From Verrucomicrobiota bacterium (GTDB lineage Bacteria; Verrucomicrobiota; Verrucomicrobiia; Opitutales; Seribacteraceae), in contig JAQBYT010000003.1 of assembly GCA_027622665.1 (NCBI GenBank), forward strand, positions 1 to 64,000: a stretch of DNA of 64,000 nt, written 5' to 3'. The position numbers and the translations under genes were made by a program. Shown here piece after piece: positions 1 through 64,000 of this stretch. The number at the start of each line of letters is the position of its first letter. Within the stretch, counting starts at the first letter, position 1. The notes beneath the pieces are model-generated. The model saw nothing but the letters and a program-made list of their open reading frames with translations. It ran no database searches and had not been told where the DNA came from.

Positions 1-2
1 CG

Positions 3-671
3 CCTATGCAAGCTCAAGAAACCGGCGGAACTTCCGTAGCGCAAGGCAAAGGAGACTACCATCTGGGATTCCGCATAGCCCCGAGGATAAGTACGTTGGG
101 CTTTGGTTTAGAAGCAGCCAAAGGGCTGACGCCAAGGTTTGGACTCAGGGGGGGATTCAATTACTTTTCATACGGATACGATGCAACGGAGTCCGACGTC
201 TCCTACAACCTCTAACTGGAACTGAAAAGTTTTGGCTTATTTGCGGATTGGCATCCCTTTCGAGGCAGTTTCCGACTCAGTGGCGGATTGTTGATCAACG
301 GGAACGGTCTCTCCGGCAATGCAAAACCAAGTGGAGATTTCGATATTGGAGACAGGACTTATACCAGTGGAGTCGGCGGGCAGATCAATTCCGTAAATCT
401 CGACGTTTCCTACAATGCGATCGCTCCCTATTTTGGCTTGGGTTGGGACACGACCTTCGGAGACCACGAACACTGGGGATTCACTTTTGACTTGGGTCTG
501 GTGTATTCGGGTTCGCCGGAAGCCACCCTTGGAATAAGTCATAACCTGACAGGAGCGGCGGCAACCACTTTGGAAACTGAAAGAGCAAAAGAACAAAACG
601 ATCTGCAGAACGATTTGGACAGCTTGGAATGGTGGCCCGTTCTCAGCGCCGGCATCGTATACCAGTTTTAG
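3..671 (+). pseudogene. Outer-membrane beta-barrel protein, 5'-truncated by the window edge and interrupted by an in-frame TAA at 213-215 (pseudogene or base-call error)
   Basis: ORFs 6..215 and 288..671 share a frame. Reading through the TAA gives continuous beta-strand sequence (SYNL*LELKSFGLFADWHPFRGSFRLSGGLLING). Also STLGFGLE, APYFGLGW and a C-terminal aromatic strand (GIVYQF). Confidence 0.7.
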
Positions 672-882
672 TAATAATGACCGCTGGTAGTCGCCGAGTC
701 GTAGCCGATTTTGCGAACGAACGGGCTAAGGTTCTCTGCCTTTTTTTCTATTGGGAAGGAACTATCCTTGACCCGTAATCTTATTTGACTGATTTTCGGA
801 GAAGAAATTTGTAATAGTTCAATACCCGTTCGGATAAATCGAAATCGAATCCGGGTCCTCACCTAAAGGAGATTACCACACC

Positions 883-2298
883 ATGAGCCAAAGCCGTAGA
901 AACTTCATCAAGCAATCCGCCCTCGCCTCAACGGCATTCGGGGCCTTCACCATTAGCGGAACCAAGTCTTCGGGCAAGGTCATCGGCGCGAACGAACGAA
1001 TAAACGTCGCGGTGTGCGGCATCAAGGGTCGAGGCGCCGCCCACATGGGATCTCTCGGTCGTGTGAAGAACGTTCAAATCTCTCATCTGGTAGATCCCGA
1101 CTCCCGTCTTTTCGAAGGCCGACAAAAATTCGTCAGCGGTCGATACAAGAATAATCCGGATTGTATCCAAGACGTACGCAAAGCTATGGACAACAAAGAT
1201 ATTCACGTGATATCCGTCGCCACACCGAACCACTGGCACAGTCTTATGTCGATCTGGGCCTGCCAAGCGGGCAAGGACGTATACGTCGAAAAGCCGCTCA
1301 GCCACAATATTTACGAAGGTCGCAAATTGGTGGAAGCAGCCGAAAAGTACGACCGCATCGTCCAACACGGAACCCAAAGTCGCTCCTCCCAGAGTTGGGC
1401 GAACAAGGCCAAGGAAATAGCAGAAGGCAAACATGGGAAATTGGAAGTTTCCCTAGGCACCTGCCACAAGCGTAGAGGCAGCATCGGCAACAAGGATACC
1501 AAGACTCCACCCAAGGAACTGAATTTCGACGTATGGACCGGGCCTGCCCAAAAAGAGGACTATCACGAAAACCTAGTTCACTACAATTGGCACTGGTTCT
1601 GGAAATACGGCAACGGAGACATAGGCAACCAAGGCGTACACCAAATGGATGTTGCCCGCTGGATGATTCCCGGCGCCATGTGGCCCAAAAGCGTAATTTG
1701 CGTAGGTGGGCGATTCGGTTACGAAGATCAGGGACAAACGGCCAATACGCAGTTAGCTATTTTCGACTATGGAGAGAGCCAACTCGTATTCGACGTGCGC
1801 GGTCTCAGCGGGAAAAGCAATATGGGCGCATCCAACCATCAGTACTTTGACAAGAACGCCAAGGTAGGAAAAGAGAAGGTGCTCAAGCTCAAGGGCGTGA
1901 AAAGCCCAGTTGCCGACCGAGGCGATGGCGACAACTTCGCCAACTTCATAAAGTCCGTGCGCAGTCGCAAGACCACCGACATGAACGCCCACGTTCTCGA
2001 GGGACATGTTTCGAGCGGACTTTGCCACCTTGCCAACGTATCCTACCAACTGGGAGAAAAGCAAAGTTTTAGCAAAAAGAACAAGATTTTCGGCGACAAC
2101 AAGAAGGCTTACGAATACTTCGAAAGGATGCAGGATCATCTCAAGGAAAATAGCCTCAAGTTGGAAGAAATCGATTACGTCGTCGGCCGCGAGCTCAAGT
2201 TCGACAGTAAAAACGAATCCATCATTGGCGACGACGAAGCCAACGCCATGTTGACTCGTGATTATCGCAAACCGTTCGTGGTTCCAGAAAAAGTATAA
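883..2298 (+). CDS. Gfo/Idh/MocA family oxidoreductase with Tat signal
   Basis: SRRNFIK twin-arginine leader; VAVCGIKGRG Rossmann motif; ATPNHWH; GKDVYVEKP; GNQGVHQMD. AAAGGAGA RBS upstream. Confidence 0.92.
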   Translation: MSQSRRNFIKQSALASTAFGAFTISGTKSSGKVIGANERINVAVCGIKGRGAAHMGSLGRVKNVQISHLVDPDSRLFEGRQKFVSGRYKNNPDCIQDVRKAMDNKDIHVISVATPNHWHSLMSIWACQAGKDVYVEKPLSHNIYEGRKLVEAAEKYDRIVQHGTQSRSSQSWANKAKEIAEGKHGKLEVSLGTCHKRRGSIGNKDTKTPPKELNFDVWTGPAQKEDYHENLVHYNWHWFWKYGNGDIGNQGVHQMDVARWMIPGAMWPKSVICVGGRFGYEDQGQTANTQLAIFDYGESQLVFDVRGLSGKSNMGASNHQYFDKNAKVGKEKVLKLKGVKSPVADRGDGDNFANFIKSVRSRKTTDMNAHVLEGHVSSGLCHLANVSYQLGEKQSFSKKNKIFGDNKKAYEYFERMQDHLKENSLKLEEIDYVVGRELKFDSKNESIIGDDEANAMLTRDYRKPFVVPEKV

Positions 2299-2324
2299 CG
2301 GCCAGCTTACCACTTATGTCTTTC

Positions 2325-2364
2325 AGCGGCTCGGTTTCCATATGGAATCCGGGCCGCTCTTGTT
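2325..2364 (+). terminator. Probable intrinsic terminator
   Basis: Imperfect inverted repeat AGCGGCTCGGTTTCCA / TGGAATCCGGGCCGCT followed by CTTGTT, just after the oxidoreductase stop. Confidence 0.55.
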
Positions 2365-2429
2365 AAAAAGTCAATCGCTTGCATTTGCATATCCAGTGTA
2401 GTTGATATATTTTAAAGCTGTTCGTCAAA

Positions 2430-4469
2430 ATGAAAGTTCTCCCTCGCTTGTTCTGTCTTGCGCCACTTGTGGCGGCATCGTTCGCGTTTACGCCGAAAGC
2501 TCGAGCAGTTCCCCCACCCTTCAATCCATCTCCGCAAAAAACGGCAATTATGCGGGAGGCGGTTAACCGCATAAACCTGTCGATCGAACAAAAACTCGCG
2601 GAAAAGAAAATCCCCTATAACGAAAGCCTGAACGACCACCTGTTCGTTCGCCGCATATACGTGGACTTGAGCGGCACGATCCCGACATATGAACAGGTAA
2701 TCTCCTTCGTTCGCAACAGGGACCCCTACAAGCGCACTCGGCTAATCAATCAGCTATTGGCTTCGGAAGGGTACGTCAGCCATCTCTACAATTACTTGGC
2801 GGACTTGTTTCGTATCCAATCTCAAATGCCCGGAAGCAATCTTCGGTCCGACCCATTCATTGCCTGGCTAAAGGACTCCATTCATCAGGATAAGCCCTAT
2901 AATCGCATCGTCTACGAAATGATATCGGCCTCGGGCCGCCTCCACGACAATCCGGCCGTGGGCTACCACCTGCGAGACATCGACATGAAATTGGATCACG
3001 TGTCTTTCATGTCGAAGATTTTTTTGGCCAAGGACATTTCCTGCGCCCAGTGCCATGATCACCCTTTCGAGGAATGGACGCAGATGGATTATTATTCACT
3101 GGCCTCATTCCTTGGTGGACTCGAAACCAAGGGGAAAGCAACGTCTCCCGACAAAAAGAAAAAGGGTAAGAAACCGGGATCAACTCCTTCCGATGAAGTG
3201 AAAGAGACAATGCAGGAGTTTCTTAAGAGTCGAAACTTCGAGCTGGCCATCGCGAAAAAGGAAAACCTCAGCTACACTCGCGACAAGGAAAAGGTAAAAG
3301 AAAAGGCAAAAGAACTCCGGGACGCCTTTGACCGCCTGATGAACGACAATCGCTACAACGTTCATGACAAGGAGGACGCGATTATGAAGCTACCCGACGA
3401 CTACCAGTACGATGACGCCAAACCGGGTGAAGAGGTAAAGCCACGCGTTCTGGTAGGCGCCGAACCGAAATTCCCGAGGAACCTGAGCAATCGCGAACAA
3501 CTTGCCCAATGGATCGCCAGTCCCAACAACCAATGGTTCGCGCTCACCATCGCCAATCGAATGTGGGCGAGATTCTTTGGTCTTGGAGTCGCCGAACCCC
3601 TTCACGACGTGAAAGTGGACGATGCCCCAAACCCTGTCCTTCTCAAGACGATAACCGAAGTCATGATCGCCCTAGACTTCGACCTGAGGGCTTTTTCTTG
3701 GGTTCTGGCGCACACCAGCTCCTACAATCGTCTCGCCACTCGCAAGCTCATTACCGAAAAGGACGACTATTACTTTCAAGGTCCCACACTCCGCCGAATG
3801 ACGGCCGAGCAAGTCTGGGATTCCTTCGTCACCCTTCTTGTCGAAGACCCGCTGCGCTACCGATCCGCCCCAAGTCTCACCCTACAAAACATCACTAGCG
3901 CCGAGACAGCCATAACCTTCGCCGAGTCTCTCACCCAAAGTACGGGAAAAGGCAAAAAGAAGTCCCAAGGACAGTTCCTCCTCCTCGACTCTCAAACTGG
4001 TGAAACCGTACTCCAAGGAGGAAAAGACATGGGTTCTTCCTCCGGAGATCCCGCCGCGCAACGCGTGACCTCCGGTCGGGGCAAGGAAAAGCTAATCCTT
4101 GCCCGTGCATCCGAATTAGAGCAGCCAACCCCGCAGGGGCATTTTCTACGAAAATTCGGCCAATCCGAACGGACCTACGTCGCGGGAGCTTCCAACCTGT
4201 CAGGCTCCGTGCCTCAAATCATGGAACTCATGAACGGTTTCGCGACCGAGGCCTTGATCAACCAAGATTCCTTGATATTCAAAAAAATGAAGGATGAGAG
4301 AAGTCCCTCAAAACGGGCGGAAATCGTCTTTCTCAGTGTCCTCAGTCGTCTCGCAACTCCATCCGAACAAAAACTCCTTCGCAAAACGCTACTAAAAAGC
4401 GACGAAGAGGATATGGCCGACCTCATCTGGGCCCTACTCAACACACCCGAGTTTTTCTTCATCAAATAA
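2430..4469 (+). CDS. DUF1549/DUF1553 (PSD2/PSD1) domain protein
   Basis: Signal peptide; FVRRIYVDLSGTIP; CAQCHDHPF (CxxCH); ANRMWARFFGLG; RRMTAEQVWDS; C-terminal DLIWALLNTPEF. Confidence 0.9.
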   Translation: MKVLPRLFCLAPLVAASFAFTPKARAVPPPFNPSPQKTAIMREAVNRINLSIEQKLAEKKIPYNESLNDHLFVRRIYVDLSGTIPTYEQVISFVRNRDPYKRTRLINQLLASEGYVSHLYNYLADLFRIQSQMPGSNLRSDPFIAWLKDSIHQDKPYNRIVYEMISASGRLHDNPAVGYHLRDIDMKLDHVSFMSKIFLAKDISCAQCHDHPFEEWTQMDYYSLASFLGGLETKGKATSPDKKKKGKKPGSTPSDEVKETMQEFLKSRNFELAIAKKENLSYTRDKEKVKEKAKELRDAFDRLMNDNRYNVHDKEDAIMKLPDDYQYDDAKPGEEVKPRVLVGAEPKFPRNLSNREQLAQWIASPNNQWFALTIANRMWARFFGLGVAEPLHDVKVDDAPNPVLLKTITEVMIALDFDLRAFSWVLAHTSSYNRLATRKLITEKDDYYFQGPTLRRMTAEQVWDSFVTLLVEDPLRYRSAPSLTLQNITSAETAITFAESLTQSTGKGKKKSQGQFLLLDSQTGETVLQGGKDMGSSSGDPAAQRVTSGRGKEKLILARASELEQPTPQGHFLRKFGQSERTYVAGASNLSGSVPQIMELMNGFATEALINQDSLIFKKMKDERSPSKRAEIVFLSVLSRLATPSEQKLLRKTLLKSDEEDMADLIWALLNTPEFFFIK

Positions 4470-4492
4470 CGAATCCTCAACGTCATGGAACC

Positions 4493-5794
4493 ATGCACGA
4501 CCTAGTCCGACAACTCGACGAATCCTCACGCCGTTCCTTTCTGGCTTATGCCGCCAAGGTCGCCCTTGGCGTCTCCCTTCTCCCACCCGCCTTTGTGTCG
4601 GGAGCACCCGGCGACCCGACCGTTCCGGGGGCCGCCGCGATGATGAAAAAGAAGGCACTCTGCGACAGCGTCATCTTTCTTTACATGCGTGGCGGAATGA
4701 GTCAGGTGGATACCTTTGACCCCAAGACAGACGACGCAACAAAGGGTTCCACTCGCCCCGTCGCCACCAAAGCCAACGGACTCCAATTATCCAACTTACT
4801 TCCTAAACTAGGTGAGCAAGCGAACGACTTGTCCGTTATCCGATCCATGACCACTCGGACGGGTGCCCATTCGCAAGCCTCCTACGTCATGCACACCGGC
4901 TACCGTCAACGCCCGGGGATGACTCACCCGCAGCTTGGTTCTTGGTCACAACATTTCCTTGGTAAGTCTCACCCCGTTCTCCCTTCCAGCGTCGTTATCT
5001 CCGGGGGCAATCCCGGACCTGGATTCCTCCCGCCAGACCACAGCCCTCTTCCCATCGGCGACGCAAAAAAGGGGATCAAGGACCTTCTCCCCGATGTGGA
5101 CAAAACCCGCATGGATAAACGCATCAACTTGGCCCGCCAGTTTTCTGCGGCATTTGAATACTATTTCCCTCACGAGGACGTGAAGGCCTACTCCGACTTC
5201 TACAAACAAACCGTAAAGTTCCTTTCCGGAGACGCCGCCGAACCTTTCGACATTTCCAAGGAACCCGGCAACCTCCGCAACCAGTACGGAAACCATTCAT
5301 TCGGCCAGGGTTGCCTACTCGCTCGTCGACTTGTAGAGAAAGGCGTCCGCTACGTGGAAGTAAAATCCCGCAGAAATTGGGATTCCATGCATGGCGGAAC
5401 CGGCCAGCTCAACGCTCTTGCCGATGAGCTCGATGGAACCGTCTCTGCTCTCATGACCGATCTCCGGGATCGCGGCATGCTGGAGCGCACAATGATTGTA
5501 ATCACTTCGGAATTCGGGCGGACCTCTAAAGTCAAGGGGAACGGCGGACGAGACCATCATCCAAACGGCTTCTCTTGTGCTCTAGCCGGCGGCGGAATTA
5601 AAGGCGGCCAAGCCATAGGAGCCACCAATGAAAAAGGCCGAGAACCGGATCCGAAGTTCGAACCAAAGGATCTCCACGCCACGGTCGCGACCGCCATGGG
5701 CATGAACGTCGAGAAGCGCTTTCATCCCAAAGGCGGCGGACGTCCCTCCTTCGTCGGCGGACGAGGAAAGCCTATAATGGATTTGCTCGCCTAA
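4493..5794 (+). CDS. DUF1501 domain protein (Tat-exported)
   Basis: SRRSFL Tat motif; GGMSQVDTFDPK; CLLARRLVEKGVRYVEV; SEFGRT; GRDHHP. Confidence 0.92.
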   Translation: MHDLVRQLDESSRRSFLAYAAKVALGVSLLPPAFVSGAPGDPTVPGAAAMMKKKALCDSVIFLYMRGGMSQVDTFDPKTDDATKGSTRPVATKANGLQLSNLLPKLGEQANDLSVIRSMTTRTGAHSQASYVMHTGYRQRPGMTHPQLGSWSQHFLGKSHPVLPSSVVISGGNPGPGFLPPDHSPLPIGDAKKGIKDLLPDVDKTRMDKRINLARQFSAAFEYYFPHEDVKAYSDFYKQTVKFLSGDAAEPFDISKEPGNLRNQYGNHSFGQGCLLARRLVEKGVRYVEVKSRRNWDSMHGGTGQLNALADELDGTVSALMTDLRDRGMLERTMIVITSEFGRTSKVKGNGGRDHHPNGFSCALAGGGIKGGQAIGATNEKGREPDPKFEPKDLHATVATAMGMNVEKRFHPKGGGRPSFVGGRGKPIMDLLA

Positions 5795-5860
5795 AGAAAG
5801 CTTTTCGTAACTCGCGAAAAAAACTCGCGACAGTCAGCCACATTCGAGATGCTGAGCGGC

Positions 5861-7252
5861 ATGATCCGCATCTTTACTCTTTTATTCGCCGGAACCTGTT
5901 TAAGCTGCACCTGCTATGCAGCCAAGAAACCGAACTTCATTCTCGCCATGGCCGACGACCAAGGCTGGGGCGAAATGGGCTACCAAGGCCACAAGGCACT
6001 GAAGACTCCCAACTTCGACGACATGTCGAAATCGGGTCTTCGCTTCGACAGGTTCTATGCGGCCGCTCCAGTATGCTCGCCCACTCGCGCCAGTTGCCTT
6101 ACTGGGCGGCATCCCAATCGGATGGGCGTTTTCAAGTGGGGATACCCCATGCGTACGGGGGAAATCACCATCGCCGAAGCACTCAAGAAAGCCGGATATG
6201 CCACGGCGCACTTCGGGAAATGGCACTTGGGCTCCGTTCGCGCCGACAGCGCCGCATGTCCCGGAGCCAACGGCTTCGACGAATGGGCGTCCGCTCCTAA
6301 CTTCTACGAAAACAACCCGCTCTTCAGTCACAACGGGAAGGTCATTGAGGTAAAGGGAGAAAGCTCTCTCGCCACCATGGAGATCGCCCTCCGATGGATC
6401 AAAAAAATGGCAGAGGCCGACAAGCCGTTCCTTGCCGTCATTTGGTTTGGGAACCCTCATGACCCCCACATCGGCGTTGATAAATTCCTCGCGCCCTATT
6501 CGAAGGAATCGAAGGCGATGCAAAACTTTTATGCCGAGATCACAGGCATGGATTCCGCCATGGGTGAACTCCGCAAAGGACTCCGAGATATCAATAAGCA
6601 CGAAGAGACTCTGCTCTGGTACACAAGCGACAATGGAGGACTCAAGCCCAACTCCATGGGCGGACTTTCGGGCAAGAAAGGCAACCTGCTCGAGGGAGGA
6701 ATACGCGTACCCGCCATCCTCGAATGGCCGGCAAGGATTCCAGAACCGAGGACTAGTTCGGCTCCCTGCAACACTTCCGACTTCTATCCCACTTTACTCG
6801 AACTCGCAGGAGTTTCCCTGCCCAAGGGTCAACCTCCCCTCGACGGCATCAGTCTCGTTCCGCTGATCGAGGGAAAAACCGACATCCGCAAGAAAGCTAT
6901 GGGGTTCTGGGACTTCCCCGCCCCCGGTCGTAGTCGACGAGCGCGAGCAATGCTGGAAGCTTTGCGAAAAGAACAGCAAGCGGGCGAGGTGAAACCCGCG
7001 CCGAAAGAAGGACATGTCGAAAAACAATACTCGACCAAGTCTTTCCCGGGTCCTGCCGCATGGATTGACGGGGATTGGAAATTACTTCGCGGAAAGGGTG
7101 CCCCCAAGCTATTCAATCTTGCCAAGGATTTCGCCGAGAAAAACGATATTTCCGCCAAACACCCCGAAAAGGTAGCGGACATGCAAAAGGCCCTCCACTC
7201 TTGGCAGCATTCCGTAACCCTTAGCCTAAATGGGGAAGATTACAAAAAATGA
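5861..7252 (+). CDS. Sulfatase (formylglycine-dependent)
   Basis: PNFILAMADDQG; CSPTRASCLTG; GKWHLG; SDNGG; EGGIRVP; signal peptide. Alternative start at 5849. Confidence 0.93.
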   Translation: MIRIFTLLFAGTCLSCTCYAAKKPNFILAMADDQGWGEMGYQGHKALKTPNFDDMSKSGLRFDRFYAAAPVCSPTRASCLTGRHPNRMGVFKWGYPMRTGEITIAEALKKAGYATAHFGKWHLGSVRADSAACPGANGFDEWASAPNFYENNPLFSHNGKVIEVKGESSLATMEIALRWIKKMAEADKPFLAVIWFGNPHDPHIGVDKFLAPYSKESKAMQNFYAEITGMDSAMGELRKGLRDINKHEETLLWYTSDNGGLKPNSMGGLSGKKGNLLEGGIRVPAILEWPARIPEPRTSSAPCNTSDFYPTLLELAGVSLPKGQPPLDGISLVPLIEGKTDIRKKAMGFWDFPAPGRSRRARAMLEALRKEQQAGEVKPAPKEGHVEKQYSTKSFPGPAAWIDGDWKLLRGKGAPKLFNLAKDFAEKNDISAKHPEKVADMQKALHSWQHSVTLSLNGEDYKK

Positions 7253-9633
7253 ATGGAGCCAAGCATCCACGAAAACACCAAGGTTCATCTATCTCGGATT
7301 TCGTTGCGGATAACCTCAATTACTCCATCCGTATTGCTCTCGGCTCGCTCCTTCTATCTTTGCCACTCTTTGCCACACTCCATCTTCACGCCCAGGTGGA
7401 TTTCCTCGGCAAAGTGCGTCCCATGATGTCCGACACTTGCTACAAATGCCACGGTCCCGACTCCAAGGCCCGCAAGGCCAAACTCCGTCTGGACAAACGA
7501 AATGCTGCCTTCTCCGAGAAAGATGGGATAACTCCGATCGTTCCAAACGATCTCGCGAAAAGCGAAGTCATCCGCCGCATCACCTCAAAAGATCCCGATG
7601 AACGCATGCCCCCGCCTGGCTCCGGGCTCGAACTCAGCACCGCTCAAATCGACGTTTTGAGCAATTGGGTAAACGAGGGAGCCGACTGGCCCGAGAACGA
7701 TCGTCATTGGTCTTTCATTCCGCCCGTTCGACCCAAAGCGCCCCAAACCAAAAACAAAGACTGGTCTCGAAACGACATCGACCGGTTCGTCCTCGCCCGT
7801 CTGGAAAAGGAAAGCCTGACCCCATCCCCCGAGGCCGACAAGGAAACCCTTCTTCGTCGCGTGACCTTTGACCTCACAGGGCTTCCCCCTTCTCCCGAGG
7901 AAATGGATGACTTTCTTGCGGATGAATCAAACGAGGCCTACGAAAAGGTCGTCGACCATCTCCTCCATTCGCCCCATTACGGGGAACACATTGCCTCCTC
8001 GTGGTTGGATGCCGCTCGCTACGCCGACACCGACGGATACCAAAACGACCGTACCCGCTATATGTGGGTTTGGCGCGACTGGGTCATTCGCTCCCTCAAT
8101 GAAAACAAACCATTCGATCGTTTCATCCTCGAGCAAATGGCGGGCGACCTTCTACCGGAACGCGACTTCTTCACCCAGGTCGCCACAGGCTACAACCGGA
8201 ACCATCGCATTAATTCGGAAGGAGGTTCCATTCCCGATGAATGGATTGTGGAGTACGTCGCAGATCGAGTCGAAACTCTCGGCACCACTTTTTTGGGTCT
8301 CACCCTCAACTGTTCCCGTTGTCACGACCACAAATATGATCCCGTCACCCAGCGCGACTTCTACTCTCTATTCGCCTTCTTCAATGGTATCGACGAAGCG
8401 GGCCTTGGTCCGAACAATGGAAACAGTCCTCCATTTATTCCGGTTCCCAAAAGCTGGCCTAACCTGAAGCCGGAAGAGAACAAGTTCGTAGTTCCCCAAA
8501 AGATGAAAATCAAGGTTGTGCAAACTTCAGTTCCTCGCCCACAGCCAGGTTCGGCTAATACCGTAATGGTCATGCACGAACTACCGAAACCGAGATCCAC
8601 CTACATTCTCGAGCGCGGCCAGTATGACCATCCCGACAAATCGGAAACCCTCTCCCCCGCAATCCCCGGAATCATAGGCGGTTGGAAAAAGCAATGGCCC
8701 GCAAACCGGATCGGTCTGGCCCAATGGTTAATTGCACCCGAACACCCGCTCACTGCACGCGTAACTGTTAACCGCTTCTGGCAAAGACTGTTCGGAATCG
8801 GTCTGGTCAAAACCTCGGAAAACTTTGGAATACAAGGCGAACATCCAAGCCACCCGGAACTTCTCGACTGGCTTGCCACCGAATTCATTCGCCGCGATTG
8901 GAACATCAAGGACTTTCAAAAATTACTCGTCACATCCGCCACTTACAGACAGGTCTCTACGGGACACTCTGCCCGTGACCCCGAAAACCGTTTGCTGTCC
9001 CGCGGACCCCGTCGTCGATTACCTCCCTACGCCATACGTGATGCCGCCTTGGCAAACTCAGGCCTTCTCGTCCGAACGATCGGCGGCCCTTCCGTTCGCC
9101 CCTACATGCCACCCCGCATCTGGAAATCCATTTCAAACAACGCCTACAAGCAGGACAAAGGAGACAAGCTTTACCGACGCAGTCTTTACACCTACTGGCG
9201 TCGAACGATTCCTCCGCCAACAATGATGACCTTCAATGCCGCCGACCGCGAAGTCTGCATTGTACGCAAAGATCAAACCATCACACCCCTCCAAGCCCTC
9301 ACCCTCCTCAACAACGTAACGTTCGTGGAATCCGCCCGTCATCTCGCCGAGCGCATGCTAAAGCTTAAGGGCAAACAATCACAACGCGACCGCATTGCTT
9401 ACGGCTTTCGCTCAATCACGGGACGCCGACCGATCAAGGAAGAGCTAAACCTCCTCTTCGCCGACCTCAAGGTCCACCTCGAATCATTCTCCCTAAAGCC
9501 TGAGGCGGCCAAGGCATTCCTAAAGGTGGGACAACGCCCAAATGACGCCAAATTATCACCCGAACAAATAGCCGCTTACGCCCTCATCGCCTCCACCATT
9601 ATGAATCTCGATGAAGCAATCACGCTGAACTGA
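7249..9633 (+). CDS. Planctomycete cytochrome c + DUF1549/DUF1553 (PSCyt1/PSD2/PSD1) protein
   Basis: CYKCHGPD...RMPP cytochrome c domain; HWSFIPP; LLRRVTFDLTGLPP; WLDAARYADTDG; CSRCHDHKYDP; PSHPELLDWLA; TPLQAL. Confidence 0.92.
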   Translation: MNGAKHPRKHQGSSISDFVADNLNYSIRIALGSLLLSLPLFATLHLHAQVDFLGKVRPMMSDTCYKCHGPDSKARKAKLRLDKRNAAFSEKDGITPIVPNDLAKSEVIRRITSKDPDERMPPPGSGLELSTAQIDVLSNWVNEGADWPENDRHWSFIPPVRPKAPQTKNKDWSRNDIDRFVLARLEKESLTPSPEADKETLLRRVTFDLTGLPPSPEEMDDFLADESNEAYEKVVDHLLHSPHYGEHIASSWLDAARYADTDGYQNDRTRYMWVWRDWVIRSLNENKPFDRFILEQMAGDLLPERDFFTQVATGYNRNHRINSEGGSIPDEWIVEYVADRVETLGTTFLGLTLNCSRCHDHKYDPVTQRDFYSLFAFFNGIDEAGLGPNNGNSPPFIPVPKSWPNLKPEENKFVVPQKMKIKVVQTSVPRPQPGSANTVMVMHELPKPRSTYILERGQYDHPDKSETLSPAIPGIIGGWKKQWPANRIGLAQWLIAPEHPLTARVTVNRFWQRLFGIGLVKTSENFGIQGEHPSHPELLDWLATEFIRRDWNIKDFQKLLVTSATYRQVSTGHSARDPENRLLSRGPRRRLPPYAIRDAALANSGLLVRTIGGPSVRPYMPPRIWKSISNNAYKQDKGDKLYRRSLYTYWRRTIPPPTMMTFNAADREVCIVRKDQTITPLQALTLLNNVTFVESARHLAERMLKLKGKQSQRDRIAYGFRSITGRRPIKEELNLLFADLKVHLESFSLKPEAAKAFLKVGQRPNDAKLSPEQIAAYALIASTIMNLDEAITLN

Positions 9634-9637
9634 AGAC

Positions 9638-11092
9638 ATGAATCCATTGCAAGACCTTCAAGCGGCCCAGACTCGCAGAGCTTTTTTGGAAAAGACGACG
9701 CTCGGTCTAGGTTCCATCGCCCTTGCCGACCTGCTCCGGGCCGATGATGCAAAATCCCGGCCGCGAAACTCCATCGGCGGGTTCGCCGACCTCCCACATC
9801 ATCAGCCAAAGGTGAAGCGTGTCATTTACCTGTTTCAGTCAGGGGGTCCTTCCCAACACGATCTCTTCGACCATAAACCACTCCTAAAAGAACGTTTCGG
9901 TCAGGAAGTCCCGAAGTCCATCTATCCCGACGAACGCAAGACTACGATGACATCGGGACAGGCCAGTTTCCCTGTAGCCCCAACCTCCATTCCCTTCGCC
10001 CGCCATGGCAGCAGTGGCATCGAACTCGGCGAAACCTTGCCCCACCTCGCCAAGGTGGTTGACGACATTTGCGTAATCAAGTCCATGCACGGCGAAGCCA
10101 TCAACCATGACCCCGCCGCCACCTGCTTTCAGACCGGGTCGGTAATGCCCGGTCGTCCAAGCATTGGCTCATGGGTAAGTTACGGGCTCGGCTCCGACAA
10201 CTCCGACCTTCCCTCCTACGTTGCTCTTACCTCCAACGGCACCGGCAAGTCGGGACAACCTCTGTACGACCGACTCTGGGGTTCCGGTTTTCTGCCGGGA
10301 CGCTTCCAAGGCGTAAAATTCCGTGGACAAGGCGATCCCATTCTGGACCTTTACGACCCCTCCGGTCTTAGCCGGACGCAAAGACGTCGTATGCTGGACA
10401 CCATCGGAAAACTCAACAAAACTCAGGCCTCCCTCTTCGAAGATCCGACTATTAAGACCCGTATAGCCCAGTACGAACTCGCTTACCGCATGCAGACGAG
10501 CGTACCCGAACTCATCGACTATTCAGCCGAGCCCAAGTACATACTCGATTCATACGGCCCCGAGGTAAACAAGGTCGGAAAATATGCCTATAATTGTCTC
10601 CTCGCTCGTCGCCTCGCCGAACGCGGCGTGCGCTTCATCCAACTCTTTCACCGTGGATGGGATGCTCACGGAGGGGCTCCGGGAAACGTGCGACGCCAAT
10701 GCAAGGACACCGACCAACCGACTGCCGCCCTTCTCTCAGACTTGAAGCAACGCGGCATGCTGGAAGATACGCTTATCGTTTGGGGTGGCGAATTCGGGCG
10801 AACCGTATACTGCCAAGGCAAGTTGACTCGTACCAACTACGGCAGAGACCATCACCCCAACTGCTTCACCTATTGGCTGGCCGGCGGAGGCGTAAAAGCA
10901 GGCTTCAGTTACGGGCAAACAGACGACTACGGCGTGAACGTCGTTGAAAACCCCGTACATGTCCACGACTTGCAAGCCACCATACTCCACCTCCTCGGAA
11001 TCGACCATGAGCGACTCACCTTCAAGCACCAAGGTCGCCACTACCGCCTAACCGACGTTCACGGTCGGATCGTTCGCGACATTCTTTCTTAG
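9638..11092 (+). CDS. DUF1501 domain protein (Tat-exported)
   Basis: TRRAFL; GGPSQHDLFDHKP; CLLARRLAERGVRFIQL; GEFGRT; GRDHHP; RLTDVHG. Confidence 0.93.
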   Translation: MNPLQDLQAAQTRRAFLEKTTLGLGSIALADLLRADDAKSRPRNSIGGFADLPHHQPKVKRVIYLFQSGGPSQHDLFDHKPLLKERFGQEVPKSIYPDERKTTMTSGQASFPVAPTSIPFARHGSSGIELGETLPHLAKVVDDICVIKSMHGEAINHDPAATCFQTGSVMPGRPSIGSWVSYGLGSDNSDLPSYVALTSNGTGKSGQPLYDRLWGSGFLPGRFQGVKFRGQGDPILDLYDPSGLSRTQRRRMLDTIGKLNKTQASLFEDPTIKTRIAQYELAYRMQTSVPELIDYSAEPKYILDSYGPEVNKVGKYAYNCLLARRLAERGVRFIQLFHRGWDAHGGAPGNVRRQCKDTDQPTAALLSDLKQRGMLEDTLIVWGGEFGRTVYCQGKLTRTNYGRDHHPNCFTYWLAGGGVKAGFSYGQTDDYGVNVVENPVHVHDLQATILHLLGIDHERLTFKHQGRHYRLTDVHGRIVRDILS

Positions 11093-11107
11093 AATACGCT
11101 AATTTCA

Positions 11108-11815
11108 GTGTCTGCAATGATTGGGAAGCACGACACACTCGCTCAACTCAAGGGAGGCTTGATCGTATCCTGTCAGGCGCCGCCCTCGCCTTCCCTAGAA
11201 GATGCTGATATACTCGCGGCCATTGCCGAAGCCGTGGTAGCGGGTGGAGCCGTCGGCATACGCGCCGACGGCCCAGAGAACATTCGGGCTATTCGCAAAC
11301 GAACAAAAGTCCCTGTCATTGGCATATGGAAGCGAACTTACCCCGATTCGGAAGTTTTCATAACCCCTCGATTGAAAGACGTTATCGCAGTAGCCGATGC
11401 GGGTACGGAAATCGTGGCTCTCGATGCCACCTCGCGTCCGCGACCCGATGGAGAAACTCTAGAAATGATCGTCCAGGGGGCGAAGGCTCATTGCGCCTCC
11501 CTACTGATGGCAGACGTAAGTAATTACGAGGAAGGATTACGGGCTATCGATCTGGGTTTTGACTTGGTGAGCACCACGCTGTCGGGTTATGTCAACGACT
11601 CCACAGAAACACCGGTAGGCCCTGACTTGGATTTGGTAGAGCGACTGTCACGTCATTTAGGAGACTCCACCCCTGTGATCGCCGAGGGTCGAATTTCCAC
11701 GCCCGAGCAAGCCGCCGAAGCCATAGACAGAGGAGCCTTCTGCGTTGTCGTTGGAACTGCGATCACCCGACCACAATCCTTAACACAAGCTTTTTGCAAA
11801 GGCATGCACAAGTAA
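11108..11815 (+). CDS. nanE: N-acetylmannosamine-6-phosphate 2-epimerase
   Basis: GGLIVSCQA; GGAVGIRA; PVIGIWKR; VFITP; LMADVS; STTLSGY; IAEGRI; VVVGTAITRP. GTG start, alternative ATG at 11117. Confidence 0.92.
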   Translation: MSAMIGKHDTLAQLKGGLIVSCQAPPSPSLEDADILAAIAEAVVAGGAVGIRADGPENIRAIRKRTKVPVIGIWKRTYPDSEVFITPRLKDVIAVADAGTEIVALDATSRPRPDGETLEMIVQGAKAHCASLLMADVSNYEEGLRAIDLGFDLVSTTLSGYVNDSTETPVGPDLDLVERLSRHLGDSTPVIAEGRISTPEQAAEAIDRGAFCVVVGTAITRPQSLTQAFCKGMHK

Positions 11816-11857
11816 TCTCAACCAAAAAGAAACGGACTAATAACCAAGACTCTTTGC

Positions 11858-13501
11858 TTATTTGTCAGTAGCGCCGCCAAGGGTGACACTGATGCCGTAC
11901 TTGGTCTGCAGATGAGCATGGGCCAGACTGGCGTATCGGCTCTTTGGGTATTTTTTGCAGGTGACTTGGAAGGATTTTATGGCATTTTCCTTCTTCCCCG
12001 CCATTTCGTAAAATTGAGCGATTCGGTGCTGGGATCGATCCGCAACGTCATCGTGAGACTTGGCCTGATTAAGAAGAACGAGCCCCTCGGTCCATTTTTT
12101 GAGGTGGCGATTGCATTCGGCCATACGGAAATAGCCTTCGGGATAATTATCGGTTTGCCGGTAGGACTGAATAGCTTGAGGCCACTGCCCCTTTTGTTCA
12201 TAGCATTCGGCGATACCCCAGTTCCAGTCGGAATGACGCTCGGGATCTACGGTAAGAAGATTTCGGTAAGTGGCAATCGCCTTGTCCCATTGATGAGATT
12301 CACGCCATGTTGAAACGATGTCCTGTTGCCAAGTCGCTTCTCGTTCCTTGTCGAGACCGACAAGCGCCAAGTAGTGTCGCACGGCCTCCTCGTACTTCTT
12401 TTCCTCGCGAAAAGAACCTGCTACGGCTCTACGGCCATTCACCTTGTCGGCATAACGACCGTAGACTGAACGGGCTTGATCCATACGCTTCTTCGACTTA
12501 TGCCAAGCGGCGATAGCTCCAAGGACTCCATCGTCCATACCGAGGATTTTACCCATTCGTTCATAGGCGGCGATGACCTCCTTATCCCTATCGAGAGTCT
12601 TGTGAATACTTGCGATTCGACCAAGGACGTCGCGCGCCTGCGCCTTTGACTTATCCCTCGAGAGATCGGCAGGGAGACGTTCTTCAAGAAATGAGATCAC
12701 TTGCCCAGCTAGCTTCTCTGCCCTTGGCTTGGTCGCATCCGTTTGGAAAAGCTGTCCGGCGGCACTGGCTCCGATCTCGTGAACGTAACGCAAGAGTTCC
12801 GCATTATCCTTCTCGAAATAAGCCTTAAGGGCTTCAACTCCCTTTGGGAATTCACCTTCTCTAAAATGGTACATGGCCAGACTACGGGAAGCCATGGAAC
12901 GATGAGGCGCTGTTTCCTGGGTCTTGGCTGTCTTAAAGGCGATCGCTGTCCAAAGTTCCACTTGCCGTTCCTCGTCCTTGCGGGTAGCGGCGATGGCGAG
13001 CAACTCAACTCGAGCAAGAGTTGCCAAATAGTGCTCGGGATAGTCAATCACCACTGATTCGAATACCTTCTCGGCCTTCTTGGGTTCACCTTGAAGTAGA
13101 TGACAATTTCCGATCATGAAGGAGGAAAGAATGGCCTCGTTGCTGTCGGGCCAGTAATCGATGACCGATTTGAAACCCTCCCGAACAGCAGTGTTTACCA
13201 AACGAAGCTTAATCTGACAGTGAGACCACATGAGCAAGGAGTAGGGTCCGCCTATACTACGTTCGTAGAGAGTGAGAAACTTTTCGTATTCAGAAGCCGC
13301 AGCCTTGTAATCGCCGGATAAATAGAATTTCTCGGCGATTTGCAGTTGGTATCGTTCAATTTCTCGCAACTTGGCAAACGCTTCCAGCGGCATTTGCTCG
13401 AGATAAGCGAGACGGGCGGCAAATAGATCCTCCCCGGCTAGAGTGGCAAGTAATAACGCCGAGGTGAGAATTAATCTGATTTTTTTCGTGAATCCAGCCA
13501 T
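11858..13501 (-). CDS. Exported tetratricopeptide-repeat protein
   Basis: Start re-placed at MAGFTKKIRLILTSALLLA (signal peptide), overlapping the upstream gene end. Many TPR-like units (EYEKFLTLY, VIDYWPDS, VVIDYPEH, GIAECYEQ, KKYPKS). Confidence 0.82.
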   Translation of the reverse strand: MAGFTKKIRLILTSALLLATLAGEDLFAARLAYLEQMPLEAFAKLREIERYQLQIAEKFYLSGDYKAAASEYEKFLTLYERSIGGPYSLLMWSHCQIKLRLVNTAVREGFKSVIDYWPDSNEAILSSFMIGNCHLLQGEPKKAEKVFESVVIDYPEHYLATLARVELLAIAATRKDEERQVELWTAIAFKTAKTQETAPHRSMASRSLAMYHFREGEFPKGVEALKAYFEKDNAELLRYVHEIGASAAGQLFQTDATKPRAEKLAGQVISFLEERLPADLSRDKSKAQARDVLGRIASIHKTLDRDKEVIAAYERMGKILGMDDGVLGAIAAWHKSKKRMDQARSVYGRYADKVNGRRAVAGSFREEKKYEEAVRHYLALVGLDKEREATWQQDIVSTWRESHQWDKAIATYRNLLTVDPERHSDWNWGIAECYEQKGQWPQAIQSYRQTDNYPEGYFRMAECNRHLKKWTEGLVLLNQAKSHDDVADRSQHRIAQFYEMAGKKENAIKSFQVTCKKYPKSRYASLAHAHLQTKYGISVTLGGATDK

Positions 13502-14952
13502 TTGTTGTACTCCGCGTGAGCATAGAAGATAATGTTTGTTCCCAATTGATAGCAAGCCTCCCAGATTGGCGTAGGCACCCCCGCATGATCGTCCGCCCAT
13601 GCGTCTCCAATGTCGCCGGGGTGATAATACGCGGCAATTCGCCCGTCCACCACCCATGCCAATGCATCCGTTCCGCCATGCGGCGCAACGTAAGGCAAAA
13701 AGGGAATGGGATACGGCACCCGGTGGATGGGATGGTCAAGAGGAACTCTAATGTAAGATATGTTCGGCAGAACTCTTCCCATCAAAGCCTTGAACTGGTT
13801 TCCCCAGTGGGCGCTGCCACCATTGTCGGCAAACAACATGCCGTGCTTTTCGGTCACGTATTGCCGAAGCACATCGGCCTCACTTTTGCCTAAACTGATG
13901 TTTTTCTGCCCCGTCAGGTAAACCACGGGAGGACTTTTCCCGACCGGAAAGTTCTTTAGCTGAGCAACCTTTCGGGTTTCAGGACGTTCGGCGATTTTAT
14001 GCTGCGTCCGCAAGTTGTATTGAATGAGCATGTTGAGATCGGCGTCAATTCCCTGGTCCCAGTCACCCCCTGAGTATTCCATCCTGATGAAGCGAACCTT
14101 CCCCCTGTTCGTTCCGCCGGAGAAACCGGCACCGGCTCCTTTTCCATAACCTACTTGGTAGGCGTGCTTGGTTATCTCCAAAAGCTGAAGCTTTATTTCC
14201 TCAAGGGGCGGCGGGTTGAATATGACCGAACTGAGGGGGTTGATAATGAACTTCTTCTTTATCACCTTCTGCACCTTGACCACCTGCTGGAGCTGCTTCT
14301 GCTCTCCTCCTCCGGCAGGCATCTCGTATAGTTCTTGGCAACCCGATGCCTGCAACAAGAGCAAAACAATCAAGATGAAAACGAAAAGATAACCAAAGAG
14401 GACGGAGAGTGACTGACGGAGCTTTTGCCTTTTGTGGCCATAGAACCATGCATCCATGTCCAACGGGTTCCAGATACGAGAACCCGTTGCCACGCCTACG
14501 ACCGACTCGTGCATGGACTGAAGCGGACCCACTCGGGCCAATGCCCCGGAAATCTCCAATCGGGCAACCTGCAGCGTACGAGACTTACGCTCCACCCAAA
14601 AAGTGGTCCAACCCAAACCCGTAACAAAGGTTATGCAGAGCCCAACCCTCGCCGCCATTGCTTTAAGGGTCATCCACCCCATTTCATAAAAGGCGAAAGT
14701 CAACAAGTGCCAAATGGGGAAGATACAGAAGCTGTAAATGGCGAAGCGAACCAGCGGACTTTCTTTCCCGGCTCGATGAAGCCACCAGCCAACGGGCAAA
14801 ACTGAAGCAGCAAACCCGACTCGCTGTATCTCGGCAGGAATTTGATACAGGGAGAGCCAATCGAACCAAAGGTAAAACCAACCTGCCGCTAAAATGGAGG
14901 TTAGAACGATCGGCTGACGAAGAGATCGTGAGACCGTTGCAGCTTCGCTCAT
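13471..14952 (-). CDS. Membrane-anchored DUF4159 domain protein
   Basis: About five N-terminal hydrophobic helices, a Q/K/P/G-rich linker, then RFIRMEYSGGDWD, PVVYLTG, GMLFADNGG, PLDHPI, PGDIGDAW, QLGTNIIFYA. Start placed at MSEAATVS. Confidence 0.8.
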   Translation of the reverse strand: MSEAATVSRSLRQPIVLTSILAAGWFYLWFDWLSLYQIPAEIQRVGFAASVLPVGWWLHRAGKESPLVRFAIYSFCIFPIWHLLTFAFYEMGWMTLKAMAARVGLCITFVTGLGWTTFWVERKSRTLQVARLEISGALARVGPLQSMHESVVGVATGSRIWNPLDMDAWFYGHKRQKLRQSLSVLFGYLFVFILIVLLLLQASGCQELYEMPAGGGEQKQLQQVVKVQKVIKKKFIINPLSSVIFNPPPLEEIKLQLLEITKHAYQVGYGKGAGAGFSGGTNRGKVRFIRMEYSGGDWDQGIDADLNMLIQYNLRTQHKIAERPETRKVAQLKNFPVGKSPPVVYLTGQKNISLGKSEADVLRQYVTEKHGMLFADNGGSAHWGNQFKALMGRVLPNISYIRVPLDHPIHRVPYPIPFLPYVAPHGGTDALAWVVDGRIAAYYHPGDIGDAWADDHAGVPTPIWEACYQLGTNIIFYAHAEYNKWLDSRKKSD

Positions 14953-14977
14953 GGAACTGTGAAAAGAATAGGCCGAA

Positions 14978-15466
14978 TCAAATGTCGTCAAGCCCGTTGA
15001 GCAGGTCCTCTCCAGAGGAATCGAGAGGGTTGGATTTGGGATCTGCAACCTTCTGCTCGCCGATACCCAATGCATCGGCTGTAGATTGCTCGGGAGTCCT
15101 CAGTGGCTTCTCGCCTGCTTCGCCTGCCTCCGGTTCGTACTCGGATTCCTTTTCTTGCTCGGTTGACGAGGCACCTGCAGAAGGCGTCTCATCACGGGCG
15201 AGCTTTTCAGCTTCCTGATTTTGCTTCAGGTAAAAAGGCACGGCAGAAAGAATGAAAAGAAGAACCGCCATAAACACAGTCGCCGAGACCAAGCTTTTTC
15301 CAAGATGACTCTCGGCCACGGCTCCCATCATTTCTTTTGGGCTCTTTCCTTTGAGGTTTGCGAGAAACTCACGGAGTTCGCCGACCACCGCTTGTCCGTT
15401 CTCCCCAAGACGCTCAATATCTCTTTTGGGGCTCATGACAGGTTTTACAATTGGTTCTTCACTCAT
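14978..15466 (-). CDS. Hypothetical single-pass membrane protein with acidic low-complexity C-terminal tail
   Basis: One hydrophobic helix (LVSATVFMAVLLFILSAVPFYL) followed by an E/P/A-rich tail; co-oriented within the cluster. Confidence 0.7.
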   Translation of the reverse strand: MSEEPIVKPVMSPKRDIERLGENGQAVVGELREFLANLKGKSPKEMMGAVAESHLGKSLVSATVFMAVLLFILSAVPFYLKQNQEAEKLARDETPSAGASSTEQEKESEYEPEAGEAGEKPLRTPEQSTADALGIGEQKVADPKSNPLDSSGEDLLNGLDDI

Positions 15467-15498
15467 GGTTACGTTGATTTCCTGAAAAAGTTTCTCGG

Positions 15499-15903
15499 CT
15501 ATTTTCTCTGTTTTTCGAGTACATGATGAATTTCGCCCCCGGCTTTGCTTACAGCCTCGATGACGGGCTCGAAGTGGATGGCGGTTGCATCCTTATGCAC
15601 CTTAAGCAATACGGTGCGTTTATTCTGTTCCGCGTTTCCAAGAAGATCAGTGAGAGCTTTCGCCAATTGCCCTTGGGCGATCGGACGACCATTCAAATAA
15701 CTTTTGTTATCTACGTCGATGACGACACTGGCTTTATAGTTCTTCGCCTGCTCCAACTTTTCTTCAGCTGCGGGTTCCCAGCGAAGATGGCTATCATCCT
15801 GAGCACGGGCTAGAATAACGAAGAAGATAAGCAAAAGGAAGGCGATGTCGCCCATAGCCATGGAGGGAACCGATGCCTCGAAACTGCGTTTGGGAATTTT
15901 CAT
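15499..15903 (-). CDS. ExbD/TolR family protein
   Basis: MGDIAFLLLIFFVI transmembrane helix with the conserved Asp; periplasmic domain VLLKVHKD...VIEAVSKAGG. Confidence 0.88.
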   Translation of the reverse strand: MKIPKRSFEASVPSMAMGDIAFLLLIFFVILARAQDDSHLRWEPAAEEKLEQAKNYKASVVIDVDNKSYLNGRPIAQGQLAKALTDLLGNAEQNKRTVLLKVHKDATAIHFEPVIEAVSKAGGEIHHVLEKQRK

Positions 15904-15907
15904 CGTT

Positions 15908-16330
15908 TCAGTTTACGATATGTGCTTGCTCCTCTTCGATTTGGAGCGTGACGATTCCACCGGCTTTCTCGATAAGTCCCGTGACGTTTATCCAACGTTC
16001 GTACGAAACGTCCTTGCGGGATTTCAGGACGACTACCTTATCCTCTTTCCTTTCCTTTCGAGCGAGCACGCTCGCCAAGCGAGGGGCAAAGGTCTTATTG
16101 GGGACGGGATCACCATTCAGTATGACGGCGGTTCGAGTTAGTTCCACTTCGGGGTTCTGGCTTTGGTTCTTTTTATCGGGCTCTTCTTCGCTCTTGGGAA
16201 TTTCCTGAGGTCGGCCTTGCTCGGGTTGAACAGATGCGCAAACAAGAAAAAAGATAATTAGGATGAAAGCTATGTCGCTGGAAGCGCCTGCAGGGGGTTC
16301 CACCAAAAGTTTGTTCCGCCGGAGCTTCAT
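15908..16330 (-). CDS. ExbD/TolR family protein
   Basis: SSDIAFILIIFFLV transmembrane helix with the conserved Asp; VVVLKSRKDVSYERWINVTGLIEKAGG. Confidence 0.88.
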   Translation of the reverse strand: MKLRRNKLLVEPPAGASSDIAFILIIFFLVCASVQPEQGRPQEIPKSEEEPDKKNQSQNPEVELTRTAVILNGDPVPNKTFAPRLASVLARKERKEDKVVVLKSRKDVSYERWINVTGLIEKAGGIVTLQIEEEQAHIVN

Positions 16331-17220
16331 TCCTCGCTTACCTTCGCGGCAGTCTTGCGACGGGTGGAACGGCGTTTGGTTTTCTTCGATTCATCTTCAT
16401 GACGATCAAGAGTTAGACGAACGGTAACCACTTCTATGAGCTCCGCTGAAGTGCCCTCGACCTCAAGAACGAAACCGTTAATAATACTGGTGAAGTAATT
16501 GAAGAATATATATGCGGGGATGCCCACGATGAGACCGAAGCATGTGGTGAGCAACGCAACCTGAATACCTGAAGCCGCGGCTTCGACAATGTTCACCTCG
16601 CCCATTTTCTCAACGATGTCGGAAAACGCCACGATCATACCTTGCACTGTCCCGAGGAAACCGAGCATGGGAGCAACGCTGGAAATGGTAGCCAGAATGG
16701 GCAGATGTCTCTCAAGGGCCGCGACAACATGAACGCCATAATTTTCCATGCTCTTAACGACCTGTTCTTCAATCTGGGCTTGATCATGTCCTAGTTTTTT
16801 CAGGACGAGATACTTTCGGAGACCATTGGAAAGCATAGCGGCCACCGGGCCACGTTCGCTTTCGCATAGGTAAAGGGCGTCCTCCGGCTTGTCGTCCGAG
16901 AGAAGGTCGATTACTTCTTGCCGAAGCTTTTCGCCGTCAGAGTCCAACATCTTGAGGCTACGCCAACGTTCGATCACAACCGCCATGCCAACGATCGCCA
17001 GAATGAGCAACGGCCACATAAAGAAACCACCTTCCAGGAGCAAGCCGATGGCGCCCTCCTGCATCACGAGCTCCAACCAAGTGGGCTCCGCAACTACCTC
17101 TGCGACTTGCTCGGCAACGTCGGCGCCATTGGTCACCGCGACAGAGGAGTTGGCATCCGTCGCGTTCGCATCGGTAGCGTTTGTCTCGGCGGCTTGTGCG
17201 AGAAAAATAGGGAAAGTCAT
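16327..17220 (-). CDS. MotA/TolQ/ExbB proton channel family protein
   Basis: GGFFMWPL; VIER; LATISSVAPMLGFLGTVQGMI; GIQVALLTTCFGLIVGIP. Confidence 0.93.
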   Translation of the reverse strand: MTFPIFLAQAAETNATDANATDANSSVAVTNGADVAEQVAEVVAEPTWLELVMQEGAIGLLLEGGFFMWPLLILAIVGMAVVIERWRSLKMLDSDGEKLRQEVIDLLSDDKPEDALYLCESERGPVAAMLSNGLRKYLVLKKLGHDQAQIEEQVVKSMENYGVHVVAALERHLPILATISSVAPMLGFLGTVQGMIVAFSDIVEKMGEVNIVEAAASGIQVALLTTCFGLIVGIPAYIFFNYFTSIINGFVLEVEGTSAELIEVVTVRLTLDRHEDESKKTKRRSTRRKTAAKVSEE

Positions 17221-17242
17221 AATATGGGCTTCTAGCAATTAA

Positions 17243-20200
17243 CTACTCGTCGAGATTGGCTTCCTTCTCGAACTGGCTAAGCATCTCGGGCAAGGCCAAT
17301 CTGCCTCGCGAGTACTTGGCGGCATCGCTTTCGGGGAAGTCCCAGCGGCATCGATTATAACGCTGGAAAGCGAGCGGTACGTTTTTGCCCATCCGATAGC
17401 TTTCACCGCCCCAAAACAGAGCTTCGGAACAGAGCTTTTCATCGGGGAAACGCTTGACGAAATCATCGAAGGCAGTAGCTGCATCCACATAGCCCTCTCT
17501 CTTGTAGTGACACTGACCTACGCGGAATGCCATCTTGGGAGACCATTGATGCGACTCAAAACGATCAATGAACTTGATCCCCACTTGAGCGGCGATGTCG
17601 AACACCTCGCGCTTGTAGAAGTACTCGGAAATGCGAATCATGGCGTTGGCGATCAGGGGACTCTTCGGATAAGTTGAAGCAAGGGTAACGTAAGCCTCCA
17701 AGGCGTCATCAAAACGTTCGGCCTCCTCATAAGCTTGGGCCAACTTGTATTGGGCATCAGCGGCAAGGGGGTGTTCGGGGAAATTCCTGACAATCGTTTC
17801 GTACGCCTCAATGGCACCTCCCCACTCCTTCAGTTCCTGAGCAAATTGTCCGAGGAGATAGTTCATCCGAGGAGCGTACTTCGGGTCCGGGTAATCCTCT
17901 ACGAGCTGCTTGAGGGCGAGACGACCGTGCCCTAAGTTGCGAGAAGCCTCTTCTTCACGACCCAACTTGCGGTGACTCTTGAAGAGCTCGAAATAACTTT
18001 CCGCAACGTGAAACTGGGTACGCACGGCAAGCTCTTCATCAGCGAAAACCTTGCTGAAAGAAGATATGATGCCATCGGCTCCAATGGAGACGGCGGACTC
18101 GGAAGTAACGACGAGGGAACCTTCTTCCGTATTGGCTACAGGATCATGGTAGGACGCGGAAAGAAGATCACCGAAGAAGGTTTCGAGAGAGACATTTTCA
18201 TCGAGGTTGCCAATAGTTGGCTTTTCCACTGCGGTAAGGCGAAAGGATCCGGTAAAAACCCCGCTGTGGCTTAGCGTTTCCTCCAATGTAACGGTTTCCA
18301 TCTCGCCAAGTTTAGTCTCAATCTTAACCTCGGCTAGATCTCGCTCATTGGAGACGTCACGATCAGGGTCGATGACGCGTAGGTATAGCTTTTCTCCTAC
18401 ATACAAGAGTTCCGCGGAGTCCTCGTACTCGGAATCGGTAATGGCGAGAGAACCATCCGCAACCATCTTGCCTTTTGAACTAAGGATTGTTCCATTTGTC
18501 TCATCCGGACGTTCGACGTCCTTATAGCCAACCGTGACTAGATCCGCTCCGGAAAGGTTTACGACTCGCATCGTAAGATCAGGTCCATCAGACTCTACTT
18601 CTTCCTCGGGAGAAACCAGGCCCCCGGAAAGATTCCTGGGAGCATCAACCCCCGCAGGGATAACTTCGGGACTGCCCGAACCGCCAAGACGGAGCAAGGC
18701 CTGCCCCACGAATCGACCTTCGTATAGCGGCCAGTTGGTGAAACCAAGAGGTGCGGTAGTCGCTTTCCCAAAGGATGTCGAGAGTTCGCACTCAAGAATG
18801 GCCTCGCGAGATGAATTCCCCTCGCCGACCAGTACCTTCACTCGTATGGTGGACAGGCTATCTTTTGCTGCATCGGGATCGATAACTTCGACAGCAAGGG
18901 GCATCTCGTACGCAAAACCGACCACTTCATCGGACTCCTCGCGCCTTGGGAGGTAAGTGGCCTTGGGCTGTCCGAGAGTAGAACGAACATAGCGGGTCTC
19001 CACGATCCGGACTGCTCCGTCGGTAGGTTGACGAACGAAAACAAGCCCTTCTCTAGCAAAGGAATGACCGGGAAAGGTGTTTTGCGGATCAACGTAACGG
19101 AGGTTAACACGGTCTCCGACTGATACGGCGAGTTTGCCTTCCTCTTCCTCTACGGAAGTATCGACCTCCGTCCGAAAGACGCCCGTATTTTCACCGGTTT
19201 CAATGGCTTCGAGGCGCATGGGCGCATCGGAATTACGGAAGACCTCGATACTCAACTTGTCGACCTCGGCCGTGACATCCATATCGTAATCGGTAACCTC
19301 GATGACGATTCGTTCGCCCGGGTCGATACGCATCAAATCCTTCTCCGTCTGGTTGACTTGTCCGTTTCCTGACCGGACAAACTCGTAGCTGATGGGACGG
19401 ATTTTGGCATTGTAATAGGTAGCCGTAAGAGTCTTGGTGAGCAGTCGATTCTTCAACCCTCCTCGGGCAAATTCGTCAACGTAACTTGCGGTAACAACAT
19501 CGCCAGCAGTAATTTCGAGCACGTCGTTTTCGGCCATGGCCAAAACATCCGCCTCCGTAGGTACCAAAAGCTTGTCCCCGGCTTTGACTTCGACTTGATT
19601 GATCGCCAACGACTGGCCAACGTACTCATCAAAGATCAGCTCAACATGCCGGAGGTGAGAAGGTGGAATCGAGAAGTTCCAGTTGGAACCCTTTTTCGCA
19701 AGCTTTACCTTTTGCTCTTCCTTTTTAGAATCCTCGGCAAGATCGATTCCGGATAAGTCAAAGTCCGCAGGACGGAAAGCGCCAATGGCGACCTGCTCGA
19801 CGTTGGGGTTTTCACGGGCACGAGTGACAAGTGTGCCTAGTTGCGGATTGTGAACATAGGCGACAACGGTCAACTCGTGAGCGCCGGCCTCGAGAAAAAC
19901 ATCAACAGATCGAGCTTTTCGGATTACTTTTTCATCACCGGGAAGGACTAGCTTCCCATTGACCATTATAGCCGCATTGTCTGCCAGAACGTTGAACCTA
20001 GTGGCACCCGCTTTGAGTTGCGCATACAAACCCGACCAGACAACCACGCGAGCCTTCTTCGCCTCTTTCCCGCCTTCTTCTGCAACTTCCGTGGAAAGCA
20101 TCCAATCGAGCTCGGACACCTCCATGGTTTCCTCCGGTTCACGACCGTCAAGACGAGTAGCAAAGGCGTCCCAAGAATGTAAGTTGACATTCCCCGGAGA

Positions 20201-23200
20201 TACATAAACCCGACGAGTCATCTTGCCTTTACCCAAACCCATATCCTTGGCTACAGGTTCGGAAGGGAAACGAGCCAATTCATACCAGAACCGACCGTCA
20301 TGACTACCACGAAGGCGCATGCGTACAGGAGCTTGGTTACCTCGTTCCAGACGCCCGTCGCGCAGGTGGGGATTGCCGTTTGATTCAACTTCGAAACGAC
20401 CGGTATCCGAGTTGAAAATCATGGCGGTGGCGTTTCCTTCAACCGGCGTGAGGGTAAAGCGGTCTTCAGCGCCCTCGTAACTCCATTTGCCTTTCTTGAC
20501 TGCATCGCCGACCTTAGTCTCGTAGGAACCATCATCATCTAAAGAGAGGGCGTGATCTTGCCCCTTGACGTCACGATAGGTCCAAGTGCTGGTCGGCACG
20601 GGTTGGTTGGGAGAGCGGATAGTTACGTCCGTGACATCGTAAACGTCCTTGAGGTCTACAATGAGCCACTTGGGAGTTGCGCCGTCGGGTTCGCTTATCC
20701 ATGCGGAGTCGACGTCCTTGTCAATCGACATGAGAGGGTTGCTCCCAATGGAAACATCGCTGGCGAGAGCGCCTGCAGGCAATTCGCCCGTCTTTGCTCG
20801 ACCGAGGAATATCCCCGAGCTAGGGGCCGTTTCCTGTAATTCGACGGTAACGGAATCGCCACTGGTAGCTTCGAGTTTAACGAGAGACTTGTCCGCTCCG
20901 TCGGTGAGATCACGATCGGCGTCTTTAACGCGCATATAGATAAAGTTACCAGGTTTTATTTGGTTGGTGGGACGCCCTTCCGATGACAATTCCAATTCGT
21001 CGTCGTCCTTCTTGTCATCAGCCACAAGTTCATCGGTGAAAGATTCCTCCGCGTCTCCATCCTCAATGACGAGACTACTGGCGGCATCGAAATCAGCATC
21101 GGCGGCAATGTGGATTTCATTCGTGCCGAGCATGTGAAAGCGGAACTCCTTTTTGAATTCCTCCGGATAATCGACGGTCACAACATCATTGCCCTTGAGC
21201 TGGAGGACACGATCCCCCTTGGATGCAATGCCAAGGGCGGTGGGAATCTCCGCCATAAAAAGACCTTTGCCGGCGCCTCCGCTTACAAGACCGACCTTCT
21301 CCACATCTCCACCCGGTTCGGTACGTATGTGAACGGGGATGGTGGTATGACCGCGACTGATACCGAGATCACTGTCCTGAACCACGATGGAAAGCGCTAC
21401 GCCGGGTTCGTGCCAACGCTTGGAGCTTTGCCCGAGGCGACCAACCGCCCGAAGAAGCTGCAATTGATCCATATAGCGTTGCTCCAGACCGTACACTTCG
21501 GCAAGGTTGTAGAGCGTTTCATTTGCAAGCTTAACGTCAGGCACGCGTTCCAAAACTGATCGAAAAATATTTCGAGCCTTGTCTCGATCTCCTTGACGAC
21601 TAGCTAAAAGTCCTCGCATGAATTCAGCCCGAATGACAACTTTCCTATCACGGCTATTGGCCAGGTCATCGAAGATTTCCTCGGCCTTGACATAGTTTTT
21701 CTGAGCCATAAAAGTTTCGCCTATTCCGAAAACTGCCTCCATCGCATCCTCTCCATCGGGATAGGAGTTCTTTACCGTCGTAAACTCGCTGCGAGCAGCG
21801 TCGTAACGAAGCCATTTGAAATAATTCCGGGCAAGCAGGAGTCGCACACTTGCCTTTTCCGGGTCGGAGAAATTGACGGATTCTCCATTTTTGACGAGCC
21901 AGACCGCAAGCAAGTCCTCCACTCGACCATGATTTTCGTCACCGCCGGCAGCCACGTGAGACTCGGCAGCAAAAAGGATGAGCTCAAGGGGAAGCTCCGA
22001 ACGATGTTTGTCGAAGAGTTGACGCTGGGAAAGATAAGCCTCGAGAGCTCGTTCGCGATCCCCTAGCCGAAGCTGGAGAAGAATTTCCATCAAGGGAGCA
22101 AGCGGACTGTCTTTGTCGATGGTCATACCGATTCCGCCAATACGGGAATAAGCCTGAGCGAGCAGCCCTCTTCCATTCTCCTTGTAACTTGCGGGTACGT
22201 TTCCGGCATAGGATTGAGCGGCAGTAAGTAGGGTGGCGCCGCCAACGTGGTCGCCCGCCGTCAGAGCGGCTTGAGCAAAACCCAAAGCAGTGTTCCAACC
22301 GTGGAAACTAGTGTCCGCACGGAGAAGGGTTGATCGCAAAGCCTTGAGTCGCTCAATTTCCGTCTTCGGCTTTTGCGAGTCCATTTGCAACAAGGCGAGC
22401 TTAGCAAATATAGAATAGTTGTAGATATCCAGGTCTCGGAGAGATTGTAGAACGCGAATCTTGTCGGCTTCGGAAATCTCCTTATCCAACCTCACGGAGG
22501 AAATCCAAGAATTGGTCTTTCCGGCATCGAAGGTAAATCCCCGGAATGGCCGTTGGTTCTGCCGACTGCGGGCTTCGTTCAGAACGCGCGTGAAATTATT
22601 CCAGTCTTTTTTTGCGAAAAGGATTTCGGCGTAGTCGGAGGCAAAAGCCCCATGCTGGTCGTTATCCGCCTTGCGCCACTTGTCGAACTCACGAGCTTTG
22701 GCATTCTCGTCGGCATCTCGCAGACGGAGGTGGACGGCATTGCGAAACTCGGCATTGTCCGAGTCCACACCCGCGTAACGGTTCACATACTCGTTGGCCT
22801 CATTGGTCATGTTGCGGTCAAGCAGTAGGCTCACGTTGCTGCTGAGATAACCGAGATTTTTACCGAATTGTCCCTCGGCCTTGGCCACGTATTGGTGGAC
22901 TTGACGAAGAAGGTTGTCGTCCTTCGCCTCATGAGCGGCACGATAAGCTTCGTGCCAACGGTTGGATTCGTTTACAAGATCAGCTTGCAGGAAATGGCGA
23001 AGTGCCTCGAGCCGGTCACCCACGTTGCCGTAATTAGAAGCTTCCAGCCAAGCGGAGGCTCGGGAAGCATCCTTTGCGAAACGCCTGGCCAATTCCTTGT
23101 AGTGCGGAATGGCAAGAGGTCTATCCTTGTCACCAACGTAATGACGGTAGTCAAAGCCAAGTTCGCCATGAAAACGCACGAATTTCTGTTCGGTGTTAAG

Positions 23201-24769
23201 CTTCTTTGACAGAGATAAAAAAGCGTTCGGCTTGTTGGCAGCTATAGCCTTTTCGAATGCCGTCCATTCGGCCACGTCTCGGTTATTCCCGAGGTTCTTG
23301 AGTCGTTGCTTAAACCACTTCCGATTACCCTTTTCCAAATCAGTGCTTCCCGTCCCCTTGGCCCAGCCCTGCAACCAGGAACGAAAGTGAGAGAGGTGAC
23401 CATTCGCCTCGGCATACTTTATCAGTTCCTCGGCGTCGCGACGAAAAGCTCCTTCATCGGGAGCGCCGGAAAGGAACCAATTCATAGCGGAACTCACCTT
23501 TCCATCGTTAGGAGATTCTTCACGAAGCATTTGACGAACTTCGTTGCGGGCTCGGTTCGCGTCCTTCATGCGATCTCGGTAGACTTCGAAGGCCAAGGCA
23601 TAACGGATGAAGTGACGTTGCCCGGGTTCGACCTTGCCGAAAGACTCCCGCAAGATGCGTTCCGCCTCGGGCAGACGGTTTTCGCCTAGTTCGTACATCC
23701 ACCGAACGTAGTAGCTCGCGATGTCACGGGCACCGGGTTCATGAACGATGGCCTGTGCAGCAGTTGAAACAGCGGGAGAAAGTTGTTTGTCGCGAGCGTA
23801 GGCGTGGGCAAGATTTGAAAGCACTTGTCCGAGGTAGGAGCGGTTTTTTGGATAACGACGCTTGTAGTCCTCCACCAAAGGCTTGAGTTCACCGGCTTTG
23901 GAACTGCTTTCGTATAGGACTGATATCAACTGACGAAGATAACCCTCGTTGTCGCGTTGTTGTTCCCAAGCCTTGCGGTAATGCGCCACCGCATTAACCC
24001 GCTGTCCGGCACCCCAAAGGTGTCCGGCAATTGTGTAGTGTAGGTAACCTCGCCGATTGGGGTCTGGAATCAAGTTCCGTTGGATAAGCTTCTCTCCTAT
24101 AGCGATAGCACCCTTCCGGTCCCAATTACCGTTACTGCAACGGTAGAAGGCATACATCCCCAATTCTATTGCAGGAGTACCGTTAAGATGATTCAGCATT
24201 TCTAGAGCTAGACGTCCACATTCCTTGGCTCCCCCGACACTGGACTCACCGAAAAGACGCACGGCCCGGAACCCGCTTTCAAGGTCTTTTTCACCCGAGA
24301 ATCGCCAAGCTTGCTCAAAGCCCTTTGCCGCTTCCATTTTCTTATTTTGACGCTCTAAAACCTCTCCAAGGTCACGAGCCACTTGCTTGGCTGATCCATC
24401 CTGTTTATAGAACTCGATAAATTGACGAGCGGTTGAAACGATATCCTCATTTCGCGAGAGGATCAGATGACCATCCAGCAACTTCAGCATAATCTCCTTG
24501 TGACGAGGATGATCACGATGGGTTTTTACGAAAATCTTCCCGGCTCGAATCAAGCCAAACCCTCGAGCATTTTCGTGGTAGAGGTCGATCAGTTCGAGAA
24601 GGACATTGGCTCCTTCCACGGTAGACGCATCTAACTTGCGGACTTGAGCTTCGAGATCGGCGGCACGTGTCGAAGCTTTGTCGAGACCTTCGTCTTGGGC
24701 GAAGATCGGACCGACAATAGCGGAGGCAAGAGCCATGAGACCGGATGAGCGTAAGATGTTTAGATTCAT
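17243..24769 (-). CDS. Giant (2508 aa) exported protein: TPR arrays, Ig-like repeats, discoidin (F5/8C)-like and PA14-like domains
   Basis: Signal peptide ending IFA-QDE; about 1100 aa of helical/TPR sequence; a central beta-rich region with repeated VxDxD and ETxxxSGxF motifs; C-terminal TPRs of the xxxFPxxxxAxxA type. Confidence 0.85.
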   Translation of the reverse strand: MNLNILRSSGLMALASAIVGPIFAQDEGLDKASTRAADLEAQVRKLDASTVEGANVLLELIDLYHENARGFGLIRAGKIFVKTHRDHPRHKEIMLKLLDGHLILSRNEDIVSTARQFIEFYKQDGSAKQVARDLGEVLERQNKKMEAAKGFEQAWRFSGEKDLESGFRAVRLFGESSVGGAKECGRLALEMLNHLNGTPAIELGMYAFYRCSNGNWDRKGAIAIGEKLIQRNLIPDPNRRGYLHYTIAGHLWGAGQRVNAVAHYRKAWEQQRDNEGYLRQLISVLYESSSKAGELKPLVEDYKRRYPKNRSYLGQVLSNLAHAYARDKQLSPAVSTAAQAIVHEPGARDIASYYVRWMYELGENRLPEAERILRESFGKVEPGQRHFIRYALAFEVYRDRMKDANRARNEVRQMLREESPNDGKVSSAMNWFLSGAPDEGAFRRDAEELIKYAEANGHLSHFRSWLQGWAKGTGSTDLEKGNRKWFKQRLKNLGNNRDVAEWTAFEKAIAANKPNAFLSLSKKLNTEQKFVRFHGELGFDYRHYVGDKDRPLAIPHYKELARRFAKDASRASAWLEASNYGNVGDRLEALRHFLQADLVNESNRWHEAYRAAHEAKDDNLLRQVHQYVAKAEGQFGKNLGYLSSNVSLLLDRNMTNEANEYVNRYAGVDSDNAEFRNAVHLRLRDADENAKAREFDKWRKADNDQHGAFASDYAEILFAKKDWNNFTRVLNEARSRQNQRPFRGFTFDAGKTNSWISSVRLDKEISEADKIRVLQSLRDLDIYNYSIFAKLALLQMDSQKPKTEIERLKALRSTLLRADTSFHGWNTALGFAQAALTAGDHVGGATLLTAAQSYAGNVPASYKENGRGLLAQAYSRIGGIGMTIDKDSPLAPLMEILLQLRLGDRERALEAYLSQRQLFDKHRSELPLELILFAAESHVAAGGDENHGRVEDLLAVWLVKNGESVNFSDPEKASVRLLLARNYFKWLRYDAARSEFTTVKNSYPDGEDAMEAVFGIGETFMAQKNYVKAEEIFDDLANSRDRKVVIRAEFMRGLLASRQGDRDKARNIFRSVLERVPDVKLANETLYNLAEVYGLEQRYMDQLQLLRAVGRLGQSSKRWHEPGVALSIVVQDSDLGISRGHTTIPVHIRTEPGGDVEKVGLVSGGAGKGLFMAEIPTALGIASKGDRVLQLKGNDVVTVDYPEEFKKEFRFHMLGTNEIHIAADADFDAASSLVIEDGDAEESFTDELVADDKKDDDELELSSEGRPTNQIKPGNFIYMRVKDADRDLTDGADKSLVKLEATSGDSVTVELQETAPSSGIFLGRAKTGELPAGALASDVSIGSNPLMSIDKDVDSAWISEPDGATPKWLIVDLKDVYDVTDVTIRSPNQPVPTSTWTYRDVKGQDHALSLDDDGSYETKVGDAVKKGKWSYEGAEDRFTLTPVEGNATAMIFNSDTGRFEVESNGNPHLRDGRLERGNQAPVRMRLRGSHDGRFWYELARFPSEPVAKDMGLGKGKMTRRVYVSPGNVNLHSWDAFATRLDGREPEETMEVSELDWMLSTEVAEEGGKEAKKARVVVWSGLYAQLKAGATRFNVLADNAAIMVNGKLVLPGDEKVIRKARSVDVFLEAGAHELTVVAYVHNPQLGTLVTRARENPNVEQVAIGAFRPADFDLSGIDLAEDSKKEEQKVKLAKKGSNWNFSIPPSHLRHVELIFDEYVGQSLAINQVEVKAGDKLLVPTEADVLAMAENDVLEITAGDVVTASYVDEFARGGLKNRLLTKTLTATYYNAKIRPISYEFVRSGNGQVNQTEKDLMRIDPGERIVIEVTDYDMDVTAEVDKLSIEVFRNSDAPMRLEAIETGENTGVFRTEVDTSVEEEEGKLAVSVGDRVNLRYVDPQNTFPGHSFAREGLVFVRQPTDGAVRIVETRYVRSTLGQPKATYLPRREESDEVVGFAYEMPLAVEVIDPDAAKDSLSTIRVKVLVGEGNSSREAILECELSTSFGKATTAPLGFTNWPLYEGRFVGQALLRLGGSGSPEVIPAGVDAPRNLSGGLVSPEEEVESDGPDLTMRVVNLSGADLVTVGYKDVERPDETNGTILSSKGKMVADGSLAITDSEYEDSAELLYVGEKLYLRVIDPDRDVSNERDLAEVKIETKLGEMETVTLEETLSHSGVFTGSFRLTAVEKPTIGNLDENVSLETFFGDLLSASYHDPVANTEEGSLVVTSESAVSIGADGIISSFSKVFADEELAVRTQFHVAESYFELFKSHRKLGREEEASRNLGHGRLALKQLVEDYPDPKYAPRMNYLLGQFAQELKEWGGAIEAYETIVRNFPEHPLAADAQYKLAQAYEEAERFDDALEAYVTLASTYPKSPLIANAMIRISEYFYKREVFDIAAQVGIKFIDRFESHQWSPKMAFRVGQCHYKREGYVDAATAFDDFVKRFPDEKLCSEALFWGGESYRMGKNVPLAFQRYNRCRWDFPESDAAKYSRGRLALPEMLSQFEKEANLDE

Positions 24770-24831
24770 TGAAAGAGAAGAGAGGAGAGGAGATTAAGGA
24801 GAGGAAGTTGAATCTGCAGATAGCGAGAGAA

Positions 24832-27276
24832 TCAATAGCCGGCCTTCGCCAAGGCATCGCTAATTCGTTTGGCCTCGATGGCAAGATTGCTGTCGGGGAA
24901 TTCTTCGATAATCTGATCGAACTGACGACGGGCATCCCCCTTGCGATTTACGCGGTAAAGGCAACGACCGTAGTTAAACAGAATGACGTCGAGAAAACCT
25001 GCATCGGGATGATCACCAAGAACGTTTTCAAATACGTCGATGGCCCTCTTGTAGTCCTTTTTGCGGTAGTAGTAATTAGCCATCTTGGCTACGGCGTCTC
25101 CCACTCTCCCGCTTTCGGGGTAATTCTCGAAGACGACTTGGTAGGCGCGAAAAGCTTGCTCGAAATAGCCTTCACCTTTGATTGGTCCGGCATCTACCGC
25201 CATTTGCTCGTAGCACTCGGCAATACCGAACTGACCTTCACCACGCAGTTCGCTTTCCTTAAGGGTGGTCAGCCCCTTGAACAGGGCAATGGCTGTTTTC
25301 AAGTCACCCCGTTTCTGAGCCACCTTGGCCTGCTGAAGAATAGCATCGTCGACAAAGGGACTTTCCGGGAACTCGTGCTGGAGGCGGCGACTCATGGCAG
25401 TTGCGGCGCCATAATTCTCCATGGCGAAGTATATCTTCCAGAGACCGACGTAGGATTCCTCCAAAATACGTCCACCCAGCTTACGAGCGGATTTTGCGGT
25501 GTCTTCGCCGATTGAAAGAGACTCTTGATACTTGGTCTTGGCCTTTTCGGCGAGACCGAATTCCTTGTAGTGGTTACCAATCTCGGCAAGAGCGGCAGCC
25601 GTCTTGAGCTCGGTGCTCAACCGGAGTTCCTCATCATCGATTCGAGTTTTGGTAACACGAACGCCGCCGACGTTCCCCTCGATGCACTTTGCGGAAGCAC
25701 TGACCTCTCTCGGATCCTTGGTGACGTTGAGTTTGTCACTGTATTTAATTCTTACGAAATCACCGGGCATGGCTTGCAACTTATCATCTTTTTTCGCCTC
25801 AGCTTGGTTTTCTATCGCAACAACTCCTCGAAAGACGCCGGAATGAATGGTATCGTCCACAAGCAATTCGGGAGAAATCGATACGGTTTCGGGTTCGTCT
25901 TCTTCTAAAGCAGGAACGCTTTCCTTTTTACCGGGTTTTTCTTCATCGGAAACAGCTGATTCGGGAGTATCGCCAACTGTGGGATTCTTGAGAGAAGTTT
26001 CCTTGGAATCGCTTCCTACCTCAGGTTCATCTGTCGCAAACGGAACAGTCTCAGGTTCGGCGAAAGCGACCTCTTCCAGCTTCACCACTACTGTATCAAC
26101 GGTCTTGAATTTGTCGATTTTGGGTCCATCCTCACTGTCGAGAGATAATAGTGAGAGAGGATCCTTGCCTTCCTCGGGGGCCGCGATTGCACCGCTGGCT
26201 ACTAGAGTTGCAATTTCCTCGTCCAGTTCTTCGGGAGACTTCCTGCGACGAACCTCGAGTACCGCGGATAGGGTATCGGCATTATCCGAAAGATCTCCAT
26301 CGGGATCGTCAACCTGAAGATTCACTATTTTCCCAAGAACAACTCCACGCAAAGTATCTCGATAGGAACCATCCATAATCGAGGCCTTCCCCTGCCCCAC
26401 CACTTGCACTTGCTTAAGTCGTTTTTTCCCGAACTCCCGGGAGGCAGTGTGCTTGTCGACGTAAGTAACGTCCACTACGTCTCCTCCGCCGACTTCAAGT
26501 ATGCCATTGCCTTTTGCCACCTTCCCGAGGCGAGTAGGCAGGGAACCGAGAACGATGCGAGAGTTACGGCCGACTGCACGACATTGAACCTTTTCCTCGT
26601 CACCACGTTTAGTCGAGCAAATGATTTCCACAACATCTTCTTGGGCCAGTATGGCGAGATCCGCATCCTCGATTTTCACGAATAGTCGTTTCCCAGCTTC
26701 CACCTTCTCCATCCCTTTTTCTTTCTCGGAGAAGGCAGTACCGACCTTCTCGAGAGACTCGATCGCTCGGCTGTAATGACCCTGCTTGAAATGACCGAGA
26801 CCAATATAGTAATAGGCTCGATTCACTTCCTCCGAAGCAGGGAACTCTTCGATGACCTTACGTAAAATCTTAAAACACTTTCCGTAAATTCTGGCCTCAT
26901 AGAAGCAGACACCCTGTTTCAAGGTTCCTTTTGCTCGCATCGAATCATCCGTATTGCTCTCTTCGGAGACCGCCTCGAAATGCTTGCGAGCCTCGTCGTA
27001 GGCACCTTTGGCGGTCAGGAGATGTTCACCGATCCGCATGTGTGCGTCATATCGAACTTTACTGCGGGGGAATTGATCCAGAACCGTTTGCCAAATCTCA
27101 AGAGCCTTTTGCTTTTCGTCTGCTTCCATACGGGCATCTCCGGCCTCGAGCAATTTACGAGCCTTGCGGTCTTCGGTAATCGAACCCCGCATGGGAGCGG
27201 CTTGCCCCATGGTAAAAGTCGGTACCGCGAGAACGGTCATTAGTAAGGATAGAATGGGTAGGCGCAAGAGGCTCAT
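24832..27276 (-). CDS. Exported TPR - Ig-like repeat - TPR protein
   Basis: Signal peptide MSLLRLPILSLLMTVLAVP; N- and C-terminal TPRs (DQFPRS, EEFPAS, ENYPES, EEFPDS); central KIEDAD / VDDPDGD / HSGVFRG module and an acidic linker. Confidence 0.85.
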   Translation of the reverse strand: MSLLRLPILSLLMTVLAVPTFTMGQAAPMRGSITEDRKARKLLEAGDARMEADEKQKALEIWQTVLDQFPRSKVRYDAHMRIGEHLLTAKGAYDEARKHFEAVSEESNTDDSMRAKGTLKQGVCFYEARIYGKCFKILRKVIEEFPASEEVNRAYYYIGLGHFKQGHYSRAIESLEKVGTAFSEKEKGMEKVEAGKRLFVKIEDADLAILAQEDVVEIICSTKRGDEEKVQCRAVGRNSRIVLGSLPTRLGKVAKGNGILEVGGGDVVDVTYVDKHTASREFGKKRLKQVQVVGQGKASIMDGSYRDTLRGVVLGKIVNLQVDDPDGDLSDNADTLSAVLEVRRRKSPEELDEEIATLVASGAIAAPEEGKDPLSLLSLDSEDGPKIDKFKTVDTVVVKLEEVAFAEPETVPFATDEPEVGSDSKETSLKNPTVGDTPESAVSDEEKPGKKESVPALEEDEPETVSISPELLVDDTIHSGVFRGVVAIENQAEAKKDDKLQAMPGDFVRIKYSDKLNVTKDPREVSASAKCIEGNVGGVRVTKTRIDDEELRLSTELKTAAALAEIGNHYKEFGLAEKAKTKYQESLSIGEDTAKSARKLGGRILEESYVGLWKIYFAMENYGAATAMSRRLQHEFPESPFVDDAILQQAKVAQKRGDLKTAIALFKGLTTLKESELRGEGQFGIAECYEQMAVDAGPIKGEGYFEQAFRAYQVVFENYPESGRVGDAVAKMANYYYRKKDYKRAIDVFENVLGDHPDAGFLDVILFNYGRCLYRVNRKGDARRQFDQIIEEFPDSNLAIEAKRISDALAKAGY

Positions 27277-27429
27277 GACTGTTAAGTGAAGGGCTGTAAG
27301 TGAAATGAACGGTTCGATTCTAAAAAAATGCGACTGATTGGGAGGAATACAGTTAATTAGCATACAAATACGCTAATGGAAGCAATACACGAAAGGAATT
27401 GCCAACAATTGCAAAGAGAAAAAGACCTT

Positions 27430-28692
27430 TTAAGCAAAAAGTTCTTTAACGGGTTCGCCGCCTTCGCGAATAAGACGCATAGGACGCTCGAGTGGCGTCA
27501 TAATCTCCTTCGAACCATCAATCCCCAAGGAATGGCAAACGCTGGCGTGTATGTCGTGTGGTTTGACCGGACGTTCATCAGGCATAACACCATCCTTGTC
27601 CGATGAACCGATCACTTGACCACCTTTCACGCCACCTCCGGCAATAAAGCAACTGAACACCTTGGCATGGTGGTCGCGTCCGGCGTTGTCGTTGATTCGA
27701 GGCGTTCTACCGAACTCACTTAGCATCAGAACGAGCGTTTTTTCGAGAAGTCCGGTGGCGGCAAGATCCTCAATAAGCGAAGCCAAGGCCGGATCCATGA
27801 TTTCTCCGTGAGCACGCATAGCATCAAAATTATTGCTGTGCGTATCGAAGCCTCCTCTGTTCACCTGAATAAACCTAACTCCTGTCTCAACTAAACGCTT
27901 GGCCATGAGAGCTCCACGACCGAAATCCGTATCCCCATATCGAGCGATTGTCTTGGGATCTTCGTGCTTGATCTCGAAAGCCTTGAGGGCGGGACTGTGC
28001 ATAAGCGCGACTGCGTCGTCAACGGCAGCCTCATTGGCTCTCATGTCGTTGGCTCCGTATTTGTTCGAAGTACGCTTGTTCATCTTGGCAAGAACATCAA
28101 GCCGTTTGTTCCCTCGGATTTCGCTAATGCCGGCGGGAAACTTCAGATAGGGGTCGGGTTCCCCGGGTTGACCGACAAAATAGGCGGCACACTTCTGTCC
28201 GAGATAACCAGAACGAGGGGCCTGTCCGCTGACGGACACAAAGGCAGGAAGGTCGCCCAAACGCTCTTTCTCATGAACCACGATACTGCCCAGGCCCGGA
28301 TGCACCAGATTGGCACTCTGCCCGTAACCCGTCTGCAGTTCATAAGTGGCTCGACCGTGATCCCCATTAGTCCCGGCTATCGAACGAACTAGCGCGCAAT
28401 GATGCATTTGATTCGCCAATTGTGGAAAAATCTCGCTTATCTGAACGCCATCGGCAGAGGTCTTAATAGCCTCGAACTCGCCCTGAGTGGGCCGACCCGG
28501 CTTAGGATCCCAAGTGTCAATGTGGCTCATTCCCCCACCGTTCCAAAAAAGGATAACATGCTCAGCCTTGGCAGGCATGGCTGTACCTTTGGCCGCAAGC
28601 AGATGACCGATCGGCATTCCCAACAATGTGGCGGCTCCGGCCGCTCCCTGAATAAATCGACGTCGTGTAACAGCGTAATCGTGACAGTGCAT
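27430..28692 (-). CDS. DUF1501 domain protein (Tat-exported)
   Basis: TRRRFI; GGMSHIDTWDPKP; AKRLVETGVRFIQV; GFDTH; SEFGRTPRIN; GRDHH. Confidence 0.93.
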   Translation of the reverse strand: MHCHDYAVTRRRFIQGAAGAATLLGMPIGHLLAAKGTAMPAKAEHVILFWNGGGMSHIDTWDPKPGRPTQGEFEAIKTSADGVQISEIFPQLANQMHHCALVRSIAGTNGDHGRATYELQTGYGQSANLVHPGLGSIVVHEKERLGDLPAFVSVSGQAPRSGYLGQKCAAYFVGQPGEPDPYLKFPAGISEIRGNKRLDVLAKMNKRTSNKYGANDMRANEAAVDDAVALMHSPALKAFEIKHEDPKTIARYGDTDFGRGALMAKRLVETGVRFIQVNRGGFDTHSNNFDAMRAHGEIMDPALASLIEDLAATGLLEKTLVLMLSEFGRTPRINDNAGRDHHAKVFSCFIAGGGVKGGQVIGSSDKDGVMPDERPVKPHDIHASVCHSLGIDGSKEIMTPLERPMRLIREGGEPVKELFA

Positions 28693-28738
28693 AGTAGTTT
28701 ACTTGGTTCTATGAGTTTTCGTGAATAGGGGAAAATAA

Positions 28739-30880
28739 TTAGGGAAGAAACTTGAACTCGTGGCTATTGAGCATAATCCAACGCAGGTCGGCCATGCCCT
28801 CGAGAGGTGACTTCGACTCGGTAAGGAGGACCAGACCTTCCTCAACTTCTTCTTTGGTTGGTTCACGTGTGAAAGTCTCCAGATAAGCCAACTTGACGGC
28901 AGCCACATTGTCTTGATCCTTGCCGGTCAAGAGTTTGTGAATGGGTTCGAATGGTCCGACTCGGGAAGCTTCGTGGGTAAGTTTCCCGTTGAGCATCATC
29001 AATGCCTGCCTCATGGAGGCGGAAAAATCGCGAAAATCTCCTAGGCGATCCCGACCGGGTTGACCAAAGATGCGCAAGAAATGATCGGCTGGCGCCGGAG
29101 AAGCCATCAGGTAAGAACTCGAATACAAGGGATTGTCGTCCACTTTGTCCTCCATGTAGACGTATTTGTATTTGCCGCGGCGTGTAGGCGTCTTCGCCAT
29201 TTGAGCCATCCTCATCGCCTCCAAATCGCGTTCCGACTGCAACCGCATCGACTCCAGTTCCGCTTTCACTTCGTTACGGGCAAGAAGGGATTTGAAGTCC
29301 AAGGCGATGCTTTTCTCCAGATCGTATCCACCTCGCGGGGCAGCCATCGCAGCCATCGCTGGATTGCCGGAAGTAGAATCACTCGGAGTAGCTTCGGATA
29401 TTTTTTCTTTACCATTCTCGTCGAGGTAGACCCGCTCACGCCGCTTCACTGTCTTGATATTCGCTCCTTCAGGCCATTTATGCTTATCGAGATGACCAGC
29501 GATTATCATGCTGTCGAAGAGGGCCTCGCCTATCATCCGGCGGGAAGCTCCGGCGACAAAAGCCAGCTCGGAATCCAAACGCACCTTATTGGACAAAGAG
29601 GAATCCAAACGCCCTCGAGCGTATGCATCGGAATGCACGACCAGACGCACCATATCACGGAGATCGAACCCGACAGCCACAAATTCCTTTCGAAGAAAAT
29701 CCAATGTCTTCGGATGCGAGATGTCTTGGTATTTGGAGAAATCATCAATAGGTTCGTAAATACCACGCCCCATGAGCTCCGCCCAAAGACGGTTCACGAA
29801 GTTTTGGGCAAAATAACGGTTACGAGGATGGGTAACCAGTTTTGCCAGCTCGGTCCTCATCTCGCTGGCCTTGTAAAGGTCTCCCTTGATATCGAGACCG
29901 GCGTTCTGCCGTTTCAGCTCAGCATCAGGATCGAATCCAGCCGGACCATTCTTGCGAGAAGCGACGGCAACCGTTGCGACTGTCCCATCAAGCAAACTTT
30001 CGAGCGAGGCCACTGCACCAGGTATAGCCGCATCCTTACGCTGTTTGGCGCGTTTGGCCTCCAATCGAGAAACATGTTCGGGCTTCTTGTCAAACTGTTC
30101 CAGCAGGAAGGGGAATTTCGCTTCGATTGGATCACGAGACGGCGGCTTTTCCCGTTCAGGCGGCCAGAGCACTCGGTTTTCATCGGTCTCAGTGGTGTAT
30201 ACGGATCGCGTAAGTCTGCTTTCAATACGGCGAGTTTTCCCAAAGAAGCTGGCCATTTCATAAAACTGGCGCTGTTCCCAATCGTCGAATGGATGATCGT
30301 GACACTGTGCGCATTGCATACGAACCCCCAAGAAGACTTGAGCGGTAGCAGCAGTCAAGGCCATGGGGTCCACGTCATCGTTAAGAATAAAACCCACGGT
30401 GGGCGTACTGTTAGCACGTCCATTAGCCGAGATTAGTTCGCGAGCCAATTCATCGAAGGGCTTGTCCTCCTCTACCGCTTGATGAACATAGGCGAGCAAC
30501 GCAGTTCCGCTGGTCGCACCCGTACGGATTCGGAGCATATCCGCATAGAAAGCAGTCCACCGATCCGCAAAACGACCGTTCTTCATCAGCTCCTCAACTA
30601 TACGTTCGCGGCGCTCGGCAACCGGCCATTTCAAGTAACGGTTGATTTCCTTGTCGCTAGCGATACGCCCTATCAAATCCACGCTGATTTTTCGAAGGAA
30701 AGCCAAATCATTCAATACCGGTCCAGCAACCACACCTTGCTTGCCGGCGTTATCCTCGGCTAGAACCTCGTCCACCTTCGAAGCCCCGAAGATCGAGGTA
30801 GTAGCCAAAGCAGTCAGCGTTAAAAAGTTAGAGAAGAGATAAAATCTCCTTCCCCCTCCCATTGACAAAGTAAATTTCAT
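28739..30880 (-). CDS. DUF1549/DUF1553 (PSD2/PSD1) domain protein
   Basis: DLAFLRKISVDLIGRI; QCAQCHDHPFD; FVNRLWAELMGRG; QALMMLNG; DLRWIMLNSHEF. Start uncertain (30880 or 30862). Confidence 0.9.
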   Translation of the reverse strand: MKFTLSMGGGRRFYLFSNFLTLTALATTSIFGASKVDEVLAEDNAGKQGVVAGPVLNDLAFLRKISVDLIGRIASDKEINRYLKWPVAERRERIVEELMKNGRFADRWTAFYADMLRIRTGATSGTALLAYVHQAVEEDKPFDELARELISANGRANSTPTVGFILNDDVDPMALTAATAQVFLGVRMQCAQCHDHPFDDWEQRQFYEMASFFGKTRRIESRLTRSVYTTETDENRVLWPPEREKPPSRDPIEAKFPFLLEQFDKKPEHVSRLEAKRAKQRKDAAIPGAVASLESLLDGTVATVAVASRKNGPAGFDPDAELKRQNAGLDIKGDLYKASEMRTELAKLVTHPRNRYFAQNFVNRLWAELMGRGIYEPIDDFSKYQDISHPKTLDFLRKEFVAVGFDLRDMVRLVVHSDAYARGRLDSSLSNKVRLDSELAFVAGASRRMIGEALFDSMIIAGHLDKHKWPEGANIKTVKRRERVYLDENGKEKISEATPSDSTSGNPAMAAMAAPRGGYDLEKSIALDFKSLLARNEVKAELESMRLQSERDLEAMRMAQMAKTPTRRGKYKYVYMEDKVDDNPLYSSSYLMASPAPADHFLRIFGQPGRDRLGDFRDFSASMRQALMMLNGKLTHEASRVGPFEPIHKLLTGKDQDNVAAVKLAYLETFTREPTKEEVEEGLVLLTESKSPLEGMADLRWIMLNSHEFKFLP

Positions 30881-31174
30881 AAAGCTGAAAACATATTTCT
30901 TCCAAAACGAAACCCGCGTCAACTGGAAGGCTACACTTTTTGCAAAATAATTCCATGACCCTTATGTCCTGAGATGAGAATCCGGAAGGAAAGAATGACG
31001 CTGATGCTCTTGCGGTACCCGTGCTGCCCTTTATTCTTAGGCATTCTGCATCGAGTGACCCTCTGCTGAGAGCTAGAAGTCAGAGAACTCATTGACAGTC
31101 ATGCCGAAGACCTATGGACAAACTATAGAAGCCATGTTGAATTACTCCGATTCTTCGCTGCCAATTACAACACT

Positions 31175-33502
31175 ATGAAAAATTTGTTCGGTCTCATTCG
31201 TCTCGTCACCCTCGTCATTATCCCACATCTCTTAGTGTCTCCAAGTTTTGCCGAGAAAACGGCGACCAAACCCAAGGAGAAGTTTCATCTATACCTGCTG
31301 GTAGGCCAGTCTAACATGGCGGGACGTGGGAAAGTGGAGGCTCAAGACAAAAAACCACATCCTCGAGTTCTCATGCTGACCAAGGAGAACCAGTGGACAC
31401 CCGCCGTCGCCCCCCTCCATTTCGACAAACCCTTCGCCGGCACGGGTATCGGTAGAACCTTTGGAATCCGCATAGCCGATGGCAAACCCGACGTTACCGT
31501 AGGATTGATACCCTGCGCTGCCGGAGGTTCCCCCATCTCCGCTTGGGAACCGGGCGGTTACCATGGCCAGACCAAGAGCCATCCTTGGGACGATGCCATC
31601 AAAAGAGCCAAACTGGCCATGCGGGACGGGGTGCTTAAAGGGATTCTCTGGCACCAAGGGGAGTCCGACTCCCAAAAAGGTCTCGCCGAAATCTACGAAA
31701 AGAAACTCCATGAACTGGTCAATCGCTTCCGCGAGGAGTTGAATGCACCCGAAGTACCCTTCCTCGCAGGCCAAATGGGTCAATTTGCCGAACGCCCATG
31801 GAGTGATGCCAAGAAAATGGTGGATGCTGCCCATCGCACTCTCCCTAAACAGGTAAAGCGCACCGCCTTCGTTTCCTCGGACGACCTCGGTCACCAGGGC
31901 GACAAGATTCACTTCTCCGCCGCCGCCTTTCGAGCACTCGGCGAACGATACGCAAAGGCATACCTTGAGCATTTCGCCTCCCCCACCCCGACGAGCGTTC
32001 CTGCCAAACGTCCGAACATTCTCTTCGCCATTGCCGACGACTGGGGATTCGGGCATGCGGGCGCCTATGGTTGCAACTGGGTCAGGACTCCTTCCTTTGA
32101 TCGCGTAGCCCGCGACGGCATCCTCTTCAAACGGGCCTACACACCGAACGCCAAATGTGCTCCTTCCCGCGCGGTCATTCTTACTGGGCGCTATTCTTGG
32201 CAACTGGAGCAAGCCGCCAATCACATGAACGTATTCCCCGCCAAATTCGGAGGATTCATGGAAACCCTTGAGGCAAACGATTACTTCACAGGCTATACGG
32301 GCAAAGGATGGGGTCCCGGCATAGCCAACAATGCGGCAGGCAAACGCCGATTGATAACGGGACGATCTTTCGCCAAAAGAAAAGCAAAGCCGCCCGCCCG
32401 CGGCATTTCCAACAACGACTACTCCGCCAATTTCTCCGACTTTCTCGCCGAGGCACCTGAAGACAAGCCATGGTGCTTCTGGTACGGCACCACCGAACCC
32501 CATCGAGGTTACGAATACGGCAATGGCGTAAAGAGTGGCAAGAAGCTCAGCGACGTGGACCGAGTCCCCGCCTTCTGGCCCGACAACGAAACGATCCGCA
32601 ACGACATGCTCGACTACTCCATGGAGGTCGAACATTACGACATGCACCTTGGGCGCATACTGGCCGCCCTCAAGGAAAGCGGGCAACTCGACGACACCCT
32701 CGTCTTCGCGACCTCCGACCACGGCATGCCCTTCCCTCGATGCAAGGGTCAGGCTTACGACTCATCCAACCACATCCCCATGGCCGCCATGTGGTCACAA
32801 GGAATTAACGGCAAGGGCAGAATCGTGGAGGATTACGTAAGCTTCGCAGACCTAGCCCCGACCTTTCTGACAGTCGCCGGGATCAAGAATCCCCCCCCCA
32901 TCATGCAACCCATGACCGGGCGCAGCCTGACCGACGTCTTCGACTCACCCAAATCGGGACAAGTCATTGCCGACCGCGATCACGTTCTGATTGGGAAGGA
33001 ACGTCACGACGTCGGACGCCCCGCTAACGGTGGCTACCCCATTCGAGGCATCGTAAAGGGAGACAAACTCTACATCCGCAATTACGAGACAGGCCGTTGG
33101 CCAGCCGGCAACCCCGAGACGGGTTACTTAAATTGCGACGGAAGCCCGACTAAGACCGTCCTGCTCGACCAACGACGAGAAGGTAATCCCAAGTTCTGGC
33201 AAATGAACTTCGGCAAACGCCCGACCGATGAGCTATACGACCTGAAAGCGGATCCCGATTGCGTCAAAAACTTGGCTGAGGACCAAGCCCACCTCGAACT
33301 GCGGTACAAGCTATCCAACCAAATGGAGAAGGAGCTCACGGAGCAGGGCGACCCGCGCCAATCGGGCAACGGCAAAATCTTCGACACTTACCCTTTCGTC
33401 GGCAACTGGAACAATTTCTTCGAAAAATTCACTTCCGGGAAGAAAACGCCCGGCACCGGATGGGTGAAAGCCTCGGACTACGAACAAGCTCCATTAGATT
33501 AA
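31175..33502 (+). CDS. Fusion of an SGNH acetylesterase (SASA/DUF303-type) and a sulfatase
   Basis: N-terminal [30 protein letters not shown]; Pro/Thr linker; then [36 protein letters not shown]. Confidence 0.9.
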
Positions 33503-33590
33503 AGTCGTCCGGCAATAGATTTCCGTTTGCCATTCATCGAACGATAAGACGTTAAGAAACATTTGCCCGAAATCTCCGAAGAGAAAACAT

Positions 33591-35729
33591 ATGACTCGTA
33601 AACTAAGTATCGTGCTGGCGTTTGCCGCATCCTTTTTCCAAGCATCGGCACAAGTCGACAAAAACGCGACCGCTCCTCGCACCCTGCCCGAATTGGCGGT
33701 CGAGGCGAAACCGATCAAGGAATTGAACTGGGGAGGTTCCGCTCCTATCGATGGCTCTCAAGTTGAGAATCGAGGCATCGGATCCATCAGCGACTTGTCC
33801 GGAATCGCTCCCAACTTCTACGTCAACGCCAACGGCATGCAGTCCTATGGTGACGTCATCACCATGCGAGGGATCGGCAACACACAGCTATTCGGCGATC
33901 CCGCAGTAATTCTCTACATTGACGGAGTCCCCGCAGGCAGCACTGCTACGTATTCTTCCGCCTTGTTCGACCTCGAAAGCGTGGAAGTGCTCCCCGGTTT
34001 CCAAGGACATCGCTTTGGCAAGAACGCTCCCGGTGGCGTCATCAACGTAAAGACGAGACGCCCCGGAGATACCCACCGATCCAAACTGTTCGCATCCTAC
34101 GGTAGCTTCAACACACAGAACTATCGAATCCTCGCCGACGGTCCAATGAGCAATTCGTCTTCGTACTACTTCGGGCTCAATCGCTCCAGCAGCGATGGCT
34201 TTGCAGATAACCTGAACGCCGCAGGCAACGACGCAACATCGGAAAGCCTGAACGGCAGGCTCGGATTCAACTGGAAAACCGAAGGTGGCCTTGAAATAGG
34301 CATAGGCGGCACATGGGAAGAATTCGAACTTGGTGCCCAACCGATCGTTCCAAGGGCAAATGGGGGCAATCCTAGTTTTACCAGTTTCTACAACCGCAAC
34401 TCAGCCTTAAAAGAAACCAGTAAGATAGAGCTAAACAGCCAATACCTAAGTTTGGCCAAGGATACGGATTTCGGAAGAATCAAATCAACAACTGGCAGAA
34501 ACGCTTGGGAAATTAATCCAACTTTACTTAACCTAAGTTATGTAGACAGCTCCCTTGCGGGGCTCTTTGCTTTGAGACCCGACTTGACTTCCACTTCAAC
34601 AATTATCGAAGAAAGAACCAATTGGTCGGAGGAACTCAGTCTGACATCAGATTCAGACGAAGACACGGTCTGGGAAATAGGGCTGTTTTTAAATTCACAA
34701 GATGTCGACGTCCGAGCCAAAAGGATGATCCCTATGCCAAGTGATGGAAATCAAACAAATATCGCGGGTTATCAACTATACTCATCGGAGACGACCTATA
34801 GCAGCAAAGCCAACGATTACAGCATTCGAGGGAAAATGATTCAAAAAATTCTGGTAAATTCCCAGTTGGAAGGCGGATTGAGGATGGATTTTTCAAAGCA
34901 AAAGCTCAACCGAACAAAATCTAATTCCTACCCATTTCTCCCCCTAGTACCGACCTCTAATCTTCAGGAAAACTTTGAATGGGCATCAGGTTTTCTTGGA
35001 TTTACTCACCCGATGAGCGATACAATTGCCTTTACCATTAATTCATCTTTCTCCGCAAAACCTGGTGGTTTTTCTGCTTACCTAGATCCGGGTTCAGCAC
35101 TAAGCGAGAAATTCTCAAAAGAAAAAAGCTGGCAAAACGAAATCGGATTGAGTCTCAGCCCGTCCGAAACATTTGGAATCAATGTCACTGGATATTGGAA
35201 CGAAATCGACGATTATCAGTTTGAATTACCTGTCCCTTTGTCTACGGATTATTATGTAGCCAATGCAGACGAAGTTTTAACGAAAGGAATAGAAATTGAG
35301 GCTTATTTCAAGCCACTGGAAGAATTAACCTTCTCGGCAGCTTACGGTCTTACTGAGAGCGAATACGAAAAGTTTTCCGCCTTGCCCGCATTAGTAGGAA
35401 AACAAGTTTCGTTTGTCCCGGACCACACGCTTTCCCTGTCCTTTTCCTATGAACACGACAGCGGCATTTCAGGACATTTGGGCACAAGGACGATTGGACA
35501 AACCCACTATTGGAATAACACAGGGACGAATAATACGGACATTCAGGACACTTACACGCTCCTTGACGCTTCCATTGGTTTCGAAAGAAACGGATGGGGT
35601 GTGAACGTATTCGGCACAAACCTTACGGACGAAGAATATTATTCCTCTCTGGTCAGCAGTCTTACGGGTTCTCCCGGCATCGTGGGTTCGCCCCGGGTAA
35701 TCGGTTTAAGCCTCTCCAAGGAATTCTAA
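33591..35729 (+). CDS. TonB-dependent outer membrane receptor
   Basis: Signal peptide; TonB-box-like LPELAVEA; plug motifs ITMRGIG, YIDGVP, DLESVEVL, GGVINV; barrel end GTNLTDEEY...PRVIGLSLSKEF. Confidence 0.92.
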   Translation: MTRKLSIVLAFAASFFQASAQVDKNATAPRTLPELAVEAKPIKELNWGGSAPIDGSQVENRGIGSISDLSGIAPNFYVNANGMQSYGDVITMRGIGNTQLFGDPAVILYIDGVPAGSTATYSSALFDLESVEVLPGFQGHRFGKNAPGGVINVKTRRPGDTHRSKLFASYGSFNTQNYRILADGPMSNSSSYYFGLNRSSSDGFADNLNAAGNDATSESLNGRLGFNWKTEGGLEIGIGGTWEEFELGAQPIVPRANGGNPSFTSFYNRNSALKETSKIELNSQYLSLAKDTDFGRIKSTTGRNAWEINPTLLNLSYVDSSLAGLFALRPDLTSTSTIIEERTNWSEELSLTSDSDEDTVWEIGLFLNSQDVDVRAKRMIPMPSDGNQTNIAGYQLYSSETTYSSKANDYSIRGKMIQKILVNSQLEGGLRMDFSKQKLNRTKSNSYPFLPLVPTSNLQENFEWASGFLGFTHPMSDTIAFTINSSFSAKPGGFSAYLDPGSALSEKFSKEKSWQNEIGLSLSPSETFGINVTGYWNEIDDYQFELPVPLSTDYYVANADEVLTKGIEIEAYFKPLEELTFSAAYGLTESEYEKFSALPALVGKQVSFVPDHTLSLSFSYEHDSGISGHLGTRTIGQTHYWNNTGTNNTDIQDTYTLLDASIGFERNGWGVNVFGTNLTDEEYYSSLVSSLTGSPGIVGSPRVIGLSLSKEF

Positions 35730-37000
35730 TTCTCGTTTCTTCCTTCTTGTCGTTTCAGGAAGGGATAGGTGCCGAAGATACTGGCTCCGGCAAGGAGCAG
35801 GTAGAAGATAGCTATCGCGACGAACCCGTCGCGCAGGGAATCTTCGTGCAGGAGGCGACCGCGGGGTAATTCCGCATAGACGCCCAACCCCCAAACGAGG
35901 ATCGGGGCTAGGAGATACTGTACAACGTTTACCAAGCTGCCGAGACGACCCACAACTTCAGCCTCGCATTCTCGCTGCAAGGTCGTGTTGGCGAGTATTC
36001 CGACTAGTTGGCCAAACAGGGCAAACCCTGCAAAGCACAACATCGCGAAGGCAAGCGACTGACTGAAGCTAACTAATAGGCAGCTCGTCGCCACTAGGAA
36101 CAAGGCGATTGTCGGCAAGGTCGGCCGCGTTCCAAACCGTTGCAGAAAAAGGGGCAACCCCAAACCGCAAACCATGGCGCCGAGTCCGTAGGACATGTCC
36201 AATAAGCCGAATCCTTCGGCGCCCGCCTGCAAGGAATCCGTGCTGAATCCCACTAGAAGAACGTTCGACATATGAGCGGCATAGCCGGGTGCCAACCCGA
36301 AGAGAGCGAAAAAGAACAGGGGCTTATTCGCTCGGGCGTAGCCCAAACCCTCCGCGAACTCATCAAAAAAACTCCGCAGCCCGATACGACCTTTAGGTTT
36401 GAGTGGGCGATCGGGAAACCATCGACGAATAAAAACCCAGCCTAATGCGGCTCCCGCAAACCCCGCCGCCGCCATGGAAAAGGAACCTATGGCGCCAAGG
36501 CGCCCGTACAACATTCCCGCCAACCCGGCCCCCATAAGGTATCCTCCTTGCATGAGAGCCGTGTTGAGACTGTTGGCATGTAGCAATTCGGCCTTCGACA
36601 AGTGCTCTCTCAAAAATGCGGGCAAAGTTGTCCAAAACAGGGTGCTCCCCGAGCTCATCAGTACCGCGTAAACATATAAGTGAGAAGGGCGAAAAGCTCC
36701 CCAAACAATCATCGCGATAAGCAGGCAATCCAAAACCAAGACATAGCAAGTCGAGAGCAACAATACCTTTCGACGGTTGCAACGATCCGCCAGCACCCCG
36801 CAAAAGGGAAGCAATAGCAAGGGCGGCATCAAGTAACTGAGAACGAGCCAAGCAGTGGATGCGGGCGACTTGGTATCATCGTACAGAACCCAGTGACTGG
36901 CTACGAAATGAAAACCGCCTCCGATCGAAGTCGCTACATGGAACAGCATGAAGAAGCGATAACCCGGACGCCGCAAAGGATTATTCGGCGACAACTTCAT
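35726..37000 (-). CDS. MFS transporter
   Basis: About 12 hydrophobic helices; motif A GVLADRCNRR; LLHANS; LQRECEAEVVGR. The 3' end overlaps the receptor's by 4 nt. Confidence 0.88.
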   Translation of the reverse strand: MKLSPNNPLRRPGYRFFMLFHVATSIGGGFHFVASHWVLYDDTKSPASTAWLVLSYLMPPLLLLPFCGVLADRCNRRKVLLLSTCYVLVLDCLLIAMIVWGAFRPSHLYVYAVLMSSGSTLFWTTLPAFLREHLSKAELLHANSLNTALMQGGYLMGAGLAGMLYGRLGAIGSFSMAAAGFAGAALGWVFIRRWFPDRPLKPKGRIGLRSFFDEFAEGLGYARANKPLFFFALFGLAPGYAAHMSNVLLVGFSTDSLQAGAEGFGLLDMSYGLGAMVCGLGLPLFLQRFGTRPTLPTIALFLVATSCLLVSFSQSLAFAMLCFAGFALFGQLVGILANTTLQRECEAEVVGRLGSLVNVVQYLLAPILVWGLGVYAELPRGRLLHEDSLRDGFVAIAIFYLLLAGASIFGTYPFLKRQEGRNEN

Positions 37001-37074
37001 TCCCAACATCCAAACATTGCTCGCAAGCATCGCTTTCGCTGGTCAACCTGCAAGCTTTCCTTCAAAAAGATCAT

Positions 37075-38574
37075 ATGAATCTCCCGCGTTGGTCCATCGG
37101 TCTTGGTGCCTTGCTGATACTCGCAACAACCATGTCCGCCAAGGATCGACCTCCCAATTTCGTCGTACTGTTCATCGACGACATGGGTTACGGCGACGCG
37201 GGTTGCTTTGGATCGAAGGACATTCGCACCCCGCGAATCGACCGTATGGCAAGGGAGGGTATGAGGTTCACCAGTTTCTACGCCCAGCCAATTTGCGGGC
37301 CTTCTCGGGCCGCCCTCATGACGGGTTGCCAACCCATGCGGGTGGCGGAGCGAGGCAACGTCAAGAACGTCCATCCCGTGCTCCACGGCAAGGAGATCAC
37401 CATAGCGGAAGTGTTGAAGACTAAAGGATATGCCACGGCCTGTTTCGGAAAGTGGGATTTGGCCAAGCACGCCCAGTCCGGTTTCTACATGGACTTGTTT
37501 CCCACTCGCCAAGGATTCGATTACTTCTTCGGCACACCCACCAGCAATGACTCCGTGGTCAATCTCTACCGCAACGAGAAACTGATTGAACCAAAGACCG
37601 ACATGGCGTCGTTGACCAAGCGTTACACAGACGAGGCCATCGCCTTCATGAAGAAGAGCAAGGACCAACCGTTCTTCGTCTATGTTCCACACACCATGCC
37701 CCACACTCGTTTGGCGGTCACCGAACCATTCAAGGGTAAAAGCAAGCGGGGCCTGTACGGCGACGTCATCGAGGAGATCGATTTCAACGTCGGTCGCGTC
37801 CTCGATGCCATCGAGGAGTCGGAAATAGCCAAGAACACTTACGTACTCTTCACCAGCGACAACGGCCCTTGGCTGATCAAAAACAAGAATCATCAAGATG
37901 GACGACTACCGGGGGATCACGGTGGTTCGGCCGATCCTTTGCGGAGCGGAAAAGTATCCACCTTCGAGGGCGGGGTACGTGTGCCGACCGTCCTGTGGGG
38001 ACCAGGTCGCGTTCCCGCCGGAACCACCTGCGACAAGATCGCTAGCACACTCGACCTACTGCCTACCTTGTCCGCCTTGGCAGGTGCAGAACCCCCAAAG
38101 GATCGTGTCATCGACGGGGAGGACGTCACTCACCTCTTCCACGGCAAATTCGACCAAGCGAATCCGGACAAAGCGTTTTACTATTACTTGCGCGTGCATC
38201 TCCAGGCCGTGAGGCAAGGGAAATGGAAACTGCATTTGCCTAGGGAAGTGAAACAACCCGGCACCGAACCCTTTCTCGTCAACCGACACATCGCTCCGGC
38301 AGATCGCGTGGGCTTCGATAAACCTTTCTTGGTCGACTTGGAAAAAGACATCGGGGAGACCACAAACTTGGCTGAATATCACCCCGCAGTGGTTCAGCGC
38401 TTGCTCGACTTGGCCGAGGGCATGCGCAAGGACCTGGGAGACTTCGATCAAGTCGGGACGAACATGCGCTTCTTCGATCCGATTGAACCGCATCCGACCA
38501 AGCCTCCTCTCCCTCCGTCCAGAAAACCGAAACCGAAGAAACCCACGAAGCCTCGACCCAAGATCAATAAATGA
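37075..38574 (+). CDS. Sulfatase (arylsulfatase-like)
   Basis: [46 protein letters not shown]; Pro/Lys-rich tail. Confidence 0.93.
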
Positions 38575-38600
38575 ATTCTTTCACCATCAAGCCAACACTC

Positions 38601-40073
38601 ATGAAATTTCAAACCAGAGCTACTCTCCTCCTCTGCGCTGCCCTAGCCACTTGCTCCATTGGCACAATGGCTAAGAAGAAGCCGATGAACTTTGTATTCT
38701 TCCTCGTCGACGACATGGGTTGGGCGGATATCGGGGCCAATGGGAGCACTTTTCACGAGACACCCAACATCGACAAGTTGGCCGGCTCGGGAATGAGATT
38801 CACCAATGGTTACGCAGCCTGTCCGGTCTGCTCGCCCACCCGGGCAAGCATAATGACCGGGCGCCATCCCGTTCGGGTCGACATCACCGACTGGATACCG
38901 GGACAGTCCAACAACAATCGAAACAAGTTACTTCATCCGGAGGACCGCAACAATCTGGCCCATGAGGAAGTAACCATTGCCGAGGAACTGAAGAGCCACG
39001 GCTACCAAACCTTCTTCGCAGGAAAATGGCACCTCGGCAACGAGGGACATTGGCCCAACAATCAAGGGTTCGACGTCAACATTGGCGGACACCACAAGGG
39101 CTCGCCTCCCGGCGGTTATTACGCTCCTTGGACCAATCCGGCTCTAAAGTCCAAGAAGCCCGGTGAATACCTGACCGAGCGCCTGACCGAGGAGTCGGTT
39201 AAGTTCATGGAAGATCGGGACAAGGAAAAGCCCTTCCTCCTCTATCTCTCCTATTACAACATCCATACCCCCATTGAGGCTTACAAGAAACGGATCGCCC
39301 ATTATTCGGAAAAGGCGAAAAAGACATTCGAAGGCAACAGCCCCACCCGACCCGAGCACGAAGGAGCTACCCGCATGCGCCAAGACAACGCTGCTCTCGC
39401 ATCGATGGTCGCGGCGGTAGACGACAGCGTAGGAGCATTGCTGGGCAAACTCGACGAATTGAAGATCGCCAACGACACCGTGGTGATTTTCTTCAGTGAC
39501 AACGGAGGCTTAAGCACGCTTCGAGGCCCCGGCCCAGGATGCAACCTACCCTTGCGGGCGGGGAAAGGCTGGCTATATGAGGGTGGCGTGCGAGAACCAA
39601 CCATCGTGCGAGCACCGGGGGTAACCAAACCCGGAAGCGTCTCCGACGAACCCGTTGTAAGCATGGACTTTTTTCCCACCATGCTGGAGTTGGCGGATTT
39701 GCCTCAACGTCCCAAACTGCATGCGGATGGTCGAAGCATCGTGCCCGAACTAAAGGGTGGCGCGGGTGAATCACGCCCCCTGTTTTGGCACTACCCGCAT
39801 TATCATGGTTCCACTTGGAAACCCGGATCTTCCATTCGTGACGGCGACTGGAAGCTGATCGCTTTCTACCATTACGACACGGTCGAACTGTACAATTTGG
39901 CCAAGGATCCTTCTGAGAAAAAAGATCTCTCCAAAGCCAATCCGAGCAAGGCCAAGGAATTGCAGGACAAGTTGCTCGCTTGGCAAAAAAGAATGAAAGC
40001 AAAGATGCCCGTGCCCAATCCGAATTACGATCCGCAGTCAGCAGGCAAAAAGCGTAAGCCAAATAAGAAATAA
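38601..40073 (+). CDS. Sulfatase
   Basis: [47 protein letters not shown]. Alternative start at 38571. Confidence 0.93.
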
Positions 40074-40106
40074 AAAACCTCCGACTCTTGGAACCGGAGG
40101 TTTATT
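40074..40106. terminator. Bidirectional intrinsic terminator
   Basis: AAACCTCCG...CGGAGGTTT inverted repeat flanked by A- and T-runs, between convergent genes. Confidence 0.7.
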
Positions 40107-40124
40107 GGGAGAATTGCCGAAAAA

Positions 40125-40604
40125 TTATTTCTTTTTAGGCGCTTCCACCGTAATCGTAACCTTCTCGGACACGACCGGCGGATTGTGTGGGATGTGGGCG
40201 AAGTCGGCCAAGACCAGTTGCAAGGTATGCTTACCGGGTTTTAGCTCGAGGATCGCTTCAGTTTGGCCTCCGCCAAAGTGCTTCAGGTTGTCGCTCGCGA
40301 CCAAAGGTTGATCCAACGGGGGGAGTTTGTCCATATCGACAAGGAGGTGGTGATGCCCGGTATCCGGGGGTGACTTGCCTTCGGGAGTAATGATTCCGGC
40401 CGGACAGACGCCCATGCCTTTTAGACCAAAGACAACCTTGAACTTGGGTTTCACCGTCTTTCCGTCCTTGGGCAGAATAACATAGGCCTTGGCGCCCTTT
40501 GGTGAAGGAGTGCGTGGCAATTTATTGGCATCCGGCTTGGCCGCGGACAAGAAGGAAACAGCGAGGATGGAGGCGATGCAGACAAACGATTTGAGAATCT
40601 TCAT
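40125..40604 (-). CDS. DUF4399 domain protein (exported)
   Basis: Signal peptide MKILKSFVCIASILAVSFLSA; VVFGLKGM; TGHHHLLVD; HFGGGQTE; LKPGKHTLQLVLAD. Confidence 0.85.
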   Translation of the reverse strand: MKILKSFVCIASILAVSFLSAAKPDANKLPRTPSPKGAKAYVILPKDGKTVKPKFKVVFGLKGMGVCPAGIITPEGKSPPDTGHHHLLVDMDKLPPLDQPLVASDNLKHFGGGQTEAILELKPGKHTLQLVLADFAHIPHNPPVVSEKVTITVEAPKKK

Positions 40605-40698
40605 GATTGGGTGGATTGGAGGGTGTTCACGAATAAGGTTCGTTTCATAGTCAGAACAAAGGCATTGCGAGCGACAAGAAAGAAGTGCCGAAATTTCT

Positions 40699-41550
40699 TC
40701 AATACCTGCGAAAAGAGGGCTCAGATCGTTGGAGAGCCGCATAGAGTGACGTACGGGTAGCAGCCATAACTTTGCGGAGTGCGATGGAGTCGGCCGCGAG
40801 AATTTTGATCACCCATCCTCCACGCTGAAGGCGAGTTGCGCCGATTCGGGTTTGCTCGTCGGAAAGGGAGTGCAGATCGTCGCGACCGGGAAGATCAGTG
40901 ACAATCTTTTCGGAGAGACAATAAAAAGCGGCGTACCAAGGAGTGGGAAAAGCCTTGGTCCAAGGTAGTAAACTACCGTCGTCGGGACGAAGCCGAAAGC
41001 TTTCTCGAGCGACCGGATAGCCATTGATGTGGATTCTTAGCTTATTTGAAAATTCACTAAAGGCAAAGGATTCACCATGAGCGACGCGTCCGGGAGCGAT
41101 GGACTCTGTAAAGATAAGCTCGCCTCCGGAAGCAACCTCTATGGCGGTTGACTGGACGAGATGGGAGTCGCGCTGAAGGATCAGAATTTCAGGGGCATAC
41201 TCGAGAAAACCGCCGGACTCTACAACGAGACGTTGCTCGACGATTGCCTTCCCCCCGCGCATGGCGTGAGCTCGGGTGGCTCCCGGGGTGGTGAGGAGGA
41301 GACGGCCACCGGGACCCACGGTGACGTCGCACCGGACTCGGTCGTTTTCGAGAAGACCGGCGGTGGGACAGGCAAGGTTGACGAGCAAAACATCGGCGTC
41401 TTGATCATGGTAGGGCTTGCCGATGTGTATGGGAGGACGAAAGTACTGACGCTCCAGAATCGGGCGACCTTCCGAGTCGGCCGCGCAACGCAGTTCCACC
41501 CCACCCGACAACCCAAGGGCGGAGGGAGGGAGGTCTGCAGGCGGTTTCAC
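40699..41550 (-). CDS. ureD: Urease accessory protein UreD
   Basis: [37 protein letters not shown]; last gene of the ure cluster. Confidence 0.88.
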
Positions 41551-42173
41551 GAAAAGAGAAATTCTCGCCTAAGCCAAGCGACGACTTCGTCGAGTCCCTT
41601 GTAAGTCTTGAGATCGGTGAAGAGATATGGACGCTCCTCCCTCATTTTTTTGGAATCACGATCCATGACGTCTAGGTCGGCTCCCACCAGTGGCGCGAGA
41701 TCGGTCTTGTTGATGACAAGGAGGTCGGAATGCTTGATTGCGGGACCACCCTTGCGGGGAATTTTGTCCCCCTCGGCCACGTCGATGACGTAGATGAAAA
41801 CATCCACGAGCTCAGGGGAGAAGGTCGCGGATAAATTATCACCCCCGCTTTCGAGAAGCACGAGCTGGGTGTCGGGATGGAGCATCAGTAGTTGCTCGAT
41901 GGCCGCAGCGTTCATGCTGGTATCGTCGCGTATCGCAGTATGGGGGCAACCTCCGGTCTCGACGCCCATTATACGATCTGCAGGCAGGGCCTTGTTCCGT
42001 GCAAGAAACTGAGCATCTTCCAAAGTGTAGATATCGTTGGTGATCACAACCATGCAAAAATCATCTCTAAGTCTTTCGCAAAGGCGAAGAGTGAGCATGG
42101 TTTTTCCGGAGCCTACGGGACCACCGATGCCAACGCGAACGGGACGGGAGAAATCGTGATTGTTTTCAGTCAT
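41547..42173 (-). CDS. ureG: Urease accessory GTPase UreG
   Basis: [49 protein letters not shown]. Start placed at MTENNH. Confidence 0.96.
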
Positions 42174-42904
42174 GATATAAAGAGACGAGAAAAGGCAGTT
42201 TCGTGACGAGCGGAAGCAACATCGAGAAGTGGATTGAACCAACCCGCGTCATTCCGCTCCACGAAGCACGAGCGACGAACCAGTTCGCGAACGGTTTCAG
42301 GTTGGAGGCAGGATCGAATAATTCGCTGGCAAGCTACTTCTCCGATACGGAGTAGTTTCACGGACGCGGAACAAAAGGTGGATACCGACTGGTAGACCCA
42401 AGCAATCAGCATCGACTCGAGAGGGGTTCCTTGTGACGATCGGAGAAGAGACCATACGGTAATCTGGTGGCAGGGAGACTTTCGTTCGATGGCCTTCCGT
42501 GCGAAGGCGCGGGCGAATTCGTCGTCAAAGACCTGATCGAGCATGCGGAGCAATTGGCGACCCTGAGACACGCTTGCTTCACGGATTTCGCGGGTAAGTT
42601 TCCATGACCCGATTTCCTCGTCCAGTGCAAAAAGGGCCTCGCAGTCGTGATTGAGAGCAGCTTCATGGCAGAAACGAAGATAGGGCAACTCAAGGCGCTC
42701 GAGGGTGGGTAAGACGTCTTCGTGGAGGAAGCGTTTGAGACTGGTCGCATCAGTGACTTGCCCCATCGCAACAAGTTCCTCCAAACCATAGGAATGAGCA
42801 TAACCACCCGAGGGAAAGAGGGTGTCGGATGTCTGCAGGAGAGAGGCCAACCAGTCGAGCGACGCGTCGACGGCGACCTCCGACTCAGTGGTGGTGATGC
42901 CCAT
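42170..42904 (-). CDS. ureF: Urease accessory protein UreF
   Basis: [21 protein letters not shown]-terminal [11 protein letters not shown]. Start uncertain. Confidence 0.92.
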
Positions 42905-43397
42905 GCCCGTGATCGTGAGAGTGGGAATGCGTGTGCCCGTGGTCATGATCATGATCATGATCGTGGTGATGATGGTGACCGGCGGCGGCCACGACGGGCT
43001 GGAATACTTCTTCGGCCTCCTCGAAAGGAATGTCGTTGCGCTCGAGCATCTGGCGGATGGCGAGGTCGTTTTCGACGAGAAGATAACCATCGGTGAACTG
43101 AGCGGGAAAGTGAAGATTGCCTACCTGCCAAGCACGATGAGCCGCTTCGCGAGGATCGGGATAAGCGACCTTGAACACTTGCTCGGGCAATTGCTCGATT
43201 AGGTAGCGTTGCTCATTGGCGAAGTAAAATTGGTCGCCATGCTTGAGAGGGGCGGACAGGTCAAAACCAAAGTCGGTTCCATCGGCTGCTTGACCACGCC
43301 AACGGCGCTTGGCCAATACGCGACGTTCGACCTTGAGACTTACCGAAGGGGAATCCGCACAAGCCTCACCGGCGGGAAGTTCTTTGATTATTTGCAT
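42885..43397 (-). CDS. ureE: Urease accessory protein UreE with His-rich tail
   Basis: KRRWRG; LKHGD; AWQVGNLH; C-terminal [30 protein letters not shown]. Confidence 0.92.
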   Translation of the reverse strand: MQIIKELPAGEACADSPSVSLKVERRVLAKRRWRGQAADGTDFGFDLSAPLKHGDQFYFANEQRYLIEQLPEQVFKVAYPDPREAAHRAWQVGNLHFPAQFTDGYLLVENDLAIRQMLERNDIPFEEAEEVFQPVVAAAGHHHHHDHDHDHDHGHTHSHSHDHGHGHHHH

Positions 43398-43399
43398 AA

Positions 43400-45130
43400 C
43401 TAAAAAAGGAAGTAACGTTGAGCTAGAGGCAATTCCTTAGCGGGCTCGCAGCGAAGCTCGACGCCATCGGCCTTGACAATGTAGGTCTCCGGATCGACCT
43501 CGATTTTCGGCAGGGTGTCATTGAGAACCAAGTCGGCCTTGCCAATCGATCGAGTGTCTTTTACAGGGACAAGACGCTTGGCGAGGTCGAGGTGATCGAG
43601 ACCGGCCTCGAACGCGGCTTGGCTAACGAAGGAAACCGATGTGGCGGCCTTGGCTCGCCCATGGGCGGCGAACTGGGGACGGTAGTGCATGGGCTGAGGC
43701 GTGGGGATGGAGGCGTTGGGATCTCCCATGTTGGCGCAGGCGATAAAGCCACCCTTGAGCACGAGCTCGGGCTTGACCCCGAAAAAGGCGGGCTTGAAGA
43801 GAACAAGGTCTGCCAGTTTGCCCACCTCGATAGAACCAAGTTCGTGACCGAGGCCATTTGCAATGGCGGGATTGATCGTGTACTTGGCGATGTAACGAAG
43901 AGCCCGAAAGTTGTCGGCAGCCGGATGGTTGGCGTCTTCCAGTTTGCCGAATTGCTTCTTCATTTTATCGGCAGTCTGCCAAGTGCGACAGAGCACCTCC
44001 CCCACCCTGCCCATGGCCTGACTGTCGCTGGCCATGATGGAAAAGGCTCCGAGGTCGTGCAGGATATCTTCGGCGGCAATGGTCTCGGGGCGAATGCGGG
44101 ATTCGGCGAATGCAACGTCCTCGGGAATCTTGGAATCCAGATGGTGACACACCATGAGCATATCGAGATGCTCGTCGATGGTGTTGACGGTGAAAGGACG
44201 AGTGGGATTGGTGGAAGACGGCAAAACGTTCGCTTCACCGCATACTCGAATGATGTCCGGCGCATGCCCGCCACCGGCTCCCTCGGAGTGAAAAGTATGG
44301 ATGGTTCTACCCTTGAAGGCGGCCATGGAATCCTCGACAAAGCCGGCCTCATTGAGAGTATCGGTGTGAATGGCGACCTGCACGTCCATTTCATCGGCCA
44401 CGCCGAGACAGACGTTGATTGCGGCGGGAGTGGTGCCCCAGTCCTCGTGAAGCTTGAGTCCCATGGCGCCGGCTCGCACCTGTTGACGGAGAGCCTCGGG
44501 AGAAGATGAATTACCTTTACCGAGGAAGCCGAGGTTCATCGGGTATTCCTCGGCCGCCTGTAGCATGCGACCGATGTTCCAGGCGCCGGGTGTACAAGTC
44601 GTGGCGTTTGTACCGGTGGCGGGACCGGTGCCCCCGCCTACCATGGATGTGACCCCGCTTGCCAGAGCTTCCTCTATTTGCTGCGGACAGATAAAGTGGA
44701 CGTGACCGTCGAACCCTCCGGCGGTAAGAATCATCCCCTCCCCCGCGATGACCTCGGTACCGGCGCCTACGACCATGACCGGATCGATGCCGTCTTGGAT
44801 GAGAGGATTGCCACCGTGACCGATACCCGCGATGCGACCGTCCTTCACCCCGACATCCGCCTTGATGACGCCTTGAACGGCGTCGATGATGGTCGCGTTG
44901 GTGATCACGAGATCCAGGCATTCGTCGTCCTCGGCTAGGGGCGACTGCCCCATGCCGTCGCGGATGACCTTGCCGCCACCAAATTTGATTTCGTTGCCGT
45001 AGCCACCGTTCTCGGCAATGAGATCGCGCTCGACCTCGATGAAGAGTTCGGTATCGGCCAGGCGCACTTGGTCGCCCACGGTGGGGCCATAAGTCTCGGC
45101 GTATTGCCTACGTGTAAATTCCAAGCTCAT
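43400..45130 (-). CDS. ureC: Urease subunit alpha
   Basis: [75 protein letters not shown]. Confidence 0.98.
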
Positions 45131-45450
45131 GATTCGGCGTCAAGGTGACCATCGGTGAGGTTGTTCAATCCGTATACTCGTCGCTCGCCCGCAAGGGCCA
45201 CAAGTTCGATTTCCTTGCTGTCGCCGGGCTCGAAGCGCACGGCCGAACCAGCGGGAATATTAAGCCGAAAACCGCGGGCGGCGCCACGGTCGAAATCAAG
45301 GGCGCGATTGACCTCGAAGAAATGAAAGTGGCTACCCACTTGGATTGGCCTATCCCCCACGTTGCTCACTGCGAGCACTTTGGTCTCGAGCCCCTCGTTG
45401 GCAACCAGCGGAGGTGCATTCTCGGGCACAATGATCTCGCCCGGAATCAT
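45127..45450 (-). CDS. ureB: Urease subunit beta
   Basis: [37 protein letters not shown]. Confidence 0.98.
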
Positions 45451-45749
45451 CGGATCGGATTATGGACGGTCACCAGCTTGGTGCCATCGAGGAAGGTAGC
45501 CTCAACTTGCACTTCGGCCATCATCTCGGGCACACCCTCCATGACGTCGTCCCGCTTGAGGATGGTCGACCCGTAGCTCATGAGCTCTGCCACCGACTTA
45601 CCGTCTCGAGCCCCCTCCAGCACTTCGTAGCTCACCAGAGCAACGGACTCCGGATAATTCAGCTTGAGGCCACGCGAACGCCGCCGTTGAGCCAAGTCTG
45701 CGGCTACGACTATCATTAGTTTGTCTTTTTCTCGTGGCGAGAGATGCAT
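45447..45749 (-). CDS. ureA: Urease subunit gamma
   Basis: [38 protein letters not shown]. Confidence 0.98.
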
Positions 45750-45811
45750 GAATGGGCGAGGATTGTAGGAAAGACTAGAGGAGATAGAAGAAACTTGGCA
45801 AGCACAGTATC

Positions 45812-46516
45812 CTAGACGCTGAGGTGTCGGCGAACGAGGGAATCGTCCAGCTCGGCAGTGGGACCTTCGGCAACAAAACTCCCGCGGTTCATTACGTGAA
45901 AACTGTCGGCGAACTCGCGTACGAAATCAACGTATTGCTCGACCAACAGTACGGCAAGGTTCCGTTCCTCGACGAGCCTGCGGATGACCTTGCCTATCTC
46001 GGTAATGACGTTTGGCTGGACGCCCTCGGTGGGTTCGTCGAGGACGAGAATCGAAGGGTTCGTTACGAGGGCTCGGGAAATAGCGAGTTGTTGTTGCTGA
46101 CCTCCCGAGAGGTCGCCACCCCGTCGCCGGCGCATTTCCCAGAGGATGGGGAAGATAGTATAGACCTCATCGGGAACGATGGTCTTGCCCGCACCCGCGG
46201 CCTCCAGTCCCACCCTGAGGTTTTCCTCGACCGTAAGTCGTGGAAAGATCTGGCGCCCCTGCGGTACGTAACCGATGCCGGCGGCAGCCCGCTCGTTGGC
46301 GGGTCGGTGAGTGAAGTCCTTGCCGCCGAGCGATATGCTTCCTTTGCTGAGTGTCTCCAATCCCATGACGTTTCGAAGCAAAGTGGTCTTGCCCGCGCCG
46401 TTGCGGCCCATGACGCAAACAATGGTTCCCGCCTCGGCATTCAAATCCAGACCACGCAACACCTGAACCTCCCCGTAAGAAAATTCCAGATCCCTCACCT
46501 CCAGCAAAGCGGTCAT
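45812..46516 (-). CDS. urtE: Urea ABC transporter ATP-binding subunit UrtE
   Basis: [39 protein letters not shown]. Start re-placed at MTALLEV. Confidence 0.92.
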
Positions 46517-47361
46517 CGTCCCAGATAGGCCTCCCGCACCAGTTCGTTTTGCTCGACTTCCTCGAGTGGCCCCTCGGCGAGCACCTTGCCCTCGTTGAGG
46601 ACGGTGACTGTCGAATCGAGACGTCGGACGAAGTCCATGTCGTGCTCGATCACCACAATGGTGTGCTCCTTGGCCAACTCGAGGAGAAGCTCGGCCGTCT
46701 GCTCGGTCTCGATGTCGGTCAGACCTGCAGCCGGTTCGTCCACGAGAAGCAACTTGGGTTCGGATATGATCAGGGCGCTTATGGCCAGCCATTGGCGCTG
46801 CCCGTGACTGAGAGACTTCGCAGGGAGGTCGCGCTCATCGATGAGGTGGACGCGCTCGAGTATGCGATGAATGTTCTCGCGCTCGGCCTTGGTCTCGCCA
46901 CGGAAAAGATTCCCGCGCCACCCTTGGTTGCCCGGCAAGCCCAACATGAGGTTCTCGTAGGTGGTGAGACTGTCGAATACGGTGGGGGTCTGAAATTTGC
47001 GACCGATCCCCATGAGGGCGATGTCGGACTCCGATTTGCTGGTAATTTCCTCCCCATCGAAGAATACCCGACCGGTGGTCGGATTGGTCTTCCCGCTCAC
47101 GAGGTCGCAGAAGGTGGTCTTGCCCGCGCCGTTGGGGCCGATGACAACACGGACCTTTCCGGTCTCGATGCCCAGCATGGGCACGTCGACGGCGGTAAAG
47201 CCATCGAACACGGCGGTAAGATCCTCGACGAAGAGCATATAGCGCTTCGCCCAGACGTCGCGATTCACCTGCGTGGGCCGGAAGTCGACGTACTTGGCCA
47301 AGGCCTCTTTGGAGGCGTTCTCCAGAGCCTCGACCGATTCCTTCTCCTTGATCGCCCTCAT
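46513..47361 (-). CDS. urtD: Urea ABC transporter ATP-binding subunit UrtD
   Basis: GPNGAGKTT; GIGRKFQTP; LSHGQRQWL; VDEPAAG; IEHDM; AYLGR. Start re-placed at MRAIKEK. Confidence 0.92.
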   Translation of the reverse strand: MRAIKEKESVEALENASKEALAKYVDFRPTQVNRDVWAKRYMLFVEDLTAVFDGFTAVDVPMLGIETGKVRVVIGPNGAGKTTFCDLVSGKTNPTTGRVFFDGEEITSKSESDIALMGIGRKFQTPTVFDSLTTYENLMLGLPGNQGWRGNLFRGETKAERENIHRILERVHLIDERDLPAKSLSHGQRQWLAISALIISEPKLLLVDEPAAGLTDIETEQTAELLLELAKEHTIVVIEHDMDFVRRLDSTVTVLNEGKVLAEGPLEEVEQNELVREAYLGR

Positions 47362-48581
47362 GCCTGTTCCCTTGGTTTGCGAGCGGATCGCAGGTGAGAG
47401 AGTTTCTGGCGAAGGCTCATTAGTCCCTGTGGCAAGAAAAGCACGACAGCGATGAACAGACCACCGAGAATGAATTGCCAATAATCCGCCTTCCAAGTGA
47501 AGAAAAAGAAATCGTGCTCGGAAGTGAAGTAATTGTAGAGCAGGTTGACCGTGAGGGCTCCGAGGATGGCTCCCGACAAGGTGCCTCGCCCACCCACAGC
47601 GACCCACACCACGATGAGGATGGACTTCACCGCCTCCATGTCGGCGGGCGTGGTGATCTTCATCTGGGGAGCATAAAGCATACCTGCCAGACCCGCGAGA
47701 GCTGCAGCCACGCAGAAGGCGAAGAGCTTGTAGACGTACGGACGGTAGCCGAAGAAGCGGAGCGTACTCTCGTCGTCGCGGATGGCCACCAGCACGCGAC
47801 CGAGACGGGATCGCACGATCCAGCGACACAGGAAATAGGATGCGAAGAGGGCCGCTACCGTAACGAGATAGAGCGCGAGTTGAACATTCGGTTCGGCGAG
47901 AGAGAACCCGGCATCGGAAGCGTAAGAACCTGAGTTGGACGGTGAAAAGGTAAAGATCGACTCGGATCCCGCGATCTTGTCGAACCGGGTCAACCCATTG
48001 GTACCGCACAGTTTCACGTCGTTGCGGCAAAAAACTAGCCATCCAGCCACCGCTATAGCCTGAGAGAGAATGGCGAAGTAGACGCCTTTCACGCGGCTAC
48101 GGAAAACGAAGTAGCCGAGTGCAAAGGCCGCCACCGCTGGTATGACGAGTCCGAGCAGAATGGTCAGAGGCAGGTTCCAAAAGGGTTTCCAAAACCAAGG
48201 GACAAGGGCGTCGCCCGGAGCTTCCCCCACCTCATAGGGATACACGACGTATAGGCAGGCGGGCAGTTTCCAACCATTGGCATCCACAATGCCCTCGGGA
48301 CCGCCATGATGGGCGAGATACATTCCCATTGCATAGGAGCCAAGGCAGAAGAAGGTAGCTTGGCACAAGCTAAGGATGCCCACGTACCCCCAGAGCAAAT
48401 CAAGCCCGACCGCAACGATGGCGTAGGTCATGTAGCGACCGAGCATGTTGACCGTCTCGATGGATATGGCCCCCATAAAGTAAAGCGCCGGAATAACGAC
48501 CAAACCCAAAAGCGCCAACAATTGGACGGCCTTCATCGACCTCATGTTTTCCATCCCCAAAATGGGTTTCCCTTCAGTCAT
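47358..48581 (-). CDS. urtC: Urea ABC transporter permease UrtC
   Basis: LDLLWGYVGILSL; FRSRVKGVYFAILSQA; GTNGLT; AIRDDE; WVAVGGRGTL. Confidence 0.92.
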   Translation of the reverse strand: MTEGKPILGMENMRSMKAVQLLALLGLVVIPALYFMGAISIETVNMLGRYMTYAIVAVGLDLLWGYVGILSLCQATFFCLGSYAMGMYLAHHGGPEGIVDANGWKLPACLYVVYPYEVGEAPGDALVPWFWKPFWNLPLTILLGLVIPAVAAFALGYFVFRSRVKGVYFAILSQAIAVAGWLVFCRNDVKLCGTNGLTRFDKIAGSESIFTFSPSNSGSYASDAGFSLAEPNVQLALYLVTVAALFASYFLCRWIVRSRLGRVLVAIRDDESTLRFFGYRPYVYKLFAFCVAAALAGLAGMLYAPQMKITTPADMEAVKSILIVVWVAVGGRGTLSGAILGALTVNLLYNYFTSEHDFFFFTWKADYWQFILGGLFIAVVLFLPQGLMSLRQKLSHLRSARKPREQA

Positions 48582-50349
48582 CCGCAGACCTCCCCTTGGG
48601 TGCGAAAAGTCCCGATGGTCGGAACTGGATGAAGGCCACAATGAGAATCAACAGGACGACCTTGGCCCAAACGGGCCCCACGAGGAAGTCCCCGAACTCG
48701 ATAGGCTCTATCGTCTTGGTGATAACCCCGATCCCCAATCCCGAGCAGATTACTCCCGCCAATTCGCCGACTCCACCCGCAACTACCACGAGGAAGGAAT
48801 CCACGATGAAGTTGGTCTGGCCCATGTCGGGAGTGACCCCACCGATGATGGTCCAACCGTAACCCGCTACGCCCGCAATGCCCGAACCAAGGGCGAAAGT
48901 GAAGCGGTCGACGTTGCGCGTTCTCACGCCGAGGCTCTCAGCCATGTCGCGGTTCTGCATGGTGGCCCGCATCAACATTCCCTGCTTCGTTCGTTGCATA
49001 ATAAAATAAACGAAGCCCACGCAGGCAGCGCAGAGCCCAAGCAGGTAAAGCCGGGCGTAAGGCAGGATGACGTCTTGCGTCACCTCCCAGCCACCACGGG
49101 CCCAAGTAGGCGCGTTCACGCCGATATTGTCTCCGTAGATCACCCGGGCCAACTGGATGAGGATGAGTCCCACCCCCCAAGTCGCCAGCAAGGACTCCAG
49201 GGGACGATTATAAAGGTGACGCACAACGAGCCACTCCATGATCAATCCGACGAAAGCCGCCACAAGGAAGGCCGCGGGCAAGGCGGCAAGGTAGTAACCA
49301 TCAACCGGATTGTCGGGCGTGTGCCCAAAAGCCAGTTGCATCTCGTAAGTGACGTAAGCCCCGATCATCATCAATTCGCCGTGGGCCATGTTGATCACCC
49401 CCATCAAGCCGAAGGTGATGGCGAGGCCCAAAGCCATAAGTATAAGCACGGATCCGTAGGAGATTCCTCGAAAGGCGTTGCCCACACGATCGACAAAGGC
49501 TTGGTGTCCCTCGATACGTTTGATCGCCGCCTCGCAAACTTTTGTTGCTTCCACTCGATCTTCGGAGGAGACATCGGCGAACTCCTCTTCGCCCTGTTGC
49601 ATTTTCTTGAGAAAATCCCCCACACGCGGCAAAGCCCTGATGCTCTCGATTTCAGACAGTTGGCGAATCGCCTCCACACGGTCGGCAAAGGTGGAGTCGG
49701 GAGCCTTCGCCACCAAGCGGACGAGAAGGATGCTCTCGTTGGCCACCCAGCGGATCTTCGGATCTTCGTCCGTTTCGGCAATTTCCTTCAGAAAAGGCAA
49801 GGCGTCCGCAATATAGGGCGGGTCGCCACACTTCATTACCCCGGACATACGGGTATCAAAGTCAGGCGAGAAAAGGCGAAGGAGAAACTTCGAGGCATTG
49901 ACGAGCTTCCGCAGCTTGCGTCCGGGGCTGATGTCCTCGAGGTCGAAGACGTCCGGCTTGGGCTGCTTGCCGGCAATGATAATTGCCTTGCCCGTGAGGG
50001 GGTCAAACAGGTGTGCGAACTCGTTGAGGTCGTCGTCCTTCCCGGTCTGCTCGTTCACCACAATGCGGACGTTTCCATCCTCATCCGGCCAGTTGTAGAC
50101 GCTGCCTTGGCGATACAACTCGAAGAAACGCGCTAGGCGCAGGTCACCCGTCTTGGCCAACCGCTTGACCGTTTCCTCGATCAGGTCGTCGTCACCCGAT
50201 GCCAAGTCTGGCAAGAGGGCAAGGATGTCCTCGTCGGTGGCGACGTCCGGAGGCGCCGATTCCTTGTCCGTGGCGTTCGTCTCCCCTTGCCCCCAGGCAA
50301 CGCATACGGCGAAAAGGGAACCAAACAGCAATACCGCTATGCTCTTCAA
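48574..50349 (-). CDS. urtB: Urea ABC transporter permease UrtB with long N-terminal periplasmic helical domain
   Basis: GLAITFGLMGVINMAHGE; RPLESLLATWG; DSFLVVVAGG; RPSGLF. A TTG start at 50349 gives a signal peptide and lies downstream of the intergenic hairpin. Confidence 0.9.
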   Translation of the reverse strand: MKSIAVLLFGSLFAVCVAWGQGETNATDKESAPPDVATDEDILALLPDLASGDDDLIEETVKRLAKTGDLRLARFFELYRQGSVYNWPDEDGNVRIVVNEQTGKDDDLNEFAHLFDPLTGKAIIIAGKQPKPDVFDLEDISPGRKLRKLVNASKFLLRLFSPDFDTRMSGVMKCGDPPYIADALPFLKEIAETDEDPKIRWVANESILLVRLVAKAPDSTFADRVEAIRQLSEIESIRALPRVGDFLKKMQQGEEEFADVSSEDRVEATKVCEAAIKRIEGHQAFVDRVGNAFRGISYGSVLILMALGLAITFGLMGVINMAHGELMMIGAYVTYEMQLAFGHTPDNPVDGYYLAALPAAFLVAAFVGLIMEWLVVRHLYNRPLESLLATWGVGLILIQLARVIYGDNIGVNAPTWARGGWEVTQDVILPYARLYLLGLCAACVGFVYFIMQRTKQGMLMRATMQNRDMAESLGVRTRNVDRFTFALGSGIAGVAGYGWTIIGGVTPDMGQTNFIVDSFLVVVAGGVGELAGVICSGLGIGVITKTIEPIEFGDFLVGPVWAKVVLLILIVAFIQFRPSGLFAPKGRSADD

Positions 50350-50365
50350 AAAAATTCTTGCAGTT

Positions 50366-50406
50366 AATAATAGAACGGATCCGGCCGTGTAAAACGACCG
50401 GATCCG
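50366..50406 (-). terminator. Hairpin between urtA and urtB (partial terminator or transcript stabiliser)
   Basis: Minus strand: CGGATCCGGTCGT-TTTAC-ACGGCCGGATCCG followed by TTCTATTATT. Confidence 0.6.
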
Positions 50407-50435
50407 GCCCAAAAGGTTAAAAAGTATGACTTGGC

Positions 50436-51704
50436 TCAGAGTGTACCGTCGCCGTTCGGGCCTCCCGTAGGCTTGGGGACATTGCCCTCCGTGTGCAAGT
50501 ACGAACTATAGGAATCGGGCGTCACGAGCCCGTCGCTTTTCCACACGATCTTGAACTGACCGTCCTTCCGTATTTCACCCACGTACACGGGTTTAAGCGT
50601 GTGCTGGTTGCTCGGATGCATGCTCTTCTTGCCGCCGGGGGCGTCGAACTTGAGCCCGTAGACGGCTTTGCGCACCTTGTCCACCTCGAAGGACTTGGCT
50701 TTCTCAACGGCGGCCTTCCAGACGTAGACGCCGAAGTAGGCGGCCTCGATCGGATCATCGGTTACCCGCTTGGTGCCACCGGGCAGTCCCTTGGCCTTGC
50801 AATACTTCTTGAAAGCCTTCACGAAGGCGGCGTTATCCTTGGACTTTATGCTCTGGTAGTAGTTCCAACAGGCAAGATGCCCCACCAAAGGGGGAACGTC
50901 CATGGCCCGCAGTTCGTCCTCGGCCACGGAGAAGGCCATTATCGGGCAGTCGTCGGAAGTGAGGCCCTGGTTGGCGAACTCCTTGTAGAACGGCACGTTG
51001 CTGTCGCCGTTGATGGTAGAAAGGACGCAAGCGTCGCCACTGGCGGCGAACTTCTTGATCTTCGCCACAATGGTCTGGTAGTCCTGATGGTGAAACGGCG
51101 TGTATTCCTCGATCACGTTCGCGTCGGGCACGCCCTTGGACTTAAGGAAGGCTTTCAGCACCTTGTTGGCGGTACGCGGGAAGACGTAGTCCGTACCGAG
51201 AAGGTAGAACTTCTTGGCATCCAACTCATCCATCATGTATTCCGTCGCGGGCACCAGTTGCTGGTTCGGCGTGGCGGCCGTGTAGAAGACGTTGAGCGAT
51301 TGCTCCTCGCCTTCGTACTGCACGGGATAGAAAAGCAACCCGTTGTGTTCCTCGAACACGGGCAGGCAGGATTTGCGACTGACCGAGGTCCAGCAACCGA
51401 AGGTGACGCTCACCTTGTCCTCGGTAAGCAACTGCTTCGCTTTTTCCGCGAAGAGCGGCCAATTGGAGGCGGGATCGACGACGACGGTCTCGATCTTCTT
51501 GCCCAGCACGCCGCCGCCGGCGTTGATTTCGTCGACCGCCATCAGGACCACGTCCCGAAGAGAGGTCTCCGAAATGGCCATGGTACCGCTCAAAGAATGG
51601 AGCACACCGACTTTTACTTTCTCTTGAGCCTGCAGGGCCCCTGCGCCGACTGTCGCGGCAGCGAGGAGAGCCAAGAGGCTTTTGCTAAACTTGATTTTTT
51701 TCAT
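50436..51704 (-). CDS. urtA: Urea ABC transporter substrate-binding protein UrtA
   Basis: KVGVLHSLSGTMAISE; FGCWTSVSRK; YPVQYEGEE; DYVFPRT; STINGDSN; signal peptide. Confidence 0.96.
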   Translation of the reverse strand: MKKIKFSKSLLALLAAATVGAGALQAQEKVKVGVLHSLSGTMAISETSLRDVVLMAVDEINAGGGVLGKKIETVVVDPASNWPLFAEKAKQLLTEDKVSVTFGCWTSVSRKSCLPVFEEHNGLLFYPVQYEGEEQSLNVFYTAATPNQQLVPATEYMMDELDAKKFYLLGTDYVFPRTANKVLKAFLKSKGVPDANVIEEYTPFHHQDYQTIVAKIKKFAASGDACVLSTINGDSNVPFYKEFANQGLTSDDCPIMAFSVAEDELRAMDVPPLVGHLACWNYYQSIKSKDNAAFVKAFKKYCKAKGLPGGTKRVTDDPIEAAYFGVYVWKAAVEKAKSFEVDKVRKAVYGLKFDAPGGKKSMHPSNQHTLKPVYVGEIRKDGQFKIVWKSDGLVTPDSYSSYLHTEGNVPKPTGGPNGDGTL

Positions 51705-51879
51705 TATTGGATTCTGGTATGGATTGTTTGGTGGATTGGAAATGCCCACGAGCGGGCAAGTGTTATTAATTATGGAAAGGACAAAATTTCAGCGTATCAG
51801 GCATCGAGTCGACCGTCCGAAAAGCTTGAGGAAGAAGGTCCCGGCAAGGTGTTCATCGACTGTCGTTCATTCATTTCTA

Positions 51880-51912
51880 GAATAATCGGGAATAATCGGG
51901 GTGAATAATCGG
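51880..51912. repeat. Three direct copies of GAATAATCGG
   Basis: Copies at 51880-51889, 51890-51899 and 51903-51912. Confidence 0.8.
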
Positions 51913-51937
51913 GGGGAAGCGGAAGCCTCCCCCCGAT
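51903..51937 (-). terminator. Intrinsic terminator-like hairpin after the porin gene
   Basis: Minus strand: ATCGGGGGGAGGC-TTCC-GCTTCCCCCCGAT followed by TATTC. Confidence 0.65.
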
Positions 51938-51987
51938 CAACAAACTACTCTAGACTGAAACAAAGGTAAGGAATTCTCGAATCGGGT

Positions 51988-52893
51988 TCAGAAGGTGTAG
52001 AGGAGCTCGATTCCGAAATAGTCCTCGTCGCCTCCCGCCACTGAGGAATCTTGGGCGCTGTACTCGAGCACACCGAGCAGATCTTCGCTTATGGCGTAGT
52101 TAGGAGAGATCGTGAGCTTATCGTAGTCCGTGGTGCCAATTTTCTCTTCCGAGTAGCGCAAGGTGAGTCCAAGACTGTCGTTTACCGTATAGGCGCCCAT
52201 CACGAGAAATCCCTTGATGTCGTCGCCGATGTCGTTGTCTTTTTCGGCATGTTCGACCGCCACAAGCAAATCCCCATAGGTATAACTAGCCCAGTAGTTT
52301 TCGACATCGTAGGTAGGAGCATCGGCAAAGATAGCCTTCACCGTAAGGTTTTCAACTCCAGTAAAGGCGAAGGCGTACTCGAAACCAGTGTCTTCTTCAG
52401 CATCGGCCGGGTCCGCTTCAACAAAATGAGCAAAACCCGAAACGCTGAACATATCGTTCGCATAACTCGCCGAGATGCCATCTCGATAGGCGTCGTATAT
52501 GTCTTGCACGCCACCACTGTGATCGTAGGCGTAGCTGATTTGGTACATGTTGATCGGGTCGTAGGCTTCGAAACCGACGAAGGACAACTGGCGCCCGGCC
52601 GAGAGGCTGAAACCATTTCCGGGAGCATAAGTGACGACTGCCTCCTCCAAGGTTGTACCAGCTGAAGTGAAATCAACATCTACGGAAAATGTCACGGGAC
52701 CGGAATCGAAGTCCAGATCGAGTTCCACTTGAGAAGTTTCGAAGGAATTGTCCTTGTCCTTGTGACCATACACAAGATCGGCGAATCCGCTTAATTCGAT
52801 TCCGCTGCCCGTGGGCCCGATTTCGACAGCCGAAAGGCTCGTTACAGTGTAAATAGCCGCCAACGAGGCGCCCAGTTTCATTCGTTTGTTCAT
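51988..52893 (-). CDS. Outer-membrane beta-barrel porin upstream of the urt operon
   Basis: Signal peptide; ELSGFAD; LEEAVVTY; SAGRQLSFVGFEAYDP; alternating beta strands; C-terminal ELLYTF; acidic loops. Confidence 0.82.
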   Translation of the reverse strand: MNKRMKLGASLAAIYTVTSLSAVEIGPTGSGIELSGFADLVYGHKDKDNSFETSQVELDLDFDSGPVTFSVDVDFTSAGTTLEEAVVTYAPGNGFSLSAGRQLSFVGFEAYDPINMYQISYAYDHSGGVQDIYDAYRDGISASYANDMFSVSGFAHFVEADPADAEEDTGFEYAFAFTGVENLTVKAIFADAPTYDVENYWASYTYGDLLVAVEHAEKDNDIGDDIKGFLVMGAYTVNDSLGLTLRYSEEKIGTTDYDKLTISPNYAISEDLLGVLEYSAQDSSVAGGDEDYFGIELLYTF

Positions 52894-52969
52894 GGTGATG
52901 TTTTGGTGTTGTTCTAGTTTGTTCATCGAAATTCTCGCGACATGCGAAATTCCTATGCACAAGACCTCT

Positions 52970-52986
52970 TGCAACAACCGCGCCAA
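52970..52986 (-). promoter_or_regulatory. Sigma54 (RpoN) -24/-12 promoter
   Basis: Minus strand TTGGCGCGGTTGTTGCA matches TGGCACG-N4-TTGCW with one mismatch and exact GG-N10-GC spacing, about 77 nt upstream of the porin ATG. Confidence 0.65.
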
Positions 52987-53117
52987 CCCATCCAAACTCC
53001 TCGAAGTTGTACACTTGGCGCCCATCTAAATATTCATCCCATTGAGAAATTTCGCTCATACTAGGAACGATGCGGCAGCCGATCGTCACCGGAATGGCTA
53101 TCGCAACAGGCGAAAAA

Positions 53118-53957
53118 CTAGGTCGCGAGGGAAGACCGAACCTGCTCCGCGAGGGCATCGAGGAATTGTCGGTCGCCCCAGTACTCCCCGTGACAAAGAG
53201 GGTTCCAACCACGGACAACGGCGCCGCCCAAGCCGGCTGCGGCGTTGATTTCGATGTCATCGGCAACAGCTTCGGCATAGGAAGGCCCAAGGGGTTGGAG
53301 AGGCCAACCGAAGGGATCGTCGCGATCGTAGAAATTGAGCCAACGGAAGTCGTAACCGTTCCCACTTGTGCCAACGGCTTGAATTTCCTCGGGAGACAAT
53401 CCCGCCACGAAAATGGGGATATTGCACCCCGTGGTGAAGAAAGCCTCAAGTGTCTTGAGTCGACGAAAATCGTCCTCGATCGTACCTTCCGACGCCTTGC
53501 CCTTCCATATGCCTTGGCGAGGATGTTCCTGTTGACTATCCCAAAGGTAGTTGGAAATGACTTGGCAACCCAGCGACTGGGCCACGATTACAACGGGTTT
53601 GGCGGGGTCGCCAAGGGCAACGGCGCAACGATCGAGAGCGTCCCCAATAATACCTTGAGCCAATTCGTAGGGGCTACCGTCCTCGTGTGGGCGACGCTCC
53701 AGTCCCGCAGCATCGGAAAATCCGAAGAGGAGAAATTTCCGCAAAGCGATGAAATCAATTTTGCGCGAACGCATGGCTTCAAAGACGGCATCCTGATTGC
53801 CCTGCAGGATTGGCTGATAGTGGACGACGTCGAAGTGGAGAGATTCACGTTCGGACGGCTGCAGGCGTTTCTCGAGTCCGGACCGCAAGTCATCGGCAAA
53901 ATCAGACTTGGTTTCTCCCATGCCGTGGACGGCAATGACGGCGAGCTTTTTACTCAT
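53118..53957 (-). CDS. Putative alpha/beta-hydrolase
   Basis: VIAVHGMG oxyanion strand; IVAQSLG nucleophile elbow; FTTGCNIP; WLNFYDRDDPFGWPL; PLCHGEYW. Confidence 0.7.
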   Translation of the reverse strand: MSKKLAVIAVHGMGETKSDFADDLRSGLEKRLQPSERESLHFDVVHYQPILQGNQDAVFEAMRSRKIDFIALRKFLLFGFSDAAGLERRPHEDGSPYELAQGIIGDALDRCAVALGDPAKPVVIVAQSLGCQVISNYLWDSQQEHPRQGIWKGKASEGTIEDDFRRLKTLEAFFTTGCNIPIFVAGLSPEEIQAVGTSGNGYDFRWLNFYDRDDPFGWPLQPLGPSYAEAVADDIEINAAAGLGGAVVRGWNPLCHGEYWGDRQFLDALAEQVRSSLAT

Positions 53958-54161
53958 GAGAAGAGTTGAAGACCTATGCTACAAAACATAGGTGCGTTTA
54001 CGGCAATAATCGAGTGGACTTCTTTTCGGGAAACTCTTGGGCGTTGAGACTCACGCCCGACAATAAGAAGGCAAATCACTTTACCTTGAGTTTCGACAAA
54101 CATGGGACGGGATACCTCACGGCACGCAAAATTGCCCCGGGAGGAAGTGCAGGGACTCCAC

Positions 54162-55397
54162 CTACTCTTCGCCAATCCGCCACAATGCCGAGGCCGTGCG
54201 GATGTAAAGGGCGCCGTCGGACGCGGCAAAGGAGGCGAGAGTACGATCAGCCAAGTCGTTTTCCGCAAGTAGCTTGTAGGTCGGGGCGGCGGCGAAAACA
54301 TAGGTTTTCCCTTGTTCGTCGATCAAATAGATGCGACCTGACGAATACAGGAGTGAGGACGAGGTTTCTCGAGCCACACGCTCTCGCCAAAGAAGTGCTC
54401 CCGACTTTGCATCCAAACACGATACCACACCCGTGTCGGCAGCCATGAAAAACAAATTTCCGACGACTAGGGGAGAAGAGTTGCGAGGAGCATTTTTATC
54501 CGTCTTCCACACAATGTGGGTTTCCGTAACGTCACCCGAACCCGTGGGTCGAACGGCATAGACAACCGGGCGGTCGTAACCACTGCTGACGTAAATGAGC
54601 CCATTGGCGTAAAGCGGGCGAGGCACGACGGAGTAACCACCGGGGTAATGGGATTTCCAAATTTGCTTTCCCGACAGATCGTAAGCGAAGATGTAATCAC
54701 TGGCGGGACTGATGATTTGTCGACGACCTTCCACGTCGATTACGATCGGGGTACAAAAGGAAAACTTCTTTTTGGCCGCGGCATCTCGAGGGGTTCGCCA
54801 GCGAAGCTTGCCGGTGTACTTGTCCAAGGCGTAAAGGGCGGGATCACGGGCGCCGTCGGCGCTGAACAGAAGCAGGTCGCCCTCAACGACCGGAGAACAA
54901 CCACTACCGTGAACGGGAGGATAGTCGAATCGCTTTTTCCAAATCGTCTTTCCGGCAAGGGACAAGCAAGCGGTACCTTGATTGCCAAAGTGAACGTAGA
55001 GACGATCCTCGTCCAAGAAAGGCGTGGGACTGGCGTGACTGTTCTTGCGATGAATACGTTGGGCCGACTCCATGCGAAAGAGTTCACGGTCCCAATCCAC
55101 ATTGCCCGTAAGCGCATCGACTCGAAGCGCTCGAAGAGAGACCCCTTCACCATCGGGCACGGCACTGGTAAGAAATAGCTTACCGCCGCCGAGAACAGGA
55201 GAAGACCATGCCGACCCGGGCAATTCCTTTTTCCAAATAACCTTGTCGGTGGCACTCCAGCGAAGAGGCAGTTTTTTGACATCGGCGTGACCTTGTCCAG
55301 TAGGGCCACGGAACTGAGACCAGTCCTCGGCGAATACCGAGTGGAGGGAAAATAAAACAAAAAGGGAGTGAAGCAAAGCAATCTTAGGCATGATCAT
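54162..55397 (-). CDS. PQQ-like beta-propeller repeat protein (PVC-expanded family)
   Basis: AEDWSQFRGPTGQG; WSSPV; NSHASPTP; repeated xDxxTGxxxW units. Alternative start at 55391. Confidence 0.9.
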   Translation of the reverse strand: MIMPKIALLHSLFVLFSLHSVFAEDWSQFRGPTGQGHADVKKLPLRWSATDKVIWKKELPGSAWSSPVLGGGKLFLTSAVPDGEGVSLRALRVDALTGNVDWDRELFRMESAQRIHRKNSHASPTPFLDEDRLYVHFGNQGTACLSLAGKTIWKKRFDYPPVHGSGCSPVVEGDLLLFSADGARDPALYALDKYTGKLRWRTPRDAAAKKKFSFCTPIVIDVEGRRQIISPASDYIFAYDLSGKQIWKSHYPGGYSVVPRPLYANGLIYVSSGYDRPVVYAVRPTGSGDVTETHIVWKTDKNAPRNSSPLVVGNLFFMAADTGVVSCLDAKSGALLWRERVARETSSSLLYSSGRIYLIDEQGKTYVFAAAPTYKLLAENDLADRTLASFAASDGALYIRTASALWRIGEE

Positions 55398-55484
55398 TCT
55401 TGAAATTGTAAGTTTGGTAAAAAGTGAATGAGTCGAAGTAAAAAGGGACTAAGGAAAACCCCCTTCCGAGCCGATGCCTTTCTT

Positions 55485-56042
55485 CTATTCCAAACCAAGA
55501 ACTTTTTTACCCTCGTCGGAAATCATGCGTGGGTTCCATGGGGGTTCCCACACGATCTCCACTTGGGCGCTCTCCACTCCGGGCATAGCTTCGATACGGG
55601 TACGAGCATCATCCGCTATCACAGGTCCCATTCCGCAGCCTTTGGCAGTCAAAGTCATCTGAACCTCCACGCGTCGAGCGTCCTCGCCCGCCTCCTCGAT
55701 ACTCAAGTTATAGATCAAGCCGAGGTCCACGATATTAACGGGGATCTCGGGATCATAACAACCGCGCAAGGCATCCCAGACTTTTTTCTCGTCGAAAGTC
55801 TGATCTTGAGCCGCGGCAACGGGCTCATTTTCGGCCTCCACCGCGGCCTTTACTTCTTCGCCGAGCGCATCGAGGTTATCGATGCCGACACGATACATGC
55901 CGGTGGCATCGCGCAAAGTCACGGAACCTCCCAGAGCCTGTGCCACGACGTATTCCGCACCCTTCGACAAAGTGACCTCGTCCCCAGCGGGAATGAGAGT
56001 GGCGGGACAATCGCTGACTAGTGTAACGGGTTCGTTCTTCAT
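55485..56042 (-). CDS. sufT: Fe-S cluster assembly protein SufT (DUF59)
   Basis: QALGGSVT N-terminal domain; CYDPEIPVNIVDLGLIY; MTLTAKGCGMGP; VWEPPW. Confidence 0.88.
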   Translation of the reverse strand: MKNEPVTLVSDCPATLIPAGDEVTLSKGAEYVVAQALGGSVTLRDATGMYRVGIDNLDALGEEVKAAVEAENEPVAAAQDQTFDEKKVWDALRGCYDPEIPVNIVDLGLIYNLSIEEAGEDARRVEVQMTLTAKGCGMGPVIADDARTRIEAMPGVESAQVEIVWEPPWNPRMISDEGKKVLGLE

Positions 56043-56084
56043 GATAAATAAGGTGAAACTTGAGAAAAGGAGTGGAGAGAATCG

Positions 56085-57935
56085 TCAAAGTCCGCGATTC
56101 CAAAACCAAGGCAAGACGGCGTAGGCGCTTCGAGGATCGTTAAGTCGTCCGAACATGCCCAGATTACGCTCCATGTCCTTGAAACGGGCAAACAAGGCAT
56201 TTTCCTTATTGATGGAAGCGGCGGAAAGTTTGCTCGCAAGCGGAGTCTCTAAAATTTCCGCAAGGACCTCGAAAGGCGTCTCCACACGCGGATGCTCGAT
56301 CAGCTGAAAATCATCCGGCAAGCGAGCCAATTCAACGGCGTAAAGTATGGCATCTCCAAGCCCACCGAATTCATCGACCAAACCGATTTCACGGGCGTCC
56401 TTCCCGGACCAAACGCGCCCCTTGGCGATCTCATGGACCGCCGTTTTGTTCATATCGCGTCCGGCAGCCACATGATCCAAAAAACGATCGTAAATATCCT
56501 CCACGTAAAGCTGGAAATATTCCATCTCGTCCTCCGTTCTCGGTCTCACGAAGGAAAAGGCATCGGCATGCGGTTCCGTTTTCACTACGTCCCAAGTCAC
56601 GCCAAAGCGATTGCCGAGATCCTTAATGTTCGGCAACAAGCCAAACACTCCGATCGAGCCCGTGATCGTCTCGGGACTAGCGAAAATACGCTCCGACTTG
56701 GCAGCTATCCAATACCCCCCCGAAGCAGCGACCGAACCCATGGAAACAACTACGGGAATCCCATCCGCCCGCACACGCTCGACCTCTCGGCGAATAGCTT
56801 CCGCTCCGGTTACGCTTCCGCCCGGACTGTTCACCCGTAGAACGACTGCCTTGGTCTTCTCATCCTTGCGAATATCTCGCAACCGGCTAGCAATTTCATC
56901 GCCTCCTACATACTCTCCGTCATCACCCCAACCATCGAGAATCGCACCTTCTACGTAAACCACGGAGACGGCAGGCCTTTCATCCTCTTCGAGAGCTTGG
57001 AGGTCACCTACGGAAGAAGGTCTGTCGACGTATTCGCCTAGACTGATTTGAGCGAACTCTCCCGTATCTTCATCAATCCTGCCAATCTCGCCAAGACGGT
57101 CAATCACTTCGTCATAGTGAGCCGCCTTGTCGAATAAACCAGCAACCACCGCATCCTCCGCCTTGAGATGAAACTGCTGCCTGGAGATTTCTCCCAAACG
57201 CTCTACGGATAGTTTGCGGTTACGGGCGACAAGCCCAAGATAGTCCTGCCAACGATCCCCCAAAACCTCTTCCAACTGTTCGCGATTGGAATCACTGAAC
57301 CGGTCGGACAAGAAAGGCTCGACTGCACCCTTGTATTCGCCAGTTCTAGCCACCTGCACGCCGATGCCGTATTCCTCAAAGGCTTTTCCATAAAAAGTAA
57401 CCTCTACCGACATGCCGTTGAAAAGAACCGACCCGTAAGGATTGAGGAAAAGCTCGTCGGAATGAGACATAAGAAAGTAATCGGGCAACGAAGGGTCCAC
57501 GGCATAACCCACAATCGGCTTGCCCGACTGCCGAAACTCATTCAACGCCTCCCCTAGCTCGGCAAGAGCCGCATATCCAGAGCCATAACCCACGGGTTGT
57601 AGAGAACCTTTCAGAAAGATTCCACTTATCTTCTCGTCTGCCGAGGCCTTGCGAATCGTCCTAATCAACTCGAGCAAGTGAAAGCTTTGAGGCTCACCAC
57701 GCTTCGAAAGGGCCCTCATGGCCAGTTCTTCGAAGTCGAAACCACCCGGTCGATCCGAAACGTTCATGGTCAAGTCGATCACCAGAATGGAGTCCTTGGG
57801 AACTTCCACCTCCGGCACCCGAAGACTCAATGACATGAAGGTAAACAAAAGCGCGAAAGAAAAAAGCCCAAATAAAAGCGCCACTCCCGCCGAGGCTAGG
57901 AATCGTTTCAATACGTCCAACCAGAATGCTTTCAT
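56085..57935 (-). CDS. sppA: Signal peptide peptidase SppA (protease IV, 67K type)
   Basis: N-terminal TM helix; GEYKGAVEPF; LRVNSPGGS; VAASGGYW; ITGSIGVF; GRVWSG. Start re-placed at MKAFWLD. Confidence 0.93.
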   Translation of the reverse strand: MKAFWLDVLKRFLASAGVALLFGLFSFALLFTFMSLSLRVPEVEVPKDSILVIDLTMNVSDRPGGFDFEELAMRALSKRGEPQSFHLLELIRTIRKASADEKISGIFLKGSLQPVGYGSGYAALAELGEALNEFRQSGKPIVGYAVDPSLPDYFLMSHSDELFLNPYGSVLFNGMSVEVTFYGKAFEEYGIGVQVARTGEYKGAVEPFLSDRFSDSNREQLEEVLGDRWQDYLGLVARNRKLSVERLGEISRQQFHLKAEDAVVAGLFDKAAHYDEVIDRLGEIGRIDEDTGEFAQISLGEYVDRPSSVGDLQALEEDERPAVSVVYVEGAILDGWGDDGEYVGGDEIASRLRDIRKDEKTKAVVLRVNSPGGSVTGAEAIRREVERVRADGIPVVVSMGSVAASGGYWIAAKSERIFASPETITGSIGVFGLLPNIKDLGNRFGVTWDVVKTEPHADAFSFVRPRTEDEMEYFQLYVEDIYDRFLDHVAAGRDMNKTAVHEIAKGRVWSGKDAREIGLVDEFGGLGDAILYAVELARLPDDFQLIEHPRVETPFEVLAEILETPLASKLSAASINKENALFARFKDMERNLGMFGRLNDPRSAYAVLPWFWNRGL

Positions 57936-58032
57936 AAACCTTAAGAAACACCTAAGAAATCTGATTTGGAAGAGAAGGTCGAAGAAAAACTTTGCCGTTG
58001 TCGCAAAGAGACGATACTTGCCGGAGTTAATT

Positions 58033-59493
58033 ATGAGCGAAGAACAATTGAGCGCCGAGCACAAGGCCCTGAGAATAAACTTAGATCCAACAAAGTACGG
58101 CACCTTTGCCGAGATTGGAGCAGGGCAGGAAGTGGCCCGCCATTTCTTCGTGGCGGGCGGAGCCGCCGGTACCGTAGCCAAGAGCATATCGGCCTACGAC
58201 ATGCAGTTCAGCGACGCCATCTACGGCAAGGCTCGCCGTTACGTGTCACGCGAACGCCTCGTGCAAATGATGGAACACGAATACGGCCTGCTCGAGGAAC
58301 GTCTTACTGAGTCTAGGGGCACCGAGACCACTTTCTTTGCATTTGGGAACACCGTGGCCGCTCTCAACTACAAAAAGACCAACGAATGCCACGGATGGAT
58401 GGGGATTCGTTTTCAACTTCGCCCAGGCTCAGCTCCGCACGACATCATACTTCATGTACGAATGCTCGACCGCGACAATAGCTTGCAGCAGGAAGCCATC
58501 GGCTTTTTCGGCGTCAACCTGATCTACGGAGCCTTCCATTTCCGGGACGACCCCGACGCCTTCATCCGGAGTTTGGCCGATAACGTGGGGGATGACCGAA
58601 TCGAAGTCGACATGATCGAGTTCAACGGGCCCGAGTTCGAAAACGTGGACAACAGGATTCTTTCTCTCAAGCTGGTCGAAACAGGTCTGACGGAAGCCGT
58701 CATGTTCGATCGAAACGGGCACGTCGAGCAACCTGCCGAGACCCTCTACAAAAAATCCTGTCTCATTGAGCGCGGAAGCCTCCGCCCTCTAACCAAGGTC
58801 AACGTCGACATGCTGGAAAAGGCTCAAGCTCAATTCGTAAAGCGAGAAGACGTCGATTCGGATAACGTCAAAGTGTTCATGGAACTTACCCTCTCGACCC
58901 TGGGACCATCCGAAGGTGAAATTGACCATGCCGACTTCCTTGCCCGCATCGACTGCATCAATGCTTGCGGTTACGACGTCCTCGTCTCCAATCTTTTCGA
59001 GTATTACAAGCTAAGCACATTCCTCCGGCGCAACGTAAGCAAGCCCATAGGTCTAGTCATGGGGCTCAACAATCTCGCAGACATCCTAAAGGAAGAATAC
59101 TACTCCGAGCTGGAAGGCGGCATCTTGGAAGCCTTGGGAATCCTCTTCAAAGACAACATCAAAATCTATGCCTACCCCATAGAAAACGAGAATTTCGAGC
59201 GTTACCAAAAACAGATTGGAGTCGGCGACAACGTGGAAGCCAATCCAGCTGAAGACGGACTCATCGACATCGACAACTTGTTAGTGGCCGACAACCTTAG
59301 GAACCTCTACAAGTATGTGCGTGAAAACGGCTTCTTGGAACCTATCTTGGATTGTGATCGATCCAACATGGGCCTTTTTTCTCGAGACATCTTCGAAAAA
59401 GTCCAGGCAAGGAGTCCGGGATGGGAAGAGCTCCTCCCCCCTTGCGTAGCCAAGCTAATCAAAGAGAAAAACTTCTGGCGAGCCTCGACCTAA
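58033..59493 (+). CDS. Conserved cytoplasmic protein, probable CinA-like + nucleotidyltransferase-like fusion
   Basis: KALRINL...YGTFAEIGAGQEVAR...AGGAAGTVAKSISAYDM; ERGSLRPLTKVN; no signal peptide. Start placed at MSEEQLS after GGAG. Confidence 0.6.
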   Translation: MSEEQLSAEHKALRINLDPTKYGTFAEIGAGQEVARHFFVAGGAAGTVAKSISAYDMQFSDAIYGKARRYVSRERLVQMMEHEYGLLEERLTESRGTETTFFAFGNTVAALNYKKTNECHGWMGIRFQLRPGSAPHDIILHVRMLDRDNSLQQEAIGFFGVNLIYGAFHFRDDPDAFIRSLADNVGDDRIEVDMIEFNGPEFENVDNRILSLKLVETGLTEAVMFDRNGHVEQPAETLYKKSCLIERGSLRPLTKVNVDMLEKAQAQFVKREDVDSDNVKVFMELTLSTLGPSEGEIDHADFLARIDCINACGYDVLVSNLFEYYKLSTFLRRNVSKPIGLVMGLNNLADILKEEYYSELEGGILEALGILFKDNIKIYAYPIENENFERYQKQIGVGDNVEANPAEDGLIDIDNLLVADNLRNLYKYVRENGFLEPILDCDRSNMGLFSRDIFEKVQARSPGWEELLPPCVAKLIKEKNFWRAST

Positions 59494-59505
59494 AGCTATT
59501 GCAGG

Positions 59506-60678
59506 CTAGCGGCGACGCTTGGAAATGATCTCGGAAACCTTTTCGTCGAAGCCGTCGCCCTTTCCTTCCTTGGCGAGGCGAGCCTTTTCGGTGGTCACGA
59601 AGTCCCGGCGCTTGACGAGCAGTTCTTCCAGTTTCTTCTGAAGTTCGGTCCGCTTGGCCACTTGTTCCTTGAGGTAGGCCGTACGCGTCTCGGGCGACAT
59701 TTTCTTGAGTTTCTCGGAAAGTTTATCCTCCTCGATTTTGTCGTATTCGTACTTGCCGGAAGCAAGGCCCTCCACAAGGTCTCCTCCGCCATCGATGTAG
59801 GCGGTGGCAGCTGCGGAAGGGGCCACGGAGCCACTAAACTTCAAAGAGGAGATAGCCTTGGATTTAAAGGAAAGCACGGAGAGGCGGTCGGCGGCCACCT
59901 CGTCATCAGCCTCGGCAGCCAGCTCAAGCTTACTAGCCACGACCGCCCGCACTCCGGCATCTCCATAGGCCACTACGGTGACGCCGAGTTCGCGGTTGAG
60001 CTTGGCGATTTCGGCATCGACGGGCGTGCTGATGGCAGCCACGCCACCGGTTTGCGCGATGGCCACGTAGTCGCCCTCGGCGAGCTTGGCGATTTCCTTC
60101 CATATGGGCGTGGTGGAAGCCATGCTCCCGCACTGGACGGTGTTGACGATGAGATCCTTCTTCACAGCCTGCTTGCAGACTGCGGGATACTTGACGTCGT
60201 CCTGATAATCCATGTGCGGAGGGGCATCTCCCACCAGAAAGATCAACTTGAGCACCTTGCGATCATCGTTCCACTTGATCTTGGTTACGGCCTCGTGCAG
60301 GGCCTGGTTTACAGACTCGGGGGTGTCGCCGCCGCCTTGGGCCTGAAACTTCATCAGCTTGGCGTATACGTCGTCGATATCCTCGGAAAGGTCGTGAACC
60401 TGCGTAACGTAGGCGTCCTTGCGATCGCGGTAACCAATAAGCCCTATGCGAAGGTTGGGCACGGGCTTGCTGGAAAGAATCTCGTTGGCGATGGACCAGA
60501 CCTTTTGCTTGGCGCCCTCGATGAGACCTCCCATGGAACCGGTGGTGTCTAGGACGAAGCAGACCTCGATGGTCTCGCGTTCCTTCTTTGCGTTTTTCTT
60601 GGCCTTCTTCTCACCGTCCTTGGCGGCGAGGGAAAAAAGAACGAGGCAAGCGGTAATAAACAGGGCGATTGTTTTCAT
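59506..60678 (-). CDS. Exported von Willebrand factor A domain protein
   Basis: Signal peptide; MIDAS FVLDTTGSM; GYRD; GGGDTPE; LVGDAPPH; C-terminal coiled coil. Confidence 0.9.
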   Translation of the reverse strand: MKTIALFITACLVLFSLAAKDGEKKAKKNAKKERETIEVCFVLDTTGSMGGLIEGAKQKVWSIANEILSSKPVPNLRIGLIGYRDRKDAYVTQVHDLSEDIDDVYAKLMKFQAQGGGDTPESVNQALHEAVTKIKWNDDRKVLKLIFLVGDAPPHMDYQDDVKYPAVCKQAVKKDLIVNTVQCGSMASTTPIWKEIAKLAEGDYVAIAQTGGVAAISTPVDAEIAKLNRELGVTVVAYGDAGVRAVVASKLELAAEADDEVAADRLSVLSFKSKAISSLKFSGSVAPSAAATAYIDGGGDLVEGLASGKYEYDKIEEDKLSEKLKKMSPETRTAYLKEQVAKRTELQKKLEELLVKRRDFVTTEKARLAKEGKGDGFDEKVSEIISKRRR

Positions 60679-60731
60679 GATGAGTTTTCCGTTTCTTTGT
60701 TAAATCGGTCGATATTCAATAGGTGGACAAA

Positions 60732-63080
60732 CTACCTTCGGCAGCGAATGACCTTGCCTTGGTGGATGACGTCGACATCGGGTCCAAGGCTGAGCCAAGG
60801 AATAACCTCGGGGTGTTTCTCGAGGAAGTCGAAGTACTCCTTGGAGGCGAATTTGAGCTCGTGAATCGTCTTGTCCGAATCGTCGCGGGCATCGTCGTCG
60901 ATCCAGAGATTCCCCGCAAGGTGGAAGGTCTTGCCGTCTATTATGCGGTTCTCGAACATGAGTCTGCCACGCCCCTTTCCTTCACCCGAGTAGGCGATGT
61001 CCCTAGCGGCTCTGAAATCAGCAATGCCGCTGGCGCTCTTGAGAGCGGAACCGGATGCTGCTCCTCGCACGGCATCATCCCCGGACTTCTCGAGCTTGAA
61101 ACTGTCGTAAGAAAGCTTGGCATCTCTTTCAATGGCAAGTGACTCTTCGGCAATAGGCGCCACTGTTGTGCCTGGGGCAAAGCCTCCCAAGCTGCGGCGA
61201 GCAAAGGGAACGGCATGATGCTTTTCGTCCTCGATGATGAGATAACTGGTATATGGCGTGACGATGCCGTACTTGCGAGCCAAGCGGGCCACTTCCTCCT
61301 TCAATTCCTTCTTTTCGCCTCGCAGTCGAATTTCGTCGAGCAAGTACCCCACCCGACGAGTAGCCCAGATACGCGGAATGAATTGGTTCTTATCGTTTTC
61401 CTTGGGAAAAAGAGCGTCGTACTTGAAAGATTTCTTCTCACCCCGAATGGTGCCGCGAAGAATCACTTTTCCCTTTATGGAACCCGGTTCGTACCTGCCG
61501 AGAACCACCATCTGGTCACCCTTGAAGAGGTCGGGCAGGTTTTTCGGGTATATGTTGCGAATACGTTCGGGACCCACAACCTCGAGCTTGAGATCGGCGA
61601 GCACGGGCTCGGATATCTTGGCGTAGAAGCGCGACACCTTGTACTCGAGATCCTCTTCGGGCAGGACGTACTGGCTCACGGCGTTCGTCTCCTCGGTTAT
61701 CTTGTCGAGCAAGTGCGTGTTGACGTTGGTTCCGATCCCGAAGCAGAAAACGCGAACCTTGCTCTTGGAGTCACCGATTTTCTTCTTAAGCGAGTTGAGG
61801 ATGACGTCCTCCTTGATGGCTCCGATGGTGGGTTGGCCGTCGGTAATGAAGATGACTTGGGTGGGACGACTTTTGGATGCCTTTGCAGAAACGATTGTGG
61901 CCGCCTCCCCAAGGGCTTCCTCGATGGCGGTGCCACCGATGGCGCGTACGGAATCAATGAATTTGGAGGCCTTTTTTCGATTCTTGGCAGCAGCGGCAAC
62001 CATCTTGCCGAAAACGGGTTCGGCCTCGGTGGAAAAACGGATGATCTCGAAACGATCCTCGTCGTTCAGGCTATCCACGCAAAACTTCATGGCCTCCTTG
62101 GCCTGCTCGATCTTCTTGCCTCGCATCGAACCGGAAGAATCGAACACGAACACGACGTCCTTCGGAATGGCCGCTTCCCCCTTTTTCCAAGCCCCCGGGC
62201 TTACCAGCAGCATGAAATGGCCGCCGTCTTCGGAATCCTCGGGATTGTGGGTAAGCACGCTCAGGTCGACGTCGCCGCCATCTTTTCCCTTGAGCGAGTA
62301 GTAAAGCAGGAAATCGGCGTCGGTCGCCATGTTCTTCTTTTCAAGCCCCACCACGACTCGCTGCTTCCCGTGACGCTTGATCTCGGCATCGTGGGAAGGC
62401 GAGTAGACGGACTTGATTTCGGCGCCGGAAGTCTCTACCTCGATCTTCATGGAAAGGTCCTTGATCGGGCGGGAGGAGTATTTCTTGGTATTGAGGTGGT
62501 AGAGGTACCTGACCATCTTGCCGTCCCGCTCGAGGATCTCGGTGTATTTGATCTTCACTTCCTTTTCCTTGCGAGGCTCAATCGGGAAGATACGCACCTT
62601 GAAAAGGCTTTGCCCGGCATACTCGAATAGAGCGGGGTCGAGAGCCTTGCGAACGATGTCCTCGTAAATTTTGCGAGCTTTCTTGGCGTCGAGTAGTTCG
62701 GCCTTCTGCATCTTGCCGTTGACCTCCATGGAAAACTTGTCGATGCGGGCTCCTTTGGGCACAGGAAAAATGAAGGTGCCCTCTAGTCGACGGTCGGAGG
62801 GGTTGTAAAAAACTTGGTGGAGCTTGGTGACCGCCACTTGGTCCTTGATCGAGACGTCGACGTGTTGGCTCCGCAATTCCAGCGGCAGGAATTGCCTGAT
62901 CGGGCGATGGGGAGGTATGGGACGAGGAGGCCAAGGCGGATGCGGCGGATGCGGGGGCAAGATGTGGCGAGGCATAGCCTTGTCCACAATGATGAGACCG
63001 TTACCCTGTGCCACTCGTGGTACGAAAAAGACGAGAATGGCGATAGTTGAGGCGGCGAACCAAGTGGTAGTTTTACTCAT
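60732..63080 (-). CDS. Exported VIT + VWA domain protein (inter-alpha-trypsin inhibitor heavy chain-like)
   Basis: VIT (QVFYNP, EGTFIFPVP, ARKIYEDIV, DPALFEY); VWA (FDSSGSM, GGTAI, FITDGQPT, FGIGTNVN); IWATRRV; YGIVTPYTS. Confidence 0.92.
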   Translation of the reverse strand: MSKTTTWFAASTIAILVFFVPRVAQGNGLIIVDKAMPRHILPPHPPHPPWPPRPIPPHRPIRQFLPLELRSQHVDVSIKDQVAVTKLHQVFYNPSDRRLEGTFIFPVPKGARIDKFSMEVNGKMQKAELLDAKKARKIYEDIVRKALDPALFEYAGQSLFKVRIFPIEPRKEKEVKIKYTEILERDGKMVRYLYHLNTKKYSSRPIKDLSMKIEVETSGAEIKSVYSPSHDAEIKRHGKQRVVVGLEKKNMATDADFLLYYSLKGKDGGDVDLSVLTHNPEDSEDGGHFMLLVSPGAWKKGEAAIPKDVVFVFDSSGSMRGKKIEQAKEAMKFCVDSLNDEDRFEIIRFSTEAEPVFGKMVAAAAKNRKKASKFIDSVRAIGGTAIEEALGEAATIVSAKASKSRPTQVIFITDGQPTIGAIKEDVILNSLKKKIGDSKSKVRVFCFGIGTNVNTHLLDKITEETNAVSQYVLPEEDLEYKVSRFYAKISEPVLADLKLEVVGPERIRNIYPKNLPDLFKGDQMVVLGRYEPGSIKGKVILRGTIRGEKKSFKYDALFPKENDKNQFIPRIWATRRVGYLLDEIRLRGEKKELKEEVARLARKYGIVTPYTSYLIIEDEKHHAVPFARRSLGGFAPGTTVAPIAEESLAIERDAKLSYDSFKLEKSGDDAVRGAASGSALKSASGIADFRAARDIAYSGEGKGRGRLMFENRIIDGKTFHLAGNLWIDDDARDDSDKTIHELKFASKEYFDFLEKHPEVIPWLSLGPDVDVIHQGKVIRCRR

Positions 63081-63216
63081 TTTTTGTCCTCTGTTCATAC
63101 TATAGCGACGCAGCAATCCGATATTTGTTAGAAAAAAACCGGATGGGGGCGAGAGTTATTCGGTCTCGCTTTTATCGTGAGGAGGATTCTTTCTATTCCA
63201 TTTCCCAATAAAAAAC

Positions 63217-64000
63217 ATGCCCGAAGTAGAGACACTCACTTATCCAATTGAACGCCTGCAGGAATTTTCCAAGCGCGTTTTTCTTCATTTCGGCGTTCCC
63301 GAAGATGATGCAAGGTTAGCCGCCGAAGTACTGGCATCCAGCGACCTGCGCGGCATCGACTCCCATGGGGTGGCTCGCCTTCATTGCTACTTCGACATGC
63401 TCAGCTTAGGGCGCATCAACCCAAAGCCTGTACTCAAGATCCTTCGCGAAAGCCCCAGCACCGCCACCGTTGACGGCGACAACGGCCTCGGCCTCGTGGT
63501 TGGGCCGAAAGCCAACGAGATCGCGATGGACAAAGCGGGCGAGGCAGGCACGGGATGGGTCAGCGTCTCCAACACGAACCATTACGGAATCGCAGGCTAT
63601 TATCCGCTACAGGCTCTCAAAAGAGACCTTATCGGCTGGTCCATGACCAACACCACGAAACTGGTTGCCCCGCTCTGGGGCGCCGAACGCATGCTGGGCA
63701 CAAACCCCATCGCCATCGCGTTTCCGGGGAAGGAGGAACCGCCCATCGTAATCGACATGGCCACTTGCGCTGCCGCCTACGGAAAAATCGAGATCGCCAA
63801 GCGCAAAGGAGAAAAGCTTCCCGAAGGATGGGCGGTGGACTCGGAAGGGCATCATACCGACGATCCCGAAGCCATGATCGAGGGTGGCGGACTGCTGCCC
63901 CTAGGCTCGGACCGTGAGCGCGGAGGTCACAAAGGCTACGGTCTCGCCCTCATGGTGGACGTGCTCTGCTGCGTCCTGAGCGGGGCCAACTGGGGCCCCT
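63217..64000 (+). CDS. Ldh_2 family (malate/L-lactate/sulfolactate/ureidoglycolate-type) dehydrogenase, 3'-truncated
   Basis: Absent from the ORF track because it has no stop in the window. Hand translation from ATG 63217: MPEVETLTY...DLRGIDSHGVARL...DGDNGLG...NTNHYGIAGYY...GTNPIAIAFP...DMAT...GGHKGYGL. Confidence 0.9.
   Translation, partial: MPEVETLTYPIERLQEFSKRVFLHFGVPEDDARLAAEVLASSDLRGIDSHGVARLHCYFDMLSLGRINPKPVLKILRESPSTATVDGDNGLGLVVGPKANEIAMDKAGEAGTGWVSVSNTNHYGIAGYYPLQALKRDLIGWSMTNTTKLVAPLWGAERMLGTNPIAIAFPGKEEPPIVIDMATCAAAYGKIEIAKRKGEKLPEGWAVDSEGHHTDDPEAMIEGGGLLPLGSDRERGGHKGYGLALMVDVLCCVLSGANWGP

Follow-up and report, generated by a model that had tools for sequence, protein, structure and literature searches.

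A Patchily Distributed Ten-Gene Operon of Planctomycetes and Verrucomicrobia with an ExbB/ExbD-Type Motor and a Proposed DUF4159 Force Transducer

In this study, a ten-gene cluster built around an ExbB/TolQ-family motor was analyzed in a 64,000-nucleotide stretch of Verrucomicrobiota DNA (the window). The cluster is real and is common to scattered marine and freshwater Planctomycetes and Verrucomicrobia. Judged by its architecture, the DUF4159 protein of the cluster is quite likely a TonB-like force transducer carrying a different head. The joint proposal, in which this architecture serves an accessory proton-driven periplasmic machine with a glycan-related job, is tentative and falls short of probable. 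Motors of the ExbB/ExbD type are known to power import through receptors, tethering of the outer membrane, and gliding. In the present operon, motor and motor box are retained, but the head is exchanged, the docking-associated helix motif is missing, and there is no outer-membrane target; the operon can therefore show what TonB-type force transduction cannot do without.

All ten co-oriented open reading frames of the original prediction exist, on the minus strand. The Pfam families in gene order were PSD1 with PSCyt2; DUF1501; TPR; TPR with F5/8 type C; MotA_ExbB; ExbD; ExbD; no family; DUF4159; and TPR. With likely starts, the intergenic gaps were 46, 153, 62, 22, −4, 4, 32, 25, and −31 nt. 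The tight packing was thus as predicted, including a largest gap of about 150 nt downstream of the DUF1501 gene (153 nt, or 66 nt if the longest TPR-Ig reading frame is taken). Scanning of the operon gave 3 promoter-like sites against 12.9 expected and 26 terminator-like sites against 23.7 expected. Contigs from RNA libraries of four seawater studies covered 26–29 of 30 bins of the operon, which is weak evidence with no silent control.

Gene order was kept in 40 loci of Verrucomicrobiota and Planctomycetota. The giant scaffold gene lay 5′ of ExbB in 38/38 loci reaching that far, and both ExbD genes followed ExbB in all 38 loci. The small single-pass gene came next in 35/36, the DUF4159 gene after it in 32/32, and the TPR gene after that in 27/29. 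This last gene (11858–13501, minus strand) encodes an exported all-TPR protein of 547 aa, which was kept elsewhere in the same genome where displaced from the operon. Sequences of the operon subtype were 51–93% identical across both phyla. In each phylum, about 5% of the genomes sampled carried the operon (15/300 and 13/300). Within the family of the window's organism, it was found in 11 of 36 members, the larger genomes, and was missing from 24. This distribution is patchy and dispensable, unlike that of a core envelope system. In distant versions of the operon, genes for PA14, DUF6288, and FG-GAP proteins come after it. No outer-membrane channel or hydrolase was found in the operon or among its conserved neighbors. 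Searches for operon terms in the transposon-essentiality supplements PMC10632474 and PMC12283558, whose legible tables use locus tags only, gave 0 matches.

The motor consists of ExbB (16327–17220, minus strand), ExbD1 (15908–16330, minus strand), and ExbD2 (15499–15903, minus strand). The MotA_ExbB and ExbD domains scored above the Pfam cut-offs, placing the subunits in the ExbB/TolQ-ExbD/TolR family. The transmembrane Asp claimed for both ExbD-like proteins (Asp19 in each) was present in 39/39 ExbD1 and 38/38 ExbD2 sequences. The claimed ExbB channel motifs were likewise confirmed: residues equivalent to P141, T148, and T181 of E. coli ExbB were kept in 41/41. By analogy, ExbB would be a pentamer, partnered by an ExbD1/ExbD2 heterodimer. 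The helix-1 Ser (Ser34-equivalent) and the helix-3 Glu (Glu176-equivalent) of E. coli ExbB/TolQ were each found in 0/41 sequences of the window's subtype and in 12/13 distant versions. In a quick tree with weak deeper branches and no authenticated AglR among its rows, the ExbB subtype grouped by itself (SH-aLRT 100), separately from the Myxococcota and Bdellovibrionota rows. The motor forms a separate, conserved clade and has partners of its own.

The DUF4159 protein (13471–14952, minus strand; 493 aa) had been described as membrane-anchored. The anchoring was confirmed; the anchor is not a simple one, since the N-terminus is polytopic. This N-terminus is followed by a TonB-type helix ending in Gly-Cys, a motor box, a short linker, and the DUF4159 head. 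The Gly-Cys was invariant (30/30) and could be a lipidation site. The motor-box-like segment (14209–14280, minus strand; residues 266–289 in the 534-aa frame) was modeled with ExbD1 and ExbD2. The complex scored 0.61, and the best of three controls scored 0.01. The mark for this score was reached by 116/157 solved complexes and 2/215 mismatched pairs, counts that are only approximate for a three-chain complex with custom alignments. The runs shared at least 85% of contacts, with a partner pLDDT of at least 80. The predicted interface was limited to the 24-residue box, with which the last ExbD1 strand paired. Conservation of the box was examined in 31 close and 16 distant DUF4159 sequences; residues K, K, N, P, and S were invariant in 31/31 close ones, and the ExbD residues contacting the box in the prediction were also invariant. 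The model suggested that this segment binds the ExbD1/ExbD2 dimer as a motor box. Solved structures of ExbD with a TonB peptide exist, and the prediction may pass through likeness to them; the cluster ExbD has only remote similarity to the ExbD entries 8p9r and 8vgc (E about 0.5).

The head matched DUF4159 (Pfam, E 2.9e-29), with no VWA match. Its model aligned with the DUF4159-like structure 4i66 (Z 23.9, rmsd 1.8, 186 residues aligned) and with 2abw and 1kxj (Z 10.2 and 10.1, rmsd about 3, 147–156 aligned), consistent with a class I glutamine-amidotransferase fold. The Cys-His-Glu triad is absent. The His is invariant (47/47) in an H-P/Q-G-D motif, and the strand-helix elbow, placed by secondary structure and not by superposed coordinates, reads D/S-N in 31/31 sequences of the subtype.

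The small single-pass protein (14978–15466, minus strand; 162 aa) has a conserved cytoplasmic amphipathic helix, a membrane helix, a low-complexity linker, and a conserved acidic tail. From its position and its distant homology (hhalign probability 69%, E 4.6e-5), it is probably a headless TonB/TolA-like anchor. The helix His was found in 10/14 distant DUF4159 proteins and 12/13 distant small-protein counterparts, and in 0/30 and 0/36, respectively, in the window's subtype. Because the subtype has lost this His together with the ExbB Ser and Glu, membrane coupling may differ from that of Ton and Tol. The joint loss throughout the subtype would also suit a motor that is uncoupled or acts by another contact, with a static scaffold and with motor residues kept for assembly only. 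This is very unlikely, as both ExbD Asp residues, the ExbB Thr ring, the box, and the ExbD residues contacting it are invariant, in sequences conserved to the above extent across two phyla.

No TonB_C, TolA, TolB, Pal, or barrel family matched any of the ten proteins, in agreement with the predicted lack of TonB, TolA, TolB, Pal, and receptor genes in the cluster. The label "TonB-less" is correct for the TonB C-terminal domain. It fails functionally, since one TonB/TolA-type arm is present in the form of the DUF4159 protein and a second, probably, in the form of the small protein. The sole match to the TonB C-terminal domain (PF03544) in the window's genome was on another contig (C32), in its own TonB operon. 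A TonB-dependent receptor gene (33591–35729, plus strand) lies 2.7 kb past the cluster and does not belong to it. A receptor was close to the operon in 4/5 same-family relatives, plus one more, and was also present in 3/5 relatives without the operon. The nearby receptor was rejected as a target, being on the ExbB contig in 0/33 other carriers. Neither TonB_C nor a TonB-dependent receptor was found in 10/36 carrier genomes, which are incomplete; therefore, the operon does not serve a TonB system encoded elsewhere.

The three exported TPR/Ig scaffolds sum to about 3,900 residues. The first after the DUF1501 gene (24832–27276, minus strand; 814 aa, or 843 aa from 27363) has two S-layer-type Ig domains between TPR regions. 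Its tandem Ig-like region (25564–26751, minus strand) was modeled with modest confidence (pLDDT 59.7). The best Foldseek match was 8c8k (E 2.1e-8), and the region aligned with the Nitrosopumilus maritimus S-layer protein (Z 15.4, rmsd 8.4, 212 aligned; next Z 9.4). By this model, the Ig domains appear closest to the archaeal S-layer type. The giant scaffold (17243–24769, minus strand; 2508 aa) is partly paralogous to the 843-aa protein. It has a helical/TPR N-terminal half, Ig modules (four by HMM and a fifth by motif alone), and a CpoB-like C-terminal TPR. A discoidin domain and a PA14-like insert sit inside Ig2. The predicted discoidin domain was found in 16/16 orthologue segments; the predicted PA14 was weak, with none in the window's protein and E 0.001–0.04 in 3/16 segments. 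An extra module, CBM6/35-like or DUF5077, was present in 4/16 segments. A PDB sequence search of the giant scaffold gave TPR matches only. Its middle part had two ESM Atlas matches, both under 0.9, and no new family. The scaffolds had no lipobox or peptidoglycan-binding domain by sequence inspection and Pfam.

A Tol-like envelope tether or remodeler would fit the CpoB/YbgF-like TPR ends and the S-layer-like Ig modules, as well as the anammox Kustd1514 S-layer model, which was weakly matched (E 2.6e-7). The motor would then pull on a lattice that S-layer-type Ig domains build in the periplasm, shaping an enlarged periplasm or coupling inner and outer layers. This reading is distinctly unlikely, given the rarity of the operon even within the family, the absence of a lipobox or peptidoglycan-binding domain, and the location of the Pal-like lipoprotein genes elsewhere in the window's genome (contig C64). 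Like the type IX motor, the operon might supply energy to an outer-membrane translocon encoded elsewhere that secretes large proteins or assembles them on the surface. The S-layer-type domains and a weak similarity of the long TPR scaffolds to PorW/SprE and BamD models, below cut-offs, point that way. Those matches, however, are generic TPR, no translocon or cargo gene co-occurs, and we give this proposal little credence.

The first two genes encode a PSCyt2/PSD1 protein (28739–30880, minus strand; 713 aa, exported, one CxxCH) and a DUF1501 protein with a twin-arginine signal (27430–28692, minus strand; 420 aa). Eleven PSCyt2/PSD1 orthologues beside the operon scored 618–1070 bits, against 210 bits for the best same-genome paralogue. 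The DUF1501 protein had a single-copy orthologue (62–98% identity) in 31/37 carrier genomes, on the ExbB contig and strand in 17 carriers. Synteny and the bit-score gap show dedicated orthologues, and the pair was rejected as strays for this subtype.

The other DUF4159 protein of the window's genome, homologous to the head (hhalign 98.4%), lies inside a MoxR/BatA-vWA operon. The usual companion of DUF4159 is a MoxR AAA+ ATPase, and ATP is absent from the periplasm. The motor might replace that ATPase in a proton-powered periplasmic protein remodeler, an explanation that we consider unlikely. Clients, with PSD/DUF1501 complexes the first among them, would be matured or reactivated by the head together with the TPR scaffolds. 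Such clients would sit in a giant cradle of TPR and S-layer-Ig modules, where the TonB-like arm would pull on them. The short linker and the lack of an outer-membrane gene agree with this, as does the GATase1_like protein standing in place of PSD/DUF1501 in 3 loci. The vWA domain is the other typical MoxR partner. Published transducers bear vWA heads (PMC12204202). PSCyt2 matches numbered 37–51 per genome in the 9 members of the family that have both marker genes and 1–34 in the 24 that have neither, but genome size and kinship confound these copy numbers. All 24 genomes without the operon also have PSCyt2 genes, and the motor was rejected as a universal servant of all PSD/DUF1501 pairs. Furthermore, the DUF1501 orthologue is absent from 6/37 carriers, and no PSD/DUF1501 was found in 14 stretches of about 20 kb around distant versions, whose upstream ends were not always reached. 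If the explanation were true, a Ton/Tol-family motor whose docking dispenses with the SHLS motif would act on neither the outer membrane nor the surface, and the machine would mature modules present in dozens of copies in PVC bacteria. Whatever its job, the operon links one orthologous DUF1501/PSD pair to an energy source, a first genetic handle on this unexplained, much expanded PVC family.

In the preferred reading, that of the accessory machine with a glycan job, ExbB and the ExbD1/ExbD2 heterodimer would form a Ton/Tol-type motor. The last membrane helix of the DUF4159 protein would sit beside it, and the ExbD pair would grip the motor box as with TonB. The box-to-head distance is only 47–65 residues; the head would therefore work near the inner membrane, leaving the reach to the three scaffolds that would span the periplasm. 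The small protein would be a second, headless arm. We infer a contact between head and scaffolds, and we propose as substrate a large glycan or glycoconjugate, whose energized capture and movement inside the periplasm would be the job of the operon. Discoidin/CBM-like modules would hold this substrate, and the dedicated PSD/DUF1501 pair would act on it. The proposed job is based on the discoidin and CBM6/35-like or DUF5077 modules and on the sulfatases and NanE flanking the cluster in the window's genome. The sulfatase closeness is weak evidence, because sulfatases are very abundant in these genomes. Sugar binding is not a necessary property of discoidin or Ig domains, which was counted against the glycan job. 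The missing outer-membrane channel or hydrolase gene was also counted against it.

The original prediction likened the cluster to the Myxococcus Agl-Glt gliding motor. The likeness stands for one TolQ-like and two different TolR-like subunits with TPR partners, and it ends there. According to PMC11761067, Agl-Glt has two single-pass arms and TPR scaffolds in the periplasm that receive the arm's head, and the matching parts would favor gliding or surface motility, as would an FHA domain fused to the DUF4159 protein in one distant locus. Such a role is highly improbable. The GltG profile (NF033760) matched nothing in the window's genome, which is 93.5% complete, and Glt models matched none of the ten proteins. 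The cluster has no GltG-type transducer (FHA, helix, TonB-like C-terminal domain), no GltC/D/E homologues, and neither the TonB-like C-terminal domains of GltG/GltJ nor the GltA/B/H barrels. The window's genome carries flagellar genes, and, according to PMC3169522, the Agl-Glt core is found in non-gliding bacteria too.

With the Ton system, the cluster has in common the motor family and a motor-box segment whose binding to the ExbD dimer is predicted, but it has neither the TonB C-terminal domain nor a linked receptor. It shares with Tol-Pal the motor family and CpoB/YbgF-like TPR segments; unlike Tol-Pal, it lacks the TolA C-terminal domain, TolB, and Pal (Pfam, NCBIfam), its TolR-like pair is heterologous, and its distribution is patchy. 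The mucin-utilization locus MUL1 of Akkermansia, reportedly a Verrucomicrobial TPR-centered periplasmic complex needed for mucin import, may be comparable and is a lead only. The gene mul1A has been termed a mucin transport gene (PMC12570417). The first two operon genes are a DUF1501-PSCyt/PSD1 module of PVC bacteria. For such modules, Kamneva et al. 2012 (PMC3542564) mention no proton-motor link, unlike that in the window's operon; ExbD, TonB, and TPR have 0 occurrences in the main text.

The nearest published layout is that of the vWA force-transducer loci of PVC bacteria, computationally predicted by Williams-Jones et al. 2025 (PMC12204202). These loci, of uncharacterized function, encode a TPR protein, a TolQ-like subunit, two different TolR-like subunits, and, downstream, two transducers that each have a single helix, a motor box, and a head other than that of TonB. 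The cluster had been called an undescribed machine. Its function is indeed uncharacterized, but the general layout has been published, predicted computationally (PMC12204202, section 8), and the cluster is therefore not wholly undescribed. Both share the order TPR, tolQ, two heterologous tolR, and transducers. The head in the vWA loci is vWA, whereas that of the cluster is DUF4159, class I glutamine-amidotransferase-like; DUF4159 was absent from the supplement of PMC12204202, as searched. The cluster further differs in that one arm is headless, the linker is short, and the SHLS histidine is lost, and in its three S-layer-Ig scaffolds and dedicated PSD/DUF1501 pair.

The operon consisted of ten ORFs of the same orientation on the minus strand, from 30880 down to 11858, with intergenic gaps of -31 to 153 nt. 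Pfam matches, in gene order, were PSD1 with PSCyt2; DUF1501; TPR; TPR with discoidin; MotA_ExbB; ExbD; ExbD; none (the 162-aa small protein); DUF4159; and TPR. NCBIfam gave TolQ/ExbB/TolR matches, all sub-threshold, plus a YbgF-like TPR and nothing else. On these ORFs and Pfam matches the ten-gene description of the original prediction stood, apart from two points. PA14, assigned to the 2508-aa giant, had 0 matches in the window's protein and weak ones in 3/16 orthologue segments (E 0.001-0.04), and the DUF4159 protein, described simply as membrane-anchored, was polytopic. RNA-library contigs from four seawater studies, in which DNA carry-over is possible, covered 29, 29, 29, and 26 of 30 bins and bridged five gene junctions of the operon. 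The genome was 4.5 Mb and 93.5% complete, with the window as its contig C47; the nearest ExbB relatives (91-93% identity) were labelled Opitutales or Puniceicoccaceae.

GTDB genomes were scanned with ExbB, which gave 71 loci. Forty, from Verrucomicrobiota and Planctomycetota, had 51-93% ExbB identity and were named subtype A; the other 31 had 42% or less. The original prediction proposed a gene-neighbourhood check across PVC genomes, and order was conserved among the 40 subtype A loci. The giant preceded ExbB in all 38 loci that reached it, both ExbD genes followed ExbB (38/38), and then came the small protein (35/36), DUF4159 (32/32), and the last TPR (27/29, both exceptions holding that TPR elsewhere). 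Subtype A was rare, with 0 among 300 sampled Verrucomicrobiota and the centre genome only among 300 sampled planctomycetes. Distant versions (30-42% identity) occurred in 15/300 and 13/300, respectively. Fourteen distant loci were fetched; the motor was present in 13, and 12 of the 13 also had the scaffolds of subtype A, arranged differently (subtypes B/C). With the DUF4159 protein as query, a protein search returned 849 relatives at E values no higher than 1e-30. One distant version (L107, G197:C1) had two tandem giant scaffold genes and a DUF6288-HEAT gene downstream. In a Gemmataceae genome (L056 and L099, G336:C418) the operon was rearranged: PSD/DUF1501 lay behind ExbD2 and the small-protein/DUF4159/TPR block upstream, with a dockerin-bearing 1279-aa gene in between.

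The DUF1501 orthologue search covered 37 genomes; 3 of the 40 subtype A loci were short and left out. A single-copy orthologue was found in 31/37. It shared contig and strand with ExbB in 17/31, lay on another contig in 13/31, where the ExbB contig ended too early, and in 1/31 stood ahead of a gene like that of the 843-aa TPR protein on another contig. PSD orthologues adjoined it in 11/11 cases inspected. In 3 of the 6 genomes without the orthologue, all large planctomycete genomes, its place was taken by a gene for an exported 620-aa GATase1_like and helical-repeat protein, upstream of the operon and replacing PSD/DUF1501 (L091:1337-3208, L092:1193-3079, and L093:5308-7182). Among 36 genomes of the window's family, both marker genes occurred in 9, neither in 24, and one only in 3, these being 69-84% complete or less. 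On these counts, the PSD/DUF1501 pair is part of the operon.

In the ExbB/ExbD motor family, protons passing via the ExbD Asp turn the ExbB ring. Subtype A ExbB retained the channel residues, and an uncoupled motor was considered highly improbable. In a quick tree with weak deep branches and no authenticated AglR among its rows, subtype A ExbB formed a single clade (SH-aLRT 100), which took in neither the B/C proteins nor E. coli ExbB/TolQ nor any of the other 7 ExbB encoded in the genome. A motor serving a TonB encoded elsewhere had been raised as a competing reading. The genome's sole TonB lay in a separate operon on contig C32, and neither TonB_C nor a receptor barrel was seen in 10/36 carriers, all incomplete assemblies; the operon's motor does not depend on any remote Ton system. 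The genome held 8 ExbB matches, 10 ExbD matches, and one TonB_C. An orphan motor operon adjoining flagellar genes (L122:9287-18333, G000:C3) encoded a 1044-aa TPR protein, ExbB, ExbD, and a membrane protein of 1543 aa that carries PD40 propeller repeats. TPR-ExbB-ExbD clusters lacking TonB also lay at L123:9278-16386 (G000:C61) and L124:7258-11697 (G000:C55), one of them holding a pair of ExbD genes, and two Pal-like lipoproteins lay in tandem at G000:C64:46667-47917.

The cluster had been called TonB-less, but its DUF4159 protein carries a box predicted to bind ExbD1/ExbD2. The box (K-K-F/Y-x-x-N-P-x-S) lay 20 residues past the helix; its invariant positions were kept in 31/31 subtype A proteins and mostly retained across 16 B/C rows. 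ExbD1, ExbD2, and the DUF4159 protein were folded together, each as its periplasmic portion, with a score of 0.61 against 0.01 for the best control. The score mark was reached by 116/157 solved complexes and 2/215 mismatched pairs, counts only roughly valid here. Runs shared at least 85% of contacts, with partner pLDDT of at least 80. The predicted interface was the box alone, packed on ExbD1's final strand and an ExbD2 helix, and the score was lost in a control that swapped ExbD1 but kept ExbD2. Structures of ExbD-TonB peptide complexes have been solved, and the 0.61 may have passed through likeness to them.

The TonB-type (SHLS) membrane-helix His was present in 12/13 B/C small proteins (S/T-x3-H in 7) and, by alignment, in 10/14 B/C DUF4159 proteins; subtype A had it in 0/36 and 0/30. 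The ExbB helix-1 Ser and helix-3 Glu were each found in 12/13 B/C proteins and 0/41 of subtype A. L118 (G016:C4), the sole B/C locus without both anchor histidines, also lacked the ExbB helix-1 Ser, probably a second joint loss independent of subtype A. Judged from sequence, the pattern fits co-loss of a docking pair, as two events with no statistic.

The DUF4159 head folded like a class I glutamine amidotransferase (4i66, Z 23.9). Since it keeps the invariant His and lacks the elbow Cys, a binding role is more likely for it than glutaminase activity. The usual DUF4159 context was seen at L128:4984-12394 (G000:C7), an operon of TPR-peptidase MA, DUF4159, MoxR AAA+, probable DUF58, and BatA-vWA. 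Protein remodelling as the job was considered unlikely; in its favour, DUF4159 is otherwise at home in the MoxR/vWA operon and PSCyt2 counts were higher in carriers (37-51 vs 1-34), but these counts are confounded with genome size and kinship.

The three scaffolds had Sec-type N-termini without a lipobox, as read from their sequences. The middle part of the 843-aa protein was modelled as two Ig domains (pLDDT 59.7), with archaeal S-layer proteins as best matches (N. maritimus 8c8k, E 2.1e-8, Z 15.4; next Z 9.4). An HMM of this module found 4 copies in the window's giant, a fifth being recognized by motif only, matched all 13 B/C giants fetched, and matched no other protein of the genome. A discoidin domain was inserted in 16/16 giant segments and a CBM6/35-like module in 4/16. 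Periplasmic glycan handling is tentatively put forward as the leading candidate for the job; envelope tethering seems quite unlikely. Among neighbours common to several loci, sulfatases recurred in 6 loci and NanE in 4 close relatives. No conserved outer-membrane gene was found beside the operon among the neighbours inspected, and secretion was considered very unlikely. In the window, 883-11815 (+) and 31175-40073 flank the cluster with more PSD/DUF1501 pairs, NanE, a SASA-sulfatase fusion, an MFS transporter, and sulfatases. A TonB-dependent receptor (33591-35729, +) lay near the operon, on either side, within the family and not beyond it.

The operon is real, conserved, and of the Ton/Tol/Agl motor-transducer kind. 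The motor-transducer-scaffold architecture is probably as proposed: the ExbD1/ExbD2 pair would grip the box, and the head would stay near the inner membrane and pull on or through the TPR/Ig scaffold. No description of the ten-gene operon was found in the literature searched, where subscription papers mostly fall outside coverage; in the same full texts DUF4159 appeared in one paper only, on the Pfam database, and DUF1501 combined with a motor or TPR gave no match. The accessible text of PMC3542564 describes DUF1501/PSD modules without link to any motor, and that of PMC12570417 names mul1A. This analysis adds the predicted box-ExbD contact, the joint His and Ser loss in subtype A, the scaffolds with S-layer-type Ig domains, and the PSD/DUF1501 pair dedicated to the operon.

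Agl-Glt is defined in the available portions of PMC3169522 and PMC11761067. In the model of the latter, the GltG head binds the TPR protein GltD, which is likened to the head-scaffold pull suggested here; motility as the job was considered extremely improbable. TPR-tolQ-tolR-tolR-transducer loci with vWA heads and SHLS helices were predicted in PVC in the accessible part of PMC12204202, and DUF4159 had 0 matches in the part of its supplement available. The predicted box is like the TonB/TolA 'motor box' of that paper. The box-to-head distance was 47-65 residues here, whereas the vWA transducers have about 100 residues for the same stretch (PMC12204202, accessible part).
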